DNA of 64,000 nt from a virus. Shown here in pieces: positions 1-64,000 of this stretch. Within the stretch, counting starts at the first letter, position 1, and every line of letters begins with the position of its first letter. The position numbers and the translations under genes were made by a program. The stretch lies in the IMG/VR virus record IMGVR_UViG_3300025528_000383. One strand, written 5' to 3'. The notes below the pieces were generated by a model. The model ran no database searches, was not told the DNA's origin, and was given only the letters and a program-made list of their open reading frames with translations.

Positions 1-67
1 GCTAGCTTTAATTTTCGACATCATCTTCAAATAAAGGATTTCTCATTTCTTCTAACCTCATTATATA

Positions 68-96
68 TTGACTTTTCCTATAGTCAATGGTATTCT
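68..96 (+). promoter_or_regulatory. sigmaA promoter TTGACT-17-TATTCT with operator copy TTTTCCTATAGTCAAT (73-88) in the spacer
   Basis: Read directly; TG extended -10. Confidence 0.75.
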
Positions 97-110
97 AAAA
101 TAGAAATCAT

Positions 111-1145
111 TTGAAGGCCGGAGTGAATGGAATGAACTTAAATTTAGACGATAACATTGTGCTGATTTCTCATACGGATTTGGACGGTTATGGGAGCGAG
201 ATTGTTTTGCGTGCTCTCGGATACAACCCGACCGTGTACCACCTTGAAAACCAAGAAGTAGATGGTTTTCTTCGCCGATATTTGGATGATATGTTGGACC
301 ACAAGAAAGAGATTCCCGCAGCTCTCTTCCTCACCGACCTTTCTCCAAATGAAGAGAATGCGGAAAAATTAAACTTGCTGCATCGTCAAGGGTTAAAGCA
401 CATGTATTTGTTCGATCATCACCAGACCGCTCTTTCCTTGAATCAATACTCTTGGGCGTTAGTCCTGCCAGAAAGCAATGACGGTGTGAAACAGTGTGGT
501 ACTTCACTTTTTTACTGCTTCTTGGCGGAAAACATGGGCATCAAGCTGGATGAGTATTCTAAATTGATCCTTGACCGAGTGGTTGAACTCATTCGTCTGT
601 ACGATACATGGGAGTGGGAAAAGGAAGGGGTTCAGGAAGCCAAGGACCTAAACACCTTGTTCTATCTGGAAGGGCCTGACCTATTTATATCAAACCGTCT
701 CGCCCACATCAACGATCGGTCTCTAAAATATGAACATTTTAAAGAACCGTGGCTTCCTCACGAAGGGGATCTCTTAGAAATAGAAAATAATCGAATGGCC
801 CGATACCTAAAGAATAAGGAACAGGAAATGATCACCATTACCGGCTTTTTCACCGATGAATACGGAATCCCCCTAACCGCCGGTGTCGTTCAGGCTGATC
901 AGTATATCAGTGAGCTTGGCCACTATCTTTGCAACACGCACCCGGAAATCGACTTTGCTCTGATGCTGATGCTGACGAAGAACAAAGTGTCTTTCCGAGC
1001 GGTTAAAGAACACATCAACCTCATCCCCATCGTGAAACGTTATGGCGGTGGCGGACATAAGCATGCGGCCGGCTGTGATTTTATCCATCTGGGCAAAGAG
1101 TTCTTGGACGTCCTCTATGATCATGTGAAAATCGAAAAATGTTAG
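111..1145 (+). CDS. DHH/DHHA1 phosphoesterase (NrnB/oligoribonuclease-like)
   Basis: Motifs SHTDLDG, LTDLS, FDHH and C-terminal GGGGHKHAAG; start may be the ATG at 132. Confidence 0.85.
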   Translation: MKAGVNGMNLNLDDNIVLISHTDLDGYGSEIVLRALGYNPTVYHLENQEVDGFLRRYLDDMLDHKKEIPAALFLTDLSPNEENAEKLNLLHRQGLKHMYLFDHHQTALSLNQYSWALVLPESNDGVKQCGTSLFYCFLAENMGIKLDEYSKLILDRVVELIRLYDTWEWEKEGVQEAKDLNTLFYLEGPDLFISNRLAHINDRSLKYEHFKEPWLPHEGDLLEIENNRMARYLKNKEQEMITITGFFTDEYGIPLTAGVVQADQYISELGHYLCNTHPEIDFALMLMLTKNKVSFRAVKEHINLIPIVKRYGGGGHKHAAGCDFIHLGKEFLDVLYDHVKIEKC

Positions 1146-1181
1146 AAAAAGCCCGTTATGATTTTCCATAACGGGCTTTGT
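1146..1181 (+). terminator. Intrinsic terminator
   Basis: AAGCCCGTTATG/CATAACGGGCTT stem followed by a T tract. Confidence 0.75.
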
Positions 1182-1301
1182 TTTGTTATAAGAAGTTTTT
1201 TTTATATTTCCCTCTCTTATAACACGTTCGAGCATGGCTAAATAATATTTTGAATTTACGATTGCTATGAATCGCCTTTCTCCCTTTTTTGTGTTAAAAT
1301 A

Positions 1302-1315
1302 GGAACAAATGTTTG
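1302..1315 (+). promoter_or_regulatory. LexA (Din/Cheo) box-like site GGAACAAATGTTTG just downstream of -10 TAAAAT
   Basis: Near match to Bacillus GAAC-N4-GTTC; yolD genes are typically SOS-associated. Confidence 0.6.
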
Positions 1316-1332
1316 CATTGGGTGGTGTCGGG

Positions 1333-1650
1333 ATGATCAAAGATCGAGGAATAAAAAAATGGACCTCATTTTTCCTCCCGGAACACGCTAAGATGCTCCA
1401 AGAGATGCTCGATGAAACAAATTGGATAGAGAAACCGGAGCTGGATGAACAGAAGAAGGAGGAACTAGATTTAGCCTTACACTACGCCATTCATCATAAT
1501 CGTGAGGTGGAATTGGAAGTCTTTGTTAACCACAAGGTCGAGATTATGAGCGGGCGGGTTGATTCCATCAACATGTTAAACCGGAAAATTTATCTGGAAG
1601 ATGGAACGTCCATCCCGTTGAATGACATTCTGAACGTTCGGGTTTTATAA
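1333..1650 (+). CDS. yolD: YolD-like family protein
   Basis: DRGIKKW...LPEH N-terminus, KPELDE, typical length. Confidence 0.85.
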   Translation: MIKDRGIKKWTSFFLPEHAKMLQEMLDETNWIEKPELDEQKKEELDLALHYAIHHNREVELEVFVNHKVEIMSGRVDSINMLNRKIYLEDGTSIPLNDILNVRVL

Positions 1651-1670
1651 TTGAAGAAACAAAGCGAGGG

Positions 1671-2666
1671 ATGACGATGGATGAACTAAAGGAGCAAAAG
1701 TTGCTTTGGAAGGTTTATGTTCGGGAAAATCGGCTGCCTCGTTTCGCCAGAGATTATCTGGACAGTTTTGAGAATCTTTCGCTTTCGACTCGTTATGAAT
1801 ACATCAAAGACATCGAATTGTTTCTGGAATTTCTGGTCGAATCTGAAATCGTGAAAAAAAGCGTTCCAGCCTTCATGGAACCGGCCGACCTTGCCACGGT
1901 TAAAGAGGAGGACATTCTGGAATTTCTTCGTCGCCTCACCCGTTATGAGAGGGAATACACCACTCGGAGCGGAAAACGGGTTGTCCAGGAATTCAAAAAC
2001 GGTCCAAAAGGCAAGGAGCGAAAACGTGTGGTTCTCCACAATTTATTTCGCTATCTAATTGAGATGGGGCACTTAAAGCGGAATCCAGTGGAGAAGATTC
2101 GCATTCCTGTCGATAAGGTCTCGGACAAACCGGTCCTTACCCACTACGACCTTAACCGAATGCTGGAAGTGGCATACTACGACAACCCGGACGAGTTTCG
2201 TGCGTGGCGAAATTACGTGATCCTGAAGCTCCTCGCTTATACCGGTATTCGCATCGGTGAATTGATTGGGATGGACATAGACGATGTTTGGCGGGAGCGG
2301 GATGAGATGATGGTTACCCGTATTGACGGAGAAGGTGATGTGCTCCTTATCCCGCCCCCTGTCCGGAAGGATCTTTACCATTACCTCGACATGCGTTTAA
2401 AAATCGAAAACATCCAAAAAGGACATAAAAACGCTCTGTTTCTCTCTCAGCAGATGCGGCGGATGGATCCAAGGAGCGTGCGGAAGATGATCAAGAAGGT
2501 CGGCGAACGAGCCGGCGTACGAATTCCCGTGACCCCGCAAACATTTCGTAAATCCTGCGGAAAATGGCAATATGAAAAAACCGGGGATGTGCGGGAGGCA
2601 GCGGAGTTCTTAGGTTACCGTTCTGTCCAAACCTTCCGGCAGACGGTTTTAGAAGAGAAAGCATAA
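1671..2666 (+). CDS. Tyrosine recombinase-fold protein with degenerate active site
   Basis: TGIRIGEL (Arg-I) present; HxxR is QTFR; LGH is LGY; no Tyr at the nucleophile position (SVQTFRQT). Confidence 0.8.
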   Translation: MTMDELKEQKLLWKVYVRENRLPRFARDYLDSFENLSLSTRYEYIKDIELFLEFLVESEIVKKSVPAFMEPADLATVKEEDILEFLRRLTRYEREYTTRSGKRVVQEFKNGPKGKERKRVVLHNLFRYLIEMGHLKRNPVEKIRIPVDKVSDKPVLTHYDLNRMLEVAYYDNPDEFRAWRNYVILKLLAYTGIRIGELIGMDIDDVWRERDEMMVTRIDGEGDVLLIPPPVRKDLYHYLDMRLKIENIQKGHKNALFLSQQMRRMDPRSVRKMIKKVGERAGVRIPVTPQTFRKSCGKWQYEKTGDVREAAEFLGYRSVQTFRQTVLEEKA

Positions 2667-2702
2667 AAAAAGCAACCGGTAGAAAACCGATTGCTTTTTT
2701 TG
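2666..2702. terminator. Bidirectional terminator
   Basis: AAAAAAGCAA-CCGGT...ACCGA-TTGCTTTTTT between convergent genes. Confidence 0.7.
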
Positions 2703-2714
2703 TAGGTTCCGTTC

Positions 2715-3422
2715 TCACATCACGGGTTCCGCAGTCACCGGAAGCAGGTCGCCGATATCGACCTTCCCCCGGTGAATCATGTCCACGAAGAGGTTGACGA
2801 TGTCTGGATCGAATTGGGTCCCCCTGCCCTTTCGGAGTTCCACCACCGCTTCCCATACCTTCCGTTTCTTCTGGTAGACCCGGTTGGAGGTCATCGCATC
2901 GAAGGAGTCCGCCACTGCGGCGATGCGTGCGACGAGTGGGATGTCTTCCCCTTTCAGACCAAACGGGTATCCTTTTCCGTCAAAACGTTCATGGTGGTAA
3001 AGCGTGATGGCAAGGATCGTCTCATCCGTGATCTCCAACATGTTTCTCAAGATGTCGTATCCGGCTTTCGGGTGTTGTTTGACGATTTCGTATTCTTCTG
3101 GGGTCAGGCGAGAAGGCTTCGTCAGAATTTCATCGGGGATTCTCCCCTTTCCGATGTCATGGAGCATCCCGCCCATGAACAACGTAAGGCAATCCGACGG
3201 CTTGAATCCGGCCGCCAACCCGATCTCATAGCAATAATACGCCACGTTCCGTGAATGTACATCCTGAAACAGGATGGCTTCGATCCGGTTGTACAAGCCT
3301 TCTTCCGCACCCCTCGCCGGAACCCCGTATTTTCTTCGTTTCCTCCCATTAGGAGGAGACAGAGTTTCCTTCAACAAATTCCGGTAGATGATGTCGAGTT
3401 CTTTTTTCTCTTGTTTGGTCAC
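2715..3422 (-). CDS. Stand-alone HD-GYP phosphodiesterase
   Basis: LHDIGK, HP..GY, HHERFDGKGYP, VADSFDAMT; GTG start at 3422 after GGGGGG. Confidence 0.9.
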   Translation of the reverse strand: MTKQEKKELDIIYRNLLKETLSPPNGRKRRKYGVPARGAEEGLYNRIEAILFQDVHSRNVAYYCYEIGLAAGFKPSDCLTLFMGGMLHDIGKGRIPDEILTKPSRLTPEEYEIVKQHPKAGYDILRNMLEITDETILAITLYHHERFDGKGYPFGLKGEDIPLVARIAAVADSFDAMTSNRVYQKKRKVWEAVVELRKGRGTQFDPDIVNLFVDMIHRGKVDIGDLLPVTAEPVM

Positions 3423-3645
3423 AAAAGCTACCCCCCAATGGCAAACATCTTTTTGTCTTTTCCGAAAACGAGCGGGGTTCAGAACCTGAATCAAGTCCTT
3501 GGCTTCTTCGGTATGACATCCAGACGTTCCGTGATGTTCGACACGTCCCTGCCTGTCACCCCGACAAGGTCATCGTTTTTATAGTATGCCCGGGCGTCCC
3601 TCACGACTACTTGGTCCGTCCCTTCAAAGTCATTTTCTTATTTCG

Positions 3646-3674
3646 ATTTTACCATTGACTATAGGTTAAGACAA
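3646..3674 (-). promoter_or_regulatory. Promoter TTGTCT-17-TAAAAT with operator copy (3654-3669) in the spacer
   Basis: Read on the minus strand. Confidence 0.7.
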
Positions 3675-3888
3675 TTTTAATCAAGCCTCTCCTCCCCTTT
3701 CCCCTTTTTGTGGTTTTACACTCGGATAAATATCAAAAAATGGGAAAGCACCGCTTCAACAGCGGTGCCTATGTGCATCGGCGTGCCTTCATTTTTTTCA
3801 CGCTAGTTGCTTGGAAACAGCTTTTCCGGCAGCGTTCTGACACCATGGTAATGAAATTTTCATAAGTCCTCATCCACTCCCTTAACAA

Positions 3889-5076
3889 TCAATGGGCTTT
3901 GAAATTGTAAAGGGGTTTAATCACCCGTTCAATCATAGCGGTGTCCTGGATATTTTCCATGATTTCTTCCATCGGTTTGTAGGCCATCGGACTTTCGTCC
4001 AATGTCTCAGGAACAACGGACGTACTCCAAACATTCTTCATGGTTTCTTTGAATACTTCCATGGAGAGATTGGCCTTCGCTTTGGAGCGGCTCATCAGCC
4101 GGCCGGCACCATGAGGAGCGGAATAGTTCCAATCCGGGTCCCCCTTGCCGATGCAAATCAGGCTGCCATCCCGCATGTTCATCGGGATGATAACCCGTTC
4201 GCCTTTTTGAGCGGAAATGGCTCCCTTTCGCAAAATCATGTGTTCCATGTCGATGTAGTTGTGGATGGTCGTGAATCCGTCCACCACCGTCCAGCCCATG
4301 TGTTCGACGATTTCCTGGACCATCGCCTTGCGATTCAAGGACGCATAGTATTGGGCTATTTTCATGTCGTGCATATAGGCGTCGAACGACTTACCCTCCA
4401 CATATGCCAAATCCTTCGGGATGTTCGGCCTCTTCAAAGCGGCGAGGGTGGATTGAATTTCCTTCTCTCTTCCCTCACGTTTCAGTCGCTCGATGATCTC
4501 CTGCTTCTCCTGTTGTCGACTCATGAGCTCATCATAAGCCCGTTTTTGATAATATTCAGCGACCTGCTTGCCGAGGTTCCGGGAACCACTGTGGATCACG
4601 AGGGCAACATGGCTATCATCCCATTCGTTCAGCTCGATAAAGTGGTTTCCCCCGCCAAGCGTGCCGATAGATTTTTCTGCCCGGTCCACGCTTACGGGTG
4701 CAATAAGATCGCCGAAGTTGACTCGATTGGCGAGCGGGTGTTTTTTCGAACGGATAGAAAAACCACTCGGGACGTGCTTCCGGATCGTTTCATCCAACTG
4801 GTCGAAATTAACCTTATCCGGCGGTGTGGCGATGATAGCCACTTCCATTCCACAACCAATGTCGACCCCCACAAGGTTGGCAACGATCTTGTCCTGGATC
4901 GTCATGGTTGTACCGATTGTGCAGCCTTTCCCGGCGTGCGTGTCCGGCATGATTCGAATTTGGCTGTCTTTCACGAATTCCTGGTTGAGGAGTTCGACGA
5001 TTTGTGCAGCCGCCTCGGGCTCGATGTTGTTCGTGAATACTTTGGCGGTGTTGTACTTTCCTTTCAATTCCAACAC
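3889..5076 (-). CDS. rtcB: RtcB RNA ligase
   Basis: MPDTHAG, VGVDIGCG, GTLGGGNHFIE, HSGSR, HNY, HGAGR; GTG start after AAGGAG. Confidence 0.95.
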   Translation of the reverse strand: MLELKGKYNTAKVFTNNIEPEAAAQIVELLNQEFVKDSQIRIMPDTHAGKGCTIGTTMTIQDKIVANLVGVDIGCGMEVAIIATPPDKVNFDQLDETIRKHVPSGFSIRSKKHPLANRVNFGDLIAPVSVDRAEKSIGTLGGGNHFIELNEWDDSHVALVIHSGSRNLGKQVAEYYQKRAYDELMSRQQEKQEIIERLKREGREKEIQSTLAALKRPNIPKDLAYVEGKSFDAYMHDMKIAQYYASLNRKAMVQEIVEHMGWTVVDGFTTIHNYIDMEHMILRKGAISAQKGERVIIPMNMRDGSLICIGKGDPDWNYSAPHGAGRLMSRSKAKANLSMEVFKETMKNVWSTSVVPETLDESPMAYKPMEEIMENIQDTAMIERVIKPLYNFKAH

Positions 5077-5199
5077 GAATAATCTTCTCCTTCCTATCTG
5101 TATGAGATCACTAACATAGAGCAAATGGAGGAAGAACACGAGGGATGACATCCTTCGTGCTCACTTCGTGACGAGTTCAGGTGTTGGTCGCATCCACGT

Positions 5200-5790
5200 T
5201 CAGAACTCTTCCTCCCCGTTTTCTTCTTCTTCCTCCCATTCCTCGTCGTCCCATTCTTCGTCTTCCTCAATGAAAACGAGTTTCATAGCAACGATTTCGC
5301 CATTTTCCTCGGCCGTGTAGACATCGTAGATGCCGTCACCATATCCGCTGGAGGCGACCACTCCACCGTCCAATACTCCGGCCATGGCATCTATGGTGAT
5401 CGTGCAGCAGGAACCGTACCATTTGTCCCCTTCCTTCCGAGTATCCAACCACTCAGGAATGGGGGTATCCCCCACGCAAGCGTCGTTTCTGTATTTGTCC
5501 TCTTGGAAAAATCCTGCTTGACCGCTATCAACGCCGACGGAAAAGTATTCTTTCTTCCATTGGAACCGCAAGTCCATCAGCGATCCGTGGGCTTCATGGA
5601 AGGCGATCAATTCGCCGACCCGCTCTCCACTGTCGCATGTCCGGGCGACGGCTTTCCATAAACCGGTTTTGACACCGCTTAAGATTCCCTGACACCATAT
5701 CCCTTTTGGATAACACGGATCGGAAACCACCACTTCCCCTTTGGAAATTTCGAATCTCCCCAATTCTTTCAAATCCAAATCCACTGTCAT
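5200..5790 (-). CDS. DUF4241-like protein with acidic tail
   Basis: VVSDPCY, VGVDSGQAGFF, SSGYGDGIYDVY. Confidence 0.65.
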   Translation of the reverse strand: MTVDLDLKELGRFEISKGEVVVSDPCYPKGIWCQGILSGVKTGLWKAVARTCDSGERVGELIAFHEAHGSLMDLRFQWKKEYFSVGVDSGQAGFFQEDKYRNDACVGDTPIPEWLDTRKEGDKWYGSCCTITIDAMAGVLDGGVVASSGYGDGIYDVYTAEENGEIVAMKLVFIEEDEEWDDEEWEEEEENGEEEF

Positions 5791-5907
5791 TCATCCTTTC
5801 TATTTTAATTAAATATTAATTATGCCCGGTGCCGAACTACCGGGCGACTGTTTTTTCTCGTTAGACAGCCTGTCTCCAATGCGTGCAGGTGGACGTGAAG
5901 GGGAGTT

Positions 5908-6216
5908 CTAAACAGCAATGACAGAAGGTTGGATGGGTGGGACCCCCGCCTCTTCGATTCCAAAATCCTGCACGATGGCGTTATGAAGGGGATTGTTAAT
6001 TCCCCGGAGCTGGGAAGCATCCAGGGAAATCTCATATTCCTTCACCTTTTTGAACGTTTCCCTTTCTAACACCCGCACTCTTTGAATTTTCCGGATTCTC
6101 GGCCGATCCGTTGGATAGATCGGGGTGTTGTCCGCAAAGCTGATATCGACGGAGCCAACAATATCAGCTTCCAGAAGAAATCTTTTCTCGAACTCTGACC
6201 ATTTCATCTTTTTCAT
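5908..6216 (-). CDS. Hypothetical protein
   Basis: RBS GGAAGG; coupled to upstream ORF. Confidence 0.6.
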   Translation of the reverse strand: MKKMKWSEFEKRFLLEADIVGSVDISFADNTPIYPTDRPRIRKIQRVRVLERETFKKVKEYEISLDASQLRGINNPLHNAIVQDFGIEEAGVPPIQPSVIAV

Positions 6217-6659
6217 CCTTCCCTTACCCTTATTACTTTCAACACGCCAATAAGCTGATCTACGTCTTTTTCTGTCGCATTATCATTGACGATGAATGAG
6301 TCTATTTGCACGTACCATTCATTCTCTCCGCCCCCGGTATAGTCGTCGGTGACATGCACTACCAATTCCAAGTTTTCCGTTATTGGAAGCAAATAGCTTT
6401 CTGCTCCAGGGGCAAGCAATCCCAATGGTCTATGATTGATACCATATTTCTCCATGTATTGGTTGATGGCATACAACACTTCATCGCCCTCTTCTTCCTC
6501 ATAAATGCCTTCATAATCCGGCATTTGTTTCCGGAAGTAATTCCCAAGCCGCTTGGCGATCGGCGTATCCTCATAACTGAGGATCCTGGTCATGGACGCC
6601 ACTCGGCCTTCCTTCCTCGCTTCCATCAGACGAGCAAATTCAGACTTCCTTAACTTCAT
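6213..6659 (-). CDS. Hypothetical protein
   Basis: RBS GGAGG; operon position. Confidence 0.65.
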   Translation of the reverse strand: MKLRKSEFARLMEARKEGRVASMTRILSYEDTPIAKRLGNYFRKQMPDYEGIYEEEEGDEVLYAINQYMEKYGINHRPLGLLAPGAESYLLPITENLELVVHVTDDYTGGGENEWYVQIDSFIVNDNATEKDVDQLIGVLKVIRVREG

Positions 6660-6794
6660 GCTTTTTTCCTCCTACTATTGTTCTTCCGTACGAAATCATG
6701 GTTTGATTCCTTGTTTTTATGTGATTCCCCTTATGCTACGGTCATGTGGCCATATTCATAACCAGTAGCAAAAGGGTTTCAGTCACCCATAAAA

Positions 6795-7784
6795 TCAGGC
6801 AGAATATCGTCTCTCTATCTTTTTCACTTCAGGGTAAAGATACAGATTATATAGCCAATCGTTGTAATCATAGGTAACGATAATGTCCGCCCCGGGGCAA
6901 CCATGATACAAGGAATCCAAAAGAACTGCTAAATCAATATGGTCTTGTTTGTCATAATGGCAAGGATATAAATCCTTTCCTTTCTTCACGTAGGGCGGAT
7001 CAATGAATATCGTTGCATCGTCCCGCCAATAGGCCTCTTCAATCAGATCAACAGCATTTTCGTTCGTCACTTCGATCCGGTCACTCAATTTATGAATCCG
7101 TTCAATTCTTCGGATGAGCTCATCAGGCTTCCATCGGCAAAGGAGTTTTTCTTGACTGCCATGTTTACCGCCGATTGGGTTGGCTTTATAAATGCCACTG
7201 TAAGCCAACCGATTTACCAATAGAGAAGCCCATGCCGCATCAACCATATCCACGTTCCGATAATCCGCTTTAATTAGTTCCTGGGCTTTGAAAAAATCTT
7301 CGTGGGTGGGGACGATCGACCGGATTTTTTCGATTATCGCAAATGGGGCGTGCTTTACCATATACCAAAAGGAAAACACGCCAAAATCTAAGTCATTCAG
7401 ATGAAGAGATTGAACAACGCCAGCATCCAGCATAGCGAGCTCAAAACTTCCGCCCCCCGTAAATGGAGAAATCAGTTTTCCGGTTTTTAGTTTCTGGAGA
7501 TGTAAATACAAATAATCAATGATCTTTGATTTTCCACCCGGATACCGATACGGAGAAAGTCTCTTGTTGAATTTTTTGTTTGTTTTTGTGCTGGACACGG
7601 CTGCCGTTGCTTTTTCCTCAAGAATTAGAATAAAACGATGCCTGTCTTTGATATGGTCATAATAGGTGAATCCGTCACAAACCTCGCACCAAAACCCTCT
7701 GCCGTTTGGATCGGGTTGAAAATCTCCTTCTTCCATTGTGCTTACTGTTCCGCAAAAACGGCATTGCATTTTCTTTCTTTCCAT
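6795..7784 (-). CDS. Orphan DNA adenine methyltransferase (Dam/D12 class) with N-terminal CxxC...CxxC zinc ribbon
   Basis: RYPGGKS, FTGGGS, LNDLD, IDPPY. Confidence 0.85.
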   Translation of the reverse strand: MERKKMQCRFCGTVSTMEEGDFQPDPNGRGFWCEVCDGFTYYDHIKDRHRFILILEEKATAAVSSTKTNKKFNKRLSPYRYPGGKSKIIDYLYLHLQKLKTGKLISPFTGGGSFELAMLDAGVVQSLHLNDLDFGVFSFWYMVKHAPFAIIEKIRSIVPTHEDFFKAQELIKADYRNVDMVDAAWASLLVNRLAYSGIYKANPIGGKHGSQEKLLCRWKPDELIRRIERIHKLSDRIEVTNENAVDLIEEAYWRDDATIFIDPPYVKKGKDLYPCHYDKQDHIDLAVLLDSLYHGCPGADIIVTYDYNDWLYNLYLYPEVKKIERRYSA

Positions 7785-7897
7785 GCTCTCTCTCCCGATC
7801 AATGTGCCTTTGTCTCTTTCCTTTTAGATGTGCAACAACCTCTTCTTTTCAATTGTTAACGACTGTAAAACGTGGGACAAATCGACCTTTATGCTCA

Positions 7898-8371
7898 TCA
7901 ACCAGCATTCCGTATACCTCCATTTTCACTATCTTGTTTCAACGGGTTTTCGATACTGTACTTGTCACAAAGAAGCTGGAACACTTGCATGTATCTTTTG
8001 AATCCCTGGTATGATAATGGGGCTTCTAAGCTCCGCACCATCCAAAACAAACATTCTTCCTCTACCAGCCAATACTTGGAATGGATCGGGATTTCTGCAT
8101 ATTTTCTCACTTTTGCCTGCAATAATACTTCATCAACTTCCGCCAAGTTCTGGACACTTTCCAACTGGCCAAGTTTCAACCACAAGATGTGCCATTTCCA
8201 TTCAGGAATTCTGGCTTCATCTGCGATCCGCTTCTGTGTAAGGAGGGTCTTTAAGGCTTTCATCTTCTTTTTGTTAAGTGCTGTGGGTTCTTTTTCCCAG
8301 CTCTTCATCAATATTTTCGCCTTTTGGGAGACCTCCTTTTCTCCGACCTCCAATCCGAACATGCCGAACAT
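7898..8371 (-). CDS. Hypothetical protein
   Basis: RBS GAGGAGG; downstream of an operator-bearing promoter. Confidence 0.65.
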   Translation of the reverse strand: MFGMFGLEVGEKEVSQKAKILMKSWEKEPTALNKKKMKALKTLLTQKRIADEARIPEWKWHILWLKLGQLESVQNLAEVDEVLLQAKVRKYAEIPIHSKYWLVEEECLFWMVRSLEAPLSYQGFKRYMQVFQLLCDKYSIENPLKQDSENGGIRNAG

Positions 8372-8468
8372 ACCTCCTCTTCTATTCTTCTGTATTCTCG
8401 CAAACGATGGACTTTTCCATCAGTCCCCGCAAGGATCATCTTTCCCGTCGATGTTTTCTTGATTTAAT

Positions 8469-8497
8469 TATACAATTGCTTATAGTCAATGGCAATA
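8469..8497 (-). promoter_or_regulatory. Promoter TTGCCA-17-TATAAT with operator copy ATTGCTTATAGTCAAT (8475-8490)
   Basis: Read directly. Confidence 0.75.
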
Positions 8498-8768
8498 AAC
8501 AAAAAACAGAGAGCCCATTTTTGAGCCCTCTGTTTTCGTTGGAGTTGCAATTTTCCAAAGAACATTTAACATTTTGTTCTAAATTTAGTTGATTTTTTCC
8601 CTGTTTTTTAAGCAAGTAAGCGGCTGACTATTGATATTTCGGTTTCCTAATATGAATTATCCTCTATGTAGGGAATGATCAGGATAACCTGTATGAATCT
8701 CTTAATATACTTTATTCTTATGTATTCCTTTGGAATACGTGTATTAACCTGTTTCGTACTAAATATCG

Positions 8769-9305
8769 TCAACGGATGATTTTGTTCTCCCTAACCTTAC
8801 GAAATCGTAGTTCTGCGACTCGGGCGATATATTGGGTGGCAAGATTCTCTAGTTCGTCCAACAAGTCTTCCGGGTTTTTGTATTTCAGGGAGGCTTCCCG
8901 AAATTCCAATGGATGCACGAACGGAGCGTCGATCACGCTGAAAGAATCCAGCTCAATATCGTAGCATCGGTCAGGAACAAGGTTCTGGTTCACCACCCAA
9001 TATTCCCCCGTCACCCACGCATCAAGCACCCAACCGGAGAAATACAGGTGGGCTGGCGGAATAAGGTTAGCCGGATCCACCTTTCGTTCGTCAAATTCGT
9101 ACACTCGGATTCTGTGTGTTTTTTTACAAGTTTCAAGTGCATATCCCCCACCTGGCATGGCACTTAGACAATCCTCGATGCTTTTGGCCACGCAGATTCG
9201 GGGGATATTTCCGTTTTCGCCTTCCATACGCTGTTCCCGATCAGGAATGCGAGGTGTAAAAATCGGGATGACTTGCGAGAAGTCGTACGAGAGATGAAAG
9301 AGCAT
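8769..9305 (-). CDS. Hypothetical protein of a phage/plasmid type (possible ART-like fold)
   Basis: FHLS...FTPRIP...PRICVAKSIEDCL pattern; RBS AAGGAGG. Confidence 0.6.
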   Translation of the reverse strand: MLFHLSYDFSQVIPIFTPRIPDREQRMEGENGNIPRICVAKSIEDCLSAMPGGGYALETCKKTHRIRVYEFDERKVDPANLIPPAHLYFSGWVLDAWVTGEYWVVNQNLVPDRCYDIELDSFSVIDAPFVHPLEFREASLKYKNPEDLLDELENLATQYIARVAELRFRKVRENKIIR

Positions 9306-9725
9306 CTAACCCCCTCCTTTGGTCGGTTTGTTTATCCTACAAACCAGTGGGTGGAAGTATCGCTACAGAGCAATCGGAGAGGTTTCAAGCACAAAAAAAG
9401 ATCCGGATGAAACCGGATCAGAACCACAAGAATAACCATTCCTTTAGCGGCGTATCAAGTCACGACACACCTTTATCCCCCAAATCGAATTACCAAAGGT
9501 AATGAACGGTCTTTTTTTGATAAGAATTGACGAATTTTTGTATTGGGACTTGGTAAAGAACTCATTTGTGGCTGCCTTCGTTGAAGATTATACGGAATGG
9601 AAGTAATTCTCAGAGGACCACATTTGGAAGAGTGAGTTTTGATGGAGCATGGTTTAAACTTTCCCATTGTTATAATTTCGATGGGACCTTGAGTGGCCCC
9701 ATCATCCTTCTTGCGTATGGAATTG

Positions 9726-10436
9726 TCACACGGCAGTTTCCAAGACTTCGCATTCCAGGATGGTCTTTTCGAATTCACCGTTTTTCGATGAATGAGAATA
9801 GATGAGGGCACACCGTTCTTCCACCAACAAGGTGAAGAGGTACCCACAGAGCACCTCTTTGGACATCGGCTCATCATCAATGGCGTCCCATTCAGTTTCA
9901 GTCGGTAAAAGCAGATAACCCTTTTCATGCTGTATCAATTTTTCTTGGTTGATGGGCCGACGATCTGAAGACAATGTGGTGATGACGTCACCAGTTTGGA
10001 AAGGTAGGGATTGTACTTGGCGATAAATCCGATAATAGGCGAGTATCCGTTCCTGTAAATCAAGAAGATAGTCTTCCAAAGATCCCAAATCGGCGATTTT
10101 GGGAATTTGTTTTTTCATTATGGGGAGAAGGCGGATAAGCGTCTCTCTATCCCGGAATGGACCGAGGTATTCCATGCTTGCTTCACGGGATTCCTTCAAA
10201 TATCCGAGGAAGTCCCGTATTTCCTCCAATGTCTGGATCTCCCTTTCGAACGCTTCGAATGTGTCCAATGACGGGTTTCCGAGATCCAGCAAGGCGTAAT
10301 CGCTTTCATCCAAATTAAGCAAGAGATTTGCTTGGATGTTTTGATTCGGCGTGTGAACATTCCAAGCGAGCGTTAGAACATCTTCGTTCCCCAACTTTTT
10401 CAAAGGATCGGTTGGTATAACTCCCACTTTTACCAC
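9726..10436 (-). CDS. Hypothetical protein
   Basis: RBS AAGGAAG, GTG start, 236 aa. Confidence 0.65.
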   Translation of the reverse strand: MVKVGVIPTDPLKKLGNEDVLTLAWNVHTPNQNIQANLLLNLDESDYALLDLGNPSLDTFEAFEREIQTLEEIRDFLGYLKESREASMEYLGPFRDRETLIRLLPIMKKQIPKIADLGSLEDYLLDLQERILAYYRIYRQVQSLPFQTGDVITTLSSDRRPINQEKLIQHEKGYLLLPTETEWDAIDDEPMSKEVLCGYLFTLLVEERCALIYSHSSKNGEFEKTILECEVLETAV

Positions 10437-10510
10437 TCTTCCTTCTTATATTTTTTTATAAAGCATTTTGAAAAAGAGGGTAACAAATCTCTTATATGAG
10501 ATTTTCACTA

Positions 10511-10539
10511 TTATACATCGCCCATTTCCTATGGTCAAT
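10511..10539 (-). promoter_or_regulatory. Promoter TTGACC-17-TATAAT; operator copy 10524-10539 contains the -35
   Basis: Read directly. Confidence 0.75.
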
Positions 10540-10611
10540 AACACCGGAACGGCCCCACTTCTCGCAATTATTAGGCCTTTCTCCCTACCTCCATAAAATC
10601 GACAGGAATTG

Positions 10612-10767
10612 ATAAAAAACCCCAGTTTTTTTGAAGCCTTGACCTTATTTTACACCATGTCCCCATTTTTGAAAAACTGTTTTCGAATGTTTTTATGTTT
10701 GCTACTTTCGACCCATTCCTTGGACTCTGTCCTCTTGGAATCCGACCAAAGTCCTGGACATTTCGTT
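10612..10767 (-). ncRNA. Candidate SOS-inducible small RNA (~155 nt)
   Basis: Lies between a strong LexA-boxed promoter and an AAAAAAC-TGGG-GTTTTTT hairpin; no RBS-supported ORF. Confidence 0.35.
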
Positions 10768-10773
10768 GAGTTT

Positions 10774-10802
10774 AGTATAGAACATATGTTCGTAAATGTC
10801 AA
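10774..10802 (-). promoter_or_regulatory. sigmaA promoter TTGACA-17-TATACT with LexA box AGAACATATGTTCG (10779-10792) in the spacer
   Basis: Near-consensus promoter and consensus Bacillus Din box. Confidence 0.85.
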
Positions 10803-10960
10803 CGCTGTACGGGAAATGATACCTCTCAAAGCCGTCTGGTTTTCGCAGATAGAAACGCTTATTTTCCCAAATTTCCGCACATAGCATGAAAAGATCCTAA
10901 AAAACAGGTGTTTTCCAAGAGAAAACATAATTGTTTCTAATGTTAATAGTTTCCATAAAA

Positions 10961-11005
10961 ATTGACTAAATTCAAATTGACTTTAGGCAATCGGTCTTGT
11001 AGAAT
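10961..11005 (+). promoter_or_regulatory. xre promoter TTGACT-17-TAGAAT with tandem operator copies (10961-10976, 10976-10991)
   Basis: ATTGACTAAATTCAAA and ATTGACTTTAGGCAAT. Confidence 0.75.
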
Positions 11006-11113
11006 TGGGGTGATAAAGGCGATTAAGGTAAAAAAAAGATTAGGAAAGAGACAATAGGGTTGAATAGGGGACATGTTGAAATGGTTGAGCAATTTGTTTG
11101 AGGGGGAGAAAAA

Positions 11114-11485
11114 ATGTTTCCAGAAAAACTGGACATTCCAAGAATGGTACGGACAGAAAGAGAAAAGAGATTCATGACCTATGCTGACGTAGCAAAGGGG
11201 GTAGGAGTTTCCGCTTCCTACATTTACCGATTGGAGAAGGGAATGCGGAAAAAGCCCTCATTTGATGTACTGGCACGTATTATTGAATTTTTTGGCCTCA
11301 CAGATCGGGATTTAAGACAGTACATTGATGGTGATATTTCTGAACCCCCTATTCTTGGAATCCAACAAGAGTTGTTGGATTTTGCTAAAGAGATGGATAC
11401 AAACAGCATGGCAGAAGTCTCAAAATTATTGGATATGGTTCGGGAGTACCAGAACAGCGTCCGGAAGGTTTCCTCACTACAGTAA
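11114..11485 (+). CDS. XRE-family HTH transcriptional regulator
   Basis: MTYADVAKGVGVSASYIYRLEKG...PSFDVLARI. Confidence 0.9.
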   Translation: MFPEKLDIPRMVRTEREKRFMTYADVAKGVGVSASYIYRLEKGMRKKPSFDVLARIIEFFGLTDRDLRQYIDGDISEPPILGIQQELLDFAKEMDTNSMAEVSKLLDMVREYQNSVRKVSSLQ

Positions 11486-11496
11486 GAAAGCACAAA

Positions 11497-11537
11497 AAAA
11501 GGCTAAGGGAGTTTGATTTCCTTAGCCTTTTTTTTCG
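11497..11537. terminator. Bidirectional terminator
   Basis: AAAAAAAGGCTAAGG...CCTTAGCCTTTTTTT. Confidence 0.8.
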
Positions 11538-11741
11538 TTCGGTGGTTGCGTTTCCGGCCTTTGGCCCGATCTTCGATAGGACGAGGCATTTTGCGGATTT
11601 TTCGTTGGTATCTTGACTTTCTCTCGAAGGATTCATAGAGATCTTCGTAATCTACCATAAGCCTTTTCCCCTTTATTTTGGAGTTATCTTATGGTAGATA
11701 AATCCTTTTGGTTTATTCCGGATTTTCCGTTTCAGCCTGTC

Positions 11742-12320
11742 CTATCTCTTCCGCCGGTCTTCGCAAACTGGGAATGGCACCACATTTTCAGGATCTTCTT
11801 TTTTGCTTTTGGGGACCGAATCCGTTTTTCCTCTATCCTCCCCCTTTTTCTTCAGATATTCACACGGGATAAACAAATCGAATCCAACCACCACCTGACC
11901 GGCATCATTAACGATCCAGTAATCCCCCGATTCCGGCTCCTTCTTGACCGGGTAAACCCTACAAGGCGTGAAACTTTTCCCGTCGCCGGCAGCCATCTCC
12001 AATCCATCCGAACAAAAAACGACGTGGGTGGCCTCATCCATTGGGCAGACTTCGTATCCTTGGGTGTCCGGAGCCGACTCGTTCCAGTGTCGAGTGACCG
12101 CTAAATAATAGTCCTTCTCTGGGATCTGTCCAACAAAACATAGGTTCTCTTTTTCTTTACAGAAATTGATATCCTCTGTAATCAGAGCCATCCGCCCTTC
12201 TCTGTCTGTTTCCCGAACCTTCCCAACCGAACGGAGTTCGTTTCCGTTCCGATAGGTCCAAACCGCATCGACCACGACCAAACGGCCAGACCATTCCCAG
12301 ATTTGCCCCTTTTGGTACAT
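11742..12320 (-). CDS. Hypothetical protein (start revised to MYQKGQ)
   Basis: The longer ORF start lies upstream of the promoter. Confidence 0.6.
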   Translation of the reverse strand: MYQKGQIWEWSGRLVVVDAVWTYRNGNELRSVGKVRETDREGRMALITEDINFCKEKENLCFVGQIPEKDYYLAVTRHWNESAPDTQGYEVCPMDEATHVVFCSDGLEMAAGDGKSFTPCRVYPVKKEPESGDYWIVNDAGQVVVGFDLFIPCEYLKKKGEDRGKTDSVPKSKKEDPENVVPFPVCEDRRKR

Positions 12321-12354
12321 GCTTGATCCCTCTTCCACTTGTTTTCTTATACTC

Positions 12355-12384
12355 ATTCTAATATGGGTATGTACTATAGTCAAA
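12355..12384 (-). promoter_or_regulatory. Promoter TTGACT-17-TAGAAT; operator copy 12369-12384
   Basis: Read directly. Confidence 0.75.
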
Positions 12385-12462
12385 GGTAGATCGCCACTTG
12401 TTCCCTGGATGGCTAACGAAACAAATATAAAATGAAAGAAAAAAAGAGAGCCGTTCTGGCTC

Positions 12463-12918
12463 TCAAATAACGAAAGCAAGTTGTTCATACTTTTTACCGT
12501 TATACGTAAACGGTTCACCGAACAATTTGTATTTAGTCTCTCTTTCTAATTTGTTTTCCTGAATCGTCATCTCACAGCGTTTTGAGAACGTAGGAACTAA
12601 ATGTTCCATGAAACGATTCAGGAAAGTTCGGACCATCGCCGGATGTGACCCTTCCTCCACTTCCCGGATCACATCTTGCATGAGATATAAGAGGTCGAGC
12701 TTGTGGTTTGGGACGAGTAGATCATACAACTTATCCCAAGAAAATTGCTCTTGGTATACCATCCCCCCATCTAAATCAAGACGTACAAATGCTCCATCAG
12801 CCTTCCTTTCAAGGACAAGTCTCTTCTGACTTCCCTTATCTTTCCATCTGTAATCCAGAGTACCGTTGAATGCTTCCAACAATAATTTCATGAACCTTCT
12901 GAACCCAACACCCCACAT
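12463..12918 (-). CDS. Hypothetical protein
   Basis: RBS AAGGAG. Confidence 0.55.
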   Translation of the reverse strand: MWGVGFRRFMKLLLEAFNGTLDYRWKDKGSQKRLVLERKADGAFVRLDLDGGMVYQEQFSWDKLYDLLVPNHKLDLLYLMQDVIREVEEGSHPAMVRTFLNRFMEHLVPTFSKRCEMTIQENKLERETKYKLFGEPFTYNGKKYEQLAFVI

Positions 12919-13066
12919 TTTACTTATCCTTCTCCTTTCATACCTTAATCCTGTTCGATCCAAATAAAGCGTTTTTCTTTATACCTGTGTTTTTACGTTC
13001 ATCCCATTGTACAAATCCGAGTCGCGTTTTATAACGATATAAAAAAAGGCTGCGATCTCGGCAGCC

Positions 13067-13390
13067 TTATAAATCGACGATTCGCAAAATGCGGACAACC
13101 CGATTTTCCTCGATTTCCCGTTTTGTCCGTTCGATCGCCATCCTTTCCTTCTGGGTTGCTTCCCGGATGACCTTCACGTCATCTTTGGTAATGAAGATCC
13201 CATCCGGTAAAGCAAAGTAGGCCTTCCCATTCGTATACTGATAGCACATCCCGACAAACGTCCGATTCTGAACTTGAAAAAGAAAACATTGGTTGACCGG
13301 GAAATCCGGTCGCTTTTCTTCCTCATGCAGCTCTTCTGTCACCGGCTCGACCAGTTCCGGCTTTCTCGAACGTTTGAATAAACGAAACAT
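13067..13390 (-). CDS. Hypothetical protein
   Basis: RBS AAGGAGG before MFRLFK. Confidence 0.6.
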   Translation of the reverse strand: MFRLFKRSRKPELVEPVTEELHEEEKRPDFPVNQCFLFQVQNRTFVGMCYQYTNGKAYFALPDGIFITKDDVKVIREATQKERMAIERTKREIEENRVVRILRIVDL

Positions 13391-13513
13391 CGTTTTAATC
13401 CTCCTTCCATCGTTTTTTGCCATTATCTATAGATAATATAGATTGATCCATATCCTTTACTTCCTTCATCGTGGATGGAGTCTGTCGAAGAAAAAAAGAG
13501 ACCCACAAGGGTC

Positions 13514-14107
13514 TCAAACAACATGAGTAAAATTCGGGCACTGCCGGGCGAGATCCAAAACATCTCGAATCGAAATCCGAGTGGTTGTATAGGGCCGATG
13601 GTTGTTGCAGTGGCACAGCCCCAAGCCCAATTCTTCGCTGTTGTAACAAGTCAATTCCCGGCGGTAAAACCCCCCTTCGATACTGCCGAAAATTTCATCA
13701 ACTGAAACCCGCTCTCCATCATTGTTTTTGATCCATTCGAGAACAAGTTGGTCTCTCTCAACTTGTTCCAGAATGAACCGATCCCTCTCCGTCAAGAGAG
13801 AGCGGGTCTTTTCGTCAAGGCGGTCAACAAATCGTTCAAATTTTTTTTCCTCATATTTTTCACGACTGATGACCTTCTCTACCTCGATGACCCCAAAGAG
13901 TTCAAACCTCGGTAACTCGTTCATTTCTTCCGGTTCCATATCGAACAACATCCGATAAAGTACCGGCGACGGGATCGCTTCCCACTTTTCTCCAGACTCC
14001 ATCACAACAAGATCGAAATGGAATACGTCTGCCTCGACATAGATCAGACGATCGTAATTCTCCATCCTTAAACGGTTCACCCATGCTTCATTTTTCTTTT
14101 TCAACAT
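13514..14107 (-). CDS. Hypothetical protein
   Basis: RBS GGGAGG before MLKKKNE. Confidence 0.6.
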   Translation of the reverse strand: MLKKKNEAWVNRLRMENYDRLIYVEADVFHFDLVVMESGEKWEAIPSPVLYRMLFDMEPEEMNELPRFELFGVIEVEKVISREKYEEKKFERFVDRLDEKTRSLLTERDRFILEQVERDQLVLEWIKNNDGERVSVDEIFGSIEGGFYRRELTCYNSEELGLGLCHCNNHRPYTTTRISIRDVLDLARQCPNFTHVV

Positions 14108-14245
14108 AAATATCCTCCCTTTGCAAATAAAAATTGACTTGGTCAATTCCTTTTTTAACATTCCTTTTATCTTAAGGGATTTCGCGAAAAAAAATAACAG
14201 GACCGATATGATCCTGTTACAAAGAGTCCTTTCCAGTACCACCGA

Positions 14246-14947
14246 TTAAGTGATGGGAGTTTGATGTTTGACAGCCATCCGAAAGAATACAGGGGCTGGT
14301 TCGAGCCCGACGGCGAGTTTGGCGTAACCATCCGCTAGCTCGTTGAACTCATTCCCAGTGTGGGCGGTAACTTTCCGGAATTCCACACGCATCGTGGGGT
14401 TTTCCCGGAAAAACCGTTGCATCCAATCGTAGTAGGTTTTGGAATAGGCCGTCTTCCTCCCCCATTCGCCTGTGGCGTGCTTACCAACGCCCTCGTAGTC
14501 GTGGTGGATGACGACGTGTGTTTCTCCCGCCTTTTTGGCGTACAGGAGAGCTTGCATCGCTCCAAGCAGTTCGCCGCCCACCTGGAACATCTCCACCGCT
14601 TCCGGGTTTTTCCCACTCCCTCGATCTGTGTGAACGACCTTTCCGTCTTTCACGCAGACGAGGCCGAAACCATAATTCTGGATGGCTTTGTTGTAACTGC
14701 CATCAACGAAACAGTGAAGCGTTTCAGGTTCGAGCTCTGTCCCGCTTATGTTTCCTCCTTCATTCAGGGCAAGGTAGCGTTCCGCCTCTTCTCTCGTCTT
14801 GAAACCTTTGTAAACAGCTCCGGCGACCCCTTTGATGAAGGGCTCCCCCTCGCTCCAAGGTTTTTCGAGAATGAGATTTTCGACCGGATTTCCCGTTTGG
14901 GGATCCATACCCTTCTTAATGGCGTACACCTTTTTCATCTTAATCAC
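14246..14947 (-). CDS. rnhA: RNase HI with N-terminal viroplasmin/hybrid-binding domain
   Basis: YAIKKG...W...YKGFKTREEAE; FVDGS, GGEL, HDYEG, NELAD. Confidence 0.85.
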   Translation of the reverse strand: MIKMKKVYAIKKGMDPQTGNPVENLILEKPWSEGEPFIKGVAGAVYKGFKTREEAERYLALNEGGNISGTELEPETLHCFVDGSYNKAIQNYGFGLVCVKDGKVVHTDRGSGKNPEAVEMFQVGGELLGAMQALLYAKKAGETHVVIHHDYEGVGKHATGEWGRKTAYSKTYYDWMQRFFRENPTMRVEFRKVTAHTGNEFNELADGYAKLAVGLEPAPVFFRMAVKHQTPIT

Positions 14948-15133
14948 AGCCTTTCTGATCGATTTTTGTCATTTCATTTCCATTGGTTGCCCAATTCCTG
15001 ACTTGTTTTGTTCCTTTTATTCTAGAAATTCCACTATCCCTCATAACCTTTCAGACTTCCCATACCGATTAAATCGACATACCGATTAGTAGAATACAAG
15101 AAACTGAAACGGTGTACGAAGGAGGCTTTTGCC

Positions 15134-15667
15134 ATGTGGAAACGCCTGAAAGCGAAACTGAAGGGGCGGAAAGGATTTGGCTCCATCGAGATCGCAATCT
15201 GTTCGCTCATCATCCTTATGATGATTGGCGGTTTGGCCGATATGATTCAAATCATGCAGAAAATCGACACCGTCAGCCAGACCACAGGGTATGTTGCCCG
15301 AACCATCCAAAAACAAGGCGGTGTGCGAACAGTACGAATCCAGAACTTTTACGGCAAGTACACGACTACGCCCGTCTTATACAACAACGTGAAGGATATG
15401 ATGGCGTCAAACGGGATACCAGAAGAGGATTGGAAGTTGTATATCGCTGTCGGAGACAAAACTTATTCGATCACACCGTCTACTTCCGTTCCGCTCGTCA
15501 ATTACGGTTACCGCATGAAGGTCATCTTGAAAGTCGATTATCGCTGGGCAATCTTGAGCAACATGATCCCGATTGACTTAAAAGCGACCAAGGATTCCGT
15601 CCGGGAAGTCCTCTCCGGTTATCAAATCCGGAATGGAGACGGAATGGGAACCGATCTTTCTTTGTAA
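15134..15667 (+). CDS. TadE/pseudopilin-like membrane protein
   Basis: Basic leader, G|FGSIE type IV prepilin-like motif, hydrophobic helix. Confidence 0.55.
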   Translation: MWKRLKAKLKGRKGFGSIEIAICSLIILMMIGGLADMIQIMQKIDTVSQTTGYVARTIQKQGGVRTVRIQNFYGKYTTTPVLYNNVKDMMASNGIPEEDWKLYIAVGDKTYSITPSTSVPLVNYGYRMKVILKVDYRWAILSNMIPIDLKATKDSVREVLSGYQIRNGDGMGTDLSL

Positions 15668-15856
15668 GAAAGTCCCCTTTTCGGGGGCTTTTTTTATCCC
15701 CGCTCCTCGGCCTTCTTGGATTTTGTAACTGGGACTTGGGATGAATAGCATGAATTAAACGAAAGGGGGGTGATCACCACAATCCGCTCATCCACTTCTC
15801 CGGCAACATGACCTTCCTCATCCATCCGACCTTATCACGAAAGGGGATACGCCTCC

Positions 15857-17107
15857 ATGAAATATGTTGTGGACACCTCATCGCTCATGCACCACCTCTC
15901 GGAAATCCCGTTTGCTGACTGCATCGTGCCCACTCTGGTACTTCGTGAATTGGACAAGCTCAAGAACTCCTCAAATCCGGAACTGTCCATCCCTGCACAG
16001 ACGGCGATCCGAGCCATCCGGAAACATCACAAGGAAATCCAGTTTGATTTCAACCAATACACCCGTTTCACCTACCTTTCCGAGGACGAATATGACCTTA
16101 GTTATACGGACAACCGCCTTCTGGAATCGCTGTTTCACCACCGGGAAAGCGGCCGGACGGTCGGTCTTATCACCAGCGATTTCGGTTTAGAAGTCCAGGC
16201 GAGATCGTTCGGGTTTGAGGTTTTAAATCCGGAAGACCGGACGAAAAAAGCCTATCATGGCACCATCGCCATACCGGCGGATGATCACCGGCTTCCGTAC
16301 TTCTTCAAAATGCTGTCGAATCCGGTACAAGAGAACGTTTTTGACTGTCTGGTGGGAGAATACATCCTAATCCTCAAGGAACCGGACATCCCGCAGAAGG
16401 GAGGCGGTGACGAGGAACAGGTAGCTGGGGTATGGAAATGGACCGGTGCCCATTACAAACGGGTTTCCATGAATCAGGTATTCTCCAGTTCGGTTTTTCC
16501 GGAAGTAAAACCGAAAAACTTCCGGCAAGCGGCCGCCATGGACAGTCTGAAGAACAACCCCTTGACCGTCATTACCGGCAAGGCAGGCAGTGGGAAAACT
16601 TACCTGGCGACCGCCTACATCATGCAGCAAATCGAGCAATTCGAGCGTCCCGTCTACCTTGTCACTAACAACGTGCCGTTGAGAGGAAGCCGGACGTTCG
16701 GATTCAAGAAAGGAAAAATCGTTGATAAGATTCTAGAATCCAACCTGGGGAGTATCCTGAAAAGCAAGGTCGGGGCGGACTATACTGAACACCTCGTCAA
16801 GAACGATAAAATTCAATTTGTTCCGCTGGAGGACATTCGAGGGACGAGCTACAACGGCATCGTCTACGTCACCGAAGCCCAAAATTACACCATTGACATG
16901 GTAAAGACCTTGCTGGAACGGGTGGAAGAAGAAGGTCAGATCATCTTTGATGGTGATCAACGGCAAATCGACCTGTCCTACGCCAAAGGGTCCAACAATG
17001 GAATTTGTCGGTTGCTGGAGGTTTACAAGGGGACAGGCTTCATGGGGCATGTCGAACTGCGAGACAATCTGCGAAGCGGGCTTTCCAAAATCGCCGACAA
17101 GATGTAA
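15857..17107 (+). CDS. phoH: PIN-PhoH fusion (PhoH2/YlaK-like)
   Basis: VVDTS, ELDKLK, TDN, ITSD (PIN); GKAGSGKT, EAQN, GDQRQID (PhoH). Confidence 0.9.
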   Translation: MKYVVDTSSLMHHLSEIPFADCIVPTLVLRELDKLKNSSNPELSIPAQTAIRAIRKHHKEIQFDFNQYTRFTYLSEDEYDLSYTDNRLLESLFHHRESGRTVGLITSDFGLEVQARSFGFEVLNPEDRTKKAYHGTIAIPADDHRLPYFFKMLSNPVQENVFDCLVGEYILILKEPDIPQKGGGDEEQVAGVWKWTGAHYKRVSMNQVFSSSVFPEVKPKNFRQAAAMDSLKNNPLTVITGKAGSGKTYLATAYIMQQIEQFERPVYLVTNNVPLRGSRTFGFKKGKIVDKILESNLGSILKSKVGADYTEHLVKNDKIQFVPLEDIRGTSYNGIVYVTEAQNYTIDMVKTLLERVEEEGQIIFDGDQRQIDLSYAKGSNNGICRLLEVYKGTGFMGHVELRDNLRSGLSKIADKM

Positions 17108-17216
17108 CCCATCACCCTCTGTTCCCAGAAGAGTTCTCATATTGTGTATCCCCACACATGATCAAAAATCATTCAAAAGAGAAGCAGCCCCATTTGCAGA
17201 GGGACTGCTTCTCTTT

Positions 17217-20018
17217 TTATTTCTTTTCGGAAGGTGTATTGGAAGGTTGAGTTTCCGTTGTTTGCTTGCTCTTTTCCTGTTCCTTCCCTTCAGGAGGATT
17301 CATGTCTTTATTTGTTTTCTCTGGAAGAGATTTTTCTTTTTTCCCCGGATCCAATTTCTTGAGGTCGATGTTGGGTACTTTGACCCCCTTACCTTTTAAC
17401 TCTTTGATGATGTCACTCAACCTTTTAAACTCCTCTTGCGTGAGGGTATCCCCTGAGATGATTTTTTCAATGAAGCTGTTGAGTTCCTCCTGCAAGGCTT
17501 GAATTCTCGCCTCTTCTTTCCGGCGTTCTTCTTCCTGCCGTTGTTTTTCCTCTTTCTGGCGTTGGATTTTTTCCAGTAACGCATCACGCTGGGTGGCAGC
17601 GATCGTTTTAAGTTCGCGAATCTCTACGGAAAACGCATCCTTGGCAGCCTGATGCTTCACCTGATCGTTCTGCATTTCAGCTTCCTCTATGAGACCAAGC
17701 CATCGGTCGTAATCGTCCGGTGTTTTCATCTGGAAGTTTCTCGCCTTCTCAATGGCTTCCGCCGTCAGCCGTTCCCGCTTTTGTTCTTCTTCGGCCGTAA
17801 GTCCGTAGATGATGCGGTAATCTTCTTTGGCGAGACGGGCCAATTGCCGTGCAGTTTCCTTGCGAAGCCGTTCTTTCTCGGCCCACTTCCGCTCGGCTTG
17901 AAGGGTTTTATACCCTTTTACTCGTGAGTATAGGATCCCGCCACTTCTATACACCGAATCCGGCATCTTGAAGTCGATGACCTTTTTTCCTTTGTGGAGT
18001 TTGGCATTCCACTCTCTGAATACGAGCTTAGGCAGGTTCATTTCGGATAAGGAAAGGGTCTTCGGCATGTCATGACCGACCCAGATAGCGGTGGTATAGT
18101 ATGGCGTGCCCCCAACGAAATAGCTGTCTTTATCAGCGGTCGTCGTCCCTGTTTTGCCAAAGGCATACGGGTAATTGGGAATCTTTGCCGCCTTCCCGGT
18201 ACCTTTCGTAATGACCCCTTTCAGGACATCCACCATAAAGTAGCTGGCGTCATCTCGCCATACGGGGATTTTGGTATGATGATTTTCTACCAGCGTCTCA
18301 CCGGTCACGCTGTCTTTAATTTTCCGGATGTTTGACGGCTCAATAAATTCCCCACCCCGGGCAAAAGTCGAATAGGCCGAGGCCATCTCCACGGTCGTGA
18401 CCCCGTTCGTGAATCCCCCGAGGGCGATGATGGGATTGGCGTCTTCCGGGGCAAGATGGGAAAATTCCATGAGCTCCAACTTCTTCATGAACGTATCCGC
18501 ACCAACCGCACTGGCCAACTTGAAGGCAACAGTGTTCACGGACTGTTCAACAGCATAGCGGATGGTCATGGGGCCACGATAACCCCCGTACCAGTTTTTC
18601 GGCCCATTTGGAATCTTCGAGTCCACGACGATGCTTTCCGGCCGATACCCTGCTTCAAAAGCGTTGGCGTAAGCAATGATGGGCTTGGCGGCTGAACCCG
18701 GTTGCCTTGGGGATTGATATGCCCGGTTCAGGTTATCCCCTTTTTGCCCCCGTCCACCAACAATGGCGACGACCTCACCCGTCTTGTTGTCCACTGTGGT
18801 GACGGCGATTTGGGTCTGGTAACGCCCGTCTTTCGACTTGGCTTGGAAACCGGAAGTCAGGTGAGCCACGGTTTTTTCCAAAGCGGCCTGGGCTTTCAGA
18901 TCGATGGAGGTGTAGATCTCATACCCGCCTCGGAGGATGCTTTGCCAAGCCTTTTCATAGGCTTCCTGGTAGTGTCGTTCATAGGCTTTTTGTTCCTCCT
19001 TCGATACAAACCGGTACTGGAAGTGGAATCCATCCCGTTTCATCAAATCCTCGGCCGCCTTGTGAATGGCGAAACTCAAGGCGTAATTGTTGGACACCCG
19101 GTTGTCGAAGTTGTGTTTTTTCACGTTGAGCCGGATGGGTTTGGAAACGGCTTGTTCGTATTCTGACTTGGTAAGAATCCCATTGTCCAACCAAATCTTT
19201 AAGATGCGGTTTCGTTTATTGAGAGCATTCTTCGGTTGGGTAATGGGGTCGAACAAGGATGGGTTGTTTGTGATTCCGATGATAACGGCACATTCAGATG
19301 CGGTGAGGTCTTTTTGGTCCTTTCCGAAGTAATACCGGCTCGCCGGACCGATGCCGTAGTTGCCGTGGCCGAAGTAGACGTTGTTGAGGTAGTCGGCGAG
19401 AATTTCCTTCTTCGACATTTTTTTCTCTAACTCTTGAGCGATCACTTGTTCCATCAGTTTCCGCTCGATCGTCACCTGATTGTTTTTCAGGATGACATTG
19501 CGAACGAGCTGTTGGGTGATGGTGCTTCCTCCCTGCACGTCTCCGCCGATCACCGTCGAGAAAATGCTTCGGATCGTGCCGTACAGATCGACCCCGTGGT
19601 GGATCCAAAACCGCTTATCCTCCACGGCCACCACCCCTTTGAGAAAATACGGGTTGATTTCCTTGTAGGGCGGGGCTTCATAGTCATACTCTTTGAACTC
19701 CTTGATGACTTTCCCGTTCTTGTCATACACCACAGTCGGTTTCCGTTGAACGAAGTCCGATTTCTTGATGGACTTGGCGATCTCAAACCCCTTGGTGACG
19801 CTGGTGGTGATGGTGTCCCCGTACTTATGCCAGAGCACGCCGCAAGCGATGACGGCCGCCACAAGGAACAACAAAAACAGCCACAACAAGATCTTCAAGA
19901 TCCGGCCGATGATCTTCCGCCAACGAGGTTTTTCCTTCTTCGGCGGATGGCGGCGAGCCATCCGGGAATTTCCGTCCGATTGAGGCGGGTTTTCCCAGGT
20001 TCCGGGGTTCATCCCCAT
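17217..20018 (-). CDS. Class A penicillin-binding protein (transglycosylase-transpeptidase) with C-terminal coiled coil
   Basis: TM anchor; EDKRF, HHGVD, GGSTITQQL, RK; SAAK, SVN, KTG. Confidence 0.93.
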   Translation of the reverse strand: MGMNPGTWENPPQSDGNSRMARRHPPKKEKPRWRKIIGRILKILLWLFLLFLVAAVIACGVLWHKYGDTITTSVTKGFEIAKSIKKSDFVQRKPTVVYDKNGKVIKEFKEYDYEAPPYKEINPYFLKGVVAVEDKRFWIHHGVDLYGTIRSIFSTVIGGDVQGGSTITQQLVRNVILKNNQVTIERKLMEQVIAQELEKKMSKKEILADYLNNVYFGHGNYGIGPASRYYFGKDQKDLTASECAVIIGITNNPSLFDPITQPKNALNKRNRILKIWLDNGILTKSEYEQAVSKPIRLNVKKHNFDNRVSNNYALSFAIHKAAEDLMKRDGFHFQYRFVSKEEQKAYERHYQEAYEKAWQSILRGGYEIYTSIDLKAQAALEKTVAHLTSGFQAKSKDGRYQTQIAVTTVDNKTGEVVAIVGGRGQKGDNLNRAYQSPRQPGSAAKPIIAYANAFEAGYRPESIVVDSKIPNGPKNWYGGYRGPMTIRYAVEQSVNTVAFKLASAVGADTFMKKLELMEFSHLAPEDANPIIALGGFTNGVTTVEMASAYSTFARGGEFIEPSNIRKIKDSVTGETLVENHHTKIPVWRDDASYFMVDVLKGVITKGTGKAAKIPNYPYAFGKTGTTTADKDSYFVGGTPYYTTAIWVGHDMPKTLSLSEMNLPKLVFREWNAKLHKGKKVIDFKMPDSVYRSGGILYSRVKGYKTLQAERKWAEKERLRKETARQLARLAKEDYRIIYGLTAEEEQKRERLTAEAIEKARNFQMKTPDDYDRWLGLIEEAEMQNDQVKHQAAKDAFSVEIRELKTIAATQRDALLEKIQRQKEEKQRQEEERRKEEARIQALQEELNSFIEKIISGDTLTQEEFKRLSDIIKELKGKGVKVPNIDLKKLDPGKKEKSLPEKTNKDMNPPEGKEQEKSKQTTETQPSNTPSEKK

Positions 20019-20041
20019 CCCTCCTTCATATCTCATTTACC

Positions 20042-20101
20042 TTTACATATAGTCAACGGAATTACAAATTCATGATACCTCTTGTTTTGCCAATAGTCAA
20101 T
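20042..20101 (-). promoter_or_regulatory. PBP promoter TTGACT-17-TATCAT with two operator copies (20086-20101 at the -35; 20042-20057 downstream of +1)
   Basis: Read directly. Confidence 0.75.
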
Positions 20102-20129
20102 GAAAAAATAAAGAAATAGCCCGCTTCCT

Positions 20130-20783
20130 TTAGCCGACAAGTTTTTTCGAATGTCGGAGAATCAACGTTTTCAGTTCGCCAAGAGATCGGAAAGAATGGA
20201 GGTTATTGAAGGTCGTGAAGGCTGTTTTTCGTTCGAGGGCGTTGACGTCTTTCACGTAACGATCGTTGTCGGGATTTCGTTCGTTTAATATGAGGTCTTC
20301 TTGAAAGGCGAGACCGAAGAGATAGGCTTTCTTTCGTGAGAGTTCAATGGCGATGAAGATTTCGGCTTCGGAGGGATTTCTTGGGGCTTTTTCGGACAAA
20401 AGTCGGTTAACAAGCGGGAAATTGCCACACCGGAAGGCTTTAACACCTACGGGAAGGCCGATGGCGGAAAGGTCTGGTGCAGCGTATCGAGGCGAATGGC
20501 CAACGGTTGAGTCCCTAAAACGAACACCGAGGAAACGTTCCAGGGCTAGTTCGCCGAGTGTGCCGGTCATCCAGCGTTTGTACTCCATCCGTCCGTCCCT
20601 CTGGTGGACTTTCTCCTTTCTTTTTTCCTGTATCACCTCGCGGGTGAATCTTTCCGCCTCCACCAGCATTTCCTCTGTGAGCGGAATCTCGGTCACCCGA
20701 CCGGCCCTTCTCATTTGGTAGAACATCCTCCAAAAGGCGTTCCAGTGCTCCTTCTGAGAATAGGGTTGATGTAGAGATGGCAA
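20130..20783 (-). CDS. Hypothetical protein, possible PD-(D/E)XK nuclease
   Basis: GTLGELA...APDL...GVK pattern. Confidence 0.45.
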   Translation of the reverse strand: MPSLHQPYSQKEHWNAFWRMFYQMRRAGRVTEIPLTEEMLVEAERFTREVIQEKRKEKVHQRDGRMEYKRWMTGTLGELALERFLGVRFRDSTVGHSPRYAAPDLSAIGLPVGVKAFRCGNFPLVNRLLSEKAPRNPSEAEIFIAIELSRKKAYLFGLAFQEDLILNERNPDNDRYVKDVNALERKTAFTTFNNLHSFRSLGELKTLILRHSKKLVG

Positions 20784-21317
20784 TCGAATACCCCCTTTTG
20801 AGGTGGATTTATGGGTGGAAAAACTCTATATGTCGGGAATGTCAAAAGATTGCGAATAAGAAATCTTTGTTCAACGTGCGTGGGTTTGTTTAATAGAGGG
20901 GCATCAAGATACTATGCTCATTTGGGGAAAACAATAAGTTGTGGAGATTAGGAAGTGTTTCCAAAAGAAAAAGAGAACGGGTGTTCCGCTCTCTTTTTCT
21001 TGGAGGTTTCAGTGGATTGGCGTTTTTTTCGTCAGGGGATGGTGCCCCGCTTCTTTATCTCCCAAGACAGGAGATCTGTTGGGGCCTGCCCGGCCCCGGG
21101 GTTTTTCCCCCGATTTTTTGAACCAAGAGAACCAAACCCATGTGTCCCCCGGTGTAACGCCAATAACTTACTGATTCAAAAGCAGTAAGCTCCACTGATC
21201 ATTTACCTCCTCCGAAATTTCGTGCAAACCACGAAATTCCTTTTTTATTGTGGTAAGGACTTACCGTTACACATTATAGATGGTTTGCCCGAAATTATAA
21301 GAGGCGGAAGGGGTTTG

Positions 21318-22457
21318 TCAGGCGGTTTTTGCTTCGGTGCGGTTCACGCTGGAGGCTTCGTCTGTGACGGATTCCAATGGCATTAGGATATAGAGGTGGC
21401 GTATGCCGTCCATTTCCGATTCTAGGATGAGAGGAGAACCATTTTCTGCTACCCCCTTCTTTACCCTGAGCCGATCGTGCGGCCATTTGCTGACAATCCT
21501 TTGCAGGGTTTTACAGGGTACTGCGAGCTCCGCCACACCTTCCTCAGGAACCCTCTCAAACATCGAGCCTCGCCAGACAAAACCGACAGCGTCCAGTTCT
21601 TTGCCCTTCGGGACGGATACGAGTTTTTTCAGACGGTTAAGCCCGATGTCCGCCGCTTTTTCCGTTTCTTTCATCCCGTGAAATGGCAGGATTTGAAAGA
21701 TGGTTTCCGATTCTGGGTCACTTGGTGCGGGGAAAGCCAACAGGAAGGAACCATGTTGAACATACAACCAACCGTCTCGCCAAGCGAGCTGGATCGTTTC
21801 CTCATGTTTTATCCGGTCTATGAATTTCCCGAGCCGGGAGGCGTCCGCCTTCGAAAGCAGACACCAGCCGGAAACCACCGATTCGGAAAGAGGGATCTTG
21901 GCTTCATACATTTCAGTCAGGTTAAACCCTCGAATTAAAAGTCCGTCCCTTTCTTTCCCCAACCCCACCATGCCGGTGGCGGGAAGAAATGTCGAACGGA
22001 TGAGTTGGCGAGCCAATGCCAACGCCTCGTTAAGCGGACCGACCGGGATCTCAAATCCCTCCCCCGATTGGGGTTTGGAAAGCGAGAACCCGTCTTCCAA
22101 TTCGTTTTCTTCATTCAACAGGATGATCTCCGCCGGGTACACACCGTCGTCGATGCGGAGCTCGCCGGCATCCCGTTCAAAAAGAAGCGTCTCAGAATCC
22201 TTTTCGTATGTCTTCAGCACGTTGTAAAAATCTCGGATGTTGACGCGGACCCTCCCTTCCAGGATGGGTTCTGCCTCTTCAAGCGTTACCTGAAACGGGA
22301 ATGGTTTCAGCCCGTTGGAGGTGATGGTTACTCTTTCCTGTTCCACTTTCAGTTCAACCCAGGACGTTTCCTTCTTAGCCCATTCGCTCGCCGTATACAG
22401 ACTTTGGAGAATCGAAACGGTCTCCTTCACCTTACGGGTGTCGGCTTCAAAAATCAT
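21318..22457 (-). CDS. Divergent DNA polymerase III beta-clamp-like protein
   Basis: 379 aa, clamp-like repeated alpha/beta pattern, C-terminal SPLILE...YILMPL, next to dnaQ. Confidence 0.6.
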   Translation of the reverse strand: MIFEADTRKVKETVSILQSLYTASEWAKKETSWVELKVEQERVTITSNGLKPFPFQVTLEEAEPILEGRVRVNIRDFYNVLKTYEKDSETLLFERDAGELRIDDGVYPAEIILLNEENELEDGFSLSKPQSGEGFEIPVGPLNEALALARQLIRSTFLPATGMVGLGKERDGLLIRGFNLTEMYEAKIPLSESVVSGWCLLSKADASRLGKFIDRIKHEETIQLAWRDGWLYVQHGSFLLAFPAPSDPESETIFQILPFHGMKETEKAADIGLNRLKKLVSVPKGKELDAVGFVWRGSMFERVPEEGVAELAVPCKTLQRIVSKWPHDRLRVKKGVAENGSPLILESEMDGIRHLYILMPLESVTDEASSVNRTEAKTA

Positions 22458-22476
22458 GGGCGATGCCCCCCTTTCG

Positions 22477-23391
22477 TCAATTCCGATAATAGAGGAGGTC
22501 GTTTTGCGACTTCAGCCCGAGGAAACGGATCACCGCCTCCTCGACTTTTTCGAAGTCAAGCGGGAGTGGAAAATCCTTGTTTCCCCAGGTTCGGGTCGGA
22601 ATATCGAAATAAACCGTCCCCCATTCCGTTCCGGTGGAAAGTCGCACATAAAGCCGACGGAACATTTCCCGTTTGTTTTTCCTCTTTTCCCAGTATTTGA
22701 CCTGTTTCACTTTCACCGGGGTGTGAGCAATCCGTGCCGGCATCGGCCCTACATCTCTCTTCCGCTCCAAGGCTTCTGGAGCTAACTTGCGGATGAATTC
22801 GATCAGACACTTGGCAGTGCCGACCGTATCGTCTGTGGCCTGGTGATGATGTTCAAACGGGATGTTGAGCAACTCGCACATGGTATCGAGCCGGTACCCG
22901 CCCCGTCCTAGGCCAGGCACGAGCTTTTTGAACAGTTTCATCGTGCAGAGCGTATCGTTGTTGGGAAAGATCCCGACCTTTTGGAAAGCAGGCAGAAGAA
23001 ATCGATTCCAGTCAAACTCGACGTTGTGCCCAACCACGACGGCGTCGCCAATGAAGCGGTAGAAATCGGGAAGTATCTGGTAGATGGTCGGCTGATTCGC
23101 CACATCCTCATTGGAAATCCCGGTGAGGTTTGCGATCTTTGCCGGAATCTTGAGCTGCGGGTTTACCAGGGTGGAGAACGTGTCGCCGATACGTCCGTTC
23201 AGAACACGGACGGCTGCGATTTGGATGATTCGTCCCCCTTTTTGAGGAGAATAGCCCGTTGTCTCGATATCGAGGACGACGAAATGCGGGCGTTTCAACA
23301 GCTCCAATTCTCCATCAAGGTTATCGCTCTGCCACCGGATATCTTCGACCGGTTTCACCGATTCTGGCATCTTGGGTTCTCCCCCTTTCAT
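22477..23391 (-). CDS. dnaQ: DnaQ/PolC-type DEDDh 3'-5' exonuclease
   Basis: LDIETTG, HNVEFD, HHQATDDT. Confidence 0.88.
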   Translation of the reverse strand: MKGGEPKMPESVKPVEDIRWQSDNLDGELELLKRPHFVVLDIETTGYSPQKGGRIIQIAAVRVLNGRIGDTFSTLVNPQLKIPAKIANLTGISNEDVANQPTIYQILPDFYRFIGDAVVVGHNVEFDWNRFLLPAFQKVGIFPNNDTLCTMKLFKKLVPGLGRGGYRLDTMCELLNIPFEHHHQATDDTVGTAKCLIEFIRKLAPEALERKRDVGPMPARIAHTPVKVKQVKYWEKRKNKREMFRRLYVRLSTGTEWGTVYFDIPTRTWGNKDFPLPLDFEKVEEAVIRFLGLKSQNDLLYYRN

Positions 23392-23435
23392 AGAAAGCCC
23401 ATGAAAGCTGGACCTTTTCCATATTTCCTATTCTT

Positions 23436-23464
23436 ATTGTATCATTCTATTACCTATAGTCAAT
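23436..23464 (-). promoter_or_regulatory. Promoter TTGACT-16-TACAAT; operator copy 23449-23464
   Basis: Read directly. Confidence 0.7.
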
Positions 23465-23515
23465 GAAATAAAAAAGAAAGAAACGGCCTCTCATGTAGGG
23501 GCCGCTCCTTCCCAC

Positions 23516-23950
23516 TCATGCGATATTTGAAGCCGGCTGTTGAAAGGTTTCAAAGATGTGGAGTTCCTGAACCAACGGACGTGTGAATTGGAACGTCCCG
23601 TTCTCCAAATCCTCCACCTTCACTCCAAGTGTGAGTTGAATGACGGGATCCGGAGAACCTTCCTTCAGCAGGTACACCAAGAGATGACCCGGGATCAAGC
23701 ACAGTTTAATCTCCAAAAAATCCTGATTTTTGATATCCTCTTCATTGTACTCGACGAACAGTTCTTCCAAAGAATCGTGGATATAGGTATACCAGATGGG
23801 CGTGGATTGGAATTGGACGGATCCGGAAATGGGGGAATTGAGATGAGGGAAATACTGATTGAAACAGTCGACGATTCTCAAGCCTTCCAACCGCCTGAGC
23901 TTCTCCCTCAACCTGTCCACCACTTCTGGCGTCGCTTCTTTCAACCGCAT
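23516..23950 (-). CDS. Hypothetical protein
   Basis: RBS AAGGAGG. Confidence 0.6.
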   Translation of the reverse strand: MRLKEATPEVVDRLREKLRRLEGLRIVDCFNQYFPHLNSPISGSVQFQSTPIWYTYIHDSLEELFVEYNEEDIKNQDFLEIKLCLIPGHLLVYLLKEGSPDPVIQLTLGVKVEDLENGTFQFTRPLVQELHIFETFQQPASNIA

Positions 23951-23980
23951 AAGGGGTTTAGCCTCCTTGACGGATTTTTG

Positions 23981-24394
23981 TCAGAACGGTAAGTGATCTT
24001 TGGGATCCTCTGTTTTCGGAGCGACAAATGCCCCTGTTTTGAACGCAACATTCACACTGTCAATGGTATAGGATTCCGGCTTTTGGGGATCGTCGTTGTA
24101 TGTGATGCTGTAAAGGACATCACAGATCGTGTTCCCGTGTTCATCCTGCACGTTCATGAAAAGCAAGTGTTTTTCAATAGAGGTGCTGATATCGAAATTC
24201 TCCAAGTCGCTGTTTGCGATCGTAATATCAACAATGACTTGCATGGTCACATCAAACAACTCTTGCGACCATGGTTCTCCAGGAAACGTCTTGCCGACAA
24301 AGAACTTCTTCAGGAGTTCTTCAGCCTTTTCGTTCATCGCAGCGAGAAATTCGTCCATTGCTGCGGGATCCATGTTGGCAAATCTTTCGTTCAT
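23981..24394 (-). CDS. Hypothetical protein
   Basis: RBS GGAG; acidic. Confidence 0.6.
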   Translation of the reverse strand: MNERFANMDPAAMDEFLAAMNEKAEELLKKFFVGKTFPGEPWSQELFDVTMQVIVDITIANSDLENFDISTSIEKHLLFMNVQDEHGNTICDVLYSITYNDDPQKPESYTIDSVNVAFKTGAFVAPKTEDPKDHLPF

Positions 24395-24483
24395 GAAAAT
24401 TCACTCCTATATCTCGCCGCAAGCCTGCGGCTGTACTCCCTCCTCTGATCAAATTTGGATAAACTCCATCTTTGATCAATTTC

Positions 24484-24514
24484 ATTTTAAACCCCACTAT
24501 TTCATATAGTCAAT
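24484..24514 (-). promoter_or_regulatory. Promoter TTGACT-18-TAAAAT; operator copy 24499-24514
   Basis: Read directly. Confidence 0.65.
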
Positions 24515-24556
24515 AGTTGTTTTGCAAATTACTGCCATTTGGTTCCAAAAAATAGA

Positions 24557-25405
24557 TTATGGCCAGTTTAAAGCGGGTTTGGCTTCGAAAATCTTGATGG
24601 TTCCATCATCATAGACATCAACCCGATACCACCCTTTATCGGTGCTCAGGCGGTAAATTTCTTTCTCGGGATCCATATCGTATCCAAAAACCATGTCGAT
24701 TTTGCCGAGTTCTTTTTCATGTTTACGGAAGTAAGCCACAGCTCTCTTCGGCAATTCGTATTGGATCTCGTGTTCCCATTCCGTTTTCCCCGATTTATTT
24801 TTCACCTCGGTAAGCTGTCCCTTTTCGAGTGTCAGTTGGTACGTCCCTTTCGTGGTCCTCGCCATGATCTCGCCTTTTTCGTTCCAAACTTTCTGGAGCT
24901 CCCCAAACTTGGTCCGGTGCTCATAAAAAACGAGCATCGCCCGAGGCGGCAGCGGGAAAGTTTTCGCTGTGACCCATTCTTCATTGGGATAAGTCTGATA
25001 GATCGCTTCGGTTTTGTAGGTTCCTTCTTTTTTCACAAGAAGAATGAAATCATAAGATCCGTTTCGAGTGAGCATTCGGTAAACGAGGTAGACCCTTTTT
25101 TTCAAAGCGAACGCTCCCACCCGCTCCGATTTGCGAAATTCACCCAGTGAGAGATTTTTGTTTTCCGAAAGGAACCCGATGATCTCTTTTTTTACCAGGA
25201 CGTCCTCTACCCGATGTGGGTACAATACCGTATCCACGGAGATAATGAGGATGAGGCCGACCAGGATGACAAGCGGAATTTTCAAAAGCCGACCGAACCG
25301 GCTCTTAGGAAACAGGAGAGATAGTCCAAATGGTGGGATTAGCCAACCCGCTACCCATTTCCACCAAGGCTCGGTGCTAGTTGTGTTCAATACGTCTTTT
25401 TTCAT
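24557..25405 (-). CDS. Membrane-anchored hypothetical protein
   Basis: Two N-terminal hydrophobic segments; RBS GGAGG. Confidence 0.6.
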   Translation of the reverse strand: MKKDVLNTTSTEPWWKWVAGWLIPPFGLSLLFPKSRFGRLLKIPLVILVGLILIISVDTVLYPHRVEDVLVKKEIIGFLSENKNLSLGEFRKSERVGAFALKKRVYLVYRMLTRNGSYDFILLVKKEGTYKTEAIYQTYPNEEWVTAKTFPLPPRAMLVFYEHRTKFGELQKVWNEKGEIMARTTKGTYQLTLEKGQLTEVKNKSGKTEWEHEIQYELPKRAVAYFRKHEKELGKIDMVFGYDMDPEKEIYRLSTDKGWYRVDVYDDGTIKIFEAKPALNWP

Positions 25406-25457
25406 GGGGGGTATCCCTCCATTTCGTAAAAAGGGGGAGCTACTCGCCCCCCATTCT

Positions 25458-26492
25458 TTATTTTCCATTTTCAGCTTTTCCCGTGGTTTCGTCGCCGGAT
25501 GTATTATCAAACCGCTTTTTGATCAGATCGCTAATATATTTGTCCACTTTGTCATTGACGACGTTATGCGTCTTATCGAGGATGTTGAGAAGTCCCTCGA
25601 TATCTTTGGCCAAATCAGTCCCTTTGTTAGACAACATGATTTCCTCGTATTTTTTCCGAATCTCAGGCTTCAGAGTGTAGGTGTAGGTTTCTTTATCGGT
25701 CCCTTTGTGCTCGATCTTTTCATTAAAGAAGGTGGCATGAGAAGAAGCAAAGAAAATCTCGTAAAGGCTTCGTTCGAGGTCGGACCAGTCTTGGGCAAAT
25801 TCTCCTTTTTCCCAGCGGTCACGGGCGTTTTCGATGTACAACAAGTCTTCCGCCAGACGGTCGATATTGTAAATCCCGGATTTGTCATCGAAAATCGGAT
25901 CACTTTGTTCCTTGGCCAGAAGATTGATGTAATCTTTGTAGTCGCCAGTGACGTACTTGCCGTAATGATCCAAAACGTATTGGGCATCCGGATCAATGTA
26001 GAAGGATGAATCCACATACTTGACCAATAGATGTTGGCGGTTCATCTCGGCCAAATACCCTTTTGCAAGTTTATTAGACAATTTCTTCATGTCTTTGACC
26101 GGGTCCTTGACGCCATCTACCGCCTGCGAGTATTGGATCTCCCCGCCAAGAGTGTCGAGCAACTGTCCGAAGTACTCGCTTGTATTCTTAATCGCGTTCA
26201 TGAATTCTCGTACCGCCCGAGTCGAGTGTTTATCGTCCAGCGATCCGATCGACTGCTTCAATTTTTTCTCTACTTCCGTTGGGCGGTACCCGTCCTGGAC
26301 CATCGTCTTTAGGTCTTCCACGACCTTGTCTTGTTCCTTTCCTGAGAGGGGTTTCGTTTGGGTCGAGACATCTTTTCTTTCTTGGGAGTGTTGGGGACTA
26401 AAAATACGGGGTCCTTGCATCGATATGAGCAGAGCCAGGATGGACACAACGATAAATAGGGCGGTTAGAATTTTCTTCACTTTTTTATTCAA
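25458..26492 (-). CDS. Membrane-anchored or exported hypothetical protein
   Basis: MNKKVKK plus hydrophobic helix. Confidence 0.65.
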   Translation of the reverse strand: MNKKVKKILTALFIVVSILALLISMQGPRIFSPQHSQERKDVSTQTKPLSGKEQDKVVEDLKTMVQDGYRPTEVEKKLKQSIGSLDDKHSTRAVREFMNAIKNTSEYFGQLLDTLGGEIQYSQAVDGVKDPVKDMKKLSNKLAKGYLAEMNRQHLLVKYVDSSFYIDPDAQYVLDHYGKYVTGDYKDYINLLAKEQSDPIFDDKSGIYNIDRLAEDLLYIENARDRWEKGEFAQDWSDLERSLYEIFFASSHATFFNEKIEHKGTDKETYTYTLKPEIRKKYEEIMLSNKGTDLAKDIEGLLNILDKTHNVVNDKVDKYISDLIKKRFDNTSGDETTGKAENGK

Positions 26493-26495
26493 CTG

Positions 26496-27521
26496 TCATT
26501 CCCCCTTAAAAGGACTTCCTTTGGTGATTTGGGTGATGGTTTTGGTTCCCCGTTGATAATGGATGGTATAAAGGTAAATGCCGGTTTCGTCGGCAACGGT
26601 GAGTTCATAGAGAGTTGTGGCGTTCAGGTTGGTGTCGTCGTAGAGGTAGCCGGTGATGGCCCAATGGTTGAATGTCCCCCGGCCATGGGTGAGAAGTGAA
26701 AACAAGGCGGATTGATTTTCCTCTTTGAGCCCCAGACGCCTCGTGAGGGCTTTGATGTCATGATCACCGGCCTTGATCTTTCCAGAGGCAATGCGGTTGT
26801 AAAGTGCCGGATCAGCAAGAGACGCTCTCATCCTTTCCCAGGCCAAGGCGAAATCCTGATGGGTGGAACTTTCGAGAAAACTGTTTTTGGTAAGAGGGGT
26901 TCTTGTGTGGGGGAGATCTTCGGGTTTTTGAATCCGGATGGCGGAGACGGGATGTCCGGTTTCATCCAACCGGAGCTGAAGGGTCTGAATGTGAAATTTT
27001 TTGGTATCGTTGACTCCGTTCACATCCACAACGGCGTATTTCGTCCGTTTCCCTTTCTGGTCGATCCGGACGCCGTACTGGCGGAGTGTGATGGAGTCGA
27101 TCCATTGATATTGGGTTTTGGCAAAGTCCTGTATCGTTTCGGTAAGACCGTCTCTTCCCGAGCCGTAATCCAAGCTCAAAATTTCGCTACCCAATACCTG
27201 AAAAATTGACTTTTTTCCTGAGGCGATGTCAAGGTAATCGTTATGGTCGCTCAATGCTCGCCCCATAATCGCCACTTTTTCCGAAAGAGATCGGAGGCCT
27301 TTGATGTCAACTCCTTCTCTATTCATATTCATTCCCGTAACCTTGACGATCGGTTTTTCTTTTACCGGGGTTCCCTCATGGCGAAACCATTGATACGGAA
27401 TCTTAATAGCCGCTATTTTATCCGCAAACGTTTCGTGTGTTTTATCCAGGCCGCATCCACTGAGCAACATGGCGGCGGCACACAAAGCAACAGCCGCTCT
27501 CCGGTTTCGCATCATACCCAT
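26496..27521 (-). CDS. Putative lipoprotein
   Basis: Signal peptide with lipobox LLSGC. Confidence 0.65.
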   Translation of the reverse strand: MGMMRNRRAAVALCAAAMLLSGCGLDKTHETFADKIAAIKIPYQWFRHEGTPVKEKPIVKVTGMNMNREGVDIKGLRSLSEKVAIMGRALSDHNDYLDIASGKKSIFQVLGSEILSLDYGSGRDGLTETIQDFAKTQYQWIDSITLRQYGVRIDQKGKRTKYAVVDVNGVNDTKKFHIQTLQLRLDETGHPVSAIRIQKPEDLPHTRTPLTKNSFLESSTHQDFALAWERMRASLADPALYNRIASGKIKAGDHDIKALTRRLGLKEENQSALFSLLTHGRGTFNHWAITGYLYDDTNLNATTLYELTVADETGIYLYTIHYQRGTKTITQITKGSPFKGE

Positions 27522-27544
27522 TCCTCCATTTCATGCTGGTTTTA

Positions 27545-27573
27545 TTGTAATATTTCTATTGCCCATAGTCAAT
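27545..27573 (-). promoter_or_regulatory. Promoter TTGACT-17-TACAAT; operator copy 27558-27573
   Basis: Read directly. Confidence 0.75.
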
Positions 27574-28825
27574 TGTACACATCGCCAGGCACAGCAATCA
27601 ACCGTCGGCGTCTCATCCCGTAACGCTTCATCTCTAAATCGGTGGGGTAGGTCTCTTCACAGTGGTACTTTTTCACAAGCTCCTTCCAGTACCCATCAAA
27701 ACGGTAGGCTGGGATCGTCGTCGATTCCTTCAACGACCGCTTTTCGCATTTACCGGTATTCCGGATCTCTTCCAAAAACATCCGTTCCAACCGTTCCCGT
27801 TCGCTATAGAAATTCCCGCCCTCTGTCACGTACACGGGATCGTTTTTTCGGGGGCGGCCAAAAGTCTTCTGAATGTATATCCGCTTCGCTTCATCCACCC
27901 CGAACAACGCCTCCACGGTTTTCTTGTTAATTCGGTAATACCGAATGCCTGCTTTCACAAGGATTTCCGCTTTCCGTTCGGCAGCCGGAACCCGACTGGA
28001 AAAACGGGGCAACGAATAAAACGAGACGGCGGAATCTTTCTGGCGTTCCCATTTCAGTTGTTTCGCTCTCGCTGCCATCTTTTCCGGGACAGCCTCCAAC
28101 GGGAGCTTGTCGAGGAACCCTAAGAGGACAAACAGGTTGACCACTTGCGTCAGCACGGTAATCGAAAAACCGGGGACAAGCCCGGAGAGGTAATAAAGAG
28201 ACAGAAAGAACACCGGTTCAACGCCATGGGAAGTTCCCATTTGGGTTGCATTTTCCAGGGCGAAATCGTTCAAGGCGGAAAGCACCTCCCAATGCTTCCC
28301 GCAGAGTTTCGCCAATGCCGGATGCTTTTCCGGATGCCTTTGGAGGTCCGTCAGCAGGCTTTCGTTTTCCCTGTATTTTTCATATTGCGACAGGTACCAT
28401 CCGGTGATGCCGGGAACTTGCCAGATGTCCTCTAGAAAGCGAAACACGGCCTTCCGGCTTTCGTGGCGGAAAATGGATAACAGATCGAAGAGATCGAACC
28501 TGTAAACGCCCGTCCCGCCTTCTTTTTGGGAATAATAATGGTAATACCCTTTCCGATTCCGATGGACCCACGCTTTCCTGCCTTGGAAAAACAGGCAATC
28601 AAACTGAACATCGACCCCGGGCGTGCCGATGAGGATTTCGGCAAGATTGATCGTTTTCAGCACATTGACCGTATTCATGCCCTGATGAGCTCCTTCCATC
28701 ACCCGGCTAATCAGCCATCTTGCCCGCTCCTCGTCCCAAATCTCATGTTCCCTTCCCCACACGCCCAAGGAGGCTTTTTTAAGCAGGCGTGGGGTAGACA
28801 TCACCAACATGGTATTTCTTCCCAA
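27569..28825 (-). CDS. Basic hypothetical protein, possibly a replication-related DNA-binding protein
   Basis: 418 aa; N-terminus resembles a degenerate primase zinc-binding-like region. Confidence 0.5.
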   Translation of the reverse strand: MGRNTMLVMSTPRLLKKASLGVWGREHEIWDEERARWLISRVMEGAHQGMNTVNVLKTINLAEILIGTPGVDVQFDCLFFQGRKAWVHRNRKGYYHYYSQKEGGTGVYRFDLFDLLSIFRHESRKAVFRFLEDIWQVPGITGWYLSQYEKYRENESLLTDLQRHPEKHPALAKLCGKHWEVLSALNDFALENATQMGTSHGVEPVFFLSLYYLSGLVPGFSITVLTQVVNLFVLLGFLDKLPLEAVPEKMAARAKQLKWERQKDSAVSFYSLPRFSSRVPAAERKAEILVKAGIRYYRINKKTVEALFGVDEAKRIYIQKTFGRPRKNDPVYVTEGGNFYSERERLERMFLEEIRNTGKCEKRSLKESTTIPAYRFDGYWKELVKKYHCEETYPTDLEMKRYGMRRRRLIAVPGDVYN

Positions 28826-29026
28826 GCCTCATACCTCCTGTTCTCATGCGTGCTTTATCGGCAAAACTTCATAGCCCCTTTCTTTCTGTGACCTGGTGAG
28901 ACGAAAAAAAACAGTCAACATCCGTCCAATGTGACTCCCCAACCACATGTATATTGGGGTTGTTTTTATTAAAAAAGTGAAAAAGACGCCCGGCCGGCCT
29001 CTGAATTTCAGGCTCGTGTCGATCGT

Positions 29027-29302
29027 CTATTTTGAATGTCGTTCTGATAGAACTTTGAGAAGAAACGGCAGCCAAAACAACATACACAATACCAACAGGA
29101 TCGCGACAAACGCTTTCTCTCCGACAAACCGGATGAGCCCTTCTGCCTCCCTCACCAAACTCTCCGCTTCTTCATCCAATTCTTCACCTTCTTCGTACAG
29201 TTGGATCGTCTTATTGATAATACGTAAAAAAAAACATCCTATTATGATTCCGACAAAAAGATATGCCGGAAAAAGGAGCGAAAGCCATGAATGGATCGTC
29301 AT
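29027..29302 (-). CDS. Small membrane protein
   Basis: Two TM segments; RBS GGAGG. Confidence 0.6.
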   Translation of the reverse strand: MTIHSWLSLLFPAYLFVGIIIGCFFLRIINKTIQLYEEGEELDEEAESLVREAEGLIRFVGEKAFVAILLVLCMLFWLPFLLKVLSERHSK

Positions 29303-29405
29303 TCTCCTCCCCCCAATGAAAAAGGAATAAGGAGCGTTCCCAATTCAAGATAAACATTTGTGTCAAAAAAGGGACCCCGGTTCCCCGGCATCCAGTTGGC
29401 CGCCA

Positions 29406-29894
29406 TCAATAGAGGATGTCCCATTTGAACTCATGGTCTTCCCCATCAGGCTTAAAGGCTTGGATAAGGATTGTTTTATCTTTGTCGTCCAATTCCACAA
29501 AGAGATCGACAGTATGGGTGGTTTCCGCCACCATGCGAGAGAACACAACCTCGGCGATCGCTTTCGCCCTCTTTTTCGAAGGGACAACGAGTTCCCCGTA
29601 GAGGCCGCCCTCCTCCCGATGAATGGTGAAATCTCGTACCCCTTTCATCGCCAGAGTCTTTTTACGGATGGCCTTCAGTTCTTGATCCGTCACAACCATC
29701 CGGTCTTGCTCGTTCTTATAGTCAATGGGAGAGCTCTTCATTGAATAAAGAATAGTTGTGTGATGATAAACGTGGGAAAACAAGGCCCACACACCACAAA
29801 GGCATCCGATGATTATGGCCAGAATTACCCATGTTCTTAGGCAAATCCCGAATTTTTCCTGATGTTTGGTTCTCACGGTCTTTCCTTCTCCCAT
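29406..29894 (-). CDS. Membrane-anchored hypothetical protein (start revised)
   Basis: One TM; the longer ORF start falls inside the promoter. Confidence 0.6.
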   Translation of the reverse strand: MGEGKTVRTKHQEKFGICLRTWVILAIIIGCLCGVWALFSHVYHHTTILYSMKSSPIDYKNEQDRMVVTDQELKAIRKKTLAMKGVRDFTIHREEGGLYGELVVPSKKRAKAIAEVVFSRMVAETTHTVDLFVELDDKDKTILIQAFKPDGEDHEFKWDILY

Positions 29895-29937
29895 GGTTCG
29901 TATCAATCGGTTCCTTTCCTCTACAGTATCACATTCC

Positions 29938-29953
29938 GTTGCCAATAGTCAAA
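29938..29953 (-). promoter_or_regulatory. Operator copy GTTGCCAATAGTCAAA containing a TTGACT -35
   Basis: Read directly; -10 weak (TACTGT). Confidence 0.6.
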
Positions 29954-29957
29954 AGGT

Positions 29958-30488
29958 TTAATCGTGCATTTTCCTCGAAATACGTTCTTTCAGATGAGCG
30001 TATTCTGACGTCTCAATAGATCCCTCTCTATAAGCCCTCTCGACTTCCTTGAGCTGTTGGAGGGTTTCTTCGATCTTCCGTTGACCGAATGGATTCCGCC
30101 GACGCAATTTCTTCGCTTGGTGGATACGGGCAGAAAACCTACGTGCAGAAGTCTCATCTGGGAGGCGGAAATCAATTTTCTCTCCAGCGTAGAAAACGGA
30201 AAGAATGGACGTATGTTTCGATTTATGGAGAGAGACCTTAATATCGTCAAGGGGAAGAGACATCACCTTTCGTTTTCGAGCAAACACGATCCGATCGGCG
30301 GTCAGAGCCAAAAGACCAAACCCTCTATTTCTGGCGGGTAGTAATCCCACGACCCCTTCCCCAGGAGCAAGATGTCGTTGGAGATTCTTTCGCTCCAAGA
30401 AAAGGGCAGCAAAACATAAGCCGAACCAAGGATTGTCCGCCGTAAGAGTAGCGATCGCTTGCTCAATGGTTTCTTCTAGTTGCATCAT
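29958..30488 (-). CDS. Bacterial PH-domain plus SHOCT-like protein
   Basis: GLLALTADRIVF; C-terminal LKEVERAYREGSIETSEYAHLK. Confidence 0.55.
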   Translation of the reverse strand: MMQLEETIEQAIATLTADNPWFGLCFAALFLERKNLQRHLAPGEGVVGLLPARNRGFGLLALTADRIVFARKRKVMSLPLDDIKVSLHKSKHTSILSVFYAGEKIDFRLPDETSARRFSARIHQAKKLRRRNPFGQRKIEETLQQLKEVERAYREGSIETSEYAHLKERISRKMHD

Positions 30489-30639
30489 GACCATCCTTTC
30501 AACTTTTTGCTATACTATTTCCTTCTTCTCTTTCCTATTCTCCTCACTCCGCAGAATACCAGATGACCGCGGGCATGGAAACTTATCCGGGGACATAGAA
30601 TGATGGGAATGAAAGAGCACACAAAAAGAGGTGAGGGGT

Positions 30640-31635
30640 ATGAATCCGATCTTCCGTTGGAATCGAAAAAAGGGATCAGGGACATACCTGAAATACGAGG
30701 AAGGAGAAGTGGTCCCGGTGGAACCAAAACAACCCCATTATCCCCCGTTTTTGGATGAAAGCGATGACGAAATCTCTGTGAAAGAGTTCAAAGAGATCTC
30801 GGGCAGAAAACAAGATTCCGACCAATACGGTTTCTGGAAGCGGGATTCCGGTGGTCCGGATAAGGGCGGAACGGAGCATTCAGGTAACGCGAAACCACCA
30901 AGGAACCCACGTGGTGTCGGCATTCTGATGCGTCTGTTTTGGCTTGCCATTCTGGGCATCCTCGTCTATTATTTCATCCCAATCTTCCAATATTTCATTT
31001 CTGAACCCCCGAAATGGTTTGAACAGACGAAAACCGGTATGAACAAAGCGTTGAAGGACGTGGCGGACGCTACAAACAAAGCGACAGATCAGGCCAAAAA
31101 CAAGACGGGTGAAATCATCCAAAAAGCCGGCAAGACCTCAGAAAATATCGCTAACACCGGAAAAGAAGCTCTCAAACAACCGGATCCGTCAAACAAAACC
31201 GTCTCCCTTTCTACCGACGAGTGGCTGAAGCTGCTTTCTGAAAGCCAAAACACAAAACAGCAGCTCGTCCAGGAAGTCAAGGAACTAACCGAAAGCCTTC
31301 TTGACGGGAAAATCTCGCTCAGCCGCTATCGGCTCGAAATGAGAGGGATCACCACAAACACCCAACGTCAACAGGAAATCCTGGCGAGATACATGAATGC
31401 CAACGACACATCCGTAACGGATTCGACGTTAAAGGCTCTCGCCGACGAATACGCCCAACTGGAAAACTGGACGGTGGCGTTGGGTGCGGTCAGAAATGAT
31501 GACATTGTTCCGATCTACAACCAAGGGGCCAAGGAACAAAACGCCCTCACCCAAGCCTACTCCAACGCTTTTTGCTCAATGCTTTCCGCCTTCGGCCGCC
31601 CCTACAAGATTCAAAACGGAGCCATCGTCTACTGA
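30640..31635 (+). CDS. Membrane-anchored hypothetical protein
   Basis: One TM, helical C-terminus. Confidence 0.6.
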   Translation: MNPIFRWNRKKGSGTYLKYEEGEVVPVEPKQPHYPPFLDESDDEISVKEFKEISGRKQDSDQYGFWKRDSGGPDKGGTEHSGNAKPPRNPRGVGILMRLFWLAILGILVYYFIPIFQYFISEPPKWFEQTKTGMNKALKDVADATNKATDQAKNKTGEIIQKAGKTSENIANTGKEALKQPDPSNKTVSLSTDEWLKLLSESQNTKQQLVQEVKELTESLLDGKISLSRYRLEMRGITTNTQRQQEILARYMNANDTSVTDSTLKALADEYAQLENWTVALGAVRNDDIVPIYNQGAKEQNALTQAYSNAFCSMLSAFGRPYKIQNGAIVY

Positions 31636-31755
31636 GAGGCTCCGTTCTTTTTCGTTCGTTTATAACCTTCCCCTTATTCACATATGATAAAAGGAATTTG
31701 GAAAAAGCCAGGAATTGGCAAAAGCCAATTTTATTTTTTAAAGGAGGAGAAAAAA

Positions 31756-32238
31756 TTGACCGTAAAAACATCTTTAAAGGAAGAGCGACTGCTGAAGTGG
31801 GTACAAAAAGCATTGTTTTATACTAGGAAAGAACGTATAACAAGGGTCTCCCCAAAGCCTGGTGACATCTATGCCGTGGATATGGGGGAAAACATCGGGT
31901 CGGAAATTAACGGAATCCGACCTTGCGTCGTGATCTCCGGAACAAAGTATAACCTAAGATCCGGAACATTCACGATCATCCCCATCACCGGCCACGACGA
32001 AGCTCTGCCTGGACAGCTTCTCATCACGGACGACCTGTTGGACGAAGGACAGGTCCGTGGAGTGATCAAAATTGAAATGATCACCACCGTGTCTAGGGGG
32101 CGTGTCGGCAACTACATCGGCCGGCTCAATCTGAAGGGTCGGAGTCAGTTGGCTACGAAATTGTATCGTTTTTTCTCCCCGCTCCATCGCCAGACGTTCA
32201 AACTCTTAACAATTGGAAATTCGTCGTTAGGTCAATAA
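31756..32238 (+). CDS. PemK/MazF-family endoribonuclease, no adjacent antitoxin seen
   Basis: GDIYAVDMGENIGSEINGIRPCVVIS, IIPIT, ITTVSRGR; TTG start after AAGGAGG. Confidence 0.85.
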   Translation: MTVKTSLKEERLLKWVQKALFYTRKERITRVSPKPGDIYAVDMGENIGSEINGIRPCVVISGTKYNLRSGTFTIIPITGHDEALPGQLLITDDLLDEGQVRGVIKIEMITTVSRGRVGNYIGRLNLKGRSQLATKLYRFFSPLHRQTFKLLTIGNSSLGQ

Positions 32239-32253
32239 AAAGAAGCCCTGCGA

Positions 32254-32793
32254 TTAGCAGAGCTTCTTTTTTTGATGTTCCAGAATAAGTCGAACGGTCT
32301 CCTCGACATTGTTGTTGAAAAGAACAAGATCAACAAATTCTGGAGGATTGAATTCGTCTCGTTCGTGTGCTACTCGGATCCGTTTCTGAATGGAGTCTGG
32401 GGTATCCCCACGCTCGCGGAGCCTACGCTCCATCTCCGCTGATGATATGGCCAAAAACACGATATCCACCCGATCGCCATAAACCTTTTTTACCGCCTGT
32501 GCCCCTTCCTTTTCGAGGATAACAACAAGTCGGTCGTATTGATTCGCTTTTTCTTCAATCTCCCAGACCGTGAGACCGTACCAGAAACCCGAATATAGAA
32601 CTTTTTCGATTTTCGGGAGTCGGTGGAATTCATCAGGCGTGACAAAATGATAATCCACCCCATCTTTTTCACCGTTCCGTTTTGGGCGGGTCGTGGTGGT
32701 GATCAGCCTTTTGTAACCACACTCTTCTAGTTTCCGAGCAATCGTTGTTTTGCCCGATCCGCTCCCACCCATCAACACCAACAGTGTCTTCAT
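32254..32793 (-). CDS. gmk: Guanylate kinase
   Basis: GGSGSGKTT, TTTRPKRNGEKDGVDYHFV. Confidence 0.88.
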   Translation of the reverse strand: MKTLLVLMGGSGSGKTTIARKLEECGYKRLITTTTRPKRNGEKDGVDYHFVTPDEFHRLPKIEKVLYSGFWYGLTVWEIEEKANQYDRLVVILEKEGAQAVKKVYGDRVDIVFLAISSAEMERRLRERGDTPDSIQKRIRVAHERDEFNPPEFVDLVLFNNNVEETVRLILEHQKKKLC

Positions 32794-32929
32794 CCACTCC
32801 TCACCCCTGTTCTACGATAATGAGTCGATATCGGCCGAATTCCCCATTCCTTTGTTTTTCGATTCCTTGTATTCTATTAAATCTCGAACTTATTCATGAT
32901 CGAAAAAAAAGTCCCCAGAATTGGGAACT

Positions 32930-33448
32930 TCAGCGAAGGGGAACAGTTTGTTGGTGCTCTCCAGCTTCATCCGAAAATTTGGACACGTTCAATTTCTGCG
33001 GTCTCCTGAACTCTTCCAATCCGGAAAGGAGTGTCTCTCTCGCCTTTCGGTAACGTTTGGAAAGACTTTCTGGGAGGATAAAGCGGTTCGTGGACCGGAG
33101 GTGATCTTCCAAATCCGCCAGTTTCACGATCGTGGCCAAGCGGTCTGGTTTTAATCGCCAGATGTAGTCAGCATAAGTCTCATCTTTTTTCCGTGTGAGA
33201 ATGACCACGGTATCACAGACAACCGAATCGGGATGCAATCGCCGGAGATCCTCTTCCGATAGCTCCGTATCTTCCAGAATGTCATGCAATAGACCAATAG
33301 CAATCAAACGGGAACTTTCCTCGGCTGTTTTTCCCTTCATCCCGGCCAGCGTTCCCACGCGGCAAACATGGTAGATATAAGGATCTCCCGCCTTGTCCAC
33401 TTGATCCTTATGGTAGGTTTTGGCGAGTTTCAAAGCAATTTCTATCAT
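32930..33448 (-). CDS. RelA/SpoT-type HD hydrolase (small alarmone hydrolase-like)
   Basis: H..Q.DKAGDPYIYH, LLHDILEDT, VKLADLEDH. Confidence 0.75.
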   Translation of the reverse strand: MIEIALKLAKTYHKDQVDKAGDPYIYHVCRVGTLAGMKGKTAEESSRLIAIGLLHDILEDTELSEEDLRRLHPDSVVCDTVVILTRKKDETYADYIWRLKPDRLATIVKLADLEDHLRSTNRFILPESLSKRYRKARETLLSGLEEFRRPQKLNVSKFSDEAGEHQQTVPLR

Positions 33449-33493
33449 GCCTCCGGTGTCAGCTTGAATGATGTACATGGAATCAACCTCAAT

Positions 33494-33739
33494 TCATGCG
33501 GATCGTGACTTGCATGGTCCCGAAAGAATGTAACAGGGAATGATTTCGTCGGCCGAAAATTCAAGTTCGATCCGATATCCCCCTCGTTTCCGGCCTGGGA
33601 CCCAAAACTCCACGAGATAATTTCCGTTCGGCAACTCGGACATGACCGTGCCGACCATTTCTTCCTCGTCCTCCATAATGTGTAGCACTTTGTCTCCCCG
33701 TCGAAAAATATGCGGTTTCATTGCCTTAATGTCCGTCAT
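33494..33739 (-). CDS. Hypothetical protein
   Basis: RBS GAGGTG. Confidence 0.55.
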   Translation of the reverse strand: MTDIKAMKPHIFRRGDKVLHIMEDEEEMVGTVMSELPNGNYLVEFWVPGRKRGGYRIELEFSADEIIPCYILSGPCKSRSA

Positions 33740-33885
33740 CCAATCAGGTTCACCTCTTTATCGAGAATGTTTTCCTTAATGTAACCTAGAATGAAATAAG
33801 GACTCATTCCAGGGAGGCGGGAAACTTGCCTCGATCCTTTCTCGCCTCCTCTTGTTTTCATTTTTGTTCCAATTATAATCATATT

Positions 33886-33901
33886 ATTGCCTATAGTCAA
33901 T
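33886..33901 (+). promoter_or_regulatory. Operator copy ATTGCCTATAGTCAAT downstream of a TATAAT -10
   Basis: One mismatch from the perfect palindrome. Confidence 0.75.
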
Positions 33902-33936
33902 ATTGGGGAACTTCCAACAGAAAGGGGGGCTCCGTG

Positions 33937-34272
33937 ATGGGGTATGAATACAAGCCGGAAGACCTAAAAGTGGACATTGAGGTCATTCAACGTAAAGCCG
34001 AGGAGCGGCGGAACGCGAAAGAACCATTTATAGAACCGGAACAAGAAGAGCCGCTTTCAAACAGTAAGGCAGTTCTCGTTGTGATAATGCTGCTTGTGAT
34101 GTACATCTTCGTCACGGCGTTACCGACTTTTCTCTTCATGCACTTTTTCCACCTGTCCTTTTGGTGGTCGCAGGCCATTTCATTCGCGGGGGTGGTTCTT
34201 ATTGTCTGGATCTTTGGGCTGTACAAGCCGGCAAGCAAGGAACAGAAAATGAAGTCGAAAATCTTGTTGTGA
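33937..34272 (+). CDS. Small membrane protein (start revised)
   Basis: Two TM; RBS AAAGGGGGG. Confidence 0.6.
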   Translation: MGYEYKPEDLKVDIEVIQRKAEERRNAKEPFIEPEQEEPLSNSKAVLVVIMLLVMYIFVTALPTFLFMHFFHLSFWWSQAISFAGVVLIVWIFGLYKPASKEQKMKSKILL

Positions 34273-34306
34273 TTGACGACGATCAGGAATAAAAAAGGAG
34301 CCATGT

Positions 34307-34642
34307 TTATGGCTCCTTTGTTGTTAATTGACGTGTCTTTCTTTTCTGAATATATTCCAAGATTTCTTTCGGAAGGTTTTGTTTTCGAAGGAGGTCTTGG
34401 GCGATCACGCTAAGCATCTTGGCCACATCTTCGATCCGGTCCTCTGGGAGATCCGGAAATGAGTTCCGTACAATGGCACGGGCTTGATGACGGTTATAAA
34501 ATGCGTCCACCCGCCCGAGCCTTTTCGCCACATTCAGCGAAAGTTCCGCTGTCTTCTGGCGGTAACGGGTTCCACCATTCGCATGGTACTGTCTTTCCGA
34601 TTCCAGTTCTTGTAAGAAATCCAAGAAAGCAACCGGCTTCAT
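34307..34642 (-). CDS. Hypothetical protein
   Basis: RBS GAGGGCG. Confidence 0.6.
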   Translation of the reverse strand: MKPVAFLDFLQELESERQYHANGGTRYRQKTAELSLNVAKRLGRVDAFYNRHQARAIVRNSFPDLPEDRIEDVAKMLSVIAQDLLRKQNLPKEILEYIQKRKTRQLTTKEP

Positions 34643-34682
34643 ACTCGCCCTCTTCCTTTCTTCCCCTTGTTATTATTATAAC

Positions 34683-35255
34683 TTATTTTAGTCCTTTTTC
34701 CTCTAAAATATCCGGCAAAACGTGGAGATTTAAATCTGGATGCTCCGGATTGAGGACATAAGGGCGATACTCTTCAACCAGCTTCAGCAATTTGCCAATG
34801 TCGCATTTTTCCAGGATGTTTGTTTCCCTGAGATCTTCCAGGTCCTTTGGACGTTTAGAGAAAATCTTGGTGCAAGCTAATAACTCTAAACTTGGATAGA
34901 ACACCCGGATATTTTTCCAATTCCTTTTGAATTCAAAGAGGTTTTCTCCTTCTTTGAAGTCTTCCATGGGTGGAACCTCAACGACCCCACCAATCACATG
35001 GATGCCAACTTCATTCAGAGTATTCAGCACCGATTTTATATCATTAGCATTGAGGATATTGACATCGACATCTCTGGTAGGACGGAAGGACTCATTATGC
35101 AGCAAACTTATGCAAAGCAGAATGCCGGATCCGCCCAAAACAACCAGATCGGCTGTGATTTTTTTCAACCCGCATAAATAATCAAAAGTGTACAACAAAT
35201 CAGCAATAGCCTCTATCTTTGGATCTTCCCTATATTCCAAACGATACCCCTCCAT
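34683..35255 (-). CDS. DUF6036/AbiEii-like nucleotidyltransferase
   Basis: VLGGSG, RPTRDVD, K...RPKDLEDL. Confidence 0.7.
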   Translation of the reverse strand: MEGYRLEYREDPKIEAIADLLYTFDYLCGLKKITADLVVLGGSGILLCISLLHNESFRPTRDVDVNILNANDIKSVLNTLNEVGIHVIGGVVEVPPMEDFKEGENLFEFKRNWKNIRVFYPSLELLACTKIFSKRPKDLEDLRETNILEKCDIGKLLKLVEEYRPYVLNPEHPDLNLHVLPDILEEKGLK

Positions 35256-35308
35256 CTTTTAAAGAAAAATCCCTCCTGTCATAATTTGACGAGAAGGGAT
35301 GATTTCCT

Positions 35309-35518
35309 TCACCCACCATAGGAAAATTGATTCAAATCCTTTTCCGAAATCATCACGGTCCTCCTTTGAATGTCGCTCTGGACGATTTCTTTTGCTTCAG
35401 CTTCGTCAAAGCGACCGGCTTCCCGGATGTCCGTGGTGTATCCAAAACAGTTTTTCTTCCAGTAGTGTACGATGCCGCTACCAATGGTTCTTTCTAGATC
35501 CATTAGAACAAAATTCAC
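35309..35518 (-). CDS. Hypothetical protein
   Basis: RBS GGAGG; GYTTDIREAGRF. Confidence 0.55.
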   Translation of the reverse strand: MNFVLMDLERTIGSGIVHYWKKNCFGYTTDIREAGRFDEAEAKEIVQSDIQRRTVMISEKDLNQFSYGG

Positions 35519-35570
35519 AATCCATACCTCCTTGAATATTGTGTAGGAATTCCCGTCGCTCTACTTCTAC

Positions 35571-36152
35571 TCATTTCAACTGATAGAAGTAGAATAGGTT
35601 CCCGTCCATGTCCACTTCCATGACGCCATGAAAATATAACGACATGACAGGCAGATGTTCTGCTGGCATGTACAACAAGGCATGCTGGAAATCTCGGCTC
35701 AAAGCCTCGCAATGTTCATGAAGTGTCTTTTCCCCATGATCAAAGTAGCAGCCCCAGGTCAAGCATAACACGGAAACCGCCAAATCCCCTTTGTTAATTT
35801 GGAGTGGGCAGGGATATTTTCCGACGATATACCGGAAACGATCCCGGTTCCAAAATTCAAGGTCGTCGGACATTTCCACCCCGACATAATCGACTCCAGC
35901 CTGAAGAAAAATTTCGCTCTGGTGTCCATAAGCACACCCAATGTCGATAATCCTCCGAATGTCATGGGCGAGGCAAAACTCCGCTATTTTCTCATATATT
36001 TTGAAACTGTGACTGAGTAGATGGAAAATACAATCCTCTTCCATCAGGTACTGAGTGTCGCCGGATTCGCCATACAACACGTCCAACTCCTTCAGCCGTT
36101 CATTTAGCCGACTGTAATCGAAAGTCGGAAAGGATCGGGTTTCCCGTTCCAT
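35571..36152 (-). CDS. SAM-dependent methyltransferase-like protein
   Basis: IIDIGCAYG motif I, VGVE motif II. Confidence 0.55.
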   Translation of the reverse strand: MERETRSFPTFDYSRLNERLKELDVLYGESGDTQYLMEEDCIFHLLSHSFKIYEKIAEFCLAHDIRRIIDIGCAYGHQSEIFLQAGVDYVGVEMSDDLEFWNRDRFRYIVGKYPCPLQINKGDLAVSVLCLTWGCYFDHGEKTLHEHCEALSRDFQHALLYMPAEHLPVMSLYFHGVMEVDMDGNLFYFYQLK

Positions 36153-36541
36153 CCAGTTCCTACCCTTTAGTCGCACCAACTCTTTTTTCAACACTCGCTC
36201 CAACATCTCTTTCACACTCCTGTTTGAAATACAGGTTGTCCGTCCCTTCTTAACCGATTTTTTCAATCGCCGGACGCCCAGCTTGAAACACGCTGTCATG
36301 TTTCAAAGGGATTGAATGATGGTACAAAATCAAGCACATCCTCCTTTCTGAACCTATGGCCTTTCCAGGCAATTCCTTGGTTCTATCAGTCCTTTTATCT
36401 TACAAAACCCCCTTTGCTTTCATAACCTGAACTAAAGACCGTTTCCGAGTTGTTTATTCGACCATCTGAACTTTTTTTTATTAATTAAAAAAACGTCTTT
36501 GGTTTCGCAAAAAGAAAACCCCGGAATTTTCCGGGGCGGGT

Positions 36542-39500
36542 TCAGTAGATAACCCTCACGTTTTCTTTTCCGAGGAGATGCTGAAGCCGGTCGATGGTTT
36601 CGCCGTTGTGGTACCCCTTTAGCTCCCGTCCTCGACGAGTCTTGTATTCTTTTCCGTGGTATACGAACCGGATCGGGATCGTATTTTGGAAACCGTTCTT
36701 CTTCACGTCCGCCAGAATTTCTTCGATTTCGTCCAATTCCCTTTGTGCTTGGACAGAGTTGTCAGACAGTACGAGCTGGATGGCTTCCGGTTCGGTGACG
36801 GCAGTTAATGACTCGACCGTTCCAATGGATTCGGTCTTAAATTGCAACCCCCGGTCGCTGTAAGATACCGTGCCGATGAAGTAGAGCACAGCTCCTTCCT
36901 TTAGGAGATCACTGTACTGGTGGTAGGTTTGTGGGAAAATGACCGCACGGATCGATCCGGTTTCATCCTCGATTTCGTAATTTGCCATCCGTTCACCCTT
37001 CTTGGTGACAAACGGCTCGATTTCCTGAGCGACCCCGACGAGCGTGGCTTTGAATTCTCGTTCCTTACGCTCTGTTTCCTCTCCTTCTTCCTCTTCCATT
37101 TCGTCCTCTAGGGCAAGGAATTGGTGAATTTTGTGGAAATCTTTGATGTGCAGACTGGAGAGGAACGGGAGGTATTGGTCAATTGGGTGTCCTGTCACGT
37201 AGAACCCGGTATATTCTTTTTCTTTCATAAGTCGGGTATGCACATCAAGCTCCCCGGCCTCCTCCGGCATGGTCAATACTTTCATGACGGGCTGAAAGGC
37301 TTTCGCAGCAAAGAGCGGGACCACTCTTTCCTTTTTCGCCTCCTTAATGGTCGAGGCAATACCAAGAAGTCGGTCCAGTTGGGAGAGTTTTTCTTTCCGT
37401 GTTCCAGGGAACCCATCCAAGGAACCGGAATAAATCAAGGCTTCTATCATCCGCTTGTCGATGCGTTGGTACAACGCCATTCGTTGAATGAAGTCGAATA
37501 AGTCCCGGAACTTACCTCTTACTTTCCGCTCCTCGATGATGAATTCCCCGGATTTTCCCATGTTTCTGAGACCGGAGAATCCGAAGCGGATCGCCCCATC
37601 CTGTACGTTAAAATTCGTCTCGGAGGCGTTCACGTCCGGCGGAAGGACAGAAATGCCCCGCTCCTTGCAGACGCCGATGAACTGTTTGATTCTGTCAGAT
37701 TTCGTCTTGTACGAGTTGAGGATTTCGCAGAGCATCTCCGTCGGGTAATGGCAAGCAAGGTACCCGCTCATGGCAGAGATGGCCGAATATCCAACGGCAT
37801 GACTTTTGTTGAAGGCGTATTCAGCAAACTTTTCCATGCGGTTCCAGATATCCTCGGCAAGATCAAGCGGAACGCCCATCTTCTGACATCCCTTGATGCC
37901 AAGATCATCTGAACCGTACAGGAAGTAGTCCTTGTACTGTTCAATGATTTCCTTCTTCTTCTTGCCCATCGCCTTGCGGATCGTGTCGCTTTGCCCCCGG
38001 CTGAATCCGGCGAGTTCCCGAACGATAAACATGACCTGTTCTTGGTAGACAATAACGTTGTAGGTCGGCTTCAAGATCCGCTCAAGCTCGGGTAGATCGT
38101 AGACAATGTTGTTCGGGTCGAGCATGTTTTTCAGATAGTTGGGGATTTCCGCCATCGGTCCCGGCCGGTAGAGGGAAATACCTGCCACGAGACGTTCGAA
38201 ACATTCCTCCGCACTCTTCGGGTCGTCCGGATCCATCCGGTCGATGTCCTGAAAGAGCTGTTTCATGAGGTCGGTCATCCCCGCCGATTCGAGTTGAAAT
38301 ACCCCGGCTGTATTGCCGTCCCGAATGAATCGGTATACGTCGAGGTCCTTTTTGGCCACCTCCGACAGGCTGTTGATGTCGAGCGGTTCTAACCCTTCCG
38401 CCAACCGTTTTTGGTTCGCTCGGGCGAGGACACGGTCAATGACGCCCATCATGCGGAGGCCCAAAAAGTCCATTTTGAGAAGCCCCATCTCTTCACATTC
38501 CACCATGTCAAACTGCGTGACGGTTTCCCGCTCTTTCGTTTCATTGTTGACGGCTGTTGCCTGTGGAATGAAGTCGGTCACGGGACCTGGAGCGATAATG
38601 TAACCGCAGGCGTGAATGGACGTGTTTCTCGGCAGCCCTTCCAGTTTCATCCCCATATCAACGACTTTCTTCACGTCAGGATCCGATTCGTACATCTGGC
38701 GAAATCCAATGTCATGAGCGATCAAGTTTTTGAGGGAGATATCGAGGCTTTTTCCGTCCACTTCCAATTTCTCTGGAATCATTTTGGCGATTTTGTCCCC
38801 GAAGGAAGACGGATATCCCATCACCCTTGCCATGTCCCTCACGACGAGTTTTGCCCCCATCGTGCCGAAGGTGATGATCCCAGAGACAGAATCCTTGCCA
38901 TACAGATCCCGGACATATTCCAGTACCTCTTCCCGGCGAGTATCCGGGAAGTCCATGTCGATGTCCGGCATGGAAATCCTATCCGGATTCAAAAAACGTT
39001 CAAAAAGAAGTCCGTAGGGGATTGGATCGATGTTCGTGATGTTCAGGCAGTAAGCGACAAGCGATCCGCAGGCTGAACCCCGTCCCGGCCCTACCGCCAA
39101 TGGTGCCGGATCGTAACCTTTCTTTTTGATGAAGGTTTTCCACCTTTCAGCGGTCTTTTCATCCACTTGGTCATAAGCCCGCTTCGCATAACCGACATAA
39201 TCGGCCACGATCAGGAAATAACCCGGGAATTTCATCTTTTCAATGGTCTCAATTTCGAATTCCAGACGCTCCCGGTATTCTGGGTCATTGTATTGTGGTT
39301 TTCCTTTGAAACGGTGCTCGAATCCCTTATGCACCAAAAAGCGGAAGTATTCGCTCTGGTCTTTGAAACCTTCCGGCACGGGGAACACAGGCATGTGATG
39401 TTGCCCCATCTTGATTTCACATTGAATGCGTTCCGCCAATTCAAGGGTGTTGTCAAGGAGCTCGGGAAGATCGTGAAAGAGAGTTTCCATCTCATCTGAA

Positions 39501-40648
39501 GAGTGGATGTGATACCCCGTGCCCGGGAACGTCCAGTGGTTCGGATCGGTCAACTTTGATTTCCTACCGATGCACAAGCTCGCTTCATGAGCGTTGGCGT
39601 CTTCCTTATTGGTGTAATGGCTATCCGCCGTTGCTACAACCTTGAGTCCATATTGCCTCCCCAATTGGAGAATTTCTGGATTCAACATCTTTTCTTCAAG
39701 GAGATTGTGGCGTTGAATTTCAAGGTAGACGTTTTCTTTCCCGAAAATTTCTATCAAGCGACGAATGACGTTTTCGGCGATATCCTTCCGTCTATTCAAG
39801 ATGGCACGGGGAAGTTCTCCTGCTAAGCAGGCGGTCAGAACGACGACCCCCTCATGGTATTTCTCCAGATCCTCCCAATCGATCTGCGGGCGACCTTTTG
39901 TGTATTTCTGTTGGCCGATGGAAACGAGTTTGAAGAGATTTTTCAAACCGGTTTCGTTCAATGCCAGAAGCACAAGATGGTTATGAGCATCAGCTTTCTT
40001 AATCAAGAGGCTCTGTCCACCTGGGACCTCAACCTCTTCAGGTTTTTTAAGGGCCGCGGCGAACCCTTCTTCCTTTGTTGGGAATCCTTTCAGACGGATG
40101 TGCGGATTTGCTTCCAAAAGCCGTTCCACCGGGACGTGGTTCCGTTTTGCGATGAGGTGCAGCGTGTCCCCGTCTTTCGTCTGATAGAAATAATCAAGAC
40201 TCGATGTATAGGCTTCGAATCCCAAGATCGGCTTTTTCCCGTATTTTTTCATGGCTTTATAAAACTTTAAGGCCCCAAACATATTCCCGTGGTCGGTCAA
40301 AGCAAAGGCGAGCTCCGCTTTCCTGGCGATATCCTCCATTCGGGAAATGCCATCCAGGAGAGAATAGCAGCTATGTCCATGAAGCGGGATGTATTTTACA
40401 ATGTTTAAAATTCCCGTTTCGTAGTCGTAAATGGCCGGATATTCTGTCCGCTTTGTCCGGAAGATCTTTTCTGTCTCTTCCCGACCAAGGGTCTTCACCA
40501 AGTTTCCCTTCCAGTCATAGACTAAGGTATGCTCACCTTTCCGTTCTACAAGAAAGAGACGCTCCCGGAACAGTTCATCCGCCGGCCGTTCCTTTCCGTT
40601 TCCATTCATTTTTTCCTGTTTCAACGGCAAATCAAGAGCGAGTTCCAT
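36542..40648 (-). CDS. dnaE: DNA polymerase III alpha subunit (DnaE) with a LysM insertion in the PHP domain
   Basis: HGHSCYSLLDG, TDHG, GRGS, MPDIDMD, YAFNKSH, C-terminal OB fold; insert YQTKDGDTLHLIA...LLEANP...GQSLLI. Confidence 0.95.
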   Translation of the reverse strand: MELALDLPLKQEKMNGNGKERPADELFRERLFLVERKGEHTLVYDWKGNLVKTLGREETEKIFRTKRTEYPAIYDYETGILNIVKYIPLHGHSCYSLLDGISRMEDIARKAELAFALTDHGNMFGALKFYKAMKKYGKKPILGFEAYTSSLDYFYQTKDGDTLHLIAKRNHVPVERLLEANPHIRLKGFPTKEEGFAAALKKPEEVEVPGGQSLLIKKADAHNHLVLLALNETGLKNLFKLVSIGQQKYTKGRPQIDWEDLEKYHEGVVVLTACLAGELPRAILNRRKDIAENVIRRLIEIFGKENVYLEIQRHNLLEEKMLNPEILQLGRQYGLKVVATADSHYTNKEDANAHEASLCIGRKSKLTDPNHWTFPGTGYHIHSSDEMETLFHDLPELLDNTLELAERIQCEIKMGQHHMPVFPVPEGFKDQSEYFRFLVHKGFEHRFKGKPQYNDPEYRERLEFEIETIEKMKFPGYFLIVADYVGYAKRAYDQVDEKTAERWKTFIKKKGYDPAPLAVGPGRGSACGSLVAYCLNITNIDPIPYGLLFERFLNPDRISMPDIDMDFPDTRREEVLEYVRDLYGKDSVSGIITFGTMGAKLVVRDMARVMGYPSSFGDKIAKMIPEKLEVDGKSLDISLKNLIAHDIGFRQMYESDPDVKKVVDMGMKLEGLPRNTSIHACGYIIAPGPVTDFIPQATAVNNETKERETVTQFDMVECEEMGLLKMDFLGLRMMGVIDRVLARANQKRLAEGLEPLDINSLSEVAKKDLDVYRFIRDGNTAGVFQLESAGMTDLMKQLFQDIDRMDPDDPKSAEECFERLVAGISLYRPGPMAEIPNYLKNMLDPNNIVYDLPELERILKPTYNVIVYQEQVMFIVRELAGFSRGQSDTIRKAMGKKKKEIIEQYKDYFLYGSDDLGIKGCQKMGVPLDLAEDIWNRMEKFAEYAFNKSHAVGYSAISAMSGYLACHYPTEMLCEILNSYKTKSDRIKQFIGVCKERGISVLPPDVNASETNFNVQDGAIRFGFSGLRNMGKSGEFIIEERKVRGKFRDLFDFIQRMALYQRIDKRMIEALIYSGSLDGFPGTRKEKLSQLDRLLGIASTIKEAKKERVVPLFAAKAFQPVMKVLTMPEEAGELDVHTRLMKEKEYTGFYVTGHPIDQYLPFLSSLHIKDFHKIHQFLALEDEMEEEEGEETERKEREFKATLVGVAQEIEPFVTKKGERMANYEIEDETGSIRAVIFPQTYHQYSDLLKEGAVLYFIGTVSYSDRGLQFKTESIGTVESLTAVTEPEAIQLVLSDNSVQAQRELDEIEEILADVKKNGFQNTIPIRFVYHGKEYKTRRGRELKGYHNGETIDRLQHLLGKENVRVIY

Positions 40649-40686
40649 ACGTTTCCCTTCTTTCTCCTCCATGCTTTCTATTTCTA

Positions 40687-40715
40687 TTGTATTTTTACAA
40701 TTTCCTATAGTCAAC
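40687..40715 (-). promoter_or_regulatory. dnaE promoter TTGACT-17-TACAAT; operator copy 40700-40715
   Basis: Read directly. Confidence 0.75.
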
Positions 40716-40750
40716 AGAAAAAAGGAGCCGTCTCAGAGACGACTCCTTTA

Positions 40751-42919
40751 TTACTTTATTTCTTGTTCTAAAACTTTGACGAGATGAGCTGGGATATTTT
40801 CCGGCTCAGTCATGATGATTCCATGCTGATACATCTCTCGGTACGATGTACGTGTTTTTTCTAAATGCTCTTTTGAGCCGAAGCAGATTGCGATGACGAT
40901 AACGCCCTGTTTACGGGCGTCCCGCACCGCATTCTTCACACTCGTGATGGCATCTTTCTCATCGATATAACTCGAAGGAAGCCCATCCGATAGTACGAAG
41001 AGAATTTTCTTCGACTCCGGCCGTTTCAAGAGCTCTTTGGTGGCGATGCGGATGGAGATGCTGTCCGCATTACAAGAGCCATAACGCCATTCCGCCGACC
41101 AGGAACGATTTACGGATTCCGTGTCCCCAAAGTCGGAAATGACTTCGTGTCGGACCAGATCCGGCGGAAAACCGGAGGGGACGAAATCATCATCAAACAG
41201 GACAATCCGAAAAGGTACCAGTCCACGCAACCCCTCTTCAAGGATGGCACAGGCTTCTCTGGCATAGTCCTTTTTAGTCTTTCCATCTTTCACATATTCA
41301 GTCATGGAACCGCTATTATCCACCAAAACCTCGACGACATAGGTGGAATCCTGCGGGTTTCCACGTTTGACAAACACATCGTACTCCTTAACCCCTACCC
41401 TCCAGAGGGCATTGGAGTCAAGGCGGCCACGCCTGCGATTCCGGGCAGTGTAGCCCTGCTTGTCCAGAAGAATTTGTTTCAGTCTCCTGGACAGCTTCTT
41501 ACCCGGGTGAAGGATATGATCCGGCACAGGACTTGGTTGGATGTCCGCATGGGTCAGTTCAAACTCAAAAAACCCACGACCTTTCAGAGCATCCTGGAGT
41601 TCTCGTTTGGTCAGGTCGCCGGATTCCGCTTTTTTGCGGGCTTTTTCCCGTTGAATACGGAGCTCCTCGTTTTTGATCTGTTGCATGTCATTTTCCAGAT
41701 CATCCAACAGATCATTTTGGGCGTTTTGGAGGAATTCATTGACCAGTTTCTCTTCTTCTTTTGCCCATTGCTCCGATTCGTCGGTCAGGTCGTTCGAATC
41801 ATTTTGATCCGAATCTTCCGCTTCCCCGGCTTGACCGTCTTGGGAAGCGTCATCCGGTTTACTGGATTTCCCGCTTTGATCCTTTTGGTTTTCTCCGTTC
41901 GGGTTTGGGATGGGATTTCCCTTCACCGATTGCGGTTTCCCGACGGATTGCGGGCTATTTTGGTCGTCCGCATCCGAAACGCCTTGTGGTTGTTCCGGGA
42001 CGAAGTGAGTGGATACTTCTCCGACATATGAAACTGAATCCTGCTTGGATTTTTTCCCGCCACCCTGTGTCGAGAAGTTAGGCGTGTCGGGAAGAGCACT
42101 CATCGCTCCCGTGTCTTGCATCAGAAGCTCGACGACGAGGGGAACAATGCGTTCATAAATTTCAAACGTCACATCCGCACAGCCCTGGGGCGTCGGTTCA
42201 TTGATGGCCCGGATGATCAGCGGACGAATCTCGTCCAGCTTCCGGTCCATTTCCGTGCCTCCATAGACATCGCCCCACTTATGGGATTTAAGACCCGTGA
42301 CGCACATGGTGGTCACTGCAAACAAAAATTCCATAAGCGGATTCTGTCCATTTACCGGTTGGTTTTGCCAGATGAGGGCATTCATGAATTGAACATGTTT
42401 CAGATAGCCCCTCATCCGGGTCACCAATCGTTTTTCAATTCGACCATCCTCGGTGCTGTTCAACAAGTGGGCACCGAGTTTGATTCCGCACTGATACGTG
42501 TTCACCGGCAGAATCTTGCCGGGATGGAGCTGATAGACCCGTTTTTGAAAATCTTCGGCAACCTGCTCCTGGAACTTCTTAAAAATCTCAAAATCGCTTG
42601 ACCGAACATGTTCAGTTTCATGACCGGTCAAGGCTTTCAGAACCGAGAAGACCATTTCGTGAGGCATTCCCCACACGTATCGGGGGACACCCACCGTGAT
42701 GGATTTACTGTCTGTGAAAGACCCCGAATCCATCAAAAGGCGGAACTTCACCTTCGGGTGTCCAGCCGGAAGCAAGTGGATGATCGTCCGATACAAGATA
42801 TTGTACACAGACTGTCTCGCGATGAACCGGCGTGTGTCATCATATCGTTTTTTTGTATCATGATCGAGCCCGGCCATCAATAAACGAGCCCGTTCGATTT
42901 CCTCAAAAATATTTGACAT
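40751..42919 (-). CDS. VWA protein with N-terminal HExxH (HETEH) region and low-complexity linker (CobT/DUF2201-like architecture)
   Basis: MIDAS DNSGS, VLSDG; HETEH at 42608-42622. Confidence 0.8.
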   Translation of the reverse strand: MSNIFEEIERARLLMAGLDHDTKKRYDDTRRFIARQSVYNILYRTIIHLLPAGHPKVKFRLLMDSGSFTDSKSITVGVPRYVWGMPHEMVFSVLKALTGHETEHVRSSDFEIFKKFQEQVAEDFQKRVYQLHPGKILPVNTYQCGIKLGAHLLNSTEDGRIEKRLVTRMRGYLKHVQFMNALIWQNQPVNGQNPLMEFLFAVTTMCVTGLKSHKWGDVYGGTEMDRKLDEIRPLIIRAINEPTPQGCADVTFEIYERIVPLVVELLMQDTGAMSALPDTPNFSTQGGGKKSKQDSVSYVGEVSTHFVPEQPQGVSDADDQNSPQSVGKPQSVKGNPIPNPNGENQKDQSGKSSKPDDASQDGQAGEAEDSDQNDSNDLTDESEQWAKEEEKLVNEFLQNAQNDLLDDLENDMQQIKNEELRIQREKARKKAESGDLTKRELQDALKGRGFFEFELTHADIQPSPVPDHILHPGKKLSRRLKQILLDKQGYTARNRRRGRLDSNALWRVGVKEYDVFVKRGNPQDSTYVVEVLVDNSGSMTEYVKDGKTKKDYAREACAILEEGLRGLVPFRIVLFDDDFVPSGFPPDLVRHEVISDFGDTESVNRSWSAEWRYGSCNADSISIRIATKELLKRPESKKILFVLSDGLPSSYIDEKDAITSVKNAVRDARKQGVIVIAICFGSKEHLEKTRTSYREMYQHGIIMTEPENIPAHLVKVLEQEIK

Positions 42920-42982
42920 AATAAATTCCTCCTCCTTTTGAAATAAAGGAAGGGGAGAAAACTCCCGCTTCCCTGCCTCATG

Positions 42983-44680
42983 TCAACCTGCGATATCATC
43001 CACCAGCGAAGCCACCGTCGCACGGTATTCGAGGTCGTTGATCCGGTTGGCCACGTTATCGAGCAACGCCTCGTAAATACCCAGCCGATCGGCGACCTTA
43101 AGGGCGTCAATGTACCCTCTCACCGTGATGCAACGTTCGGAGATCTGACCGTCCTGATAGAGCTTCATAATGCTTTGGTAGAGTTTGTCACAAATCTCGA
43201 TATCGGACGGTTTCGCCTCCGGCACCCGATGAGCCAACATCTTGGCGATGCTCGGTACGTCCGGGAAGATTACCGGCACAAACCGGTCGTTCACGGCTTC
43301 CGGAAGTTCCTTCGTCCCCACATATCCCAGCGGGTTCATCGTGGAGATGATCCGGAATTTCGGATGAATTTCTACAAGCCCGTACCCGGGGACCTGAAGC
43401 CTCCGGCGGTCATCCAAGATGGATTGAAGGGCGAACAACGGTCCATCGTCCGCCGCGTTGATTTCATCCAGGTCGAAGAATCCACCAACTTCCATCGCTT
43501 GGATTAACGCTTCACGGTCGAACGACATCTTGGTGATCTGTCTACCTTCTTCGTCTACTTCGGATTCGAACGTTTTTGATCCGAAGAGATCGAATTTGTC
43601 CGTCTGTTCGGTCATGCAAAACTCGAATAGCGGACGTTGGTAGACCCAAGCCAAGGTTTCAATCAACGTATTCTTGCCGGTTCCCTTGCCGCCCTCGAAC
43701 CGCAGGAAAAACCCGGCGTTCAAGTAGACAATGGACTTCCGGACAACCCCGATGGCGTCGAAGAACTTCGTTTTTGGCCGTCGGATGATCCGGTGTTGGA
43801 ACTCTTCCGGAACCGGTTCATACGACTCAAAGATCTCCTTGATCAAATTTTCTTCGACGTCGCATTTACGGAGGTATTTCTCGATTTCCTCCAATCGGTC
43901 TGCCGGAACGATCCCTTTATCGATTACCGCCTTCTTCACCTCGGGTAAAGTCAGGATGACCTTGCCCGCCAACACGTCGTCGAAGGTTTCTTGGTCGATT
44001 TCACAGCGGACCGAATAAGAATTTCCGCTGGCTTCGACCGCTTCGACGATTTGTGCCGCACCTCGCTTGGCGAGGCATTCCAGATAGGCTTGGAATTTTT
44101 CCATATCGCCCGTTTCAGCTTTATGTACCAAGCCGGCTGGAACTTCCTGTCCATTTTCGGACAGGAAGGCGATGATTTTTCCGCCTTCCGCTTTCACCCA
44201 CAAAGCCGGTTTGTTTCCGGCTTGCAATTCCCGCAAGACCTTTGTTTTGGCTTTATATTCCTTGATGGAACCCCTCACATGGAGAACAAATTCCATCACG
44301 TTTCTGGTTTCTTGCGGGGGGTTGGGTAGGATGGCTTCCAGGATGAAGGCTTTCCTGGTTGATCCGTCTCGGAACGTGACCTCACCTTCATCAACCACGA
44401 CTCCGTCACAAACCATGTACCCCGAGCCATCTTTTTGGAGCCCTCTCTCCACCATTGCGTCATAGAGAGCCTCATTGTTCTTCGTGCCCTCTATAACCGT
44501 TGATCCGTACTGTTTCCCGACCACACCGAGTTGCTCGGTCATGGCCTCATCCCAAACAGAAATCACTTTGGGATCGTAGACGGCCCCTTTGCTCGTGGGG
44601 TCATGGACCAACTTCACACGCTGACCGACACTCAAACGCAAGCTGTGCCGGGCATTGAAAACAGTCACTTTCATTTTCAT
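42983..44680 (-). CDS. MoxR/CbbQ-like AAA+ ATPase with N-terminal HIRAN-like domain
   Basis: GGKGTGKN, LDEIN, TMNP..Y.GT..L..A..DRF; N-terminal GQRVKLVHDP...YDPKVISV...LGVV. Confidence 0.85.
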   Translation of the reverse strand: MKMKVTVFNARHSLRLSVGQRVKLVHDPTSKGAVYDPKVISVWDEAMTEQLGVVGKQYGSTVIEGTKNNEALYDAMVERGLQKDGSGYMVCDGVVVDEGEVTFRDGSTRKAFILEAILPNPPQETRNVMEFVLHVRGSIKEYKAKTKVLRELQAGNKPALWVKAEGGKIIAFLSENGQEVPAGLVHKAETGDMEKFQAYLECLAKRGAAQIVEAVEASGNSYSVRCEIDQETFDDVLAGKVILTLPEVKKAVIDKGIVPADRLEEIEKYLRKCDVEENLIKEIFESYEPVPEEFQHRIIRRPKTKFFDAIGVVRKSIVYLNAGFFLRFEGGKGTGKNTLIETLAWVYQRPLFEFCMTEQTDKFDLFGSKTFESEVDEEGRQITKMSFDREALIQAMEVGGFFDLDEINAADDGPLFALQSILDDRRRLQVPGYGLVEIHPKFRIISTMNPLGYVGTKELPEAVNDRFVPVIFPDVPSIAKMLAHRVPEAKPSDIEICDKLYQSIMKLYQDGQISERCITVRGYIDALKVADRLGIYEALLDNVANRINDLEYRATVASLVDDIAG

Positions 44681-44819
44681 AAAATTTAACCTCCCTTTAG
44701 AAATACATTGCCGCATACGACGGCAATTCCATTGTTATAAAACTTCCTTGTATCCTACTAACGGGGAGATATTTTTATAATCGGTGTGGAGATGGATAGG
44801 AAGGGATGAACAAATCAAA

Positions 44820-44847
44820 AAAAGGCGGGACATTTCCCGCCTTTTAC
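44820..44847 (-). terminator. Terminator after herA
   Basis: AAAAGGCGGGA-CATT-TCCCGCCTTTT. Confidence 0.7.
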
Positions 44848-44874
44848 AATTTCTTTTGATTCGATTGTCCGTCG

Positions 44875-46683
44875 TCAGGCTTCGTAGAGGATGCCGAATG
44901 GGCTTTGTTTCTTCACCACTTTTCCGCTCACAACGAGTTCGCCCAGCGTATCGGTGATGTCCTGCAAGGTGTAGGTGCCGGAAAGCACCCGGTTCGCCTC
45001 GCTGTGGAGAGCGGCGATTTTTCCCGAATGGATCGGCAGACGACCAAGAAGGAATGTCGCCAGCTCTTCCCGGTTCTTCGACACGGAGAACTGATCCAAT
45101 TCCTCAAATGGATCCTTTGTATTCGGGACCTCCGTGAATGTGGTGCGGAATCGCACCACGAAATTTTTGGAAAGGAGCGGGGAGGAGATGAAACAGGATC
45201 CGGACAACAGGTGGGGCAAGCGTTTCATTTCCTCTTCTGTAAGATTCGTCTCTCTCTGGATCATGTCCATGTCACCTTTGGAGTGAAGACGGAAGATGAT
45301 CTTCGTGTTGAGCTGAGCCATAATCGTCTCATCCAAGGCATTTGGCTTTTGTGTGACCATCACGAGAAACACCCCGTATTTACGGGCTTCCAACGCCACC
45401 GTCTTGATGACGTTGCCGACCGGGGAAAACCGGCCTTTTGGTGCGAAGTTGTGGGCTTCATCCATTACGATGAAAAACATCGGAAAGCATTCTTCTTCTT
45501 CTCCTCGTTCCCGGGCGTCCTGGTACGCCCGGCGTTTTAAGTAGAACTTCTTGATGATGTAGGAGGAAAGCATTTGAAGCCGGCGAATGTCGCCCCGGAT
45601 GACGGCGAGCTTACGGGCTTTCAACGCCCGTTCCACCCCTTCAATGTCGCCATTGAAAATGCGGGTGTTCTCCAGACTATCGAGCTTCCAGCCCAACGCC
45701 TGCAAGGTGGACGCTCCGCTTACTCGGTTGCGGTACTTAGCATACAATTCTTCTTGTTCTGGTTTGAGCGGTTCCTGTTCCCTTTTTGGCTTATCTTTTT
45801 CTTCAAAGGCGATTTTGAGATTGACGATTTTCTGACGGAGGTAAGCCAGGGTATCCCCTTGTTCGTACAATACCTCCAGGGCAGCCTTTTGTGGGTCAGT
45901 CAGAGGTCCCACAAATTCGAATAAGTGGACGAGCTCATCCAGTGTGAGTTCCACAAACCGGATACCCACGTCCTTTCCGATGTAGAAAGTTTCGTATTTC
46001 CCGCTGAAATCGGTTTTTAATGCTTCAGGAAGCCCTTTCACCGGATTACAGAACACCGATTCCTGGTGCGGGTCAAAAACAAGCCCAGGAATGGAAAACT
46101 TCATCAGCTCCTCTTCCAAGACCCGCATCCCGAATGTCTTTCCGCTTCCGGTTGTCCCGATGATTTCAAAGTGCGGGTATTCCCGAAGCCGGTGAAAGTC
46201 CAGGAAAAAAGGGACACCCCGTTGTTCCCCGGCTTGATTTCCCAGCCACAACGGAGCAACATTCTGGAGTTCATCCGGGAGCTCACTCTGCATCGGACCC
46301 GTCCCTTCGATTACCCCGAGCGTGAATCCCTTTGACGGATCGGCTTGAATGAGGATGTCCTGAATTTCCGCGAACTTCGGTTTCCGTACCCGAGAAGCTG
46401 GCATTACCGGAGTGGCAATCGGCCGCAACACATCCGCTTTTGCCAGAAACAATGGGTTGTCTGGTTTCAGCTCCATCGCACGCAGAAACTCCACCGCACA
46501 ACCGCTCGGAAGCACGCTTTCCACTGCCATCGGATAGGCGAATGTGTCCACAACTTCAACCGGCACCGGACCGTGATAGGGATCTTCGATCATCAAATAT
46601 TCATTCAACGTGAAGGGGCTTTCCTGCGTGGCCAGAATAACGGTTTTCGTCTCTGTCCGTCCCAGGACGAACATTCCGTCCAT
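44875..46683 (-). CDS. herA: HerA-family ATPase/helicase
   Basis: N-terminal HAS-barrel-like region, GTTGSGKT, MDEAH, EARKYG, TQKP. Confidence 0.85.
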   Translation of the reverse strand: MDGMFVLGRTETKTVILATQESPFTLNEYLMIEDPYHGPVPVEVVDTFAYPMAVESVLPSGCAVEFLRAMELKPDNPLFLAKADVLRPIATPVMPASRVRKPKFAEIQDILIQADPSKGFTLGVIEGTGPMQSELPDELQNVAPLWLGNQAGEQRGVPFFLDFHRLREYPHFEIIGTTGSGKTFGMRVLEEELMKFSIPGLVFDPHQESVFCNPVKGLPEALKTDFSGKYETFYIGKDVGIRFVELTLDELVHLFEFVGPLTDPQKAALEVLYEQGDTLAYLRQKIVNLKIAFEEKDKPKREQEPLKPEQEELYAKYRNRVSGASTLQALGWKLDSLENTRIFNGDIEGVERALKARKLAVIRGDIRRLQMLSSYIIKKFYLKRRAYQDARERGEEEECFPMFFIVMDEAHNFAPKGRFSPVGNVIKTVALEARKYGVFLVMVTQKPNALDETIMAQLNTKIIFRLHSKGDMDMIQRETNLTEEEMKRLPHLLSGSCFISSPLLSKNFVVRFRTTFTEVPNTKDPFEELDQFSVSKNREELATFLLGRLPIHSGKIAALHSEANRVLSGTYTLQDITDTLGELVVSGKVVKKQSPFGILYEA

Positions 46684-46716
46684 ACGACATTCTCCTTCCG
46701 TATCTCTCTTATTTCA

Positions 46717-46746
46717 AACATATCATTACATTAACCTATAGTCAAA
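46717..46746 (-). promoter_or_regulatory. herA promoter TTGACT-17-TATGTT; operator copy 46731-46746
   Basis: Read directly. Confidence 0.65.
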
Positions 46747-46782
46747 GGTAAAAGGCTCCCGCATATGGAGCCCATTCCAATA

Positions 46783-47769
46783 TCAGTCGGTATCTGTTTT
46801 TTTCTTCGTTTTGTCCGTCGGCAGTTCCAGTTCGGCAACCCGACCGAAGCCGGCGATAAACCGTTTCCAGTAGCCTTGGAGCGAAGCAACCTTCACCCCG
46901 GAGTTTTGGGCGTTGATCATCTGTCCGTTTCCGACGTAGATGCCCACATGGCTGATTCTTTTCCCGAAACTGAAGAAAACGAGGTCGCCGGGTTTCACAT
47001 CGGAAGGTTCGAGGCGTCGAGTGGCAAGATATTGTTGGGCGGCAGTGCGAGGCAGTTCAATGCCAGCCTTTTTAAAGGACCACTGAACGAGGCCCGAACA
47101 GTCGAAGCTGGACTCGGGATTCGCTCCGCCCCAATGGTATGGGTAGCCCAAGTAACGTATGGCTTCATTCAGCACGGTCAAGCGGTCGCCCAGGTTTTTG
47201 GAGAGAGCTTCCTGCTCGGCCTTCCGGATTTTCAACTTGGCATAATTCTCCTGGAGCGAGCGAGATTGACCCCGTAGGAGCTCCTCACGATTTTCCAGCC
47301 ATTTCTTCTGCTTGTTCAATCGTTCATAGTCCTTTTTCTGAGTCTCCATAAGGCTCATGTCCTCTTCCATCAGAGCGTGGATGACGAACGCCCGCTGGAA
47401 CCGTTCGTTGAGCAAGTTAGAATCCAACGGGACAGTGAGGTTGGATAAGGAATCGCTGTTGGTTTGCAGGGCATGAAGGCGGCTGTCGATCAGTTGTTGC
47501 CGATTTTTAACCCTTTCCCGGGTTTCCTTGAGTTTCTCGTCGGTTTCCCGAATCTGTTTCCGTGTTGCCTCGAATTGTCTCTTTTTCTGCTTGATTTCCG
47601 TTTCCTTTTTAACCAGCTCCTCTTTCAACTCTCGAATCCGTTGATCGACTTCCCGCTTCTGGGTAGACAGTGGGCTTTTAATATCTGAATTGTTATCTGC
47701 CATGACTTTCGTCGGAACGGCATTTAGGAAGCCGACTGAGAGAGCCAGAAGGAGCATCTGTTGTTTCAT
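46783..47769 (-). CDS. Secreted coiled-coil NlpC/P60 endopeptidase (CwlO-like; start revised)
   Basis: Signal peptide, coiled coil, FDCSGL, HVGIY. Confidence 0.88.
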   Translation of the reverse strand: MKQQMLLLALSVGFLNAVPTKVMADNNSDIKSPLSTQKREVDQRIRELKEELVKKETEIKQKKRQFEATRKQIRETDEKLKETRERVKNRQQLIDSRLHALQTNSDSLSNLTVPLDSNLLNERFQRAFVIHALMEEDMSLMETQKKDYERLNKQKKWLENREELLRGQSRSLQENYAKLKIRKAEQEALSKNLGDRLTVLNEAIRYLGYPYHWGGANPESSFDCSGLVQWSFKKAGIELPRTAAQQYLATRRLEPSDVKPGDLVFFSFGKRISHVGIYVGNGQMINAQNSGVKVASLQGYWKRFIAGFGRVAELELPTDKTKKKTDTD

Positions 47770-47902
47770 GGAATTCACTCCTTTTTTAACCCCATTTTCT
47801 CGATCTAACAGAAAACCCCTTCGAATCGCATTCGAGGGGGTCCATAAGTTTTTATTTATCTTAGACGGGAAAAAGGGGAAAATTCCAAACCGCCCGTCCG
47901 AC

Positions 47903-48427
47903 TCAGGCGGGGCCGCACCCCGTCTGATTGTAAAACGTCTCCATTTCCTCGTCGGAGAGCGGATTTTGGGCAAGGTTGACAGATTCTAAGCCTTTGAGTT
48001 GGTAAAGTATCCGAATCGAGGGGATCCGGTTATGGTAGAGGGAAACCCGGCGGACATTCGGAAAATGGAGCAGAATCTCATCCGTCTCCAACCCACAATT
48101 ACGAAGTTCCAACTCTTCTACCGAATCAAACGTGACAAAGAGGTTCGTCCAATCAATTTGCGGGTTGTCCGATAGATCCAGATATCGTAAGCGGGGAAGC
48201 ATCGCAAGCGGCGAGATGTCCGTAAACCGGTTCCCGCAGAGATGAAGAGTTTCGAGATTTCGGCAGAGTTCGATCCCGAAAAGATTCCGGATCTCCCGCT
48301 GGTTGGCGTTCAGATAACGGATTTTGGAAAGCGTTTTTTCGTCCACGTCCCGACGGATGAGACTCGAACGGTTGATGATTCTATCAAAAAGCCGATACAA
48401 GGCCACATCTGGAATGTTCGGTTTCAT
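47903..48427 (-). CDS. Cytoplasmic leucine-rich-repeat protein (internalin-type repeats)
   Basis: LETLHLCGNRFTDISPL, LRYLDLSDN, LELRNC, VSLYHN, VNLAQN. Confidence 0.8.
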   Translation of the reverse strand: MKPNIPDVALYRLFDRIINRSSLIRRDVDEKTLSKIRYLNANQREIRNLFGIELCRNLETLHLCGNRFTDISPLAMLPRLRYLDLSDNPQIDWTNLFVTFDSVEELELRNCGLETDEILLHFPNVRRVSLYHNRIPSIRILYQLKGLESVNLAQNPLSDEEMETFYNQTGCGPA

Positions 48428-48445
48428 CTATCCATTTCCCCTTCT

Positions 48446-49102
48446 TTAAACCAACCGGCGGGATTGCGTTGTGCCGGTTTCATCCTTTTCCAACTCATAG
48501 GCACAGTCGGCCAGGGCGGGAAGGTAACGTTTCTCATGGGTTACAATGATCGCCTGTTTACCGGAATAGTCGATGATTTCCTTGATGGCGTGGGCGGCTT
48601 TTTCCGCATATTCCTCGGAAACGAATTTGGTCGGTTCATCAAGAAAATACGGGGTTTTGTTGTCTCCTCCGACCAGAAATCCAGTGGCGAGGAATGTGGC
48701 AAGCGAGACCAAATCCCGGATGCCGCCTCCTTCGTCGTTCGGCGAAATGCGGTTTTCTTGCCCGTTGTATGCTGTAATAATATCGAGGTCGGCAACCGGA
48801 ACGCCCGCCCGGTGATCTAATTCGATGTCTACCCGCAGGCTGTCCCCCATGACCATCTGAAGGGCGGAGGAAGCTGTTTCAGCGAGAATCTGTTTGCCGT
48901 TTTTCCGAGCTTCGTCGGAAGCTCTCTCAAGTACTTCCTTCATGATCAGCAGGTTTTCCTGTTCCTGTTCTGTTTCGGCCAGTTCCTGCTCCTTTTCCGC
49001 TTTCTGTTTGGCATACAGATCGTAGGCCGCCCTATCCTTCGTATAGCGGGTTTTGACTCGTTCAAGTTTTCTTTCCAATTGGTCTCGTGTCATCTTCCTC
49101 AC
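48446..49102 (-). CDS. C-terminal half of an SbcC/Rad50-like ABC ATPase
   Basis: Coiled coil then EGGG signature, FLDEP Walker B, IVTHE; no Walker A. Confidence 0.75.
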   Translation of the reverse strand: MRKMTRDQLERKLERVKTRYTKDRAAYDLYAKQKAEKEQELAETEQEQENLLIMKEVLERASDEARKNGKQILAETASSALQMVMGDSLRVDIELDHRAGVPVADLDIITAYNGQENRISPNDEGGGIRDLVSLATFLATGFLVGGDNKTPYFLDEPTKFVSEEYAEKAAHAIKEIIDYSGKQAIIVTHEKRYLPALADCAYELEKDETGTTQSRRLV

Positions 49103-49515
49103 TCCTTCCTCGCTCGATTAGTGTGTCCTTTCAGCTTTTCCAAGTCGATTTCGACGACCAAAGCGGTGGTCACCATCCCGAACGGGAACACCACGTCCAT
49201 CTTACCCACCACCGTCCCGGAACAGGCTGGTCGGTCAGAGTCCAAAAGATCATACAACCGGTCGTTTGTGATCCCTTCCGGAGGAGTGTAATTCGGGTTG
49301 GCAGCCACATAACCGATAAATGTCCATTTTCCCGTCTTTTTGTGGCGGACCAACACCGACAGGGCTTTGTCGTCCACCTGGTTTTGATAATCTTTCTTGA
49401 TAAAGACCCTGGTCCCAATCGGACAAGCCTCCAGCGGCATATCACGCGAGACCACCGACACCACCACTTTGCGGGCGATATCCGTCTTGGCCGGGCTTTT
49501 AAGGGTCGCAGTCAT
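49099..49515 (-). CDS. Stand-alone HIRAN-like protein
   Basis: GTRVFIKKD..NQVDDKALSV...IGYV. Confidence 0.65.
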   Translation of the reverse strand: MTATLKSPAKTDIARKVVVSVVSRDMPLEACPIGTRVFIKKDYQNQVDDKALSVLVRHKKTGKWTFIGYVAANPNYTPPEGITNDRLYDLLDSDRPACSGTVVGKMDVVFPFGMVTTALVVEIDLEKLKGHTNRARKE

Positions 49516-49678
49516 TCCGTTTCCCCTCCATCATTGTCTTTTAGTTCCTCTCGCCATTGTTCATATTCTTTTTGTAATTCTTCATCCGCAACCTTCCAAA
49601 ATTCATGGATAAAGTGAATTTAACGCTCTTTTTAACTTTCACCTTTCCCTTGCATGAAGGGCAATCTCTCTTTAATCC

Positions 49679-49694
49679 ATTGTTTATAGTCAAT
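49679..49694 (-). promoter_or_regulatory. Operator copy ATTGTTTATAGTCAAT downstream of promoter TTTACG-17-TATAAT
   Basis: Read directly. Confidence 0.7.
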
Positions 49695-49914
49695 GTATTC
49701 TATTTTTATTATATCTCTCCATCAGTAGTCCGTAAAGAAGGGGATTCACACATTATCAAGTGTTTTTCGATTTTTCCTTTCAGTTTGACAACCTGTTAAA
49801 AATGCTGTACATTCCCCTGAAAGGGGTCTATACTTTCACTGTTTCGGCATATACTTTTGCCACTCACTAGAAATCAAAGGTGGTGAAAGTATGTGCTGCA
49901 AGGGGGATGATGAA

Positions 49915-50091
49915 ATGTCTAAGATATTGGTTCGTATCCAAGGCCGTAAAGCCACGACCTTGAATAACATCGGCCTTTCTAAAGGTGTTGCAGACAAATT
50001 GGTAACACACAAAGTCCCCATCGATGTGAAAAACGGTGTCGCCCAAATTACGCCGAATCACCCGGATTTCCGTTTTTGGACAGAGGATTGA
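49915..50091 (+). CDS. Small hypothetical protein (58 aa)
   Basis: RBS AAGGGGG. Confidence 0.5.
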   Translation: MSKILVRIQGRKATTLNNIGLSKGVADKLVTHKVPIDVKNGVAQITPNHPDFRFWTED

Positions 50092-50501
50092 CACAAACCC
50101 GAAGATTATAAACGAGTCGTTCTTAAATTCAATGAGTTTTACCTGATTTAGAATGGCAAAAACAATACGAAAAAGAACAAAAACCACATACACAATCAAA
50201 AACCTTTTGTGAAAGAATATCATTAAGTCCTTCATAAAACGGCAAGCCTCCTAAACCACTCTTCACTGTAACCATTGTTACCAAGGAGCCGACATCATTT
50301 GAATGAATGGGATGCCATTTTTTATTGACACTCACATCACCGGTGATGTCTTGCTGAGAAATGGACTCGGAGGGGTATATTAATAGGTTTTCGATTGCAA
50401 CGGATGTCCCTGTTTCCACTGTATATCCCCCTCCCCCATGAAAAAAGCCTTGGAACAGAAAGAAAGTGTCCTAAGGCTTTTTTCTTTTAGGGATTCCTTT
50501 C

Positions 50502-50525
50502 CGAACATATGTTTTGTAATATAAT
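50502..50525 (+). promoter_or_regulatory. LexA box-like CGAACATATGTTTT just upstream of -10 TATAAT
   Basis: Near match to the Din box. Confidence 0.6.
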
Positions 50526-50610
50526 GGAATCAGGTAACCGGGCGGTTTTTCGGGTTGAAGGTCGCTCCCCTTTCCCACTCCATTTTGGAGGGAAAGGAGG
50601 TGACCGAAAA

Positions 50611-50665
50611 ATGGACTTTCTAAAGGAATTGATTCTTGTTGTTGTCCAGGCCGGCGTCAATTTAT
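50611..50665 (+). pseudogene. 5' part of a small hydrophobic-peptide gene interrupted by the IS
   Basis: RBS AAAGGAGGTG; MDFLKELILVVVQAGVNL ends at the TTTAT target. Confidence 0.45.
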
Positions 50666-52027
50666 CAATACTTAGCCAGAAGACTCCCACTTCTATAAGT
50701 GGGAGATGAATGGCGTCTTTTGTATATGTTTCGTTAGCATCATACGAACATATGTGCTACAATGAAATTGCAGAATCTTCAATATAAGGAGGTGTTTTGC
50801 CACATGAAACAGTACAAGGCGTTTCGTTTCTGCATCTATCCTAATAAAGAGCAGGAAATCCTCATTTCCAAAACCTTCGGGTGTTGCCGTTTTGTATATA
50901 ACCATTTCCTTGCTTTGTGGCAAAACACCTATCAATCTGTGAAAAAAGGATTCACCTACAACCAATGTGCGAAAGAATTGCCTAAGTTAAAGAAAACGTA
51001 TCCATGGTTAAAAGAAATAGACAGCATCGCTTTACAGTCATCTTTAAAAGATTTAGCGGACGCATATGACAGGTTTTTTAAAAAACAAAATGGATATCCA
51101 AAATTTAAGAGTAAAAAGAATCCAGTACAAAGCTATACCACCAAGATGGTCAATAACAACATTGAAATCATAGGAAACCGTATAAAGCTCCCTAAATTGG
51201 GGACAGTCCGTTTTGCCAAATCCCGTGAGGTGGATGGAAAAATCATTAAAGCTACTATCCGAAGAAATCCATCAGGGAGATATTTCATTTCTATTGTAGC
51301 GGAAGTAGATATAAATCCTTTCCCTTCCACTGGTTCAGCAGTTGGTATTGATATGGGATTGATTGATTTTGTTATTGCCAGTAATGGAGAAAGGTTTCCC
51401 CATATACGCAGTTTCAAAAGATTAGAAGCCAAACTCGCAAAGGAACAACGCATTCTTGCACGCAGAAGGGAACAAGCTATTAAGGATAATAAGCCATTGC
51501 ATCTTGCCAAGAATTATCAAAAACAAAAGATAAAAGTCGCCAAAATCTATGAAAAAATGGCTAATATACGAAATGATTATTTTCATAAGCTCTCCACCTA
51601 TCTGGTCAAGAGCCACGACTTGATAGGTGTTGAGTCCCTCCATGTGAAAAACATGTTGAAGAATCATCATTTAGCCAAGTCCATCCAGGATGCGAGCTGG
51701 CACAAATTTATAGAGATGCTTAAATACAAAGCGGAATGGTACGGAAAGAAAGTCATTGAAGTGGATGCGTTCTTTCCGAGCAGTCAGCTATGTTCCGTTT
51801 GCGGAGCGAAAAACCAGCAGGTAAAAGATTTAAGCATCCGTGAATGGACGTGTTCTGTATGCGGTAGCCACCATGACAGGGATATCAATTCCGCAATTAA
51901 TATAAAGAATGAAGCGTTAAAAATATATCAAAGAACCGTGGGAACCATGGGGATAGCCTACTGAATTAGGGTTCGTTAGAACCCTCTACGTAGGAATCCC
52001 CCACTTCTATAAGTGGGGGTAGTTCAA
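50666..52027 (+). mobile_element. IS200/IS605-family element, tnpB only (IS1341-like), inserted 3' of TTTAT
   Basis: Matching subterminal hairpins CCCACTT-CTAT-AAGTGGG (50684-50705, 51998-52019); right end GAAT guide with TCAA terminus; left guide AAGA at +15..18 compatible with TTAT; AT-rich. Confidence 0.85.
50804..51964 (+). CDS. tnpB: TnpB RNA-guided endonuclease
   Basis: N-terminal HTH; RuvC GIDMG, ESL, DRDINSA; CSVC...CSVC zinc ribbon. Confidence 0.95.
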   Translation: MKQYKAFRFCIYPNKEQEILISKTFGCCRFVYNHFLALWQNTYQSVKKGFTYNQCAKELPKLKKTYPWLKEIDSIALQSSLKDLADAYDRFFKKQNGYPKFKSKKNPVQSYTTKMVNNNIEIIGNRIKLPKLGTVRFAKSREVDGKIIKATIRRNPSGRYFISIVAEVDINPFPSTGSAVGIDMGLIDFVIASNGERFPHIRSFKRLEAKLAKEQRILARRREQAIKDNKPLHLAKNYQKQKIKVAKIYEKMANIRNDYFHKLSTYLVKSHDLIGVESLHVKNMLKNHHLAKSIQDASWHKFIEMLKYKAEWYGKKVIEVDAFFPSSQLCSVCGAKNQQVKDLSIREWTCSVCGSHHDRDINSAINIKNEALKIYQRTVGTMGIAY

Positions 52028-52047
52028 TCCACAAGAAAAACAAAATG
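51930..52047 (+). ncRNA. Predicted omegaRNA/reRNA (tnpB 3' end plus right end) with flanking guide TCCACAAGAAAAACAAAATG
   Basis: Established TnpB architecture; 5' boundary approximate. Confidence 0.6.
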
Positions 52048-52058
52048 ACCAGCCCCGG

Positions 52059-52166
52059 TTATTTCCGAATGTCTTTTTTTGCCTTGGGAAGCCCATATTT
52101 AGCACCCTGCTTCATGCAACCCGCTGTAATTTTTCTTACATCCCGCTTAGTGAGCTTGACGGCCAT
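52059..52166 (-). CDS. Small basic protein (35 aa), not in the ORF track
   Basis: RBS AAGGAGGGG; MAVKLTKRDVRKITAGCMKQGAKYGLPKAKKDIRK. Confidence 0.45.
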   Translation of the reverse strand: MAVKLTKRDVRKITAGCMKQGAKYGLPKAKKDIRK

Positions 52167-52335
52167 GATTCTCCCCTCCTTCACCCTTATCCTCCAATAT
52201 GAACCAAATCACAAATTCTCATACCTTGCCTCTCTTATCTCGGAATAAATCGTCCTTCATCGCAGTAGAATGCGAGGAATCAAAAAACAAGGATTGCCAC
52301 CACATCGGCAATTTATTTCAAAGGAGGATTTAAGG

Positions 52336-52542
52336 ATGGAAAAGATAAAAATTTTCGTTAACTGCCATATGTGTGACAAGGAACATACGGTAGAGGTCTT
52401 TGAGGAAGATTATCACCGGTGGGAAGCCGGTGAACTGATCCAAGACGCCATGCCTTACTTGTCGGCTGGCGAGCGGGAATTGTTGATTTCCGGTACTTGC
52501 GAGTCCTGCTTTTACCGCTTATTCGGCGTTGGTGTTGGCTGA
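52336..52542 (+). CDS. Small zinc-ribbon protein
   Basis: CHMC...CESC; RBS AAGGAGG. Confidence 0.6.
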   Translation: MEKIKIFVNCHMCDKEHTVEVFEEDYHRWEAGELIQDAMPYLSAGERELLISGTCESCFYRLFGVGVG

Positions 52543-52680
52543 TTCGCTACGAGGGCACAATTTCACATTGTGCCCTTTTTTCTTTTCTTGGTATATCCCC
52601 CATCCCCTCTTCATAGATTGGGAGCATAAGGACGAAGCGAATGTGTCCTAATTTTAATTTGCGAATTTGGAGGGAAAGTT

Positions 52681-53331
52681 ATGGAAAGCAGAGTGGGGGA
52701 CGAAAAAAAACGGAAGGTGCGGAGTGATAAAAAACGAGACGTGAAACCAACTATTCCTTTGTCACTTTATGAATGCGTATCCCGGATCTCCTATATTACC
52801 AGAACACCCATAAAGGACGTAGCTGAATACCTTTGCGTTCGGGGTCTTGAGGAGCAGGAAGTGATCGAGGCGTTGTCGGGGCGGTTCAGGCGAAAATATT
52901 GGTTCAAAAACACCCTCTTCATCGGCAGACCCGAACGAATGGCGGAACGGGTCTTGAAAAGCAGGGAACCTAAACAGCGTATTTCCATCCGGTTTCCTCA
53001 AATCATTCATGACCAAATCGCCGACCTCGCTTATTCGCTGGATATGACCGTCTCCTCAGCCACTGCCCTGCTTTTGGATGCCTCCGCCAAACATGCTGGT
53101 ATCTTAGACGACTACATTGCTCGTCATGTGACGAATACACTTGACTCCGCCCGCAAGAAACAGCTCAAGGAAGTGATCCGATACCTCAAGAAGGACAACC
53201 CGTATGCCGAAGAAATTACCCTCGCCCGTCTCATCAGCTACATCGTTGAAGAGGTCATGGATCACACTATTAACGCTAAACGAGCAGTGGAAAGCTGGCT
53301 CGACAAAACCCTTACATCAGGAAAAAATTAA
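52681..53331 (+). CDS. Hypothetical protein, probably DNA-binding
   Basis: RKVRSDKKRDVKPTI; RBS GGAGGG. Confidence 0.65.
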   Translation: MESRVGDEKKRKVRSDKKRDVKPTIPLSLYECVSRISYITRTPIKDVAEYLCVRGLEEQEVIEALSGRFRRKYWFKNTLFIGRPERMAERVLKSREPKQRISIRFPQIIHDQIADLAYSLDMTVSSATALLLDASAKHAGILDDYIARHVTNTLDSARKKQLKEVIRYLKKDNPYAEEITLARLISYIVEEVMDHTINAKRAVESWLDKTLTSGKN

Positions 53332-53485
53332 CCCCTTGTGCCATTCAAGCACAGGGGCTTCTTATTTATTCTCTCGGAAAATTCAGGGTGGTGAAATGGG
53401 GTTTAAAGATCTATCAGATGAAGGTGTTGACCATCCCACGCCTAAACTTCTATTGTGTTGCCTTTCCACTCATTCAATCGATCTC

Positions 53486-53866
53486 TTAAGATTTCCCTTC
53501 CCAGTCATCCGGAATCCCATATTTATCCAAAAGCACCCGAAGACGTTCCTTTTCCAACTTTTCTTGCTGTTCTCGAAATTGCTTCCGCATGGCTTCTTGT
53601 TCCTGTTCTCTCTTCTTTTGGTATTCTTTTAATTCTTCATCGCTGATAAATCCGAGCCCACGAAATTCTAGAAGAATGCCAGGATCAAAATCAAGGATTT
53701 GTTTCGCTCGGTGTTCCGGGAGCGGCTTCACTTTCCATTCATCTACCGTAAGGATCAAAATTCCCTTATCTTCCGTCATTATGGTAATGTCCGTTTGGAA
53801 TTGGTTGTTCCTAACGTGGACAACCCTTTTACCAATCAACTCTTCCGGTTTATTTATGAAGTACAT
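53486..53866 (-). CDS. Hypothetical protein (start revised)
   Basis: RBS AAGGAGG before MYFINKP. Confidence 0.6.
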   Translation of the reverse strand: MYFINKPEELIGKRVVHVRNNQFQTDITIMTEDKGILILTVDEWKVKPLPEHRAKQILDFDPGILLEFRGLGFISDEELKEYQKKREQEQEAMRKQFREQQEKLEKERLRVLLDKYGIPDDWEGKS

Positions 53867-54200
53867 GGACAGGCCTCCTTTTTTGATAGTTCTTTGTTTT
53901 TGGACAATCCGGCGTACCATTCGATTTAAGAAGAGGGGTGATGCCACCAGCTTTATGGGAAATCGTATCAAAGACAAGGTAACGGCAGCCTGTTTTCTGA
54001 TCGGTGGCAATCCGATAGTCCCCTTGTTCACTATCCACAATCCTGTAATTTGTCGGCTTTGCAATTTCCTTCAGATCAGATGTACTACAAGCTGAAAGTG
54101 TTAGGGCTAAGAATAAAGCAACCACTAGACCGATGATAACCGACCATTTTGGTCGTTTGATATACTCGATCACCTCTTTTAGTATTGTCCCTGGCATCAA
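53850..54200 (-). CDS. Small lipoprotein-like protein
   Basis: LSAC lipobox; D.KTGCRYL...GITPLL...G.P motif. Confidence 0.55.
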   Translation of the reverse strand: MMPGTILKEVIEYIKRPKWSVIIGLVVALFLALTLSACSTSDLKEIAKPTNYRIVDSEQGDYRIATDQKTGCRYLVFDTISHKAGGITPLLKSNGTPDCPKTKNYQKRRPVHVLHK

Positions 54201-54244
54201 TCCTAGGCTTTACCAGCAGATGAGAAATTCAAAAAAGCCAGATT

Positions 54245-54553
54245 CTAATGAATAAACGAGATGAATCCGCCATTGCTACTTGGAATCGGAATGATTGTGA
54301 TCCCCTGGTAATTCAAAGGCATGGGGTCATCCCCCTGCTTCAGTTCAGATTGCCCATTCTTTGAAGATGGCTTACCTGAAGAACGTTCCCCCTTATCAAA
54401 ACTCATATCGTCGAATGTCTCGTTCATGTATACTTGATATTTTTCTGTCTTCTCTATTATTTTGTCTTTGCTTTTCTCAAAGAAGATAAAACTACCACTC
54501 AAAAGCAACAGGGAAGTCAGAAAGCATGGAATAACTTTAAACAGGTCTTTCAT
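54245..54553 (-). CDS. Membrane-anchored hypothetical protein (start revised)
   Basis: The longer ORF start lies in the promoter. Confidence 0.5.
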   Translation of the reverse strand: MKDLFKVIPCFLTSLLLLSGSFIFFEKSKDKIIEKTEKYQVYMNETFDDMSFDKGERSSGKPSSKNGQSELKQGDDPMPLNYQGITIIPIPSSNGGFISFIH

Positions 54554-54572
54554 TTGTTCTTCTTTCCTATCT

Positions 54573-54601
54573 ATCTTATTATCTCTTTTCCTATAGTCAA
54601 T
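54573..54601 (-). promoter_or_regulatory. Promoter TTGACT-16-TAAGAT; operator copy 54586-54601
   Basis: Read directly. Confidence 0.65.
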
Positions 54602-54662
54602 AGTGTTTAGTACTTCGCCTCGGAACCCCATCCATCAGCCACGTTCCAAGTTGTGACCATAT

Positions 54663-55423
54663 TTACATCATCAATCCTTCCCGGTTAATCTCGATCAACA
54701 ACTCGTTCACTTCTTGGTAATTCGGTTTTTCTGGAAGTGAAGATTTTTCATAAGCCTCCTCCAGTTTACGCTCATAGTATTGCAGCATTTCCAAGGCTTC
54801 TTCAAAAGAATACTTTCCGTTCCTACAATCTAAAAGAAGTTCCCGGTTCGGCCGATAAGTCTGATATGTTCCCGTTTCCAAAATTTCGATGGCACTGGTG
54901 AGCAACCTGACACTGTGCATAAACGTTTTAGTGTCATACCCATACAATTGGATTAAGTCCTGCCGTCCTTTACCGGAATCCCGGCTTTTTTTCAATAATT
55001 GGAATAGGCGTACCCGCCAAACTTCCGCCTGATTTGTTTGGAAAGGAATAAGTGTCGATTATCGATGAGTTTTTGACCCAGCGGAGTCACTTTCAACAAA
55101 TCTTCAGAACGCACAAACAAAATTTCGATGTTGTTTGGCACCCCTAACATGGCATCATGGACAAATTTGTTGACATGTAAGATTGTTACATCCACATCAT
55201 CTTTAGTGTTTCTCCAGTTCTTTCCCCCACTCTTGTTGTATTCGTTGAACATTTTCAAACCTAAATAATAGTCGATAGGCGGAATGCACACGCCCTTGTA
55301 ATCTTTATCTGAATGCTCTGTGGCCGTCCCATAAGCATGGCTTCCGGTCACCGCAAGCAAAATGGTTCGATCTTCTAACCAAGGAAAATTTGATTCCTGC
55401 AAAACCTCATGCAAACGCATCAT
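54663..55423 (-). pseudogene. Phage/plasmid-type nucleotidyltransferase split by a single-base frameshift near 55001
   Basis: GSHAYG, SDKDYKGV, NPN-like VPNNIE; second frame has YDTK..MH..RL; one extra C gives ...YAYSQLLKK... Confidence 0.75.
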
Positions 55424-55478
55424 TCTCCCCCTCCTTTCTCTTTCGTCTCAAGTTCTACCCGTAACCTTGTCTAAATCT

Positions 55479-55507
55479 ATCTTATAATACCTTTGTTTAT
55501 AGTCAAT
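55479..55507 (-). promoter_or_regulatory. Promoter TTGACT-16-TAAGAT; operator copy 55492-55507
   Basis: Read directly. Confidence 0.65.
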
Positions 55508-55585
55508 GGTTTTTAAAGAATGAATGTGGAATCATCCACACGAAAAAGGAGCGGCTATTGTAGAAGCCGCTCAAGATATTTCTAT

Positions 55586-57970
55586 TCAAAAAGTCCGCTC
55601 ATTTTCCTGAAGAAATTTTGGGTTGGGATATTCCAACACATGGAGAACCGTTTCCCAACGAATCTTTTCCATCGCTTCACCGAACGCCTCGAAAGCGAGA
55701 CGACTGTATTCGTCGATCGGCTTGACCTGCTTGTAGCCGGCGTACCGCACCGCATCTCGCAGGGCATCCAGTGTAACGAGGTGATCTTGCCAGATGCGAT
55801 CTACAGTCTGGAGCAGGAAGGTACGGAAATGCTCTTCCAAATGACCTTCACGGATGAGTTCCGTCTGTTGAATAGCCTTTTCCTGGATCTTCTCTTTCAC
55901 AAATTCCGTCACCTCGTCCAGACTGTCTAGATCCGGTTCGATCGGGATAGGTTCTACACCGATTAGGCGAAGCACTCGCTCCAAGCGGGCTTTAACTTCT
56001 TTTTCACCCTCTCCACCGTCTGCTTCCGACCAGGCCAGGGCCACTTCTTCCCATTCCTTGGTGAGGACTTCCTCCACCATTTTGCGGAGTTCTCCCACGA
56101 TGTCAAAATTCGGTTCCAGGATTTCATCCCGTTGCTTGTACACGATCGCTCGTTGTTCGTGATCAATGGCATCGAATTCGATCGTTTGTTTGCGGATTTC
56201 GAAATGACTGCCTTCCAGCCGTTCCTGAGCGGAATGGATTGCATTCAACAGAATTTTGAGGTTAATCGGCTCATCTTCATCTATATTCAAAAATTCCAGC
56301 CGCTTCTTGATATTTTTCGGAGCGAAGATACGGAGTAGGTCGTCATCAAATGACAGATAGAACTGACTCATCCCAGGATCCCCTTGGCGTCCGGCCCGGC
56401 CGATCAGTTGGTTGTCGATTCGCCGGTTTGCCGCTCGTTCGGTTCCGATGACCTTTAAACCCCCGAGCTCTTTCACTCCTTCACCGAGTTTAATATCTGT
56501 GCCTCGGCCGGCCATGTTGGTGGCGATGGTAACCGCACCCTTTTGCCCAGCTTGAGCAACGATAGCCGCCTCCTTAGCGTGGTTTTTCGCATTCAAAACC
56601 ACATGCGGAATGCCTTCTGCATCGAGCATCTGGGAAAGCTGTTCGGATTTTTCGATGGAACTTGTTCCGACGAGCACCGGTTGCCCCTTTTTGTGGCACT
56701 CACGGATGTCCTTCACAATCGCTCGCAGCTTGGCTTCACGGGTCAGGTAGAGCTGATCGGGAAGGTCTTTCCGAATAACCGGTTTATTGGTGGGGATCGT
56801 CACCACATCAAGACCGTAGATGTCCTTGAACTCCTCGGCGGCGGTGGCGGCCGTTCCGGTCATTCCTGCCAGCTTCTCGTAGAGAAGGAAAAAGTTTTGA
56901 TAGGTAATGGAAGCGAGCGTCTTAGATTCCTTCCGAATCTGTACGCCTTCTTTCGCCTCCAACGCTTGATGGAGGCCGTAGGAATACCGCCGGCCTTCGG
57001 AAATTCGACCCGTTCCCTCGTCAATAATCTTAACTTGGTTTTGGGTCAGGATATAGTCTTTGTCCCTTTTCATGATGTAGTGGGCTTGAAGGGCCTTGTC
57101 GATGTGAAAACGCAACTCGGCGTTTTCCGGGTCGGAAATATTGTTCACCCGGAACATCTCCTCGATTTTCCGCACCCCTTCATCCGTCAAGAGAACCGCA
57201 CGGGCTTCCTCGTCGATGGTGAAGTCTTTTCCTTTCCTCAGTTTCCTTACACAAAGATCCGCCAAGTGATACCATACGCTTGGTTCTTCTCCAGCCCCAG
57301 AGATGATCAACGGCGTGCGAGCGTCGTCCAACAGAACACTGTCCACTTCGTCCACGATACAGTAGTGGAGTTCCCTCAACACTTTGTCGTCTTTTGAATA
57401 GACCATGTGATCACGCAAGTAATCAAATCCGACTTCCGAGTTCGTGACGTACACAATATCCGCCCGATAGGCTTCTCGCTTATCATGCGTTTCCATACCC
57501 TCCGTCACCACAGCGGTGGAAAGGCCCAAAAACCCGTACAGCGGAGCGAGTAGGTCATGATCCCGGTTCGCCAGGTATTCGTTCACCGTGACGATATGTA
57601 CCCCTTTGCCAGTGAGGGCGTTCAAGTACGCCGGCAGCGTAGCCACCAACGTCTTCCCTTCCCCGGTAGCCATCTCGGCGATGTCGCCTTCGTGTAGAAC
57701 GATTCCACCTATGACCTGCACAGGATAATGCGTCATGCCGAGGATGCGTTTTGAGGCTTCCCTCACAACTGCATAGGCTTCCGTGAGGAGATCATCCAAT
57801 GTCTCCCCGTTTTCGAGGCGTTGTTTGAATTCCGCCGTTTTAGCGGAGAGTTCCACATCGGAAAGGCGAGCGATCTCCGGCTCCAAGGCCAGCACCCGTT
57901 CCGCCCGTTTTTTCAATCTATTCAAATGGATATCGTTTTCCTTCTTTTTCAGTAGTCCCAAAAGTCCCAT
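55586..57970 (-). CDS. secA: SecA ATPase lacking the C-terminal tail/zinc-binding domain (SecA2-like length)
   Basis: MATGEGKT, VTVNEYLA.RD, DEVDSVL, TNMAGRGTDI, RRIDNQL.GRAGRQGDPG. Confidence 0.93.
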   Translation of the reverse strand: MGLLGLLKKKENDIHLNRLKKRAERVLALEPEIARLSDVELSAKTAEFKQRLENGETLDDLLTEAYAVVREASKRILGMTHYPVQVIGGIVLHEGDIAEMATGEGKTLVATLPAYLNALTGKGVHIVTVNEYLANRDHDLLAPLYGFLGLSTAVVTEGMETHDKREAYRADIVYVTNSEVGFDYLRDHMVYSKDDKVLRELHYCIVDEVDSVLLDDARTPLIISGAGEEPSVWYHLADLCVRKLRKGKDFTIDEEARAVLLTDEGVRKIEEMFRVNNISDPENAELRFHIDKALQAHYIMKRDKDYILTQNQVKIIDEGTGRISEGRRYSYGLHQALEAKEGVQIRKESKTLASITYQNFFLLYEKLAGMTGTAATAAEEFKDIYGLDVVTIPTNKPVIRKDLPDQLYLTREAKLRAIVKDIRECHKKGQPVLVGTSSIEKSEQLSQMLDAEGIPHVVLNAKNHAKEAAIVAQAGQKGAVTIATNMAGRGTDIKLGEGVKELGGLKVIGTERAANRRIDNQLIGRAGRQGDPGMSQFYLSFDDDLLRIFAPKNIKKRLEFLNIDEDEPINLKILLNAIHSAQERLEGSHFEIRKQTIEFDAIDHEQRAIVYKQRDEILEPNFDIVGELRKMVEEVLTKEWEEVALAWSEADGGEGEKEVKARLERVLRLIGVEPIPIEPDLDSLDEVTEFVKEKIQEKAIQQTELIREGHLEEHFRTFLLQTVDRIWQDHLVTLDALRDAVRYAGYKQVKPIDEYSRLAFEAFGEAMEKIRWETVLHVLEYPNPKFLQENERTF

Positions 57971-58023
57971 CTTCGGTCGTCCTTTCACCATGTTTTTGTC
58001 GTGAAGATGGCCTCTTCAGATTC

Positions 58024-58053
58024 ATTCTATAATTTCATTTGTTTATAGTCAAT
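58024..58053 (-). promoter_or_regulatory. secA promoter TTGACT-17-TAGAAT; operator copy 58038-58053
   Basis: Read directly. Confidence 0.75.
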
Positions 58054-58124
58054 GGTGTTTAATCAATAAACAAAAGACGACCGGGTACAGAAGTGTACCC
58101 GATCGCTTCACGAACGGAATCGAA

Positions 58125-58652
58125 TCAGGAAGTAAGCCAGGTGGCAAAGTAGTGGACGAGGTCCGGGGCGAAGACGCAACCAACATACACCACAATGGAA
58201 ACGGCCATAACGATCAGGCCTTTCATGACGTGGTGAGAGTGGGTGATGAGCCCGACCAACGTGATAAACAGGCCGAGCATGAAAAAGAGGATGGTGACCT
58301 TGGAGGCGAGCGTGCCACCAAGACCGATCAAGTCTTCCCCTTTCTTGTTCACCCACTTGTTAGCGTCTTGAATGGTAGTGTCCGGAATGTATTTACTCCC
58401 ATCAATGGCCGATACATCCATGCTTCCTGAATATCCCGCATTGTCGTTCGTCCCCTTGCCAGCGGAATCCTTCTCCAGGACTCCGTTGATGGCCTTGTTT
58501 TGCACTTGGTCGAGAGCGGACGGTTTCTCGATCGGTTCAACTTTATTGACATTTACGCTCCCTTCCGCCATGGCAAAAACCGGAAACAGGAGGAGGAGCA
58601 AGAGAATAGAAGCCAGCGTGAAGGGGATTCCCCGCCGGTAAATCCGTTCCAT
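58125..58652 (-). CDS. VirB2/pilin-like membrane protein
   Basis: Signal peptide (VFAMA) plus two C-terminal TMs; follows the VirB1-like gene. Confidence 0.5.
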   Translation of the reverse strand: MERIYRRGIPFTLASILLLLLLFPVFAMAEGSVNVNKVEPIEKPSALDQVQNKAINGVLEKDSAGKGTNDNAGYSGSMDVSAIDGSKYIPDTTIQDANKWVNKKGEDLIGLGGTLASKVTILFFMLGLFITLVGLITHSHHVMKGLIVMAVSIVVYVGCVFAPDLVHYFATWLTS

Positions 58653-58757
58653 GGCGATCAACTCCTTTGCTTTGAGGTCGTCAAACTTCTCTTTATGATA
58701 CTTTCAGGCCCCTCCTCTTATAACCGAGGTTATGGGATCCTTTGATCCCGGTTTGTA

Positions 58758-61700
58758 TCAGCCGGTGATTCGTCCGAACTGCGGATGGTGTTCCCGCCAA
58801 TAGCCATGGGAGATGTCTTGGATGGTTACGCCGTCCCCGGAAGCGTTCCACATCTTTCCTCCGCCGATATAAAGGCCGACGTGGCTAATGTGGTACGGTC
58901 CGCCATAAGTCCCTTGGAAAAAAACCAAGTCACCGGGACGAGCCTGGCTTTCGTCAATCTTCATGACATATTTGTATTGTTCTTCCGCTGTACGTGGGAG
59001 ATTGATGCCCACTTGTTTGAACGCCCATTGGATAAGCCCGGAGCAGTCAAAATATCCTCTCGACGGGTCGTTGGCATCCGATGCCATCTTGTACGGGTAA
59101 CCGGCCACCGATTCGATGGCTTTCAGCACGGCCTCATAGTTGTATGCCTGCGTTCCGTCACCGAGAGCCAACAACATCAGACTCGGATCAAAGGATGATC
59201 CGCTCGGATCGTAGATGGAAAAACCGAGGTTGCCACGGGTTTTGGCGATGGGATCGCCTTTTTTCACCTTGTCCCCCACTTTCACCTTGATTTCCTTCAC
59301 TTGGGTATAACGGGTGACAACCCCGCCGGTATGTTTGATTTCCACCACGCCGTTCATTCGATCGACTTGGATCACTTCTCCGTCCGCCACTGCCTTGACA
59401 ACAGAGTCACTCGGAACGGTTAGCACAATGCCGGTTCCATCAAATGGCTTGGCGACCCGGTCCACCTTATCCACCGGTAAGCAATAGCCGTCTGGGAACA
59501 GGCTGTTGAGTTTTTCAAGGTTTCCCTTTGTGGTTGGGTCAATGTAGTTGGGTGGATTCGGGTTTTCAAAGAGGATCGTGTAATTTTTCTTCCAATCATC
59601 CAGAGTGATGTTCTCTTTGGTCTGGGAGAACGGGATGCGTTGAGCGAAACTCCAATACAACCGCATGAAATCCTTGACTTCATCTTCCGACATGGGGTTC
59701 GTGAACTTGGTAAACTTGTACTTGTCCTTATGCAAGAGGGCATCTGCCGGCGAGTCCTCGAAAAGCTGCGACCATTTGTCCTGAATGGCCTCAATCAAAC
59801 TGCTAAACCAAGTTTGGTTTTGGTCCGTACCGTTCCCCACGATCGCCACACCATAAGTGAGATCGCCGCTCATCGAGTGTTTGTTCCCTTTGTGGTCGAT
59901 GACATACGGAGTTTTTTCGGGGCTGGCGTAATACCGCATGACATGCTCCACGTATTGAGGATCACCATAGGTACTCGATCTCCAGCCACTAATGTACCTT
60001 TGTGGATGATCGTGAACTTCCTTGCGATAAGCCATCCAGCCAGTGTCCTTCGGGTTGGCGATGATCTCATCGATCGACTTTCCGGTGTTTTCGGAATACA
60101 ATTTGAGCACCGCCTGAATGCCGCCTGGCCCGTAGTTATAGGCTTGCAGAGCAAGGGCAATGTTGTACTTATACTGAGCCAACCTGGCGGCAAACAACAT
60201 GGTCCCGGCACGAATGTTGTCCTCTACGTCATCGACGGCCTCGGGTCCGGGAATGAGCATCTTATCCATCTGTCCGGTTTCGAGGTTGAAAGCCTTAGCA
60301 GAAGTGATGGTTCGGCCTGGGTTTTCGATTTGCATGAGCCCGTATCCGCCGTACGATCGTTTATTCTCTTCGTGGCGGCCACCGGATTCTTGAGCAACCA
60401 GGGCGACCAACAAGTACGGGTCCACCCCGTACCGTCTCCCATACTTTTGGAACAGTGGGAGATATTTGACGGCGTTCTGGTAGCTCGCATTGTTTGTGTC
60501 CACCTGTTTGGATGGGTCGAACGTGTCGTTCGCCAAAGCGAGTTCATTGTCATAGTCGCTTTGGGCATTTTCCACCTGGGATTGTTCCTGGAAGACTTCT
60601 TTCAAACCCTTGATGTCCCGCCCGGTGCGTTCTTCAATGTTGAATTTCTCCATCACCACATTCGGAACGTAGGCGGTGTAATTGGTCAGGTAATCGAAGA
60701 AGTAGCGATCCCCAACGATACCGGACGTATCCACATTTCCGGTGTACGCCGGTATTTTTTCCCAGACATAGCCGGTGTAGATCTTTTTCACCGTCTTTTT
60801 GGTCGGTACCCAACGGGTGTCCTTCACACGGGTATACACCGGATACGGGGTTTTATCCGTGGTTTGCTCGTTTTTATCGGCGGGCGTGGTAACCGGATCG
60901 TATTTCCAGTAGAGCTTATCCCCTTTCTCATTTTCCGCTTGGACGTTCTTCCAGTAGGTCTCCTTTTTCTCAGCGTCAATCTGGACTTTTGTTATTTTCG
61001 TCCATTTTTCATCCGTCTTTTCCCATTGGTACTTGATGTCTCGTTTAATCGTACCGACTGGCGTGGTCACCTTCCAGATCATATAGGTGTCTCTCGGATA
61101 ACCCGGCACTTTTTCCGTAATGGTGTCATCGCTTTCCCCGATACCATAGTTCACCGTGACGAGTTTGTGTTTTTCGAAGTCCCATTTGTAGGTTCTCGTC
61201 ACGCTGCCCCGTCTTTCCCGGTCTTCCTTAAATTTCTGATATTGAAGGATGGAACCGAACCCGTAGTCCCAGACACCCTTTACCTTCTTGTCGGTCGCCT
61301 TCTTGTTGACGTATTTGGTGCTTTTGGCGACCAAGTTACCGTCTTTGTCTGTTAACATCTTTAGGTTGAAGTTTTTGTCGTGATAGACAGGTTGGGTAAG
61401 TTGTTCGGGGAAATAGAAGCGGTTGGTGGGACCGGCATTCAGCTCGGTATCCAAGAGGTAGAGGAGATCGCTCGTCATAGTGAAATACTTTTCTCGATGG
61501 TAACGGTCCACAATATGCTGAGCCTGATTGGTGTCTCCTCGCATGAGATCCGTCACGGGTTTTCCATTTTTGTCTACAACGACTTTCCAGTAACCCCGCT
61601 GGGCCATGTAGCCGTAGAACATTTTATACAGTTTGTTGCCGTTGGTGTGCCCGGTCAAAGTGTAATCGCCCGTTTCCGAGTCAAGAACAACAGGGTTGTC

Positions 61701-62054
61701 TTCAGACGCATCTTCCGTTTGATAGTTATCTTGGAGGGCCTTAAATTCATATTCTACGTCGTAAATAAAGGCACATAACAAGAAAACAACGGATAGCACG
61801 GCCACGGCAATCAGAATGTAGGGCAACAACGCTGCGATGACCTTGATAATGGCCTTCCCAATCGCAAGAGCCGCTTTCGCCAAGGCTTTTCCGATGGCTT
61901 TGGCCAATTTTCGAGTCCCCTTCTTAAGACCTCTCCGAACGCCTTGGGTTGCCTTACGAGCGACGTATTCTGATCCCTTTTTCGTCGCCTGGGCGGCCTG
62001 GTCCGCCATCTGATCCGTTATTTCCGTGTTCGTGTCGTATTCGTTTTGGGCCAT
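58758..62054 (-). CDS. VirB1-like conjugative wall hydrolase: SLT, M23-like and NlpC/P60 domains
   Basis: TM; QESGG, GLMQI, AYNYG; AVADGEV...IKH; FDCSGL, HVGLY. Confidence 0.85.
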   Translation of the reverse strand: MAQNEYDTNTEITDQMADQAAQATKKGSEYVARKATQGVRRGLKKGTRKLAKAIGKALAKAALAIGKAIIKVIAALLPYILIAVAVLSVVFLLCAFIYDVEYEFKALQDNYQTEDASEDNPVVLDSETGDYTLTGHTNGNKLYKMFYGYMAQRGYWKVVVDKNGKPVTDLMRGDTNQAQHIVDRYHREKYFTMTSDLLYLLDTELNAGPTNRFYFPEQLTQPVYHDKNFNLKMLTDKDGNLVAKSTKYVNKKATDKKVKGVWDYGFGSILQYQKFKEDRERRGSVTRTYKWDFEKHKLVTVNYGIGESDDTITEKVPGYPRDTYMIWKVTTPVGTIKRDIKYQWEKTDEKWTKITKVQIDAEKKETYWKNVQAENEKGDKLYWKYDPVTTPADKNEQTTDKTPYPVYTRVKDTRWVPTKKTVKKIYTGYVWEKIPAYTGNVDTSGIVGDRYFFDYLTNYTAYVPNVVMEKFNIEERTGRDIKGLKEVFQEQSQVENAQSDYDNELALANDTFDPSKQVDTNNASYQNAVKYLPLFQKYGRRYGVDPYLLVALVAQESGGRHEENKRSYGGYGLMQIENPGRTITSAKAFNLETGQMDKMLIPGPEAVDDVEDNIRAGTMLFAARLAQYKYNIALALQAYNYGPGGIQAVLKLYSENTGKSIDEIIANPKDTGWMAYRKEVHDHPQRYISGWRSSTYGDPQYVEHVMRYYASPEKTPYVIDHKGNKHSMSGDLTYGVAIVGNGTDQNQTWFSSLIEAIQDKWSQLFEDSPADALLHKDKYKFTKFTNPMSEDEVKDFMRLYWSFAQRIPFSQTKENITLDDWKKNYTILFENPNPPNYIDPTTKGNLEKLNSLFPDGYCLPVDKVDRVAKPFDGTGIVLTVPSDSVVKAVADGEVIQVDRMNGVVEIKHTGGVVTRYTQVKEIKVKVGDKVKKGDPIAKTRGNLGFSIYDPSGSSFDPSLMLLALGDGTQAYNYEAVLKAIESVAGYPYKMASDANDPSRGYFDCSGLIQWAFKQVGINLPRTAEEQYKYVMKIDESQARPGDLVFFQGTYGGPYHISHVGLYIGGGKMWNASGDGVTIQDISHGYWREHHPQFGRITG

Positions 62055-62200
62055 GCCGATCCCCCCTTTTTTTCTTTCTGTCAAATGGTCTTTGGTATTC
62101 TATTAACTTGTGAATCTATTTATCGAAAATGACGAGGTGGATATCTGACGAGGGCAAAAAAAGGCCTTTGGCCATTCGACCAAAGGCCTTTGACTCGTGG

Positions 62201-64000
62201 TCAGTTTTTAGAGTTTTCTTGGGGATTGAGGACAACATTGATCGGGTTGGTGTGTTGAGGAACATATTTCCGATCAGGGTGACGACTCGGCACCCGACGC
62301 ATGCCAGCCATATCGTTATAGTTTTGCCGTTGAATGTACAGGTTTTCGCCCGAATGATAGACATTCCCGATACCGGTCCGCTTCTTGTCCATGATCAAAG
62401 AAACCCGGTTGGTGTCTTTGTCGACTTTGATCCCGTTAATGCCACGTTCTTGGTAACGTTGCATGGCTTCGAGATCCTTGTTTTGGAAGGCCTGTACCAT
62501 CTCGTTCATACGAGCTTCATATTCGGTATTGCGGAGATGGCTGAAACTGCCCCCCGAGAACCCTTGTCCGGCGACAAAACCAGTGGAGACTTCCAACTCA
62601 TCCCCAACGTTATCAAGATCTCGGAATCCGGTGATTCCCGTTGCGTTGGAGAATTGGGCTTTGTCATATGTCTCTAGCACCGAATTATCGGCCAAACGAC
62701 GCACATCCTTTGGCATCACGTCCGATCCCAGGAGGGAATGATACTGGTTCGCCTTCAAACGGGCTTTCGACAGCAAACCGGAATTAAGAGTTTGGCCGGC
62801 TTTTTGGCCCATCGATTTGAGCAATGAGGCATCCGCATTGAGGTCATGCCGGGCGTTGTTCAGCGTGGAAAGCCCGTTTCCCATGAGGAAACCACCAGCC
62901 GTGGCAACCCCTTTCATTCCGGTTGCGGAACCGCCCATGGCCAAGCCCGTACCGAGGAGAGTTTGGGCTCCGCCCTTCAAGACGTTTACGCCCGCACTCG
63001 CCAAAGAACCTCCGGCCCGTTTCAATTGGCCGAACTTCGTGTCGAAATCCCTTGACGATTTCATCCGTATATCGTTTCCTTCCGCAGAACCGCTTGTGCC
63101 TCCGCCCTTCACGTCGTCCGCTTTCCCTTTACCTCTGCGAAAACCTATTGAATTCATCAGGAAACCAGTTGTCGCGGCGGTAGCTATCCCACTCAGGGTG
63201 TCAACGGTACTGGTCGAAGCTCCGATGGATTCCTTGAAGAACCGAGTAAGCGGGATGAAGCAAAAGAGTAGAACCATGAGTTCGAATGTCCGCAAATTCC
63301 CGTGGAGGGATATGCTGGTGAAAAAGACGAGGATGACGGCATGGAAGGATTGCACGAAAATGTTTCCAATGAGTTCCCGGCAATAGTTTCCAAAAATTTG
63401 ACGGTACTTCTCTCCGAAGGCGATGGACGCCACGTACAACGGTCCGACCGCATACAAGATCGCCACCGTCAAAGCTCGGGAGATATAGAAGAAGTTGAAG
63501 TACACGTCGAAGCAGAAGAAGACGATGGTGACGATGACCCCCGCCAGCATTCCCATTCCAATCGGTGCGTTGCCAAAAAAGCTCAAATCTTGGGATGCGT
63601 TGGACAACGTCTTGACCAGCAAGAAGTTGAACTCGGTGAGCCCGGCAAAGATGAGGTCATACACAGAGAGGGCAAATCCAACAATCATGAGGTTTTTTAT
63701 CCCGTTGATCATGTCCACCCGCTCGCTCGGATTGATCGCGGCGACGTTCCGTTGCACAAGGAGCTTGACAATCGCTCCAATGATCAGCATCCAGGCGAGG
63801 GCGAAACTGATCCAATGCAGGACAGAAGCGGCATCCATCCAGATCCTCGGCATAATGCCGTTGTAATAGTCGGAGGTGCCACGGGTTCCCCCATTGGTGA
63901 TGAGGTCGGTCGTGCTGTACAACCCAAGGAGTTGCCGGAGTCCCGTCACGACATTGGAGAACATGTCGGTAATGTATTGCTCGAATTTACCCGGTTTATC
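62201..64000 (-). CDS. VirB6/TrbL-like polytopic T4SS membrane protein (5' end outside the window)
   Basis: Multiple TMs then a Gly/Ala-rich tail; frame stays open to position 64000. Confidence 0.6.
   Translation of the reverse strand, partial: DKPGKFEQYITDMFSNVVTGLRQLLGLYSTTDLITNGGTRGTSDYYNGIMPRIWMDAASVLHWISFALAWMLIIGAIVKLLVQRNVAAINPSERVDMINGIKNLMIVGFALSVYDLIFAGLTEFNFLLVKTLSNASQDLSFFGNAPIGMGMLAGVIVTIVFFCFDVYFNFFYISRALTVAILYAVGPLYVASIAFGEKYRQIFGNYCRELIGNIFVQSFHAVILVFFTSISLHGNLRTFELMVLLFCFIPLTRFFKESIGASTSTVDTLSGIATAATTGFLMNSIGFRRGKGKADDVKGGGTSGSAEGNDIRMKSSRDFDTKFGQLKRAGGSLASAGVNVLKGGAQTLLGTGLAMGGSATGMKGVATAGGFLMGNGLSTLNNARHDLNADASLLKSMGQKAGQTLNSGLLSKARLKANQYHSLLGSDVMPKDVRRLADNSVLETYDKAQFSNATGITGFRDLDNVGDELEVSTGFVAGQGFSGGSFSHLRNTEYEARMNEMVQAFQNKDLEAMQRYQERGINGIKVDKDTNRVSLIMDKKRTGIGNVYHSGENLYIQRQNYNDMAGMRRVPSRHPDRKYVPQHTNPINVVLNPQENSKN

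Follow-up and report, generated by a model that had tools for sequence, protein, structure and literature searches.

Why does one short motif recur at promoter after promoter along a mobile element, and which protein reads it? The stretch of DNA that raises this question (the window, 64,000 nucleotides) belongs to a 233.7-kb circular conjugative plasmid from a bioreactor metagenome, and it is syntenic with 322-407 kb of BTB_502p of Bacillus thuringiensis Bt407. Its relatives, the giant plasmids that we examined from Bacillus, Paenibacillus, Brevibacillus, Jeotgalibacillus and Clostridium perfringens, apparently form a so far undescribed Bacillota megaplasmid family, with BTB_502p and C. perfringens pJFP838A among its members and 86 core proteins common to five complete plasmids. 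What we observed comprises the sites and their geometry, the extent to which the family conserves them, and where the candidate proteins occur and how they are related. On this basis we favor, with reasonable if far from complete confidence, the explanation that the 16-mer serves as operator for a dimeric repressor of the XRE family (HTH_3), encoded by the element and related to Rco of pLS20.

All 20 16-mers of the original prediction are present at the coordinates listed below. In the window, ATTGACTATAGTCAAT with at most three mismatches has 16 matches against 0.18 expected from shuffles, and ATAGTCAA has 18 against 1.4 expected, 17 of them on the + strand, a bias that is co-oriented with minus-strand transcription. 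The division into an invariant and a degenerate half likewise holds: positions 2-9 (TTGACTAT) are conserved in 19-20 of the 20 copies, and the other half reads A-G-G-c-A-A-t. When sites were chosen by TTGACTAT alone (n = 29 over the 108.5 kb covered), the seven bases that follow matched the partner AGTCAAT at 4.0 of 7 positions, as compared to 1.75 by chance (P<5e-5); position 12 is G in 20 of the 29, the ideal base being T. This element has no perfect palindrome, and given the degenerate second half-site, binding here may be weaker or asymmetric. The motif had been called replicon-wide; the 46% of the replicon that was covered (108.5 kb) holds 28 sites. About 18 of the 47 promoter-proximal gaps in the window (~40%) hold a copy. 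The sites of the window, with the one candidate binder that it encodes, are as follows.

73..88, - strand: operator common to two divergent promoters that overlap; its TTGACT serves as the -35 of the - strand promoter (16 bp to TATAAT; gene running off the window's left end), and it fills the spacer of the + strand promoter (TTGACT-17-TATTCT), upstream of the DHH-like gene (111-1145)
3654..3669, + strand: operator in the spacer of minus-strand TTGTCT-17-TAAAAT, upstream of the HD-domain gene (2715-3422)
8475..8490, - strand: operator in the spacer of TTGCCA-17-TATAAT, upstream of 7898-8371 and the D12 methyltransferase gene
10524..10539, - strand: operator, -35 (TTGACC-17-TATAAT) for 9726-10436
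10961..10976, + strand: operator, upstream half of the tandem pair on the xre promoter, overlapping the next operator by 1 bp
10976..10991, + strand: operator, -35 of the xre promoter (TTGACT-17-TAGAAT), with a leader of ~100 nt to the start codon
11114..11485, + strand: XRE-B, 123-aa HTH_3 protein, candidate operator binder
12369..12384, - strand: operator, -35 (TTGACT-17-TAGAAT) for 11742-12320
20042..20057, - strand: second operator of the PBP promoter region
20086..20101, - strand: operator, -35 (TTGACT-17-TATCAT) of the class A penicillin-binding protein (PBP) gene (17217-20036)
23449..23464, - strand: operator, -35, 16 bp to TACAAT, DnaQ-like exonuclease gene (22477-23391)
24499..24514, - strand: operator, -35, 18 bp to TAAAAT, for 23981-24394
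27558..27573, - strand: operator, -35, 17 bp to TACAAT, for 26496-27521
29938..29953, - strand: operator, -35, 18 bp to TACTGT (weak -10), for 29406-29880
33886..33901, - strand: operator, best copy in the window (1 mismatch), -35, 17 bp to TATAAT, for 33494-33739
40700..40715, - strand: operator, -35, 17 bp to TACAAT, dnaE
46731..46746, - strand: operator, -35, 17 bp to TATGTT, herA
49679..49694, - strand: operator ~13 bp past the -10 of TTTACG-17-TATAAT, upstream of 49099-49515
54586..54601, - strand: operator, -35, 16 bp to TAAGAT, for 54245-54553
55492..55507, - strand: operator, -35, 16 bp to TAAGAT, RlaP-type nucleotidyltransferase gene (54992-55423)
58038..58053, - strand: operator, -35, 17 bp to TAGAAT, secA (55586-57991)

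Most of the targets originally named were recovered by annotation (Pfam, PHROGs and the Pfam listing of the gene calls), namely DnaE, the DnaQ-like exonuclease, HerA, SecA and the class A PBP, together with the HD-GYP-type HD domain, the D12 methyltransferase and the RlaP nucleotidyltransferase, whereas the DHH target rests on a weak DHHA1 match under Pfam's cut-off. Genes for a MoxR-like ATPase and a VWA protein lie downstream of herA on the same strand. RNA-library contigs, which give no expression level, span operator-controlled genes, so complete silencing of these genes in the sampled community is not apparent. Transfer or DNA damage, named in the original prediction as what releases the genes, would be a putative inducing signal.

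The same inverted repeat is found in all six complete relatives, and the five scanned with the 16-mer (at most three mismatches, against shuffle expectation) carry 45-144 sites: 125 on Bt407 BTB_502p (9.6 expected), 68 on the Paenibacillus plasmid (3.6), 56 on the Brevibacillus plasmid (4.8), 144 on the Jeotgalibacillus plasmid (7) and 45 on the C. perfringens plasmid (11). On BTB_502p, 123 of the 125 are intergenic or upstream of genes. The dnaE promoter carries the operator in four of five complete relatives, as do the orthologous dnaQ-type promoters of the Bt407, Paenibacillus, Jeotgalibacillus and C. perfringens plasmids.

XRE-B had been put forward as the best candidate for the binder. 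That the binder is of the XRE type is most plausible, but XRE-B does not stand as the single best candidate, since two operator-bearing relatives lack a full-length orthologue and a second protein, HTH-A, is universal. HTH-A (337 aa; L276 4535-5548, ~39 kb past the window's right end) heads the Tad-pilus locus, its gene being divergent from a 92-aa gene and the relaxase operon; it occurs in seven of seven elements, with an operator in its divergent intergenic region in every one. XRE-B is a short paralogue of its C-terminal two-thirds, with a near-identical recognition helix (SASYIYRLEKG.RK.P versus SAAYIYRIEKG.RK.P), and most copies of both proteins have the signature G-x-S-x-S-Y-x-x-R-x-E-x-G/N-x-R, the exceptions being W03 HTH-A, W01 XRE-B, W05 XRE-B and this element's HTH-A. 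The signature is near the generic HTH_3 pattern, and it is by distribution and gene neighborhood, not by specificity, that the operator is most plausibly assigned to HTH-A/XRE-B. In three relatives the alignment of HTH-A with the XRE-B profile covers almost all of that profile, and in this element and Bt407 it is confined to the HTH; for both proteins the closest solved structure is Rco of pLS20 (8bny; E 8e-6 for XRE-B, 1.6e-8 for HTH-A). The primary binder is most likely HTH-A, with XRE-B probably acting on the same operator in an accessory role. All five complete plasmids also encode a third HTH_3 protein, HTH-C (Bt407 465996-466655), which may be a further candidate.

Alternatively, XRE-B alone could be the master repressor, with HTH-A doing a different job, such as local control of the Tad pilus or relaxase. 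We consider this unlikely, if worth keeping in mind. XRE-B has the tandem operator pair on its own promoter, its Jeotgalibacillus orthologue has operator-like sites upstream too, and a promoter with a host LexA box stands back to back with xre, as in SOS-controlled switches. Its build is SinR-like, the confident model (pLDDT 91) having a five-helix DNA-binding domain followed by a C-terminal two-helix hairpin, with no strand-kink-helix at the C-terminus. However, the Paenibacillus and Brevibacillus plasmids, without a full-length XRE-B orthologue, nevertheless carry their 68 and 56 operators. The upstream operator is absent from the Bt407, C. perfringens and Brevibacillus copies, and besides this element it is present in only one of the three relatives that have an orthologue. 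A word-index search of 5.8 billion clustered proteins matched only the window's own copy, and an exhaustive search returned a modest family of 22 representatives at E<=1e-10.

One could also envision a host-encoded regulator, conserved across Bacillota, into whose circuit the plasmid promoters have evolved. The half-sites are unchanged from Bacilli to C. perfringens, for which a conserved host binder would be the easier explanation, yet we give this possibility little weight. The 50-170 copies on a plasmid would titrate such a protein, and TTGAC-N4-GTCAA does not occur on the control plasmids BTB_78p, which shares the Bt407 host with BTB_502p, and pXO1. A search of the microbial literature did not turn up the operator sequence, and we know of no Bacillota regulator with such a box. 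The presence of the motif on every related megaplasmid tested, set against its absence from BTB_78p and pXO1, agrees with the large, element-owned regulon first proposed.

The geometry of the sites bears on whether a dedicated regulator is needed at all. The use of copies as the -35, originally counted at 13, is confirmed, and our recount raises it to 15-16 of the 20, in which TTGACN lies 16-18 bp from a -10-like hexamer (sigma-A-type promoters); a good -10 at this distance accompanies 35-87% of sites as compared to 6-27% of other TTGAC words. The operator lies in the promoter spacer at sites 73 (+ strand promoter), 3654 and 8475, while site 10961 directly adjoins the -35 of xre, site 49679 is downstream of a -10, and site 20042 covers roughly +8 to +23 relative to the 20086 promoter. 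The placements are thus three and discrete (at the -35, in the spacer with an offset of -5, and just past the -10), all of them steric. The motif might be no more than an extended strong-promoter module, a -35 with its flanks that has spread in the family, and the fixed orientation and good -10 of those 15-16 copies, with the -35 half as this element's sole invariant half, would suit such a module. It is nonetheless an improbable account, because the dyad symmetry is significant and goes beyond what a -35 role can account for, and perfect TTGAC-N4-GTCAA repeats number 101, 65, 18, 7 and 2 in the relatives, the two highest counts being confined to spacer 4, with 0-3 occurrences of TTGAC/GTCAA at any other spacer length from 0 to 8. 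The copies in the spacer or past the -10 cannot serve as a -35, and a -10 on both sides is seen at few sites, so that the palindrome is not explained by bidirectional promoters. The three placements, the symmetry and the relatives' perfect palindromes sustain the earlier view of an operator and not a core promoter element. Where two sites lie close together, their spacing tends to be 27-31 bp, or about three turns of the helix, a hint of cooperative binding.

That the site is read by a sigma factor or activator of the plasmid's own, instead of a repressor, seems to us very unlikely. A sigma-70-family gene does belong to the family core (41-60% identity; this element's copy is at L274 4313-4942), but its product resembles SigK/SigE, and to our knowledge such factors do not use TTGAC plus TATAAT promoters. 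Promoters whose -35 and -10 boxes are close to the sigma-A consensus and 16-18 bp apart need no activator, a 14-bp palindrome is more than a single sigma region 4 can account for, and the center of the site lies near -28.5 where class II activation has -41.5. Least probable of all is the idea that the 1671-2666 protein, a decayed tyrosine recombinase with an intact frame that lacks the His of HxxR, the His of LGH and the C-terminal Tyr, is an MrpR-like repressor, for which MrpR of SPbeta is a precedent (PMC10516654): orthologues 52-62% identical to one another occur on all operator-bearing relatives, the three aligned (Bt407, Paenibacillus, Brevibacillus) keep every catalytic residue (HxxR, LGH, Tyr) and are thus ordinary recombinases, with decay limited to this element's copy, so the conserved operator cannot depend on a dead recombinase, and a PDB search gave no sequence match to MrpR.

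Several known systems resemble the proposed XRE-type repressor and its operators in part. KorA and KorB of IncP-1 plasmids (RK2) are plasmid repressors with short palindromic operators at many promoters of one replicon, serving replication, transfer and maintenance genes, as is envisaged here. They differ in that their host is Gram-negative, KorB is ParB-like, the proteins are unrelated to ours, their operators are not made from the -35 hexamer itself, and their sites number 7 and 12 as compared to at least 28 to 144. FNR/Dnr boxes (CRP/FNR family; TTGAT-N4-ATCAA) are also 5-N4-5 inverted repeats, with a half-site one base apart from ours, but they are activating and centered near -41.5, whereas our sites are centered near -28.5 and their promoters come with consensus boxes of their own; a scan of core proteins showed none of the CRP/FNR type. 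The analogy first drawn with Reg576 of the Bacillus pumilus conjugative plasmid p576 is apt in function, as one repressor acts at four dispersed promoters including its own and transient post-transfer expression has been proposed; it fails in fold, Reg576 being a ribbon-helix-helix protein, and in operator, a dual TTATCCC direct heptamer upstream of the -35 or near the RBS (PMC6294495). MrpR (YopR) is the one master repressor of the 15-bp SPBRE in about ten promoter regions of SPbeta (PMC10516654), likewise a short element repeated over the promoters of one mobile element; it has a recombinase fold, whereas the recombinase homologues of this plasmid family as a whole are catalytically intact and its candidate binders belong to the XRE type. 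The nearest comparison is with Rco, the master conjugation repressor of Bacillus subtilis plasmid pLS20 (PDB 8bny; PMC9986798) and closest solved homologue of both candidates, with the recognition helix SSAYISMLEKGERKRP. Both Rco and HTH-A are XRE-type proteins encoded by plasmids, and both of their genes diverge from conjugation genes, with operators that overlap the two promoters. However, the targets of Rco are arrays of direct heptamer repeats confined to one locus, and the protein uses a p53-like tetramerization domain to loop DNA (PMC9986798), whereas the inverted repeat that we find (14-16 bp) is scattered over tens to >100 promoters, and the XRE-B model has a two-helix C-terminal hairpin.

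In the mechanism that we propose, the TTGAC-N4-GTCAA core would have one arm that doubles as the consensus sigma-A -35 hexamer, so that a bound dimer, centered on about -28.5, would occlude the -35 box together with the spacer and keep RNA polymerase off; in a minority of cases, the operator would instead sit in the spacer or over the transcription start. Binding itself, repression over activation, the choice of paralogue and the inducing signal are what we infer in this account. A single protein species could then shut or open ~40% of the window's promoter regions, controlling dnaE, dnaQ, herA, secA, the PBP gene, the relaxase operon and the gene of the binder's own paralogue, and in the larger relatives, if this is true, more than 100 promoters would be under the same control.

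All 20 copies of the operator, a 16-mer near-palindrome that the original prediction had reported from promoter regions of the window, were found at their positions (20/20), and its reading of these sites as an operator regulon is well supported by their enrichment, symmetry and promoter placement, by the same motif on related plasmids and by its absence from control plasmids. The first observation is confirmed and considerably extended here. With up to three mismatches allowed, the ideal palindrome ATTGACTATAGTCAAT gave 16 matches in the window as against 0.18 expected, and a search with ATAGTCAA gave 18 as against 1.4 expected, 17 of them on one strand. The version proper to the element, the replicon of which the window is part, is ATTGACTATAGGCAAT, with G at position 12 where the ideal has T; the consensus on the transcribed strand is ccATTGACTATAGGcAAt. 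One half-site had been described as near-invariant and the other as degenerate, and this holds: positions 2–9 show little or no variation, and the second half is weaker. In an unbiased test of symmetry, sites were picked by their left 8-mer alone (n = 29 in the 108.5 kb read, 46% of the replicon), and the seven bases that follow matched their palindromic partners at 4.0 of 7 positions, compared to 1.75 by chance (P<5e-5; 29 sites); because the left 8-mer alone decided the choice, the symmetry is real and not an artefact of site picking. The half-sites of the core, TTGAC-N4-GTCAA, have their centres 9 bp apart, about one helical turn, in a palindrome that overlaps promoter elements, as is expected of an XRE/Cro-CI-type operator.

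The usual position of the operator is on the promoter itself: in 15–16 of the 20 copies the TTGACN of the motif forms the -35 hexamer, followed at 16–18 bp by a TATAAT-like hexamer, a -10 that is found after just 5.6% of the other TTGAC words of the element. Two further single placements occur, and two promoters carry paired sites.

73 (promoter on the + strand), 3654, 8475 and two sites outside the window: operator fills the spacer, the -35 beginning 5 bp ahead of the 16-mer
49679, 71515 (outside the window) and the relaxase promoter of one relative: operator starts directly after the -10
Promoter of the penicillin-binding protein (PBP) gene: two operators, one on the -35 and the second at about +8 to +23
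Promoter of xre: two operators that abut, one of them on the -35

About 18 of the 47 promoter-proximal gaps of the window contain an operator copy. Every one of these placements fits steric repression, and none fits activation. A CRP/FNR class II activator site was rejected, as the operator centre lies near -28.5 rather than -41.5 and the -35 and -10 are near consensus, with no weak -35. Contigs from a metatranscriptomic library of the same kind of sample, which record presence only and are no measure of expression, cover nearly all of window positions 8001–28000, operator-controlled genes included, and silencing in the sampled community is therefore not evident. These contigs are broken at 8181–8256, 8461–8699, 14126–14154, 15035–15103, 24435–24723 and 24984–25260, and operator promoters lie inside two of the breaks (8461–8699 and 24435–24723). 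In the run with a soil variant (X3, ~1% divergent), no change was listed in the 8 operators, but with only ~1.4 changes expected this number is too small to be informative.

The element, whose DNA comes from a bioreactor metagenome, was recovered in three assemblies that begin at different points (233,751, 233,703 and 233,797 bp); the replicon is recorded as ENA ERZ795071 NODE_16 and as JGI Ga0557493_022675. Both ends of the ENA contig fall inside the window (loci L002 and L218), and the offset is 55 bp short of the full contig, which indicates a circle of ~233.7 kb. Encoded in the window are DnaE, a DnaQ-like exonuclease, HerA, a MoxR-VWA pair, SecA, a class A PBP, cell-wall hydrolases and parts of a type IV secretion system (T4SS); outside it, reached stepwise along the replicon by exact-protein look-ups, are VirB4, PrgI, two primases, SSB, gyrase, a sigma factor, a Tad/Flp pilus locus and a Replic_Relax relaxase. 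Homologues of the recombinase-like protein of the window (1671–2666), with 31–36% identity, are found on megaplasmids of Bacillales and Clostridium, synteny links the window to positions 322–407 kb of BTB_502p from Bacillus thuringiensis Bt407, and 86 core proteins are common to five complete plasmids. The element is a member of what appears to be an undescribed family of conjugative megaplasmids of Bacillota, among them BTB_502p and Clostridium perfringens pJFP838A. Plasmids of this family have a T4SS, a Tad/Flp pilus and a relaxase of the Replic_Relax type, and encode DnaE, DnaQ, gyrase, primases, SSB and a sigma factor of their own. A search with the relaxase returned 255 protein clusters, many of them on contigs of 230–740 kb, and the family is thus widespread. 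In the papers that describe them (PMC3569317, PMC4747519), BTB_502p and pJFP838A appear only as novel plasmids with no known relatives, and our literature searches for such a plasmid family gave nothing relevant. Megablast against plasmids and phages detected no close DNA relative of the element, and a DnaE search of viral and metagenome contigs returned unrelated contigs only (23–39% identity), none of them close to the element. Two other genes of the window have counterparts on the relatives.

50762–51964: IS605-family TnpB/OrfB gene; a 58% identical homologue is on the Brevibacillus megaplasmid
31684–32238: protein of 184 aa with a MazF/PemK-like toxin domain; present in 5/5 complete relatives, and because of this conservation a core rather than an accessory gene

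On the related plasmids the same operator is abundant and lies nearly always in intergenic sequence.

Operators on related plasmids (three mismatches or fewer) and the number expected from shuffles
B. thuringiensis Bt407 BTB_502p: 125 operators, 9.6 expected
Paenibacillus plasmid: 68 operators, 3.6 expected
Brevibacillus plasmid: 56 operators, 4.8 expected
Jeotgalibacillus plasmid: 144 operators, 7 expected
C. perfringens pJFP838A: 45 operators, 11 expected

Perfect copies of TTGAC-N4-GTCAA number 101, 65, 18, 7 and 2 across the five plasmids, compared to 0–3 when the spacer is set to 0–3 or 5–8, and an Aneurinibacillus plasmid has 11; the perfect motif is absent from the control plasmids pXO1 and BTB_78p, the latter from the same cell as BTB_502p. 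Among the close operator pairs (<120 bp) of the Bt407, Paenibacillus and Brevibacillus plasmids, 14 of 88 are spaced 27–31 bp centre to centre, about three helical turns, a spacing that hints at cooperative binding. The motif sequence was not found in the searchable microbial literature.

What reads this operator is best considered with the following loci in view.

L276 4535–5548 (outside the window; Bt407, BTB_RS31475): HTH-A, the longer of two paralogous HTH_3 proteins
Window 11114–11485 (+) (Bt407, 317.8–318.3 kb): XRE-B, the shorter paralogue and product of xre
L276 4119–4397 (Bt407, 484932–485180): conserved protein of 78–92 aa with KLTRGTK as its N-terminal motif, encoded directly upstream of the relaxase gene
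L274 4313–4942 (Bt407 BTB_502p, 499897–500487): SigK/SigE-like sigma-70-family factor of ~200 aa
Window 10772–10800 (-): TTGACA-17-TATACT promoter, back to back with xre, with a LexA box in its spacer

Because of their distribution, the divergent operator-bearing neighbourhood, a shared helix signature and Rco of pLS20 as closest structure, we rank HTH-A first among the candidate binders, with XRE-B probably a second reader of this operator. The original prediction had named XRE-B as the best candidate for the regulator, a choice that is only partly supported; it keeps this likely secondary role, but full-length orthologues occur in only 3/5 complete relatives and mostly have no operator upstream, whereas HTH-A is found in 7/7 elements examined, this one included. 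HTH-A is always divergent from the 78–92-aa gene and the relaxase, with an operator in the shared control region (7/7), and the promoter of the 78–92-aa gene carries the operator in 7/7 elements; by eye, the 78–92-aa protein may be a ribbon-helix-helix relaxosome accessory. Both candidates are HTH_3 proteins (XRE-B matches PF01381 at E 1.1e-11; PF01381 appears for HTH-A in the gene-call listing, with a match at 2.3e-11 for the Bt407 orthologue) with a recognition-helix signature in common. HTH-A can be aligned along almost the entire XRE-B profile in three plasmids (Jeotgalibacillus, Paenibacillus and C. perfringens), and over the HTH alone in this element and Bt407. Of two close homologues of XRE-B on short contigs, one is preceded by a pair of weak operator-like sites at a distance of 29 bp from each other; the second contig is too short to judge. 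A scan of genome-collection contigs for XRE gave a single irrelevant match.

The promoter back to back with xre has as its Gram-positive LexA box CGAACATATGTTC and appears to yield a short transcript (about 10612–10766, -) ending in a terminator-like hairpin; its pairing with the xre leader gave no signal (-39 kcal/mol, where shuffles averaged -35; ranked 1781st of 1826 tiles).

A third HTH_3 protein, HTH-C, is universal in the five complete plasmids and has a different helix; it is a possible reader of the operator. The protein at 1671–2666 fares worse. It had been put forward as a second protein to test for binding, and in this element it is a dead tyrosine recombinase that lacks two His residues (of HxxR and of LGH) and the region of the C-terminal Tyr, as would suit a master repressor of the MrpR/SPBRE type; but only this copy has decayed, and the three aligned orthologues on related plasmids are ~55 aa longer and keep HxxR, LGH and Tyr, and we reject both the protein as operator reader and the MrpR-type analogy. 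The plasmid sigma factor, part of the family core (41–60% identity across five plasmids), is an unlikely reader, being SigK/E-like while the promoters have sigma-A boxes.

Global repressor-operator circuits are known from plasmids (KorA/KorB, Rco and Reg576). The present circuit is of this known kind, unusual in scale and broad in distribution, and to our knowledge no plasmid circuit of such scale has been described, nor one whose operator is a palindrome of the -35 hexamer. The analogy that had been drawn to the Reg576 regulon is one of function only, since its ribbon-helix-helix repressor and dual direct TTATCCC repeats match neither the candidate class nor the motif found here. Rco is closer: its DNA-binding domain is homologous, 8bny is the best PDB match for both HTH-A and XRE-B, and the arrangement of a repressor divergent from a small-protein and relaxase operon with the operator between is that of HTH-A (7/7), not of XRE-B. 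However, Rco acts, with DNA looping, on direct heptamer repeats arrayed at a single locus, whereas the sites of the element and its relatives are inverted repeats, mostly single, dispersed over the replicon. The XRE-B model is confident (pLDDT 91), with a five-helix HTH domain and a C-terminal two-helix hairpin; a check for a C-terminal p53-like (TetDloop) tetramerisation domain, made on the XRE-B model only, found these two helices and no strand-kink-helix. Foldseek of this model against the PDB returned generic XRE proteins only (SinR/SinI, DdrO, ComR, C-proteins), none at E<=0.001.

A plausible but still tentative reading is that a widespread, unrecognised family of 230–740-kb conjugative megaplasmids, ranging from Bacilli to Clostridia, runs most of its own expression through one master operator made of two back-to-back -35 boxes and putatively read, as a switch, by a long and a short paralogous Rco-like repressor. 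If true, no larger single-operator regulon would be known from a plasmid, as it would span >100 promoters. The motif marks a large group of Bacillota megaplasmids by a simple signature in their sequence and maps transcription units in plasmids with ~70% hypothetical genes, and BTB_502p, with its 125 sites in the tractable laboratory strain Bt407, makes the regulator, its signal and any part it may have in cost-silencing or zygotic induction directly accessible.

Follow-up and report, generated by a model that had tools for sequence, protein, structure and literature searches.

Among the C-family DNA polymerases, one foreign insert in the PHP domain has been known so far, i.e. the exonuclease of PolC, a DEDD nuclease that is carried in the so-called long loop of this domain (PMC5636811). 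The loop lies alongside the active site of PHP and responds strongly to DNA in HDX; its length ranges from 9 to 29 aa among the characterised DnaE proteins. The ligand set of the PHP exonuclease is defined as five His, three Asp/Glu and one Cys (PMC5636811). [quoted passage not shown] A LysM domain inside a DnaE protein was described neither in the publications retrieved by full-text literature search nor in two surveys of DnaE, where the word LysM is absent, in agreement with a sequence-only reading of the DNA presented here, which had regarded such a domain in a cytoplasmic replicative polymerase as undescribed.

The window, i.e. the whole stretch of 64,000 nucleotides that was analysed, comes from a large plasmid-like element of Bacillota that encodes the DnaE in question. 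The element is rich in cell-wall enzymes (a class A PBP and NlpC/P60-SLT-M23 hydrolases) and has a separate gene for a DnaQ-like exonuclease (RNase_T, 22477-23391); within DnaE itself Pfam finds no RNase_T match. An AAA_5/VWA pair (40751-44716) and HerA are also among the proteins of the element. The reading frame delimited by the ORF finder (36542-40714, minus strand) reaches back to an in-frame TTG at 40714, and the gene callers choose M23 (40648) as the start; the N-termini of P0002, as the called protein is designated, and of its homologues begin with MEL.L.L. The N-terminal extension, which is common to the DnaE clade of mobile elements, has no match in Pfam. Because inspection by eye revealed no hydrophobic signal-like stretch at the N-terminus, the protein was taken to be cytoplasmic. 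All five expected Pfam domains are found, in the order PHP (residues 111-336), DNA_pol3_alpha (palm/thumb), finger, HHH_6 (HhH) and OB, and the NCBIfam model PRK05673 is matched with 1081 bits against a cut-off of 1002. The predicted PHP model aligns with DnaE PHP structures at TMq values of 0.72-0.74. All nine PHP metal ligands (Table 1) are invariant in a family alignment of 64 sequences, and judged by its residues the domain would belong with the exonuclease-competent alpha subunits of the Taq or Mtb DnaE1 type. The zinc site of PHP and the catalytic site of the polymerase (PDIDMD) are thus intact, in accordance with the sequence-only reading.

Table 1. Coordinates of the dnaE gene and of the parts of its PHP domain insertion
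Feature	Coordinates	Strand	Basis
dnaE coding sequence; 1368 aa from M23, stop included	36542..40648	-	ORF list and translation
N-terminal extension, ~85 aa ahead of PHP	40394..40648	-	comparison of the N-termini of P0002-P0030
PHP domain part 1, ligands H112, H114, D121, H142, E167	40208..40384	-	Pfam, invariant alignment columns, residue mapping
Whole insertion, residues 170-245, 76 residues including linkers	39980..40207	-	motif distances and structure alignments
LysM-fold core, residues 177-238 (strand, helix, helix, extra helix, strand)	40001..40186	-	Pfam, PDB profile, AF2, Foldseek, VIA-align
Strand 1, GDTL loop and helices 1-2 up to the conserved N, residues 177-207	40094..40186	-	Pfam LysM positions 1-30
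Clade-specific extra segment, residues 208-229	40028..40093	-	insert alignment, AF2
Predicted helix of the extra segment, residues 214-223	40046-40075	-	AF2 model
Strand 2 region V-P-G-G-Q-S-L-L-I (LysM GQxLxI motif)	40001..40027	-	insert alignment, AF2 strand
PHP domain part 2, ligands H246, C296, D364, H366	39617..39979	-	Pfam, invariant alignment columns, alignments to alpha-subunit structures, residue mapping
Polymerase catalytic motif PDIDMD, residue 583	38951..38968	-	translation and motif search

Between ligands E167 (GFEAY) and H246 (HLVLLA), the translation holds YQTKDGDTLHLIAKRNHVPVERLLEANPHI...GGQSLLI, and the LysM domain that had been read at 40001-40186 proved correct in both the quoted string and the coordinates. 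Pfam LysM (PF01476, curated cut-off 20.9 bits) matches the full DnaE with 21.9 bits (E = 1.7e-4) and the isolated insert with 27.2 bits (E = 3.8e-6), where only positions 1-30 of the 43 in the model are aligned. Thirteen of 14 homologous inserts match Pfam LysM independently, and when a profile of the 14 inserts was compared with the PDB the first nine places were all taken by LysM chains (Ecp6, Thermus P60, YkuD, MltD, SafA, YaaH). AlphaFold models the insert with a pLDDT of 80 when taken alone and of 84-95 in the context of the PHP domain (pLDDT 94.5, whole-model pTM 0.89), the latter suggesting a docked rather than a floppy domain. In line with the Pfam results, the AF2 model of the insert has a predicted beta-alpha-alpha-beta LysM fold (strand 6-9, helices 16-23 and 27-33, strand 66-69) with an extra helix at 45-54. 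This model matches LysM structures with TM values of 0.7-0.78, normalised to the LysM chain, and solved LysM domains with Z scores of 5-6.8 and an rmsd of 1.6-2.5 Å over about 50 residues, and the top lists of both Foldseek and VIA-align consist almost purely of LysM structures.

The conserved residues of the insert are those of the LysM fold consensus. [quoted passage not shown] It is missing from a second, compact clade (see below), in which the helix 2-strand 2 loop has normal length. Of the two loops of the canonical glycan groove, the long-form insert thus keeps the GDTL loop and has the other one replaced. The loop base N-A-K-N-H following strand 2 is nearly invariant, and the net charge of the insert ranges from 0 to -9 across the clade, i.e. 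from neutral to acidic.

The loop that received the insertion has 11 aa in the nearest sister DnaE proteins such as P0017, and the distance from GFEAY to HLVLLA amounts to 78-88 aa in the LysM clade as compared to 16 aa in the sisters. It corresponds to residues 82-92 of Taq, 71-79 of E. coli and about 72-95 of Mtb, and alignments to these alpha subunits (2hpi, 4jom and 5lew, respectively) break exactly there. That the loop is normally short is therefore correct as initially read, but it is no neutral spacer, as it flanks the PHP exonuclease site and hosts the exonuclease of PolC (PMC5636811). Inserts of other origin are also found in it: a 75-aa acidic stretch unrelated to the LysM insert in another mobile-element DnaE (P0235), pieces of 20-30 aa in P0142, P0146 and P0151, and an insert of ~55 aa in the DnaE of Moorella phage MTATph1 that matches neither LysM nor any other Pfam domain. 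Because other DnaE proteins carry unrelated inserts at this position, the long loop must be regarded as a permissive site, where an insert need not be functional.

A survey of homologues bore out the insertion: the long form occurs in 14 clusters, all from metagenomes, and a second clade of five members, likewise all metagenomic, has a compact LysM in this position and has lost most PHP ligands. The LysM-bearing contigs include ones of 185-234 kb, 188 kb, 112 kb and 205 kb, and an insert-free sister is on a contig of 627 kb. The compact LysM matches LysM on its own, its profile aligning with 41 of 48 residues of the MltD LysM, and hhalign pairs the long-form and compact-clade profiles with a probability of 94%, the two clades being only 38% identical overall. 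In a tree based on LG+C20 both LysM clades lie on one side of a branch (SH-aLRT 96), whereas under a simpler substitution model the sisters without the insert fall within the LysM group (SH-aLRT 91). No decay or deletion of the insert was seen among the clade members, and in a soil variant with 97% identity six of the seven changes in the insert are synonymous. A single gain of the insertion in this lineage of DnaE is probable, and purifying selection has preserved it since.

In other collections, scanning IMG/VR with the insert profile gave no relative, a tblastn search of PLSDB with the insert plus flanks gave no match, and a search of ESM Atlas features with the compact insert as query gave no usable one. 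The phage collection yielded only the non-LysM insert of the Moorella phage and one flank-only match, and the JGI metagenomes a single contig with a copy of the P0008 form. When GTDB genomes were scanned by universal PHP motifs, none of 80 loci among the matches listed was consistent with a LysM insert. According to the sources listed, no carrier is present in NCBI or UniRef, which is why this DnaE form has gone unseen by annotation pipelines. The insert is rare but conserved. No other LysM-like segment that might have served as a local donor was found when the insert profile was compared with the six-frame translation of the window. The gene directly downstream of dnaE was considered as a LysM-linked partner and rejected, as homology of its ~240-aa product is limited to the window and L081 (49% identity) and does not extend to L082 or L085.

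Several explanations have to be weighed against each other. That an ordinary elaborated PHP loop fits a short degenerate motif by chance would accord with a Pfam score barely above the cut-off, with the coverage of 30 of 43 model positions, with Foldseek E-values of 0.03-1, which are weak but in line with a query of 76 residues, and with Z scores below 8, which may reflect common arrangements. However, four independent lines agree (13 of 14 HMM matches, the profile-to-PDB comparison and two structural aligners), the compact clade matches independently, and the best non-DnaE matches to the profile in a scan of 1.84 billion proteins are multi-LysM proteins aligned at the insert columns, one of which (P0123) was checked and has 15 Pfam LysM repeats. 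A chance resemblance is thus hardly credible, and the segment is very probably a genuine LysM-derived domain in the PHP long loop of DnaE. Such a domain might nevertheless be a neutral passenger, i.e. a LysM-coding piece that landed in a permissive loop where it was tolerated and kept foldable without any function. The unrelated inserts and the natural length variation at this site (PMC5636811) are in favour of this, as is the confinement of conservation to the fold consensus in an insert whose extra segment is its most variable part. Against it stand the retention of the insert across two so distant clades and even where PHP catalysis was lost, as in the compact clade, the lack of decay or deletion together with the mainly synonymous changes in the close variant, and its modelling as a confidently placed domain, so that we consider a mere passenger unlikely.

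If the insert has a function, it might build out the wall that flanks the exonuclease site of PHP, thereby steering or limiting the entry of the primer 3' end during proofreading. It occupies the same loop as the Mtb element that borders the groove leading to the PHP site and undergoes the largest change on DNA binding (PMC5636811), the 29-aa loop of mycobacterial DnaE1 being a precedent for such a wall, and both the complete ligand set of the long-form clade and the nearly invariant loop base would fit. Yet a neutral to acidic surface is poorly suited for DNA contact, and the compact clade retains its LysM though most PHP ligands are lost, which makes such a gate or guide quite unlikely. A third possibility is that the LysM still binds GlcNAc-containing molecules and that element replication is coupled to these; as ligands one could envisage wall precursors in the cytoplasm, muropeptides from recycling and sugar-modified DNA. 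The GDTL loop, the conserved N and the GQxLxI motif are all kept, the compact LysM is of canonical length, and the element itself bears the cell-wall enzymes mentioned above. The motif residues are, however, needed for the fold as well, the window lacks another LysM that would mark exchange with wall-linked modules, and the primary target of LysM domains is GlcNAc-X-GlcNAc within a glycan chain. To our knowledge, such chains are not to be expected in the cytoplasm. Neither the sensing of wall fragments nor the binding of glycosylated DNA, as suggested before from the letters alone, gained support, because the helix 2-strand 2 half of the groove is rebuilt in the window's clade (PMC4083421) and the module is neutral to acidic. 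Glycan sensing by the DnaE LysM is therefore unlikely and the coupling of replication to it improbable; as the GDTL loop is conserved and the helix 2-strand 2 loop of the compact clade has normal length, sugar binding keeps some small probability. A still bolder version, for which we see very little probability, makes the LysM a switch which is operated by a ligand or a partner at the mouth of the proofreading site in PHP and couples replication or fidelity of the giant plasmid to a signal from the cell envelope or from development; a muropeptide, a wall precursor or a LysM contact of the SafA/SpoVID type in sporulation may serve as examples. If true, regulation would here act directly on a replicative polymerase through an input of a new kind.

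Of all these readings, the one we favour is a docking or structural module on the proofreading face that would not bind glycans. It would no longer act as a binder of cell-wall glycans but as a rigid surface module beside the PHP exonuclease entrance, where a partner protein might make contact with its surface or where it would help to shape this side of the polymerase; its position relative to the active-site entrance is tentative, and the extra helix may or may not fill the groove. The rebuilt half of the groove, the insert charge and the presumed cytoplasmic location of the protein were counted for a contact role, and so were the LysM-like folds of Kbp and of phage or contractile-injection baseplates among the structural matches. 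Since the compact clade retains its LysM despite the loss of most PHP ligands, the module is independent of PHP catalysis. A complex prediction of the PHP-LysM part with the DnaQ-like exonuclease of the element gave a score of 0.00, which speaks neither for nor against binding, and the text of the paper on the E. coli epsilon-PHP interaction (PMC3664792) contains no link between the PHP loop and epsilon binding. Among the three functional ideas of the sequence-only reading, reuse as a protein-contact module would fit best. As a whole, the view of a LysM-derived insert, gained once and serving as a non-glycan contact or structural module, has in our estimate an even chance of being right, and its functional part, the protein-contact role, somewhat less than that.

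With the LysM, a captured domain quite different from that of PolC is now seen in the same PHP loop, retained through deep divergence and hosted by very large uncultivated plasmid-like elements of Bacillota. On the proofreading face of the replicase, the loop thus stands out as a docking port for domains in evolution, and a further case of a LysM used inside the cytoplasm is added. The long LysM with a live PHP site, the compact LysM with a dead one and the sisters with a loop of 11 aa moreover provide a natural experiment on contacts at this face of the polymerase.

Compared with known LysM proteins, the insert shares its motif set and beta-alpha-alpha-beta fold with the canonical LysM/CBM50 domains of wall hydrolases such as AtlA, MltD, YkuD and Thermus P60, but differs from them in being cytoplasmic, single-copy, embedded in another domain and altered in the helix 2-strand 2 loop. 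LysM domains normally bind GlcNAc polymers in secreted or virion proteins, as the sequence-only reading states, yet they are not confined to such proteins, as Kbp (YgaU), a potassium-binding BON-LysM protein that we take to be cytoplasmic, also carries one. The fold matches to the insert include structures of Kbp (7pvc with a Z score of 4.9, 8zex and 7vcm) and baseplate proteins with LysM-like folds from phages and contractile injection systems (6u5b, 9g8s, 7aeb and 9gtp, Z 4.7-5.3). These folds presumably serve contacts within or between proteins and not wall binding; their partners and architecture are different, however, and none of them resides within a polymerase.

With respect to known polymerases, the long loop of Mtb DnaE1 (residues 77-105) is likewise a lineage-specific lengthening beside a PHP exonuclease site with all nine ligands intact, but it is an unstructured, DNA-contacting wall of 29 residues, in contrast to the neutral-to-acidic and, according to the models, independently folding domain of 76 residues described here. 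PolC and the window's DnaE both harbour a whole folded domain in the same loop, between the Glu-bearing and the next His-bearing strand (PMC5636811), and in the alignment of PolC with the window's DnaE the first residue matched is the one that follows the insert. However, the window's DnaE possesses the C-terminal OB domain and lacks the N-terminal domain of PolC, and as it has no RNase_T of its own it is not a PolC-type polymerase in spite of the shared loop. While PolC carries its exonuclease in the polymerase chain as a DEDD (DnaQ-like) nuclease, the element described here encodes its DnaQ-like exonuclease as a separate gene and has a LysM fold of ~62 aa in the corresponding place.

In the DnaE-type polymerase encoded in the window, the PHP domain carries an additional piece between the motifs GFEAY and HLVLLA, whose E and H, respectively, are PHP metal ligands bracketing the insert. 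The sequence-only reading had proposed a LysM domain at 40001-40186, and these limits coincide exactly with residues 177-238 of the protein. Gene callers and all homologues place the dnaE start at M23 (base 40648), giving a product of 1368 aa.

Coordinates of the LysM-bearing dnaE and of other features of the window
Feature	Position	Strand	Basis or remark
LysM-fold segment, residues 177-238	40001-40186	-	residue mapping
Entire extra piece, residues 170-245	39980-40207	-	between GFEAY and HLVLLA
DnaE-type polymerase ORF	36542-40714	-	ORF translation
N-terminal extension, ~85 aa	40394-40648	-	ahead of PHP
AAA_5 (MoxR/CobS-like) ATPase and ~720-790 aa VWA/CobT_C-like protein	40751-44716	-	directly upstream of dnaE
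DnaQ-like 3'-5' exonuclease	22477-23391	-	Pfam RNase_T, E = 9e-34, residues 38-194
SecA paralogue	55586-57991	-	element-borne
SLT + M23 + NlpC/P60 hydrolase, 1108 aa	58758-62084	-	cell-wall enzyme
PcsB-like NlpC/P60 protein	46783-47973	-	cell-wall enzyme
Class A PBP	17217-20036	-	cell-wall enzyme
RtcB RNA ligase	3889-5151	-	
PIN-PhoH fusion	15857-17107	+	
Dam-like (D12 class) methyltransferase	6795-7802	-	

With respect to the identity of the insert, the Pfam LysM model matches residues 177-207 of the full DnaE (E = 1.7e-4, 21.9 bits, cut-off 20.9), the insert alone scores 27.2 bits against PF01476, and 13 of 14 homologous inserts match this model independently, so that the proposed assignment holds above the cut-off and in the relatives. 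When a profile of the 14 inserts was compared with the PDB, the first nine chains were all LysM (Ecp6, Thermus P60, YkuD, MltD, SafA, YaaH). In a profile search of 1.84 billion representatives, the best non-DnaE proteins after the clade's own representatives were matched 6-14 times at the insert columns, and the one that was checked (P0123) has 15 Pfam LysM repeats. An AF2 model of the insert alone (14-row alignment, pLDDT 80) has the order strand, helix, helix, extra helix, strand. Almost all of its top 45 Foldseek rows against the PDB are LysM (TM 0.70-0.78, normalised to LysM chains of 46-49 aa), and an aligner independent of Foldseek returned 14 chains with Z >= 5 (top 6.8), nearly all LysM or LysM-like, superposing model residues 1-72 with an rmsd of 1.6-2.5 Å over ~50 residues. 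Such modest absolute scores are to be expected for a 76-residue query, and the weight comes from the purity of the lists. Single sequences, the PDB profile, the profile search of 1.84 billion proteins and predicted structure thus concur in identifying the insert as LysM.

Modelled within the PHP domain (mean pLDDT 94.5, pTM 0.89), the insert scores 84-95 and is predicted, as the sequence-only reading had proposed, to adopt the LysM fold and not that of an ordinary PHP loop. Outside the insert, the model fits DnaE PHP structures at a TMq of 0.72-0.74, a value to be expected when ~20% of the residues are extra.

The domain departs from a canonical LysM in its second half. The Pfam alignment is limited to model positions 1-30, and the conserved N of helix 2 is separated from the GQxLxI strand by 31 residues, as compared to ~12 canonically. 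The internal insertion noticed earlier is therefore present, but its size, put at ~25 aa, ranges from 16 to 25 aa across the clade, with variable sequence and a helix in the model. The glycan groove of LysM is formed by the strand1-helix1 and helix2-strand2 loops (Mesnage et al., PMC4083421); in the window's insert the GDTL loop is retained and the helix2-strand2 loop replaced, so that, compared with a canonical LysM, half of the sugar groove has been rebuilt. The net charge of the module is 0 in the window and falls to -9 in relatives.

The polymerase is otherwise complete. PHP, DNA_pol3_alpha, finger, HHH_6 and OB domains are detected by Pfam, and the NCBIfam name is DNA polymerase III subunit alpha (PRK05673, above its cut-off). 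Both catalytic sites, earlier judged intact, are so: the polymerase motif reads PDIDMD, and none of the nine PHP ligands (H112, H114, D121, H142, E167, H246, C296, D364, H366) is missing or varies across a family alignment of 64 sequences; they are the set given for active PHP exonucleases (PMC5636811). Since a DnaQ-like gene with a basic C-terminal tail of ~110 aa is also present, the element has a PHP site plus a separate proofreader candidate; RNase_T genes likewise lie near dnaE in a compact-LysM locus (L085, 21335-22045) and in an insert-free sister (L087, 4954-5538). The N-terminal extension has no Pfam match, and extensions of like length and loosely like pattern (..LF..R..F.A.Y...) occur throughout the mobile-element DnaE group P0002-P0030. 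Several DnaEs of the long-form and neighbouring clades contain intein-type domains (P0006, P0007, P0014 and P0025, 1613-1737 aa; precomputed Pfam PF14890, PF13403), which are absent from the window's dnaE; the Jeotgalibacillus megaplasmid match falls in three pieces across 5.5 kb.

Among 5.8 billion clustered proteins, the long form of the insert comprises 14 clusters (P0002-P0015; 56-100% identity over residues 100-345), and the next relatives (P0016-P0030) have at this site an 11-aa loop, in keeping with the short loop assumed to be normal here. An exhaustive scan of 1.84 billion representatives yielded only two full-length profile matches and, in addition, P0145; this protein shows 38% overall identity and bears, in the corresponding position, a compact LysM whose length is normal. 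With its four relatives (P0268-P0271; example locus L085, 10001-14029) this brings the carriers to 14 long-form and five compact clusters. The compact-clade profile finds the LysM of MltD, covering 41 of its 48 residues (E = 7.5e-5), and aligns with the long-form profile at 94% probability. Most PHP ligands have disappeared from this clade (HGH has become QGK, the Cys is gone, and three of five members lack the H of HLVLLA), and the LysM is retained despite this loss.

In trees computed without the insert columns, both clades and four insert-free sisters form one clade under LG+G4 (SH-aLRT 99), and a site-heterogeneous model puts long and compact forms on the same side of a branch (support 96). 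These sequence-based trees therefore favour a single gain of the insert. A gain followed by loss, or two gains, is less favoured; LG+G4 nests the insert-free sisters beside the long form (SH-aLRT 91).

All carriers stem from metagenome assemblies: Logan and ENA are the sources of all 19 clusters, with none listed from NCBI or UniRef, JGI metagenomes contributed one contig (L089, a copy of the P0008 form), and none were found in PLSDB or in the IMG/VR scan. A 13-kb contig from a metatranscriptomic (RNA) library contains the stretch 39700-40750 complete and unchanged. The library comes from a bioreactor sample of the same kind, and the match does not demonstrate transcription because DNA carry-over is possible. 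A soil metagenome contains the stretch at 97% identity without indels; six of seven differences inside the insert are synonymous, and the lone replacement falls in the variable extra segment.

The gene order NlpC/P60, HerA-like ATPase, AAA_5 ATPase, VWA protein, dnaE is common to other long-form elements. As the AAA_5/VWA pair is found in LysM-bearing and insert-free elements alike (L081, L082, L087), it is not linked to LysM and belongs to the replication neighbourhood. The SecA paralogue, lacking the C-terminal SEC-C tail (PF02810) that chromosomal-type SecAs in the same match list have, travels with LysM-DnaE (P0390 on the 187,814-bp contig of P0003; P0403 and P0404 on those of P0013 and P0014). 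The named proteins closest to this SecA are encoded on ~500 kb contigs of the Bacillus cereus group (B. thuringiensis/cereus) and Rossellomorea, so the elements look like a megaplasmid-like family; the longest contig listed for the cluster of the window's SecA measures 233,797 bp. Together with the nearest plasmid DnaEs, which belong to Bacillales megaplasmids (40-51% identity), this sequence kinship makes a member of the Bacilli the probable host. Runs with the sequence or its relatives derive from bioreactor, soil, compost, food-production or abattoir samples. The element is rich in cell-wall enzymes (the three tabulated above), in none of which the insert profile finds a LysM.

As to function, the LysM might have taken on a new use at the proofreading face of DnaE, offering a surface for protein contacts or structure, and we infer such a role rather than one in glycan or DNA binding for a module that has half of its sugar groove rebuilt, is neutral to acidic and is kept where PHP catalysis has been lost. 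Foremost among the alternatives is that of a passenger tolerated in a permissive loop. In its favour, other mobile-element DnaEs carry unrelated inserts in the same loop, namely a 75-aa acidic run (P0235), pieces of 20-30 aa (P0142, P0146, P0151) and, in the DnaE-like polymerase of the 177-kb Moorella phage MTATph1 (OR602862.1, 88450-91662; L084, 8905-12117), ~55 aa matching neither LysM nor any other Pfam domain; the loop is thus an insertion hot spot in these DnaEs. Next comes a role in gating or guiding the primer end: in Mycobacterium tuberculosis (Mtb) DnaE1 this loop borders the groove that leads to the exonuclease site and belongs to the parts that DNA affects most (PMC5636811). A sensor of glycans or muropeptides ranks last: the retained GDTL loop speaks for it, the replaced helix2-strand2 loop against it. 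The architecture offers a good handle on the proofreading face of the replicase, and its carriers are rare and uncultured.

The architecture is surprising. Full-text literature searches for LysM together with DnaE, PHP or Pol III alpha returned nothing relevant, and neither of two large C-family polymerase surveys contains the word LysM. When the protein is aligned with alpha subunits of solved structure, the alignment is interrupted exactly at the insert (in place of Taq 82-92, E. coli 71-79, Mtb ~72-95), in a loop whose length is 29 aa (Mtb), 18 aa (Taq) or 9 aa (E. coli) (PMC5636811). As the PolC exonuclease sits in the same PHP loop, a conserved LysM fold stands here at the port used by that exonuclease, within a DnaE that is complete in other respects and has all PHP ligands. 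The window thus encodes a DnaE with a new domain at an already known insertion port, which in PolC holds a DEDD exonuclease and here a LysM.

Follow-up and report, generated by a model that had tools for sequence, protein, structure and literature searches.

Two adjacent genes in the replication region of a conjugative megaplasmid of Bacillota probably encode (at roughly 55%, in our estimate from sequence comparisons and predicted structures) a protein remodeller which is targeted to DNA 3′ ends and equipped with a tethered zinc protease. The pair was analysed within the 64,000-nucleotide stretch of virus record IMGVR_UViG_3300025528_000383 (hereafter the window), and the element carrying it is a large plasmid from a thermophilic relative of Bacillus. 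Its architecture, a MoxR-class AAA+ ATPase with a predicted DNA-3′-end-binding module and, as partner, a zincin–VWA adaptor, both encoded beside dnaE, had been proposed in the initial annotation and stands, because the N-terminus of the ATPase is HIRAN-like and the HExxH motif of the adaptor is conserved. The functional part of that annotation, stripping or cleavage of proteins at DNA ends, was too specific, and a role at DNA-protein crosslinks is only one option for the pair.

In the mechanism that we favour, the ATPase would form a ring, as its relatives do, and its HIRAN domains would bind free 3′-OH ends of nascent or primer DNA unoccupied by polymerase. The adaptor would dock on this ring, its MIDAS gripping an acidic residue of the protein sitting at the 3′ end, which ATP hydrolysis would then pull or strip away, as in the case of Rea1/Midasin and CbbQO with their clients, while the linker-tethered zincin domain might cut either the adaptor itself or the client. 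As clients, replisome proteins of the primer terminus are the most likely, that is the plasmid DnaE with its N-terminal extension, primase, or the host polymerase or clamp; alternatively, a protein roadblock at the primer terminus may be dealt with in this way. An ATP-driven motor with a domain predicted to grip DNA 3′ ends, encoded together with a partner whose zinc-protease site is intact just before the plasmid's own polymerase gene, also suggests a function for the “cobalt-chelatase-like” gene pairs of phages and plasmids, which have long gone unexplained: they would act on proteins at DNA ends that are being extended.

The two genes form a unit of their own with strong ribosome-binding sites and a terminator on each side. 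The features of the unit and of its surroundings are the following:

49099..49515, minus strand: stand-alone HIRAN-like protein, same element, outside the operon (BLASTP, Pfam, family alignment)
44820..44845, minus strand: terminator-like hairpin after a herA-like gene, upstream boundary of the pair (11-pair stem and T run)
42983..44680, minus strand: HIRAN-AAA+ ATPase gene, start ATG 44680, stop 42983-42985, 565 aa (ORF, Shine-Dalgarno)
44312..44680, minus strand: predicted HIRAN domain, ORF residues 13-135 (structure matches, PDB profile, Pfam HIRAN in homologues)
43973..44305, minus strand: second beta-rich domain, “D2”, residues 138-248 (model pLDDT about 90, invariant columns)
43712..43972, minus strand: helical linker region before the AAA+ core, residues 249-335 (model secondary structure)
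42986..43711, minus strand: AAA+ core and lid, residues 336-577 (invariant columns, PDB profile matches)
40751..42919, minus strand: zincin-linker-VWA adaptor gene, 722 aa (ORF, Shine-Dalgarno, 41 homologues)
42080..42919, minus strand: CobT-N-like zincin domain, residues 1-280 (model pLDDT 90.6, mostly zincin structure matches)
42608..42622, minus strand: HETEH (HExxH) motif, residues 100-104 (36/36 homologues)
42428..42460, minus strand: NSTEDGRIEKR helix, residues 154-164 (N154, E157, D158, G159 and E162 invariant)
41510..42079, minus strand: acidic linker with a coiled-coil-like end, residues 281-470 (composition; alignment without consensus)
40754..41347, minus strand: VWA domain with MIDAS, DNSGS at 41306-41320 and Asp645 (Pfam CobT_C and VWA)
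40721..40749, minus strand: terminator-like hairpin directly after the adaptor stop codon (13-pair stem and T run)
36542..40714, minus strand: dnaE, conserved downstream neighbour (Pfam, promoter scan, N-terminal alignment of 7 elements)

The borders of the pair are exact, position 40751 being the final base of the adaptor stop codon and 44680 marking the ATPase ATG, 8 nt upstream of which lies a strong Shine-Dalgarno sequence (AAAGGGAGG). A longer ATPase ORF, extending to 44716, was rejected as an artefact, since the Met of ATG 44680 is the start both in homologues and in the Atlas record. The presence of the stretch in a metatranscriptome library lends weak support to the main reading, and a weak hint comes from metatranscriptome contigs that end at the 44820..44845 hairpin where the DNA contig runs on.

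The ATPase and its N-terminal domains

The HIRAN pattern G..V.L..D....YD...I.V....LG.V, initially noted in the ATPase, was found at ORF residues 31-67. Search of the window's own ATPase against Pfam HIRAN gave no match at E<=1; the family was matched by 7 of 23 full-length homologues (best 1e-8), at their N-terminus and above the gathering score, as in P0022 (residues 16-59, 30.1 bits against 24.7). Residues 1-121 of the AlphaFold model (pLDDT 88.8) are matched by the solved HIRAN structures 3k2y (Z 9.6), HLTF 4xzg (Z 8.0) and Rad5 6l8o (Z 6.5), after which the next-best match reaches only Z 3.5, and a HIRAN-domain profile run against the PDB returned 3k2y first (E 4.6e-5) and then HLTF HIRAN chains. 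On the strength of homologues and predicted structure, the ATPase N-terminus is assigned as a HIRAN domain having the same fold as those of HLTF, Rad5 and bacterial lp_0118 (4xzg, 6l8o and 3k2y, respectively). In HLTF the HIRAN domain binds a dinucleotide of single-stranded DNA in a cavity that has Tyr72 and Tyr93 at its border (PMC4666394). Tyr47-Asp48 of the ATPase aligns with HLTF Tyr93-Asp94, a Tyr-Asp pair of the motif lining the DNA pocket; it is conserved in the megaplasmid ATPase, and its Asp is nearly invariant in the family alignment. HIRAN of HLTF and Rad5 drives fork reversal as part of proteins that also contain a SWI/SNF double-strand translocase and a RING ligase, whereas the megaplasmid domain is fused to a protein-remodelling AAA+, an arrangement for which our literature search found no paper.

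Similarity of this N-terminus to the 49099..49515 product, also first noticed by eye, was borne out by BLASTP (E 4e-4, 29% identity over 68 residues). The latter protein gives a weak Pfam HIRAN match (E 0.067) and aligns within the HIRAN family, so that by sequence it is a paralogue of the fused domain.

D2 carries the best-conserved N-terminal residues of the ATPase (G149, S150, Y154 and K157). Its structure matches are weak (Cas12 WED-like, Z 4-5.5; a small HIRAN cluster, TM 0.65), and sequence comparison of D2 with HIRAN found no link. The N-terminal arrangement of the ATPase defines a family of about 65 full-length cluster representatives; since about 12 relatives devoid of the HIRAN domain keep the same neighbourhood, 3′-end binding cannot be essential to the core job of the family.

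In the AAA+ part, Walker A (GKGTGKN), Walker B (DLDE), sensor 1 Asn461, Arg478 and sensor 2 Arg533 are invariant. It matches Pfam AAA_5 with 64.3 bits and the CobS-like phrog_249 with E 2.4e-24, the alignment to the latter beginning at residue 252, and its profile finds Midasin (7e-78), CbbQ (2e-19), NorQ (1.5e-13) and CobS (5e-9) in the PDB. Judged by these matches, the ATPase belongs to the Midasin/CbbQ/NorQ/CobS clade of AAA+ proteins, with its motifs intact; members of this clade remodel or strip proteins via a MIDAS adaptor and are not known as p97-style unfoldases.

The adaptor as a probable protease

A zincin-like HETEH motif, a disordered linker and a MIDAS-type VWA domain had been attributed to the partner protein, and each is present. 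Among 41 adaptor homologues 36 cover the region in question, and HExxH at residues 100-104 as well as NSxEDGRIEKR at 154-164 are kept in every one of these (36/36). In the adaptor model the Glu-rich stretch lies on a long helix 50-58 residues past HExxH, making Glu157 or Glu162 a candidate for the third zinc ligand. The linker spans 190 residues, is acidic and poorly conserved (21% Asp+Glu, 18% hydrophobic), and aligns with the acidic linker of CobT. In the VWA domain D534-x-S536-x-S538 and D645 are invariant, so the MIDAS is complete, and its profile against the PDB finds NorD (2.4e-9) and CobT (9.5e-9).

From its conserved residues and predicted fold, the zincin domain is a probable protease. 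It is matched by minigluzincins and M48 peptidases (Z 7.2-6.9), Wss1 (Z 6.0), SPRTN (Z 5.5) and ArdC (Z 4.4), all scores of 7.2 or lower falling in the range reachable by a common arrangement; according to the model its closest overall fold relatives are N-domains of CobT/NorD and viral CobT-like proteins (TM 0.6-0.8). CobT/NorD-type N-domains share the fold and are not known to be proteases.

By combining a 3′-end sensor and an AAA+ motor with a zincin domain, the pair follows a logic analogous to that of SPRTN/Wss1 with p97/Cdc48, a zincin protease and an AAA+ motor working at replication-associated DNA structures. The pair might accordingly be a bacterial counterpart, as the initial annotation had it, a replication-coupled protease that finds its targets via the stalled nascent 3′ end and removes them, be they DNA-protein crosslinks or adducts of topoisomerase or relaxase that have become trapped, and the Wss1, SPRTN and ArdC matches, the position in a replication module and RadC downstream in one relative are consistent with it. 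We consider this unlikely, since Wss1 and SPRTN rank below minigluzincins and M48 and the CobT/NorD N-domains are better fold relatives, the Pfam search of the adaptor gave no SprT or WLM signature, and relaxase genes are unlinked; moreover, both the zincin subfamily and the AAA+ clade differ from those of SPRTN/Wss1-p97, and no DNA-binding module was detected in the protease-bearing adaptor, DNA binding being predicted on the motor instead.

Replication neighbourhood and possible clients

As originally described, the pair lies upstream of dnaE, which directly follows the adaptor gene in the window. The likely dnaE start is the ATG at 40648, and the 1368-aa form of its product is identical, letter for letter, to the Atlas entry. 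Against the main reading, dnaE has a promoter-like site of its own (40686-40714) and a terminator separates it from the pair. The neighbourhood survey proposed as a check placed DnaE downstream of the pair, at a distance of no more than five genes, in 12 of 14 informative loci on megaplasmids of Bacilli and Clostridia (Bacillus, Paenibacillus, Aneurinibacillus, Geobacillus, Clostridioides, Clostridium and metagenomes, with identity down to 29-33%). Two loci showed no dnaE within the available flank. SSB and primase lie upstream of the pair in 7 of the dnaE-syntenic loci. DnaE, primase, SSB, gyrase and RuvC are the conserved neighbours, relaxase and conjugation genes are not among them, and neither the ATPase nor the adaptor matches any defence family in PADLOC; the pair is thus tied to replication rather than to relaxase adducts or host defence proteins.

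These data also bear on host takeover or counter-defence, in which a host protein acting on plasmid 3′ ends, such as a nuclease, polymerase or immune sensor, would be removed or cleaved by the pair at the time of plasmid entry or replication. Its restriction to mobile elements, the variable N-terminal recognition module of the family and the stand-alone HIRAN paralogue, which adjoins proteins matching MADS components, would fit, but the pair occupies a stable place in the replication gene block and not variable islands, and the mean column identity of the ATPase and adaptor families (40-51%) is atypical for arms-race genes, which, together with the PADLOC result, makes such a function very improbable.

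Constancy of dnaE as a neighbour, on the other hand, may point to a maturation or activation chaperone of DnaE, acting in its assembly, PHP metal loading or release from an inhibited state; HIRAN would then serve only to bring the machine to the primer end, and HExxH would be structural or regulatory. CobST acting on CobN, NorQD on NorB and CbbQO on Rubisco are single-enzyme models of this kind, all solved relatives being single-client activases or metal inserters. In the neighbouring DnaEs from 7 aligned elements the PHP domain is preceded by a conserved N-terminal extension, which could serve as a docking site, and the HIRAN-less relatives keep the same context. Nevertheless, the invariance of HExxH and the Glu helix in 36 homologues points to catalysis, and replacement of PHP histidine ligands in the DnaEs of two loci that kept the pair (L001, HRHS/TDSG; L012, HRKS/TDEG) argues against PHP metal loading as a general role, leaving the chaperone reading rather unlikely.

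Relation to described MoxR–VWA systems

A pair of jumbo-phage proteins, a MoxR AAA+ and a vWA co-chaperone that bears a metallopeptidase domain at its N-terminus, has been described (Iyer et al., 2021, Viruses 13:63, PMC7824862), and virion assembly was proposed as its role (PMC7824862). The megaplasmid pair is this known “CobS/CobT-like” pair of phages and plasmids (PMC7824862), which the initial annotation had not recognised, with the same two genes, an AAA_5 ATPase and a metallopeptidase-like/linker/VWA adaptor, PHROG matches to phrog_249, phrog_1576 and phrog_17276, and an N-domain fold like that of viral CobT_C/VWA clusters (TM 0.8). Phage sequence matches cover the AAA+ core or the VWA domain only; as distinct from the phage pair, the megaplasmid ATPase has the added N-terminal HIRAN and second domains, and its genes hold a fixed position before dnaE. 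Since a conjugative megaplasmid has no virion, the role in virion assembly cannot apply here. Neither the fusion to HIRAN nor the constant location within replication modules of megaplasmids seems to have been described before.

Databases label such genes as cobaltochelatase or “porphyrin biosynthesis” subunits CobS and CobT, by the names of phrog_249 and phrog_17276 and by weak CobS and CobT_C matches. This label is almost certainly wrong for the pair: the match to CobS TIGR01650 reaches 26.6 bits where the cut-off is 558, the Pfam search gave no CobT N-domain match, the window holds no CobN-sized gene besides dnaE and a cell-wall hydrolase, and the HIRAN fusion and replication context do not fit. 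Homology to the AAA+ and VWA parts of CobS/CobT (9ujv, 9uka; E 5e-9 and 1e-8) and NorQ/NorD (9qh4-9qhg; E 1.5e-13 and 2.4e-9) is evident, and the CobT N-domain is similar in fold (TM about 0.6); in contrast to the megaplasmid pair, these systems have a third client subunit of CobN or NorB type and are devoid of HIRAN and D2, and the scores of the pair are far below equivalog cut-offs. By sequence, the AAA+ core is matched best by Rea1/Midasin (E 7e-78 over three of its modules), whose MIDAS domain grips an acidic residue of the client, which is stripped off by ATP hydrolysis. Midasin is a single giant eukaryotic polypeptide with six AAA modules acting on pre-ribosomes and has neither a HIRAN domain nor a protease, whereas the megaplasmid pair has HIRAN and zincin domains.

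Gene unit and domain layout of the ATPase

The HIRAN-AAA+ ATPase (P0001) and its zincin-linker-VWA adaptor are encoded by two co-oriented genes, arranged on the minus strand together with the following signals.

Features of the two-gene unit
44845-44820, minus: terminator-like hairpin with an 11-pair stem, after the preceding herA-like gene
44680, minus: ATG start of the ATPase gene
42919-40751, minus: adaptor gene, 63 nt downstream of the ATPase gene, with an equally strong ribosome-binding site
40749-40721, minus: terminator-like hairpin with a 13-pair stem, after the adaptor stop codon

The ATPase reading frame is listed from 44716, and its true start is assigned to the ATG at 44680 because a strong Shine-Dalgarno sequence stands 8 nt before this codon and every homologue, including the Caldibacillus debilis protein (84% identical), begins at the same Met; the version in Atlas, a collection of predicted protein structures and clusters, likewise begins there. 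Beyond the 40749-40721 hairpin lies a promoter-like site for dnaE (TTGACT-17-TACAAT), and the flanking hairpins together with this separate site therefore delimit the pair as its own two-gene unit between the herA-like gene and dnaE. Scanning from 44690 to 44820 found no sigma-70-like promoter for the pair.

About 330 residues stand before the AAA+ core of the ATPase, and the structural model (pLDDT 88.8) divides them into three modules.

Modules preceding the AAA+ core
Residues 13-135 of the ORF: module 1, the HIRAN domain, assigned from structure and profile matches
Residues 138-248 (43973-44305, minus): module 2 (D2), beta-rich, delimited in the model
Residues 249-335: module 3, helical, running on into the CobS-like region

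P0001 itself gives no match to Pfam HIRAN (PF08797) at E<=1; seven of its 23 full-length homologues do match this family (at 33-38% identity to P0001), the best at 1e-8, and the N-terminus of one of the homologues, P0022, scores 30.1 bits against a gathering score of 24.7. Residues 1-121 of the model match the bacterial HIRAN protein 3k2y (Z 9.6, rmsd 3.0, 91 aligned), HLTF HIRAN 4xzg (Z 8.0) and Rad5 HIRAN 6l8o (Z 6.5), the next-best structure reaching only Z 3.5, and module 1 as modelled displays the fold of the solved domains, a beta-barrel with two helices. Its profile, searched against the PDB, retrieves 3k2y first (E 4.6e-5) and HLTF HIRAN chains next. A Foldseek search of the PDB with the three-domain model returned noise (PCNA and 9-1-1 at TM 0.15) except for 3k2y at rank 27, which is resolved by the domain-level VIA search.

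In the profile alignment Tyr47-Asp48 of the ATPase falls on Tyr93-Asp94 of HLTF ('PYDKNAIKV'). In the HLTF structures of 2015 Asp94 reportedly reads the 3'-OH; a literature search for an Asp94 mutant of HLTF gave unrelated papers only. Tyr93 of HLTF lines the cavity which holds a single-stranded dinucleotide (PMC4666394). Within the ATPase family the Asp of the Tyr-Asp pair is nearly invariant. To our knowledge, gripping a DNA 3' end is the sole activity known for HIRAN, and by analogy with the known domains the module of the ATPase is predicted to bind 3'-OH single-stranded DNA ends. A search among 1.8 billion with a profile built on the N-terminal region gave 229 cluster representatives, about 65 of them full-length with the first domain and about 12 without it, along with many small stand-alone HIRAN proteins.

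Conservation in D2 exceeds that of the HIRAN domain, and no other residues before the AAA+ core are as well conserved as its invariant G149, S150, Y154 and K157. Its fold displays weak similarity only, to Cas12 WED-type domains and small beta-barrels; the profile search of the PDB gave nothing meaningful, and the comparison with Atlas a single small HIRAN cluster (TM 0.65). Assignment of D2 as a second HIRAN was rejected, the hhalign probability against the HIRAN profile being 0.7%.

As for the core, residues 341-480 match AAA_5 with 64.3 bits (cut-off 22), the protein also matches the phage CobS-like family phrog_249 (E 2.4e-24), and residues of Walker A, Walker B, sensor 1, Arg and sensor 2 (K348, D417, E418, N461, R478, R533) are invariant in 23 homologues. 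Among solved structures the family profile finds Midasin (E 7e-78), CbbQ, NorQ and CobS. Judged by these motifs, the ATPase is an intact MoxR-class AAA+ protein of the CbbQ/NorQ/GvpN/CobS/Midasin clade, which remodels single clients via a MIDAS adaptor. The initial annotation, which proposed a HIRAN-like N-terminal segment on a MoxR/CbbQ-type ATPase with a VWA partner, is borne out in the first part by the 3k2y, HLTF and Rad5 matches and the Pfam hits of homologues, and in the second by the AAA_5 score, the structural matches within the clade and the adjacent adaptor gene.

The adaptor, its possible action and known relatives

Residues 1-280 of the adaptor fold confidently (pLDDT 90.6), with the HETEH motif (residues 100-104) inside helix 87-107 of the model. 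This motif and NSTEDGRIEKR (154-164) are kept in 36/36 homologues covering them; invariant Glu157 and Glu162, modelled on helix 138-168 and located 53-58 residues after His104, are candidates for the third zinc ligand, and the zincin site, as far as its residues tell, is apparently catalytic. The N-domain is followed by an unconserved acidic linker of 190 residues and by a VWA domain with invariant MIDAS residues, matching NorD and CobT. The partner deduced earlier, with a HETEH motif, a linker and a MIDAS VWA, stands as described.

An exhaustive structural search with the N-domain is headed mostly by zincins, at Z from 7.2 to 5.5 and all under 8 (selecase 7.2, jannalysin 7.0, BepA 7.0, ZMPSTE24 6.9, Wss1 6.0, SPRTN 5.5), Ste24, YbeY and aminopeptidases also being among the top matches; Foldseek against the PDB with the zincin-domain model yielded nothing at E<=0.001. 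Among predicted structures, CobT and NorD proteins share this fold in their N-domain (TM about 0.6), and viral CobT_C/VWA proteins of ~700 residues come nearer still (TM 0.8).

With a probability of about 55%, we consider the pair as a machine in which a ring recruited to 3' ends remodels a client through the MIDAS adaptor and the zincin domain cuts, the client being left unspecified. Nascent DNA with a free 3' end would attract the ATPase ring, the MIDAS site would grip the protein at such an end, ATP hydrolysis would pull on the gripped protein, and the zincin domain, placed on its long tether, would cut. A specific case of this general reading is the protease for DNA-protein crosslinks suggested in the initial annotation, which seems rather improbable: Wss1 and SPRTN are not the nearest zincins and match the adaptor more weakly than other zincin families, Pfam shows no SprT-like or WLM signature (E<=1), and nothing ties the pair to relaxases.

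Phage and plasmid pairs labelled cobS/cobT or 'porphyrin biosynthesis' are common, and we know of nobody having shown their role. True cobalt chelation is hardly credible for the pair described here, since the ATPase scores 26.6 bits against CobS TIGR01650, far under the cut-off of 558.55, while the adaptor lacks a match to the CobT N-domain (PF06213) and reaches only CobT_C, with 22.9 bits; apart from dnaE and a cell-wall hydrolase, the 64-kb window (part of the ~234-kb element) contains no ORF of CobN size. Involvement in counter-defence is quite unlikely as well, as the ATPase, the adaptor and the stand-alone HIRAN protein are all without a PADLOC hit at E<=0.01. The pair as a type is already known and catalogued: in group 2.2 jumbo phages Iyer et al. 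described a MoxR ATPase gene together with a vWA gene having an N-terminal metallopeptidase domain, i.e., the same two-gene architecture (PMC7824862). Megablast of both genes against phage genomes gave no match. Literature searches on HIRAN with MoxR, or on MoxR, vWA and metallopeptidase with plasmid replication, found no paper on the present architecture, and the HIRAN-AAA+ fusion along with its constant position on megaplasmids, between DnaE and either primase or HerA, appears to be undescribed. By joining the motor of a cobS/cobT-labelled pair to a HIRAN domain the fusion gives a concrete handle on function, and no other clue has so far said more about the targets of the CobS/CobT-like family.

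Position in the replication block and relation to DnaE

Loci of relatives were opened down to 29% identity. Going downstream from the pair, dnaE is reached within 0-4 genes in the window itself, in five metagenomic or draft elements (L001, L002/L003, L004/L005, L006 and L017) and in six finished plasmids (B. thuringiensis BTB_502p, a 301-kb C. difficile plasmid, P. polymyxa pSC2, C. perfringens pJFP838A, a 127-kb Geobacillus plasmid and a 722-kb Aneurinibacillus plasmid), so that the location upstream of dnaE noticed initially recurs in 12 loci including the window. Primase directly precedes the pair in seven dnaE-bearing loci, often after SSB and sometimes with thymidine kinase, RuvC and GyrA further upstream; the window's own branch has a HerA/DUF87-type ATPase in its place. 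No dnaE was seen in the available flank of two loci, L015 (8.6-kb contig) and L019; in the latter, a variant lacking HIRAN, SSB-primase precedes the pair and PemK and RecG follow it. Three more contigs were left out of dnaE scoring because of their shortness. In one distant Salmonella record an AAA ATPase, ssb and bet are close by, and a 7-kb distance around it is free of dnaE. The adaptor gene adjoins that of the ATPase in all loci with enough flank, and across Bacillota megaplasmids the pair keeps its place within the replication block.

Some loci depart from this layout in detail. In L015:70-4738 a 75-aa gene stands between the HIRAN-ATPase and the VWA protein, and after the pair come RadC, in the place of DnaE, and an SLT transglycosylase. 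The pair of C. perfringens pJFP838A is likewise interrupted by a small additional gene (L010:9560-9925).

The polymerases located beside the pair have a conserved extension of 65-85 residues before the PHP domain, found in all seven megaplasmid DnaEs and containing invariant Phe, Arg and Ala (F..RR...A).

40391-40648, minus: N-terminal extension of DnaE, residues 23-108 of the listed ORF

The pair might dock on this extension, for which Atlas returned neither a model nor matches. In the DnaEs of two elements (L001:14345-14944 and L012:13493-14092) the first metal-ligand motifs of the PHP domain are altered, reading HRHS/TDSG and HRKS/TDEG instead of HGHS/TDHG, and their metal site is therefore probably degenerate. 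Inside the polymerase domain of the DnaEs encoded in L004:13437-18242 and L005:10845-15722 there is an intein with a LAGLIDADG homing endonuclease.

That the pair serves as an activase or assembly chaperone of DnaE is a doubtful alternative, in agreement with the constancy of dnaE as a neighbour and with the behavior of all solved relatives as activases; its version based on metal loading is weakened because both elements with replaced PHP histidines, L001 and L012, keep the ATPase-VWA pair despite this alteration. Equally tentative is a narrower form of the protease reading, namely a bacterial AAA+-driven machine guided by DNA 3' ends that would clear proteins from primer termini left abandoned or blocked as the plasmid replicates, with stalled polymerase, primase remaining without primer hand-off, or crosslinked proteins as its would-be targets. 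If so, it would do the work of SPRTN-p97 with parts of the chelatase type and would explain the widespread 'CobS/CobT' pairs beside DNA polymerase genes of phages and phage-plasmids. Fixed in place between primase and DnaE in many large plasmids from relatives of Bacillus, Paenibacillus, Geobacillus and Clostridium, the pair points to an accessory factor, so far unrecognised, in plasmid-encoded replication of the Pol III type, and knowledge of this replication is of general value, as some carrier megaplasmids come from species of medical or agricultural importance (C. difficile, C. perfringens and B. thuringiensis).

Transcription signals and other genes of the element

Just upstream of the ribosome-binding site of the ATPase gene lies a perfect inverted repeat, ATTGCCG-N7-CGGCAAT (44707-44727), which may serve as an operator or form an RNA hairpin; one imperfect copy with two mismatches is present at 26577-26597, the same total being obtained in 1/100 shuffles. 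The whole stretch is present in one bioreactor metatranscriptome library, and many sequencing runs contain <15% of its words. Metatranscriptome contigs covering 36000-50000 break at 44807/44860, 46736/46761 and 47268/47305, and a DNA run of a similar sample spans the same region as one contig across these breaks, which may be transcript boundaries. The first of them coincides with the herA-side terminator, which hints weakly at transcription of the region and at a boundary at 44807/44860, as seen in contigs of one study with DNA carry-over possible.

The element of ~234 kb carries conjugation, cell-wall and many replication genes, including those for DnaE, a DnaQ-like exonuclease, RNase H, Dam methylase, SecA, a class A PBP and RtcB, a gene content consistent with a conjugative megaplasmid from a Caldibacillus-like thermophile. 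The replication and repair set of the window is unusually complete for a plasmid.

Replication and repair genes in the window
111-1145: DHHA1 (RecJ-like) protein
6795-7802: Dam-type methyltransferase
14246-14947: RNase H1-type protein with an N-terminal hybrid-binding domain
22477-23391: DnaQ/RNase T-type 3'-5' exonuclease

Two other genes of the window resemble components of the MADS defence system: the upstream HerA/DUF87-type ATPase (44875-46683, minus) matches PADLOC mad8 (E 3e-21), and a 218-aa protein similar to the Rad50 C-terminus (48446-49102, minus) matches mad3 (E 2e-14). The gene order 217-aa protein, LRR, NlpC/P60 and DUF87 recurs in L002/L003.
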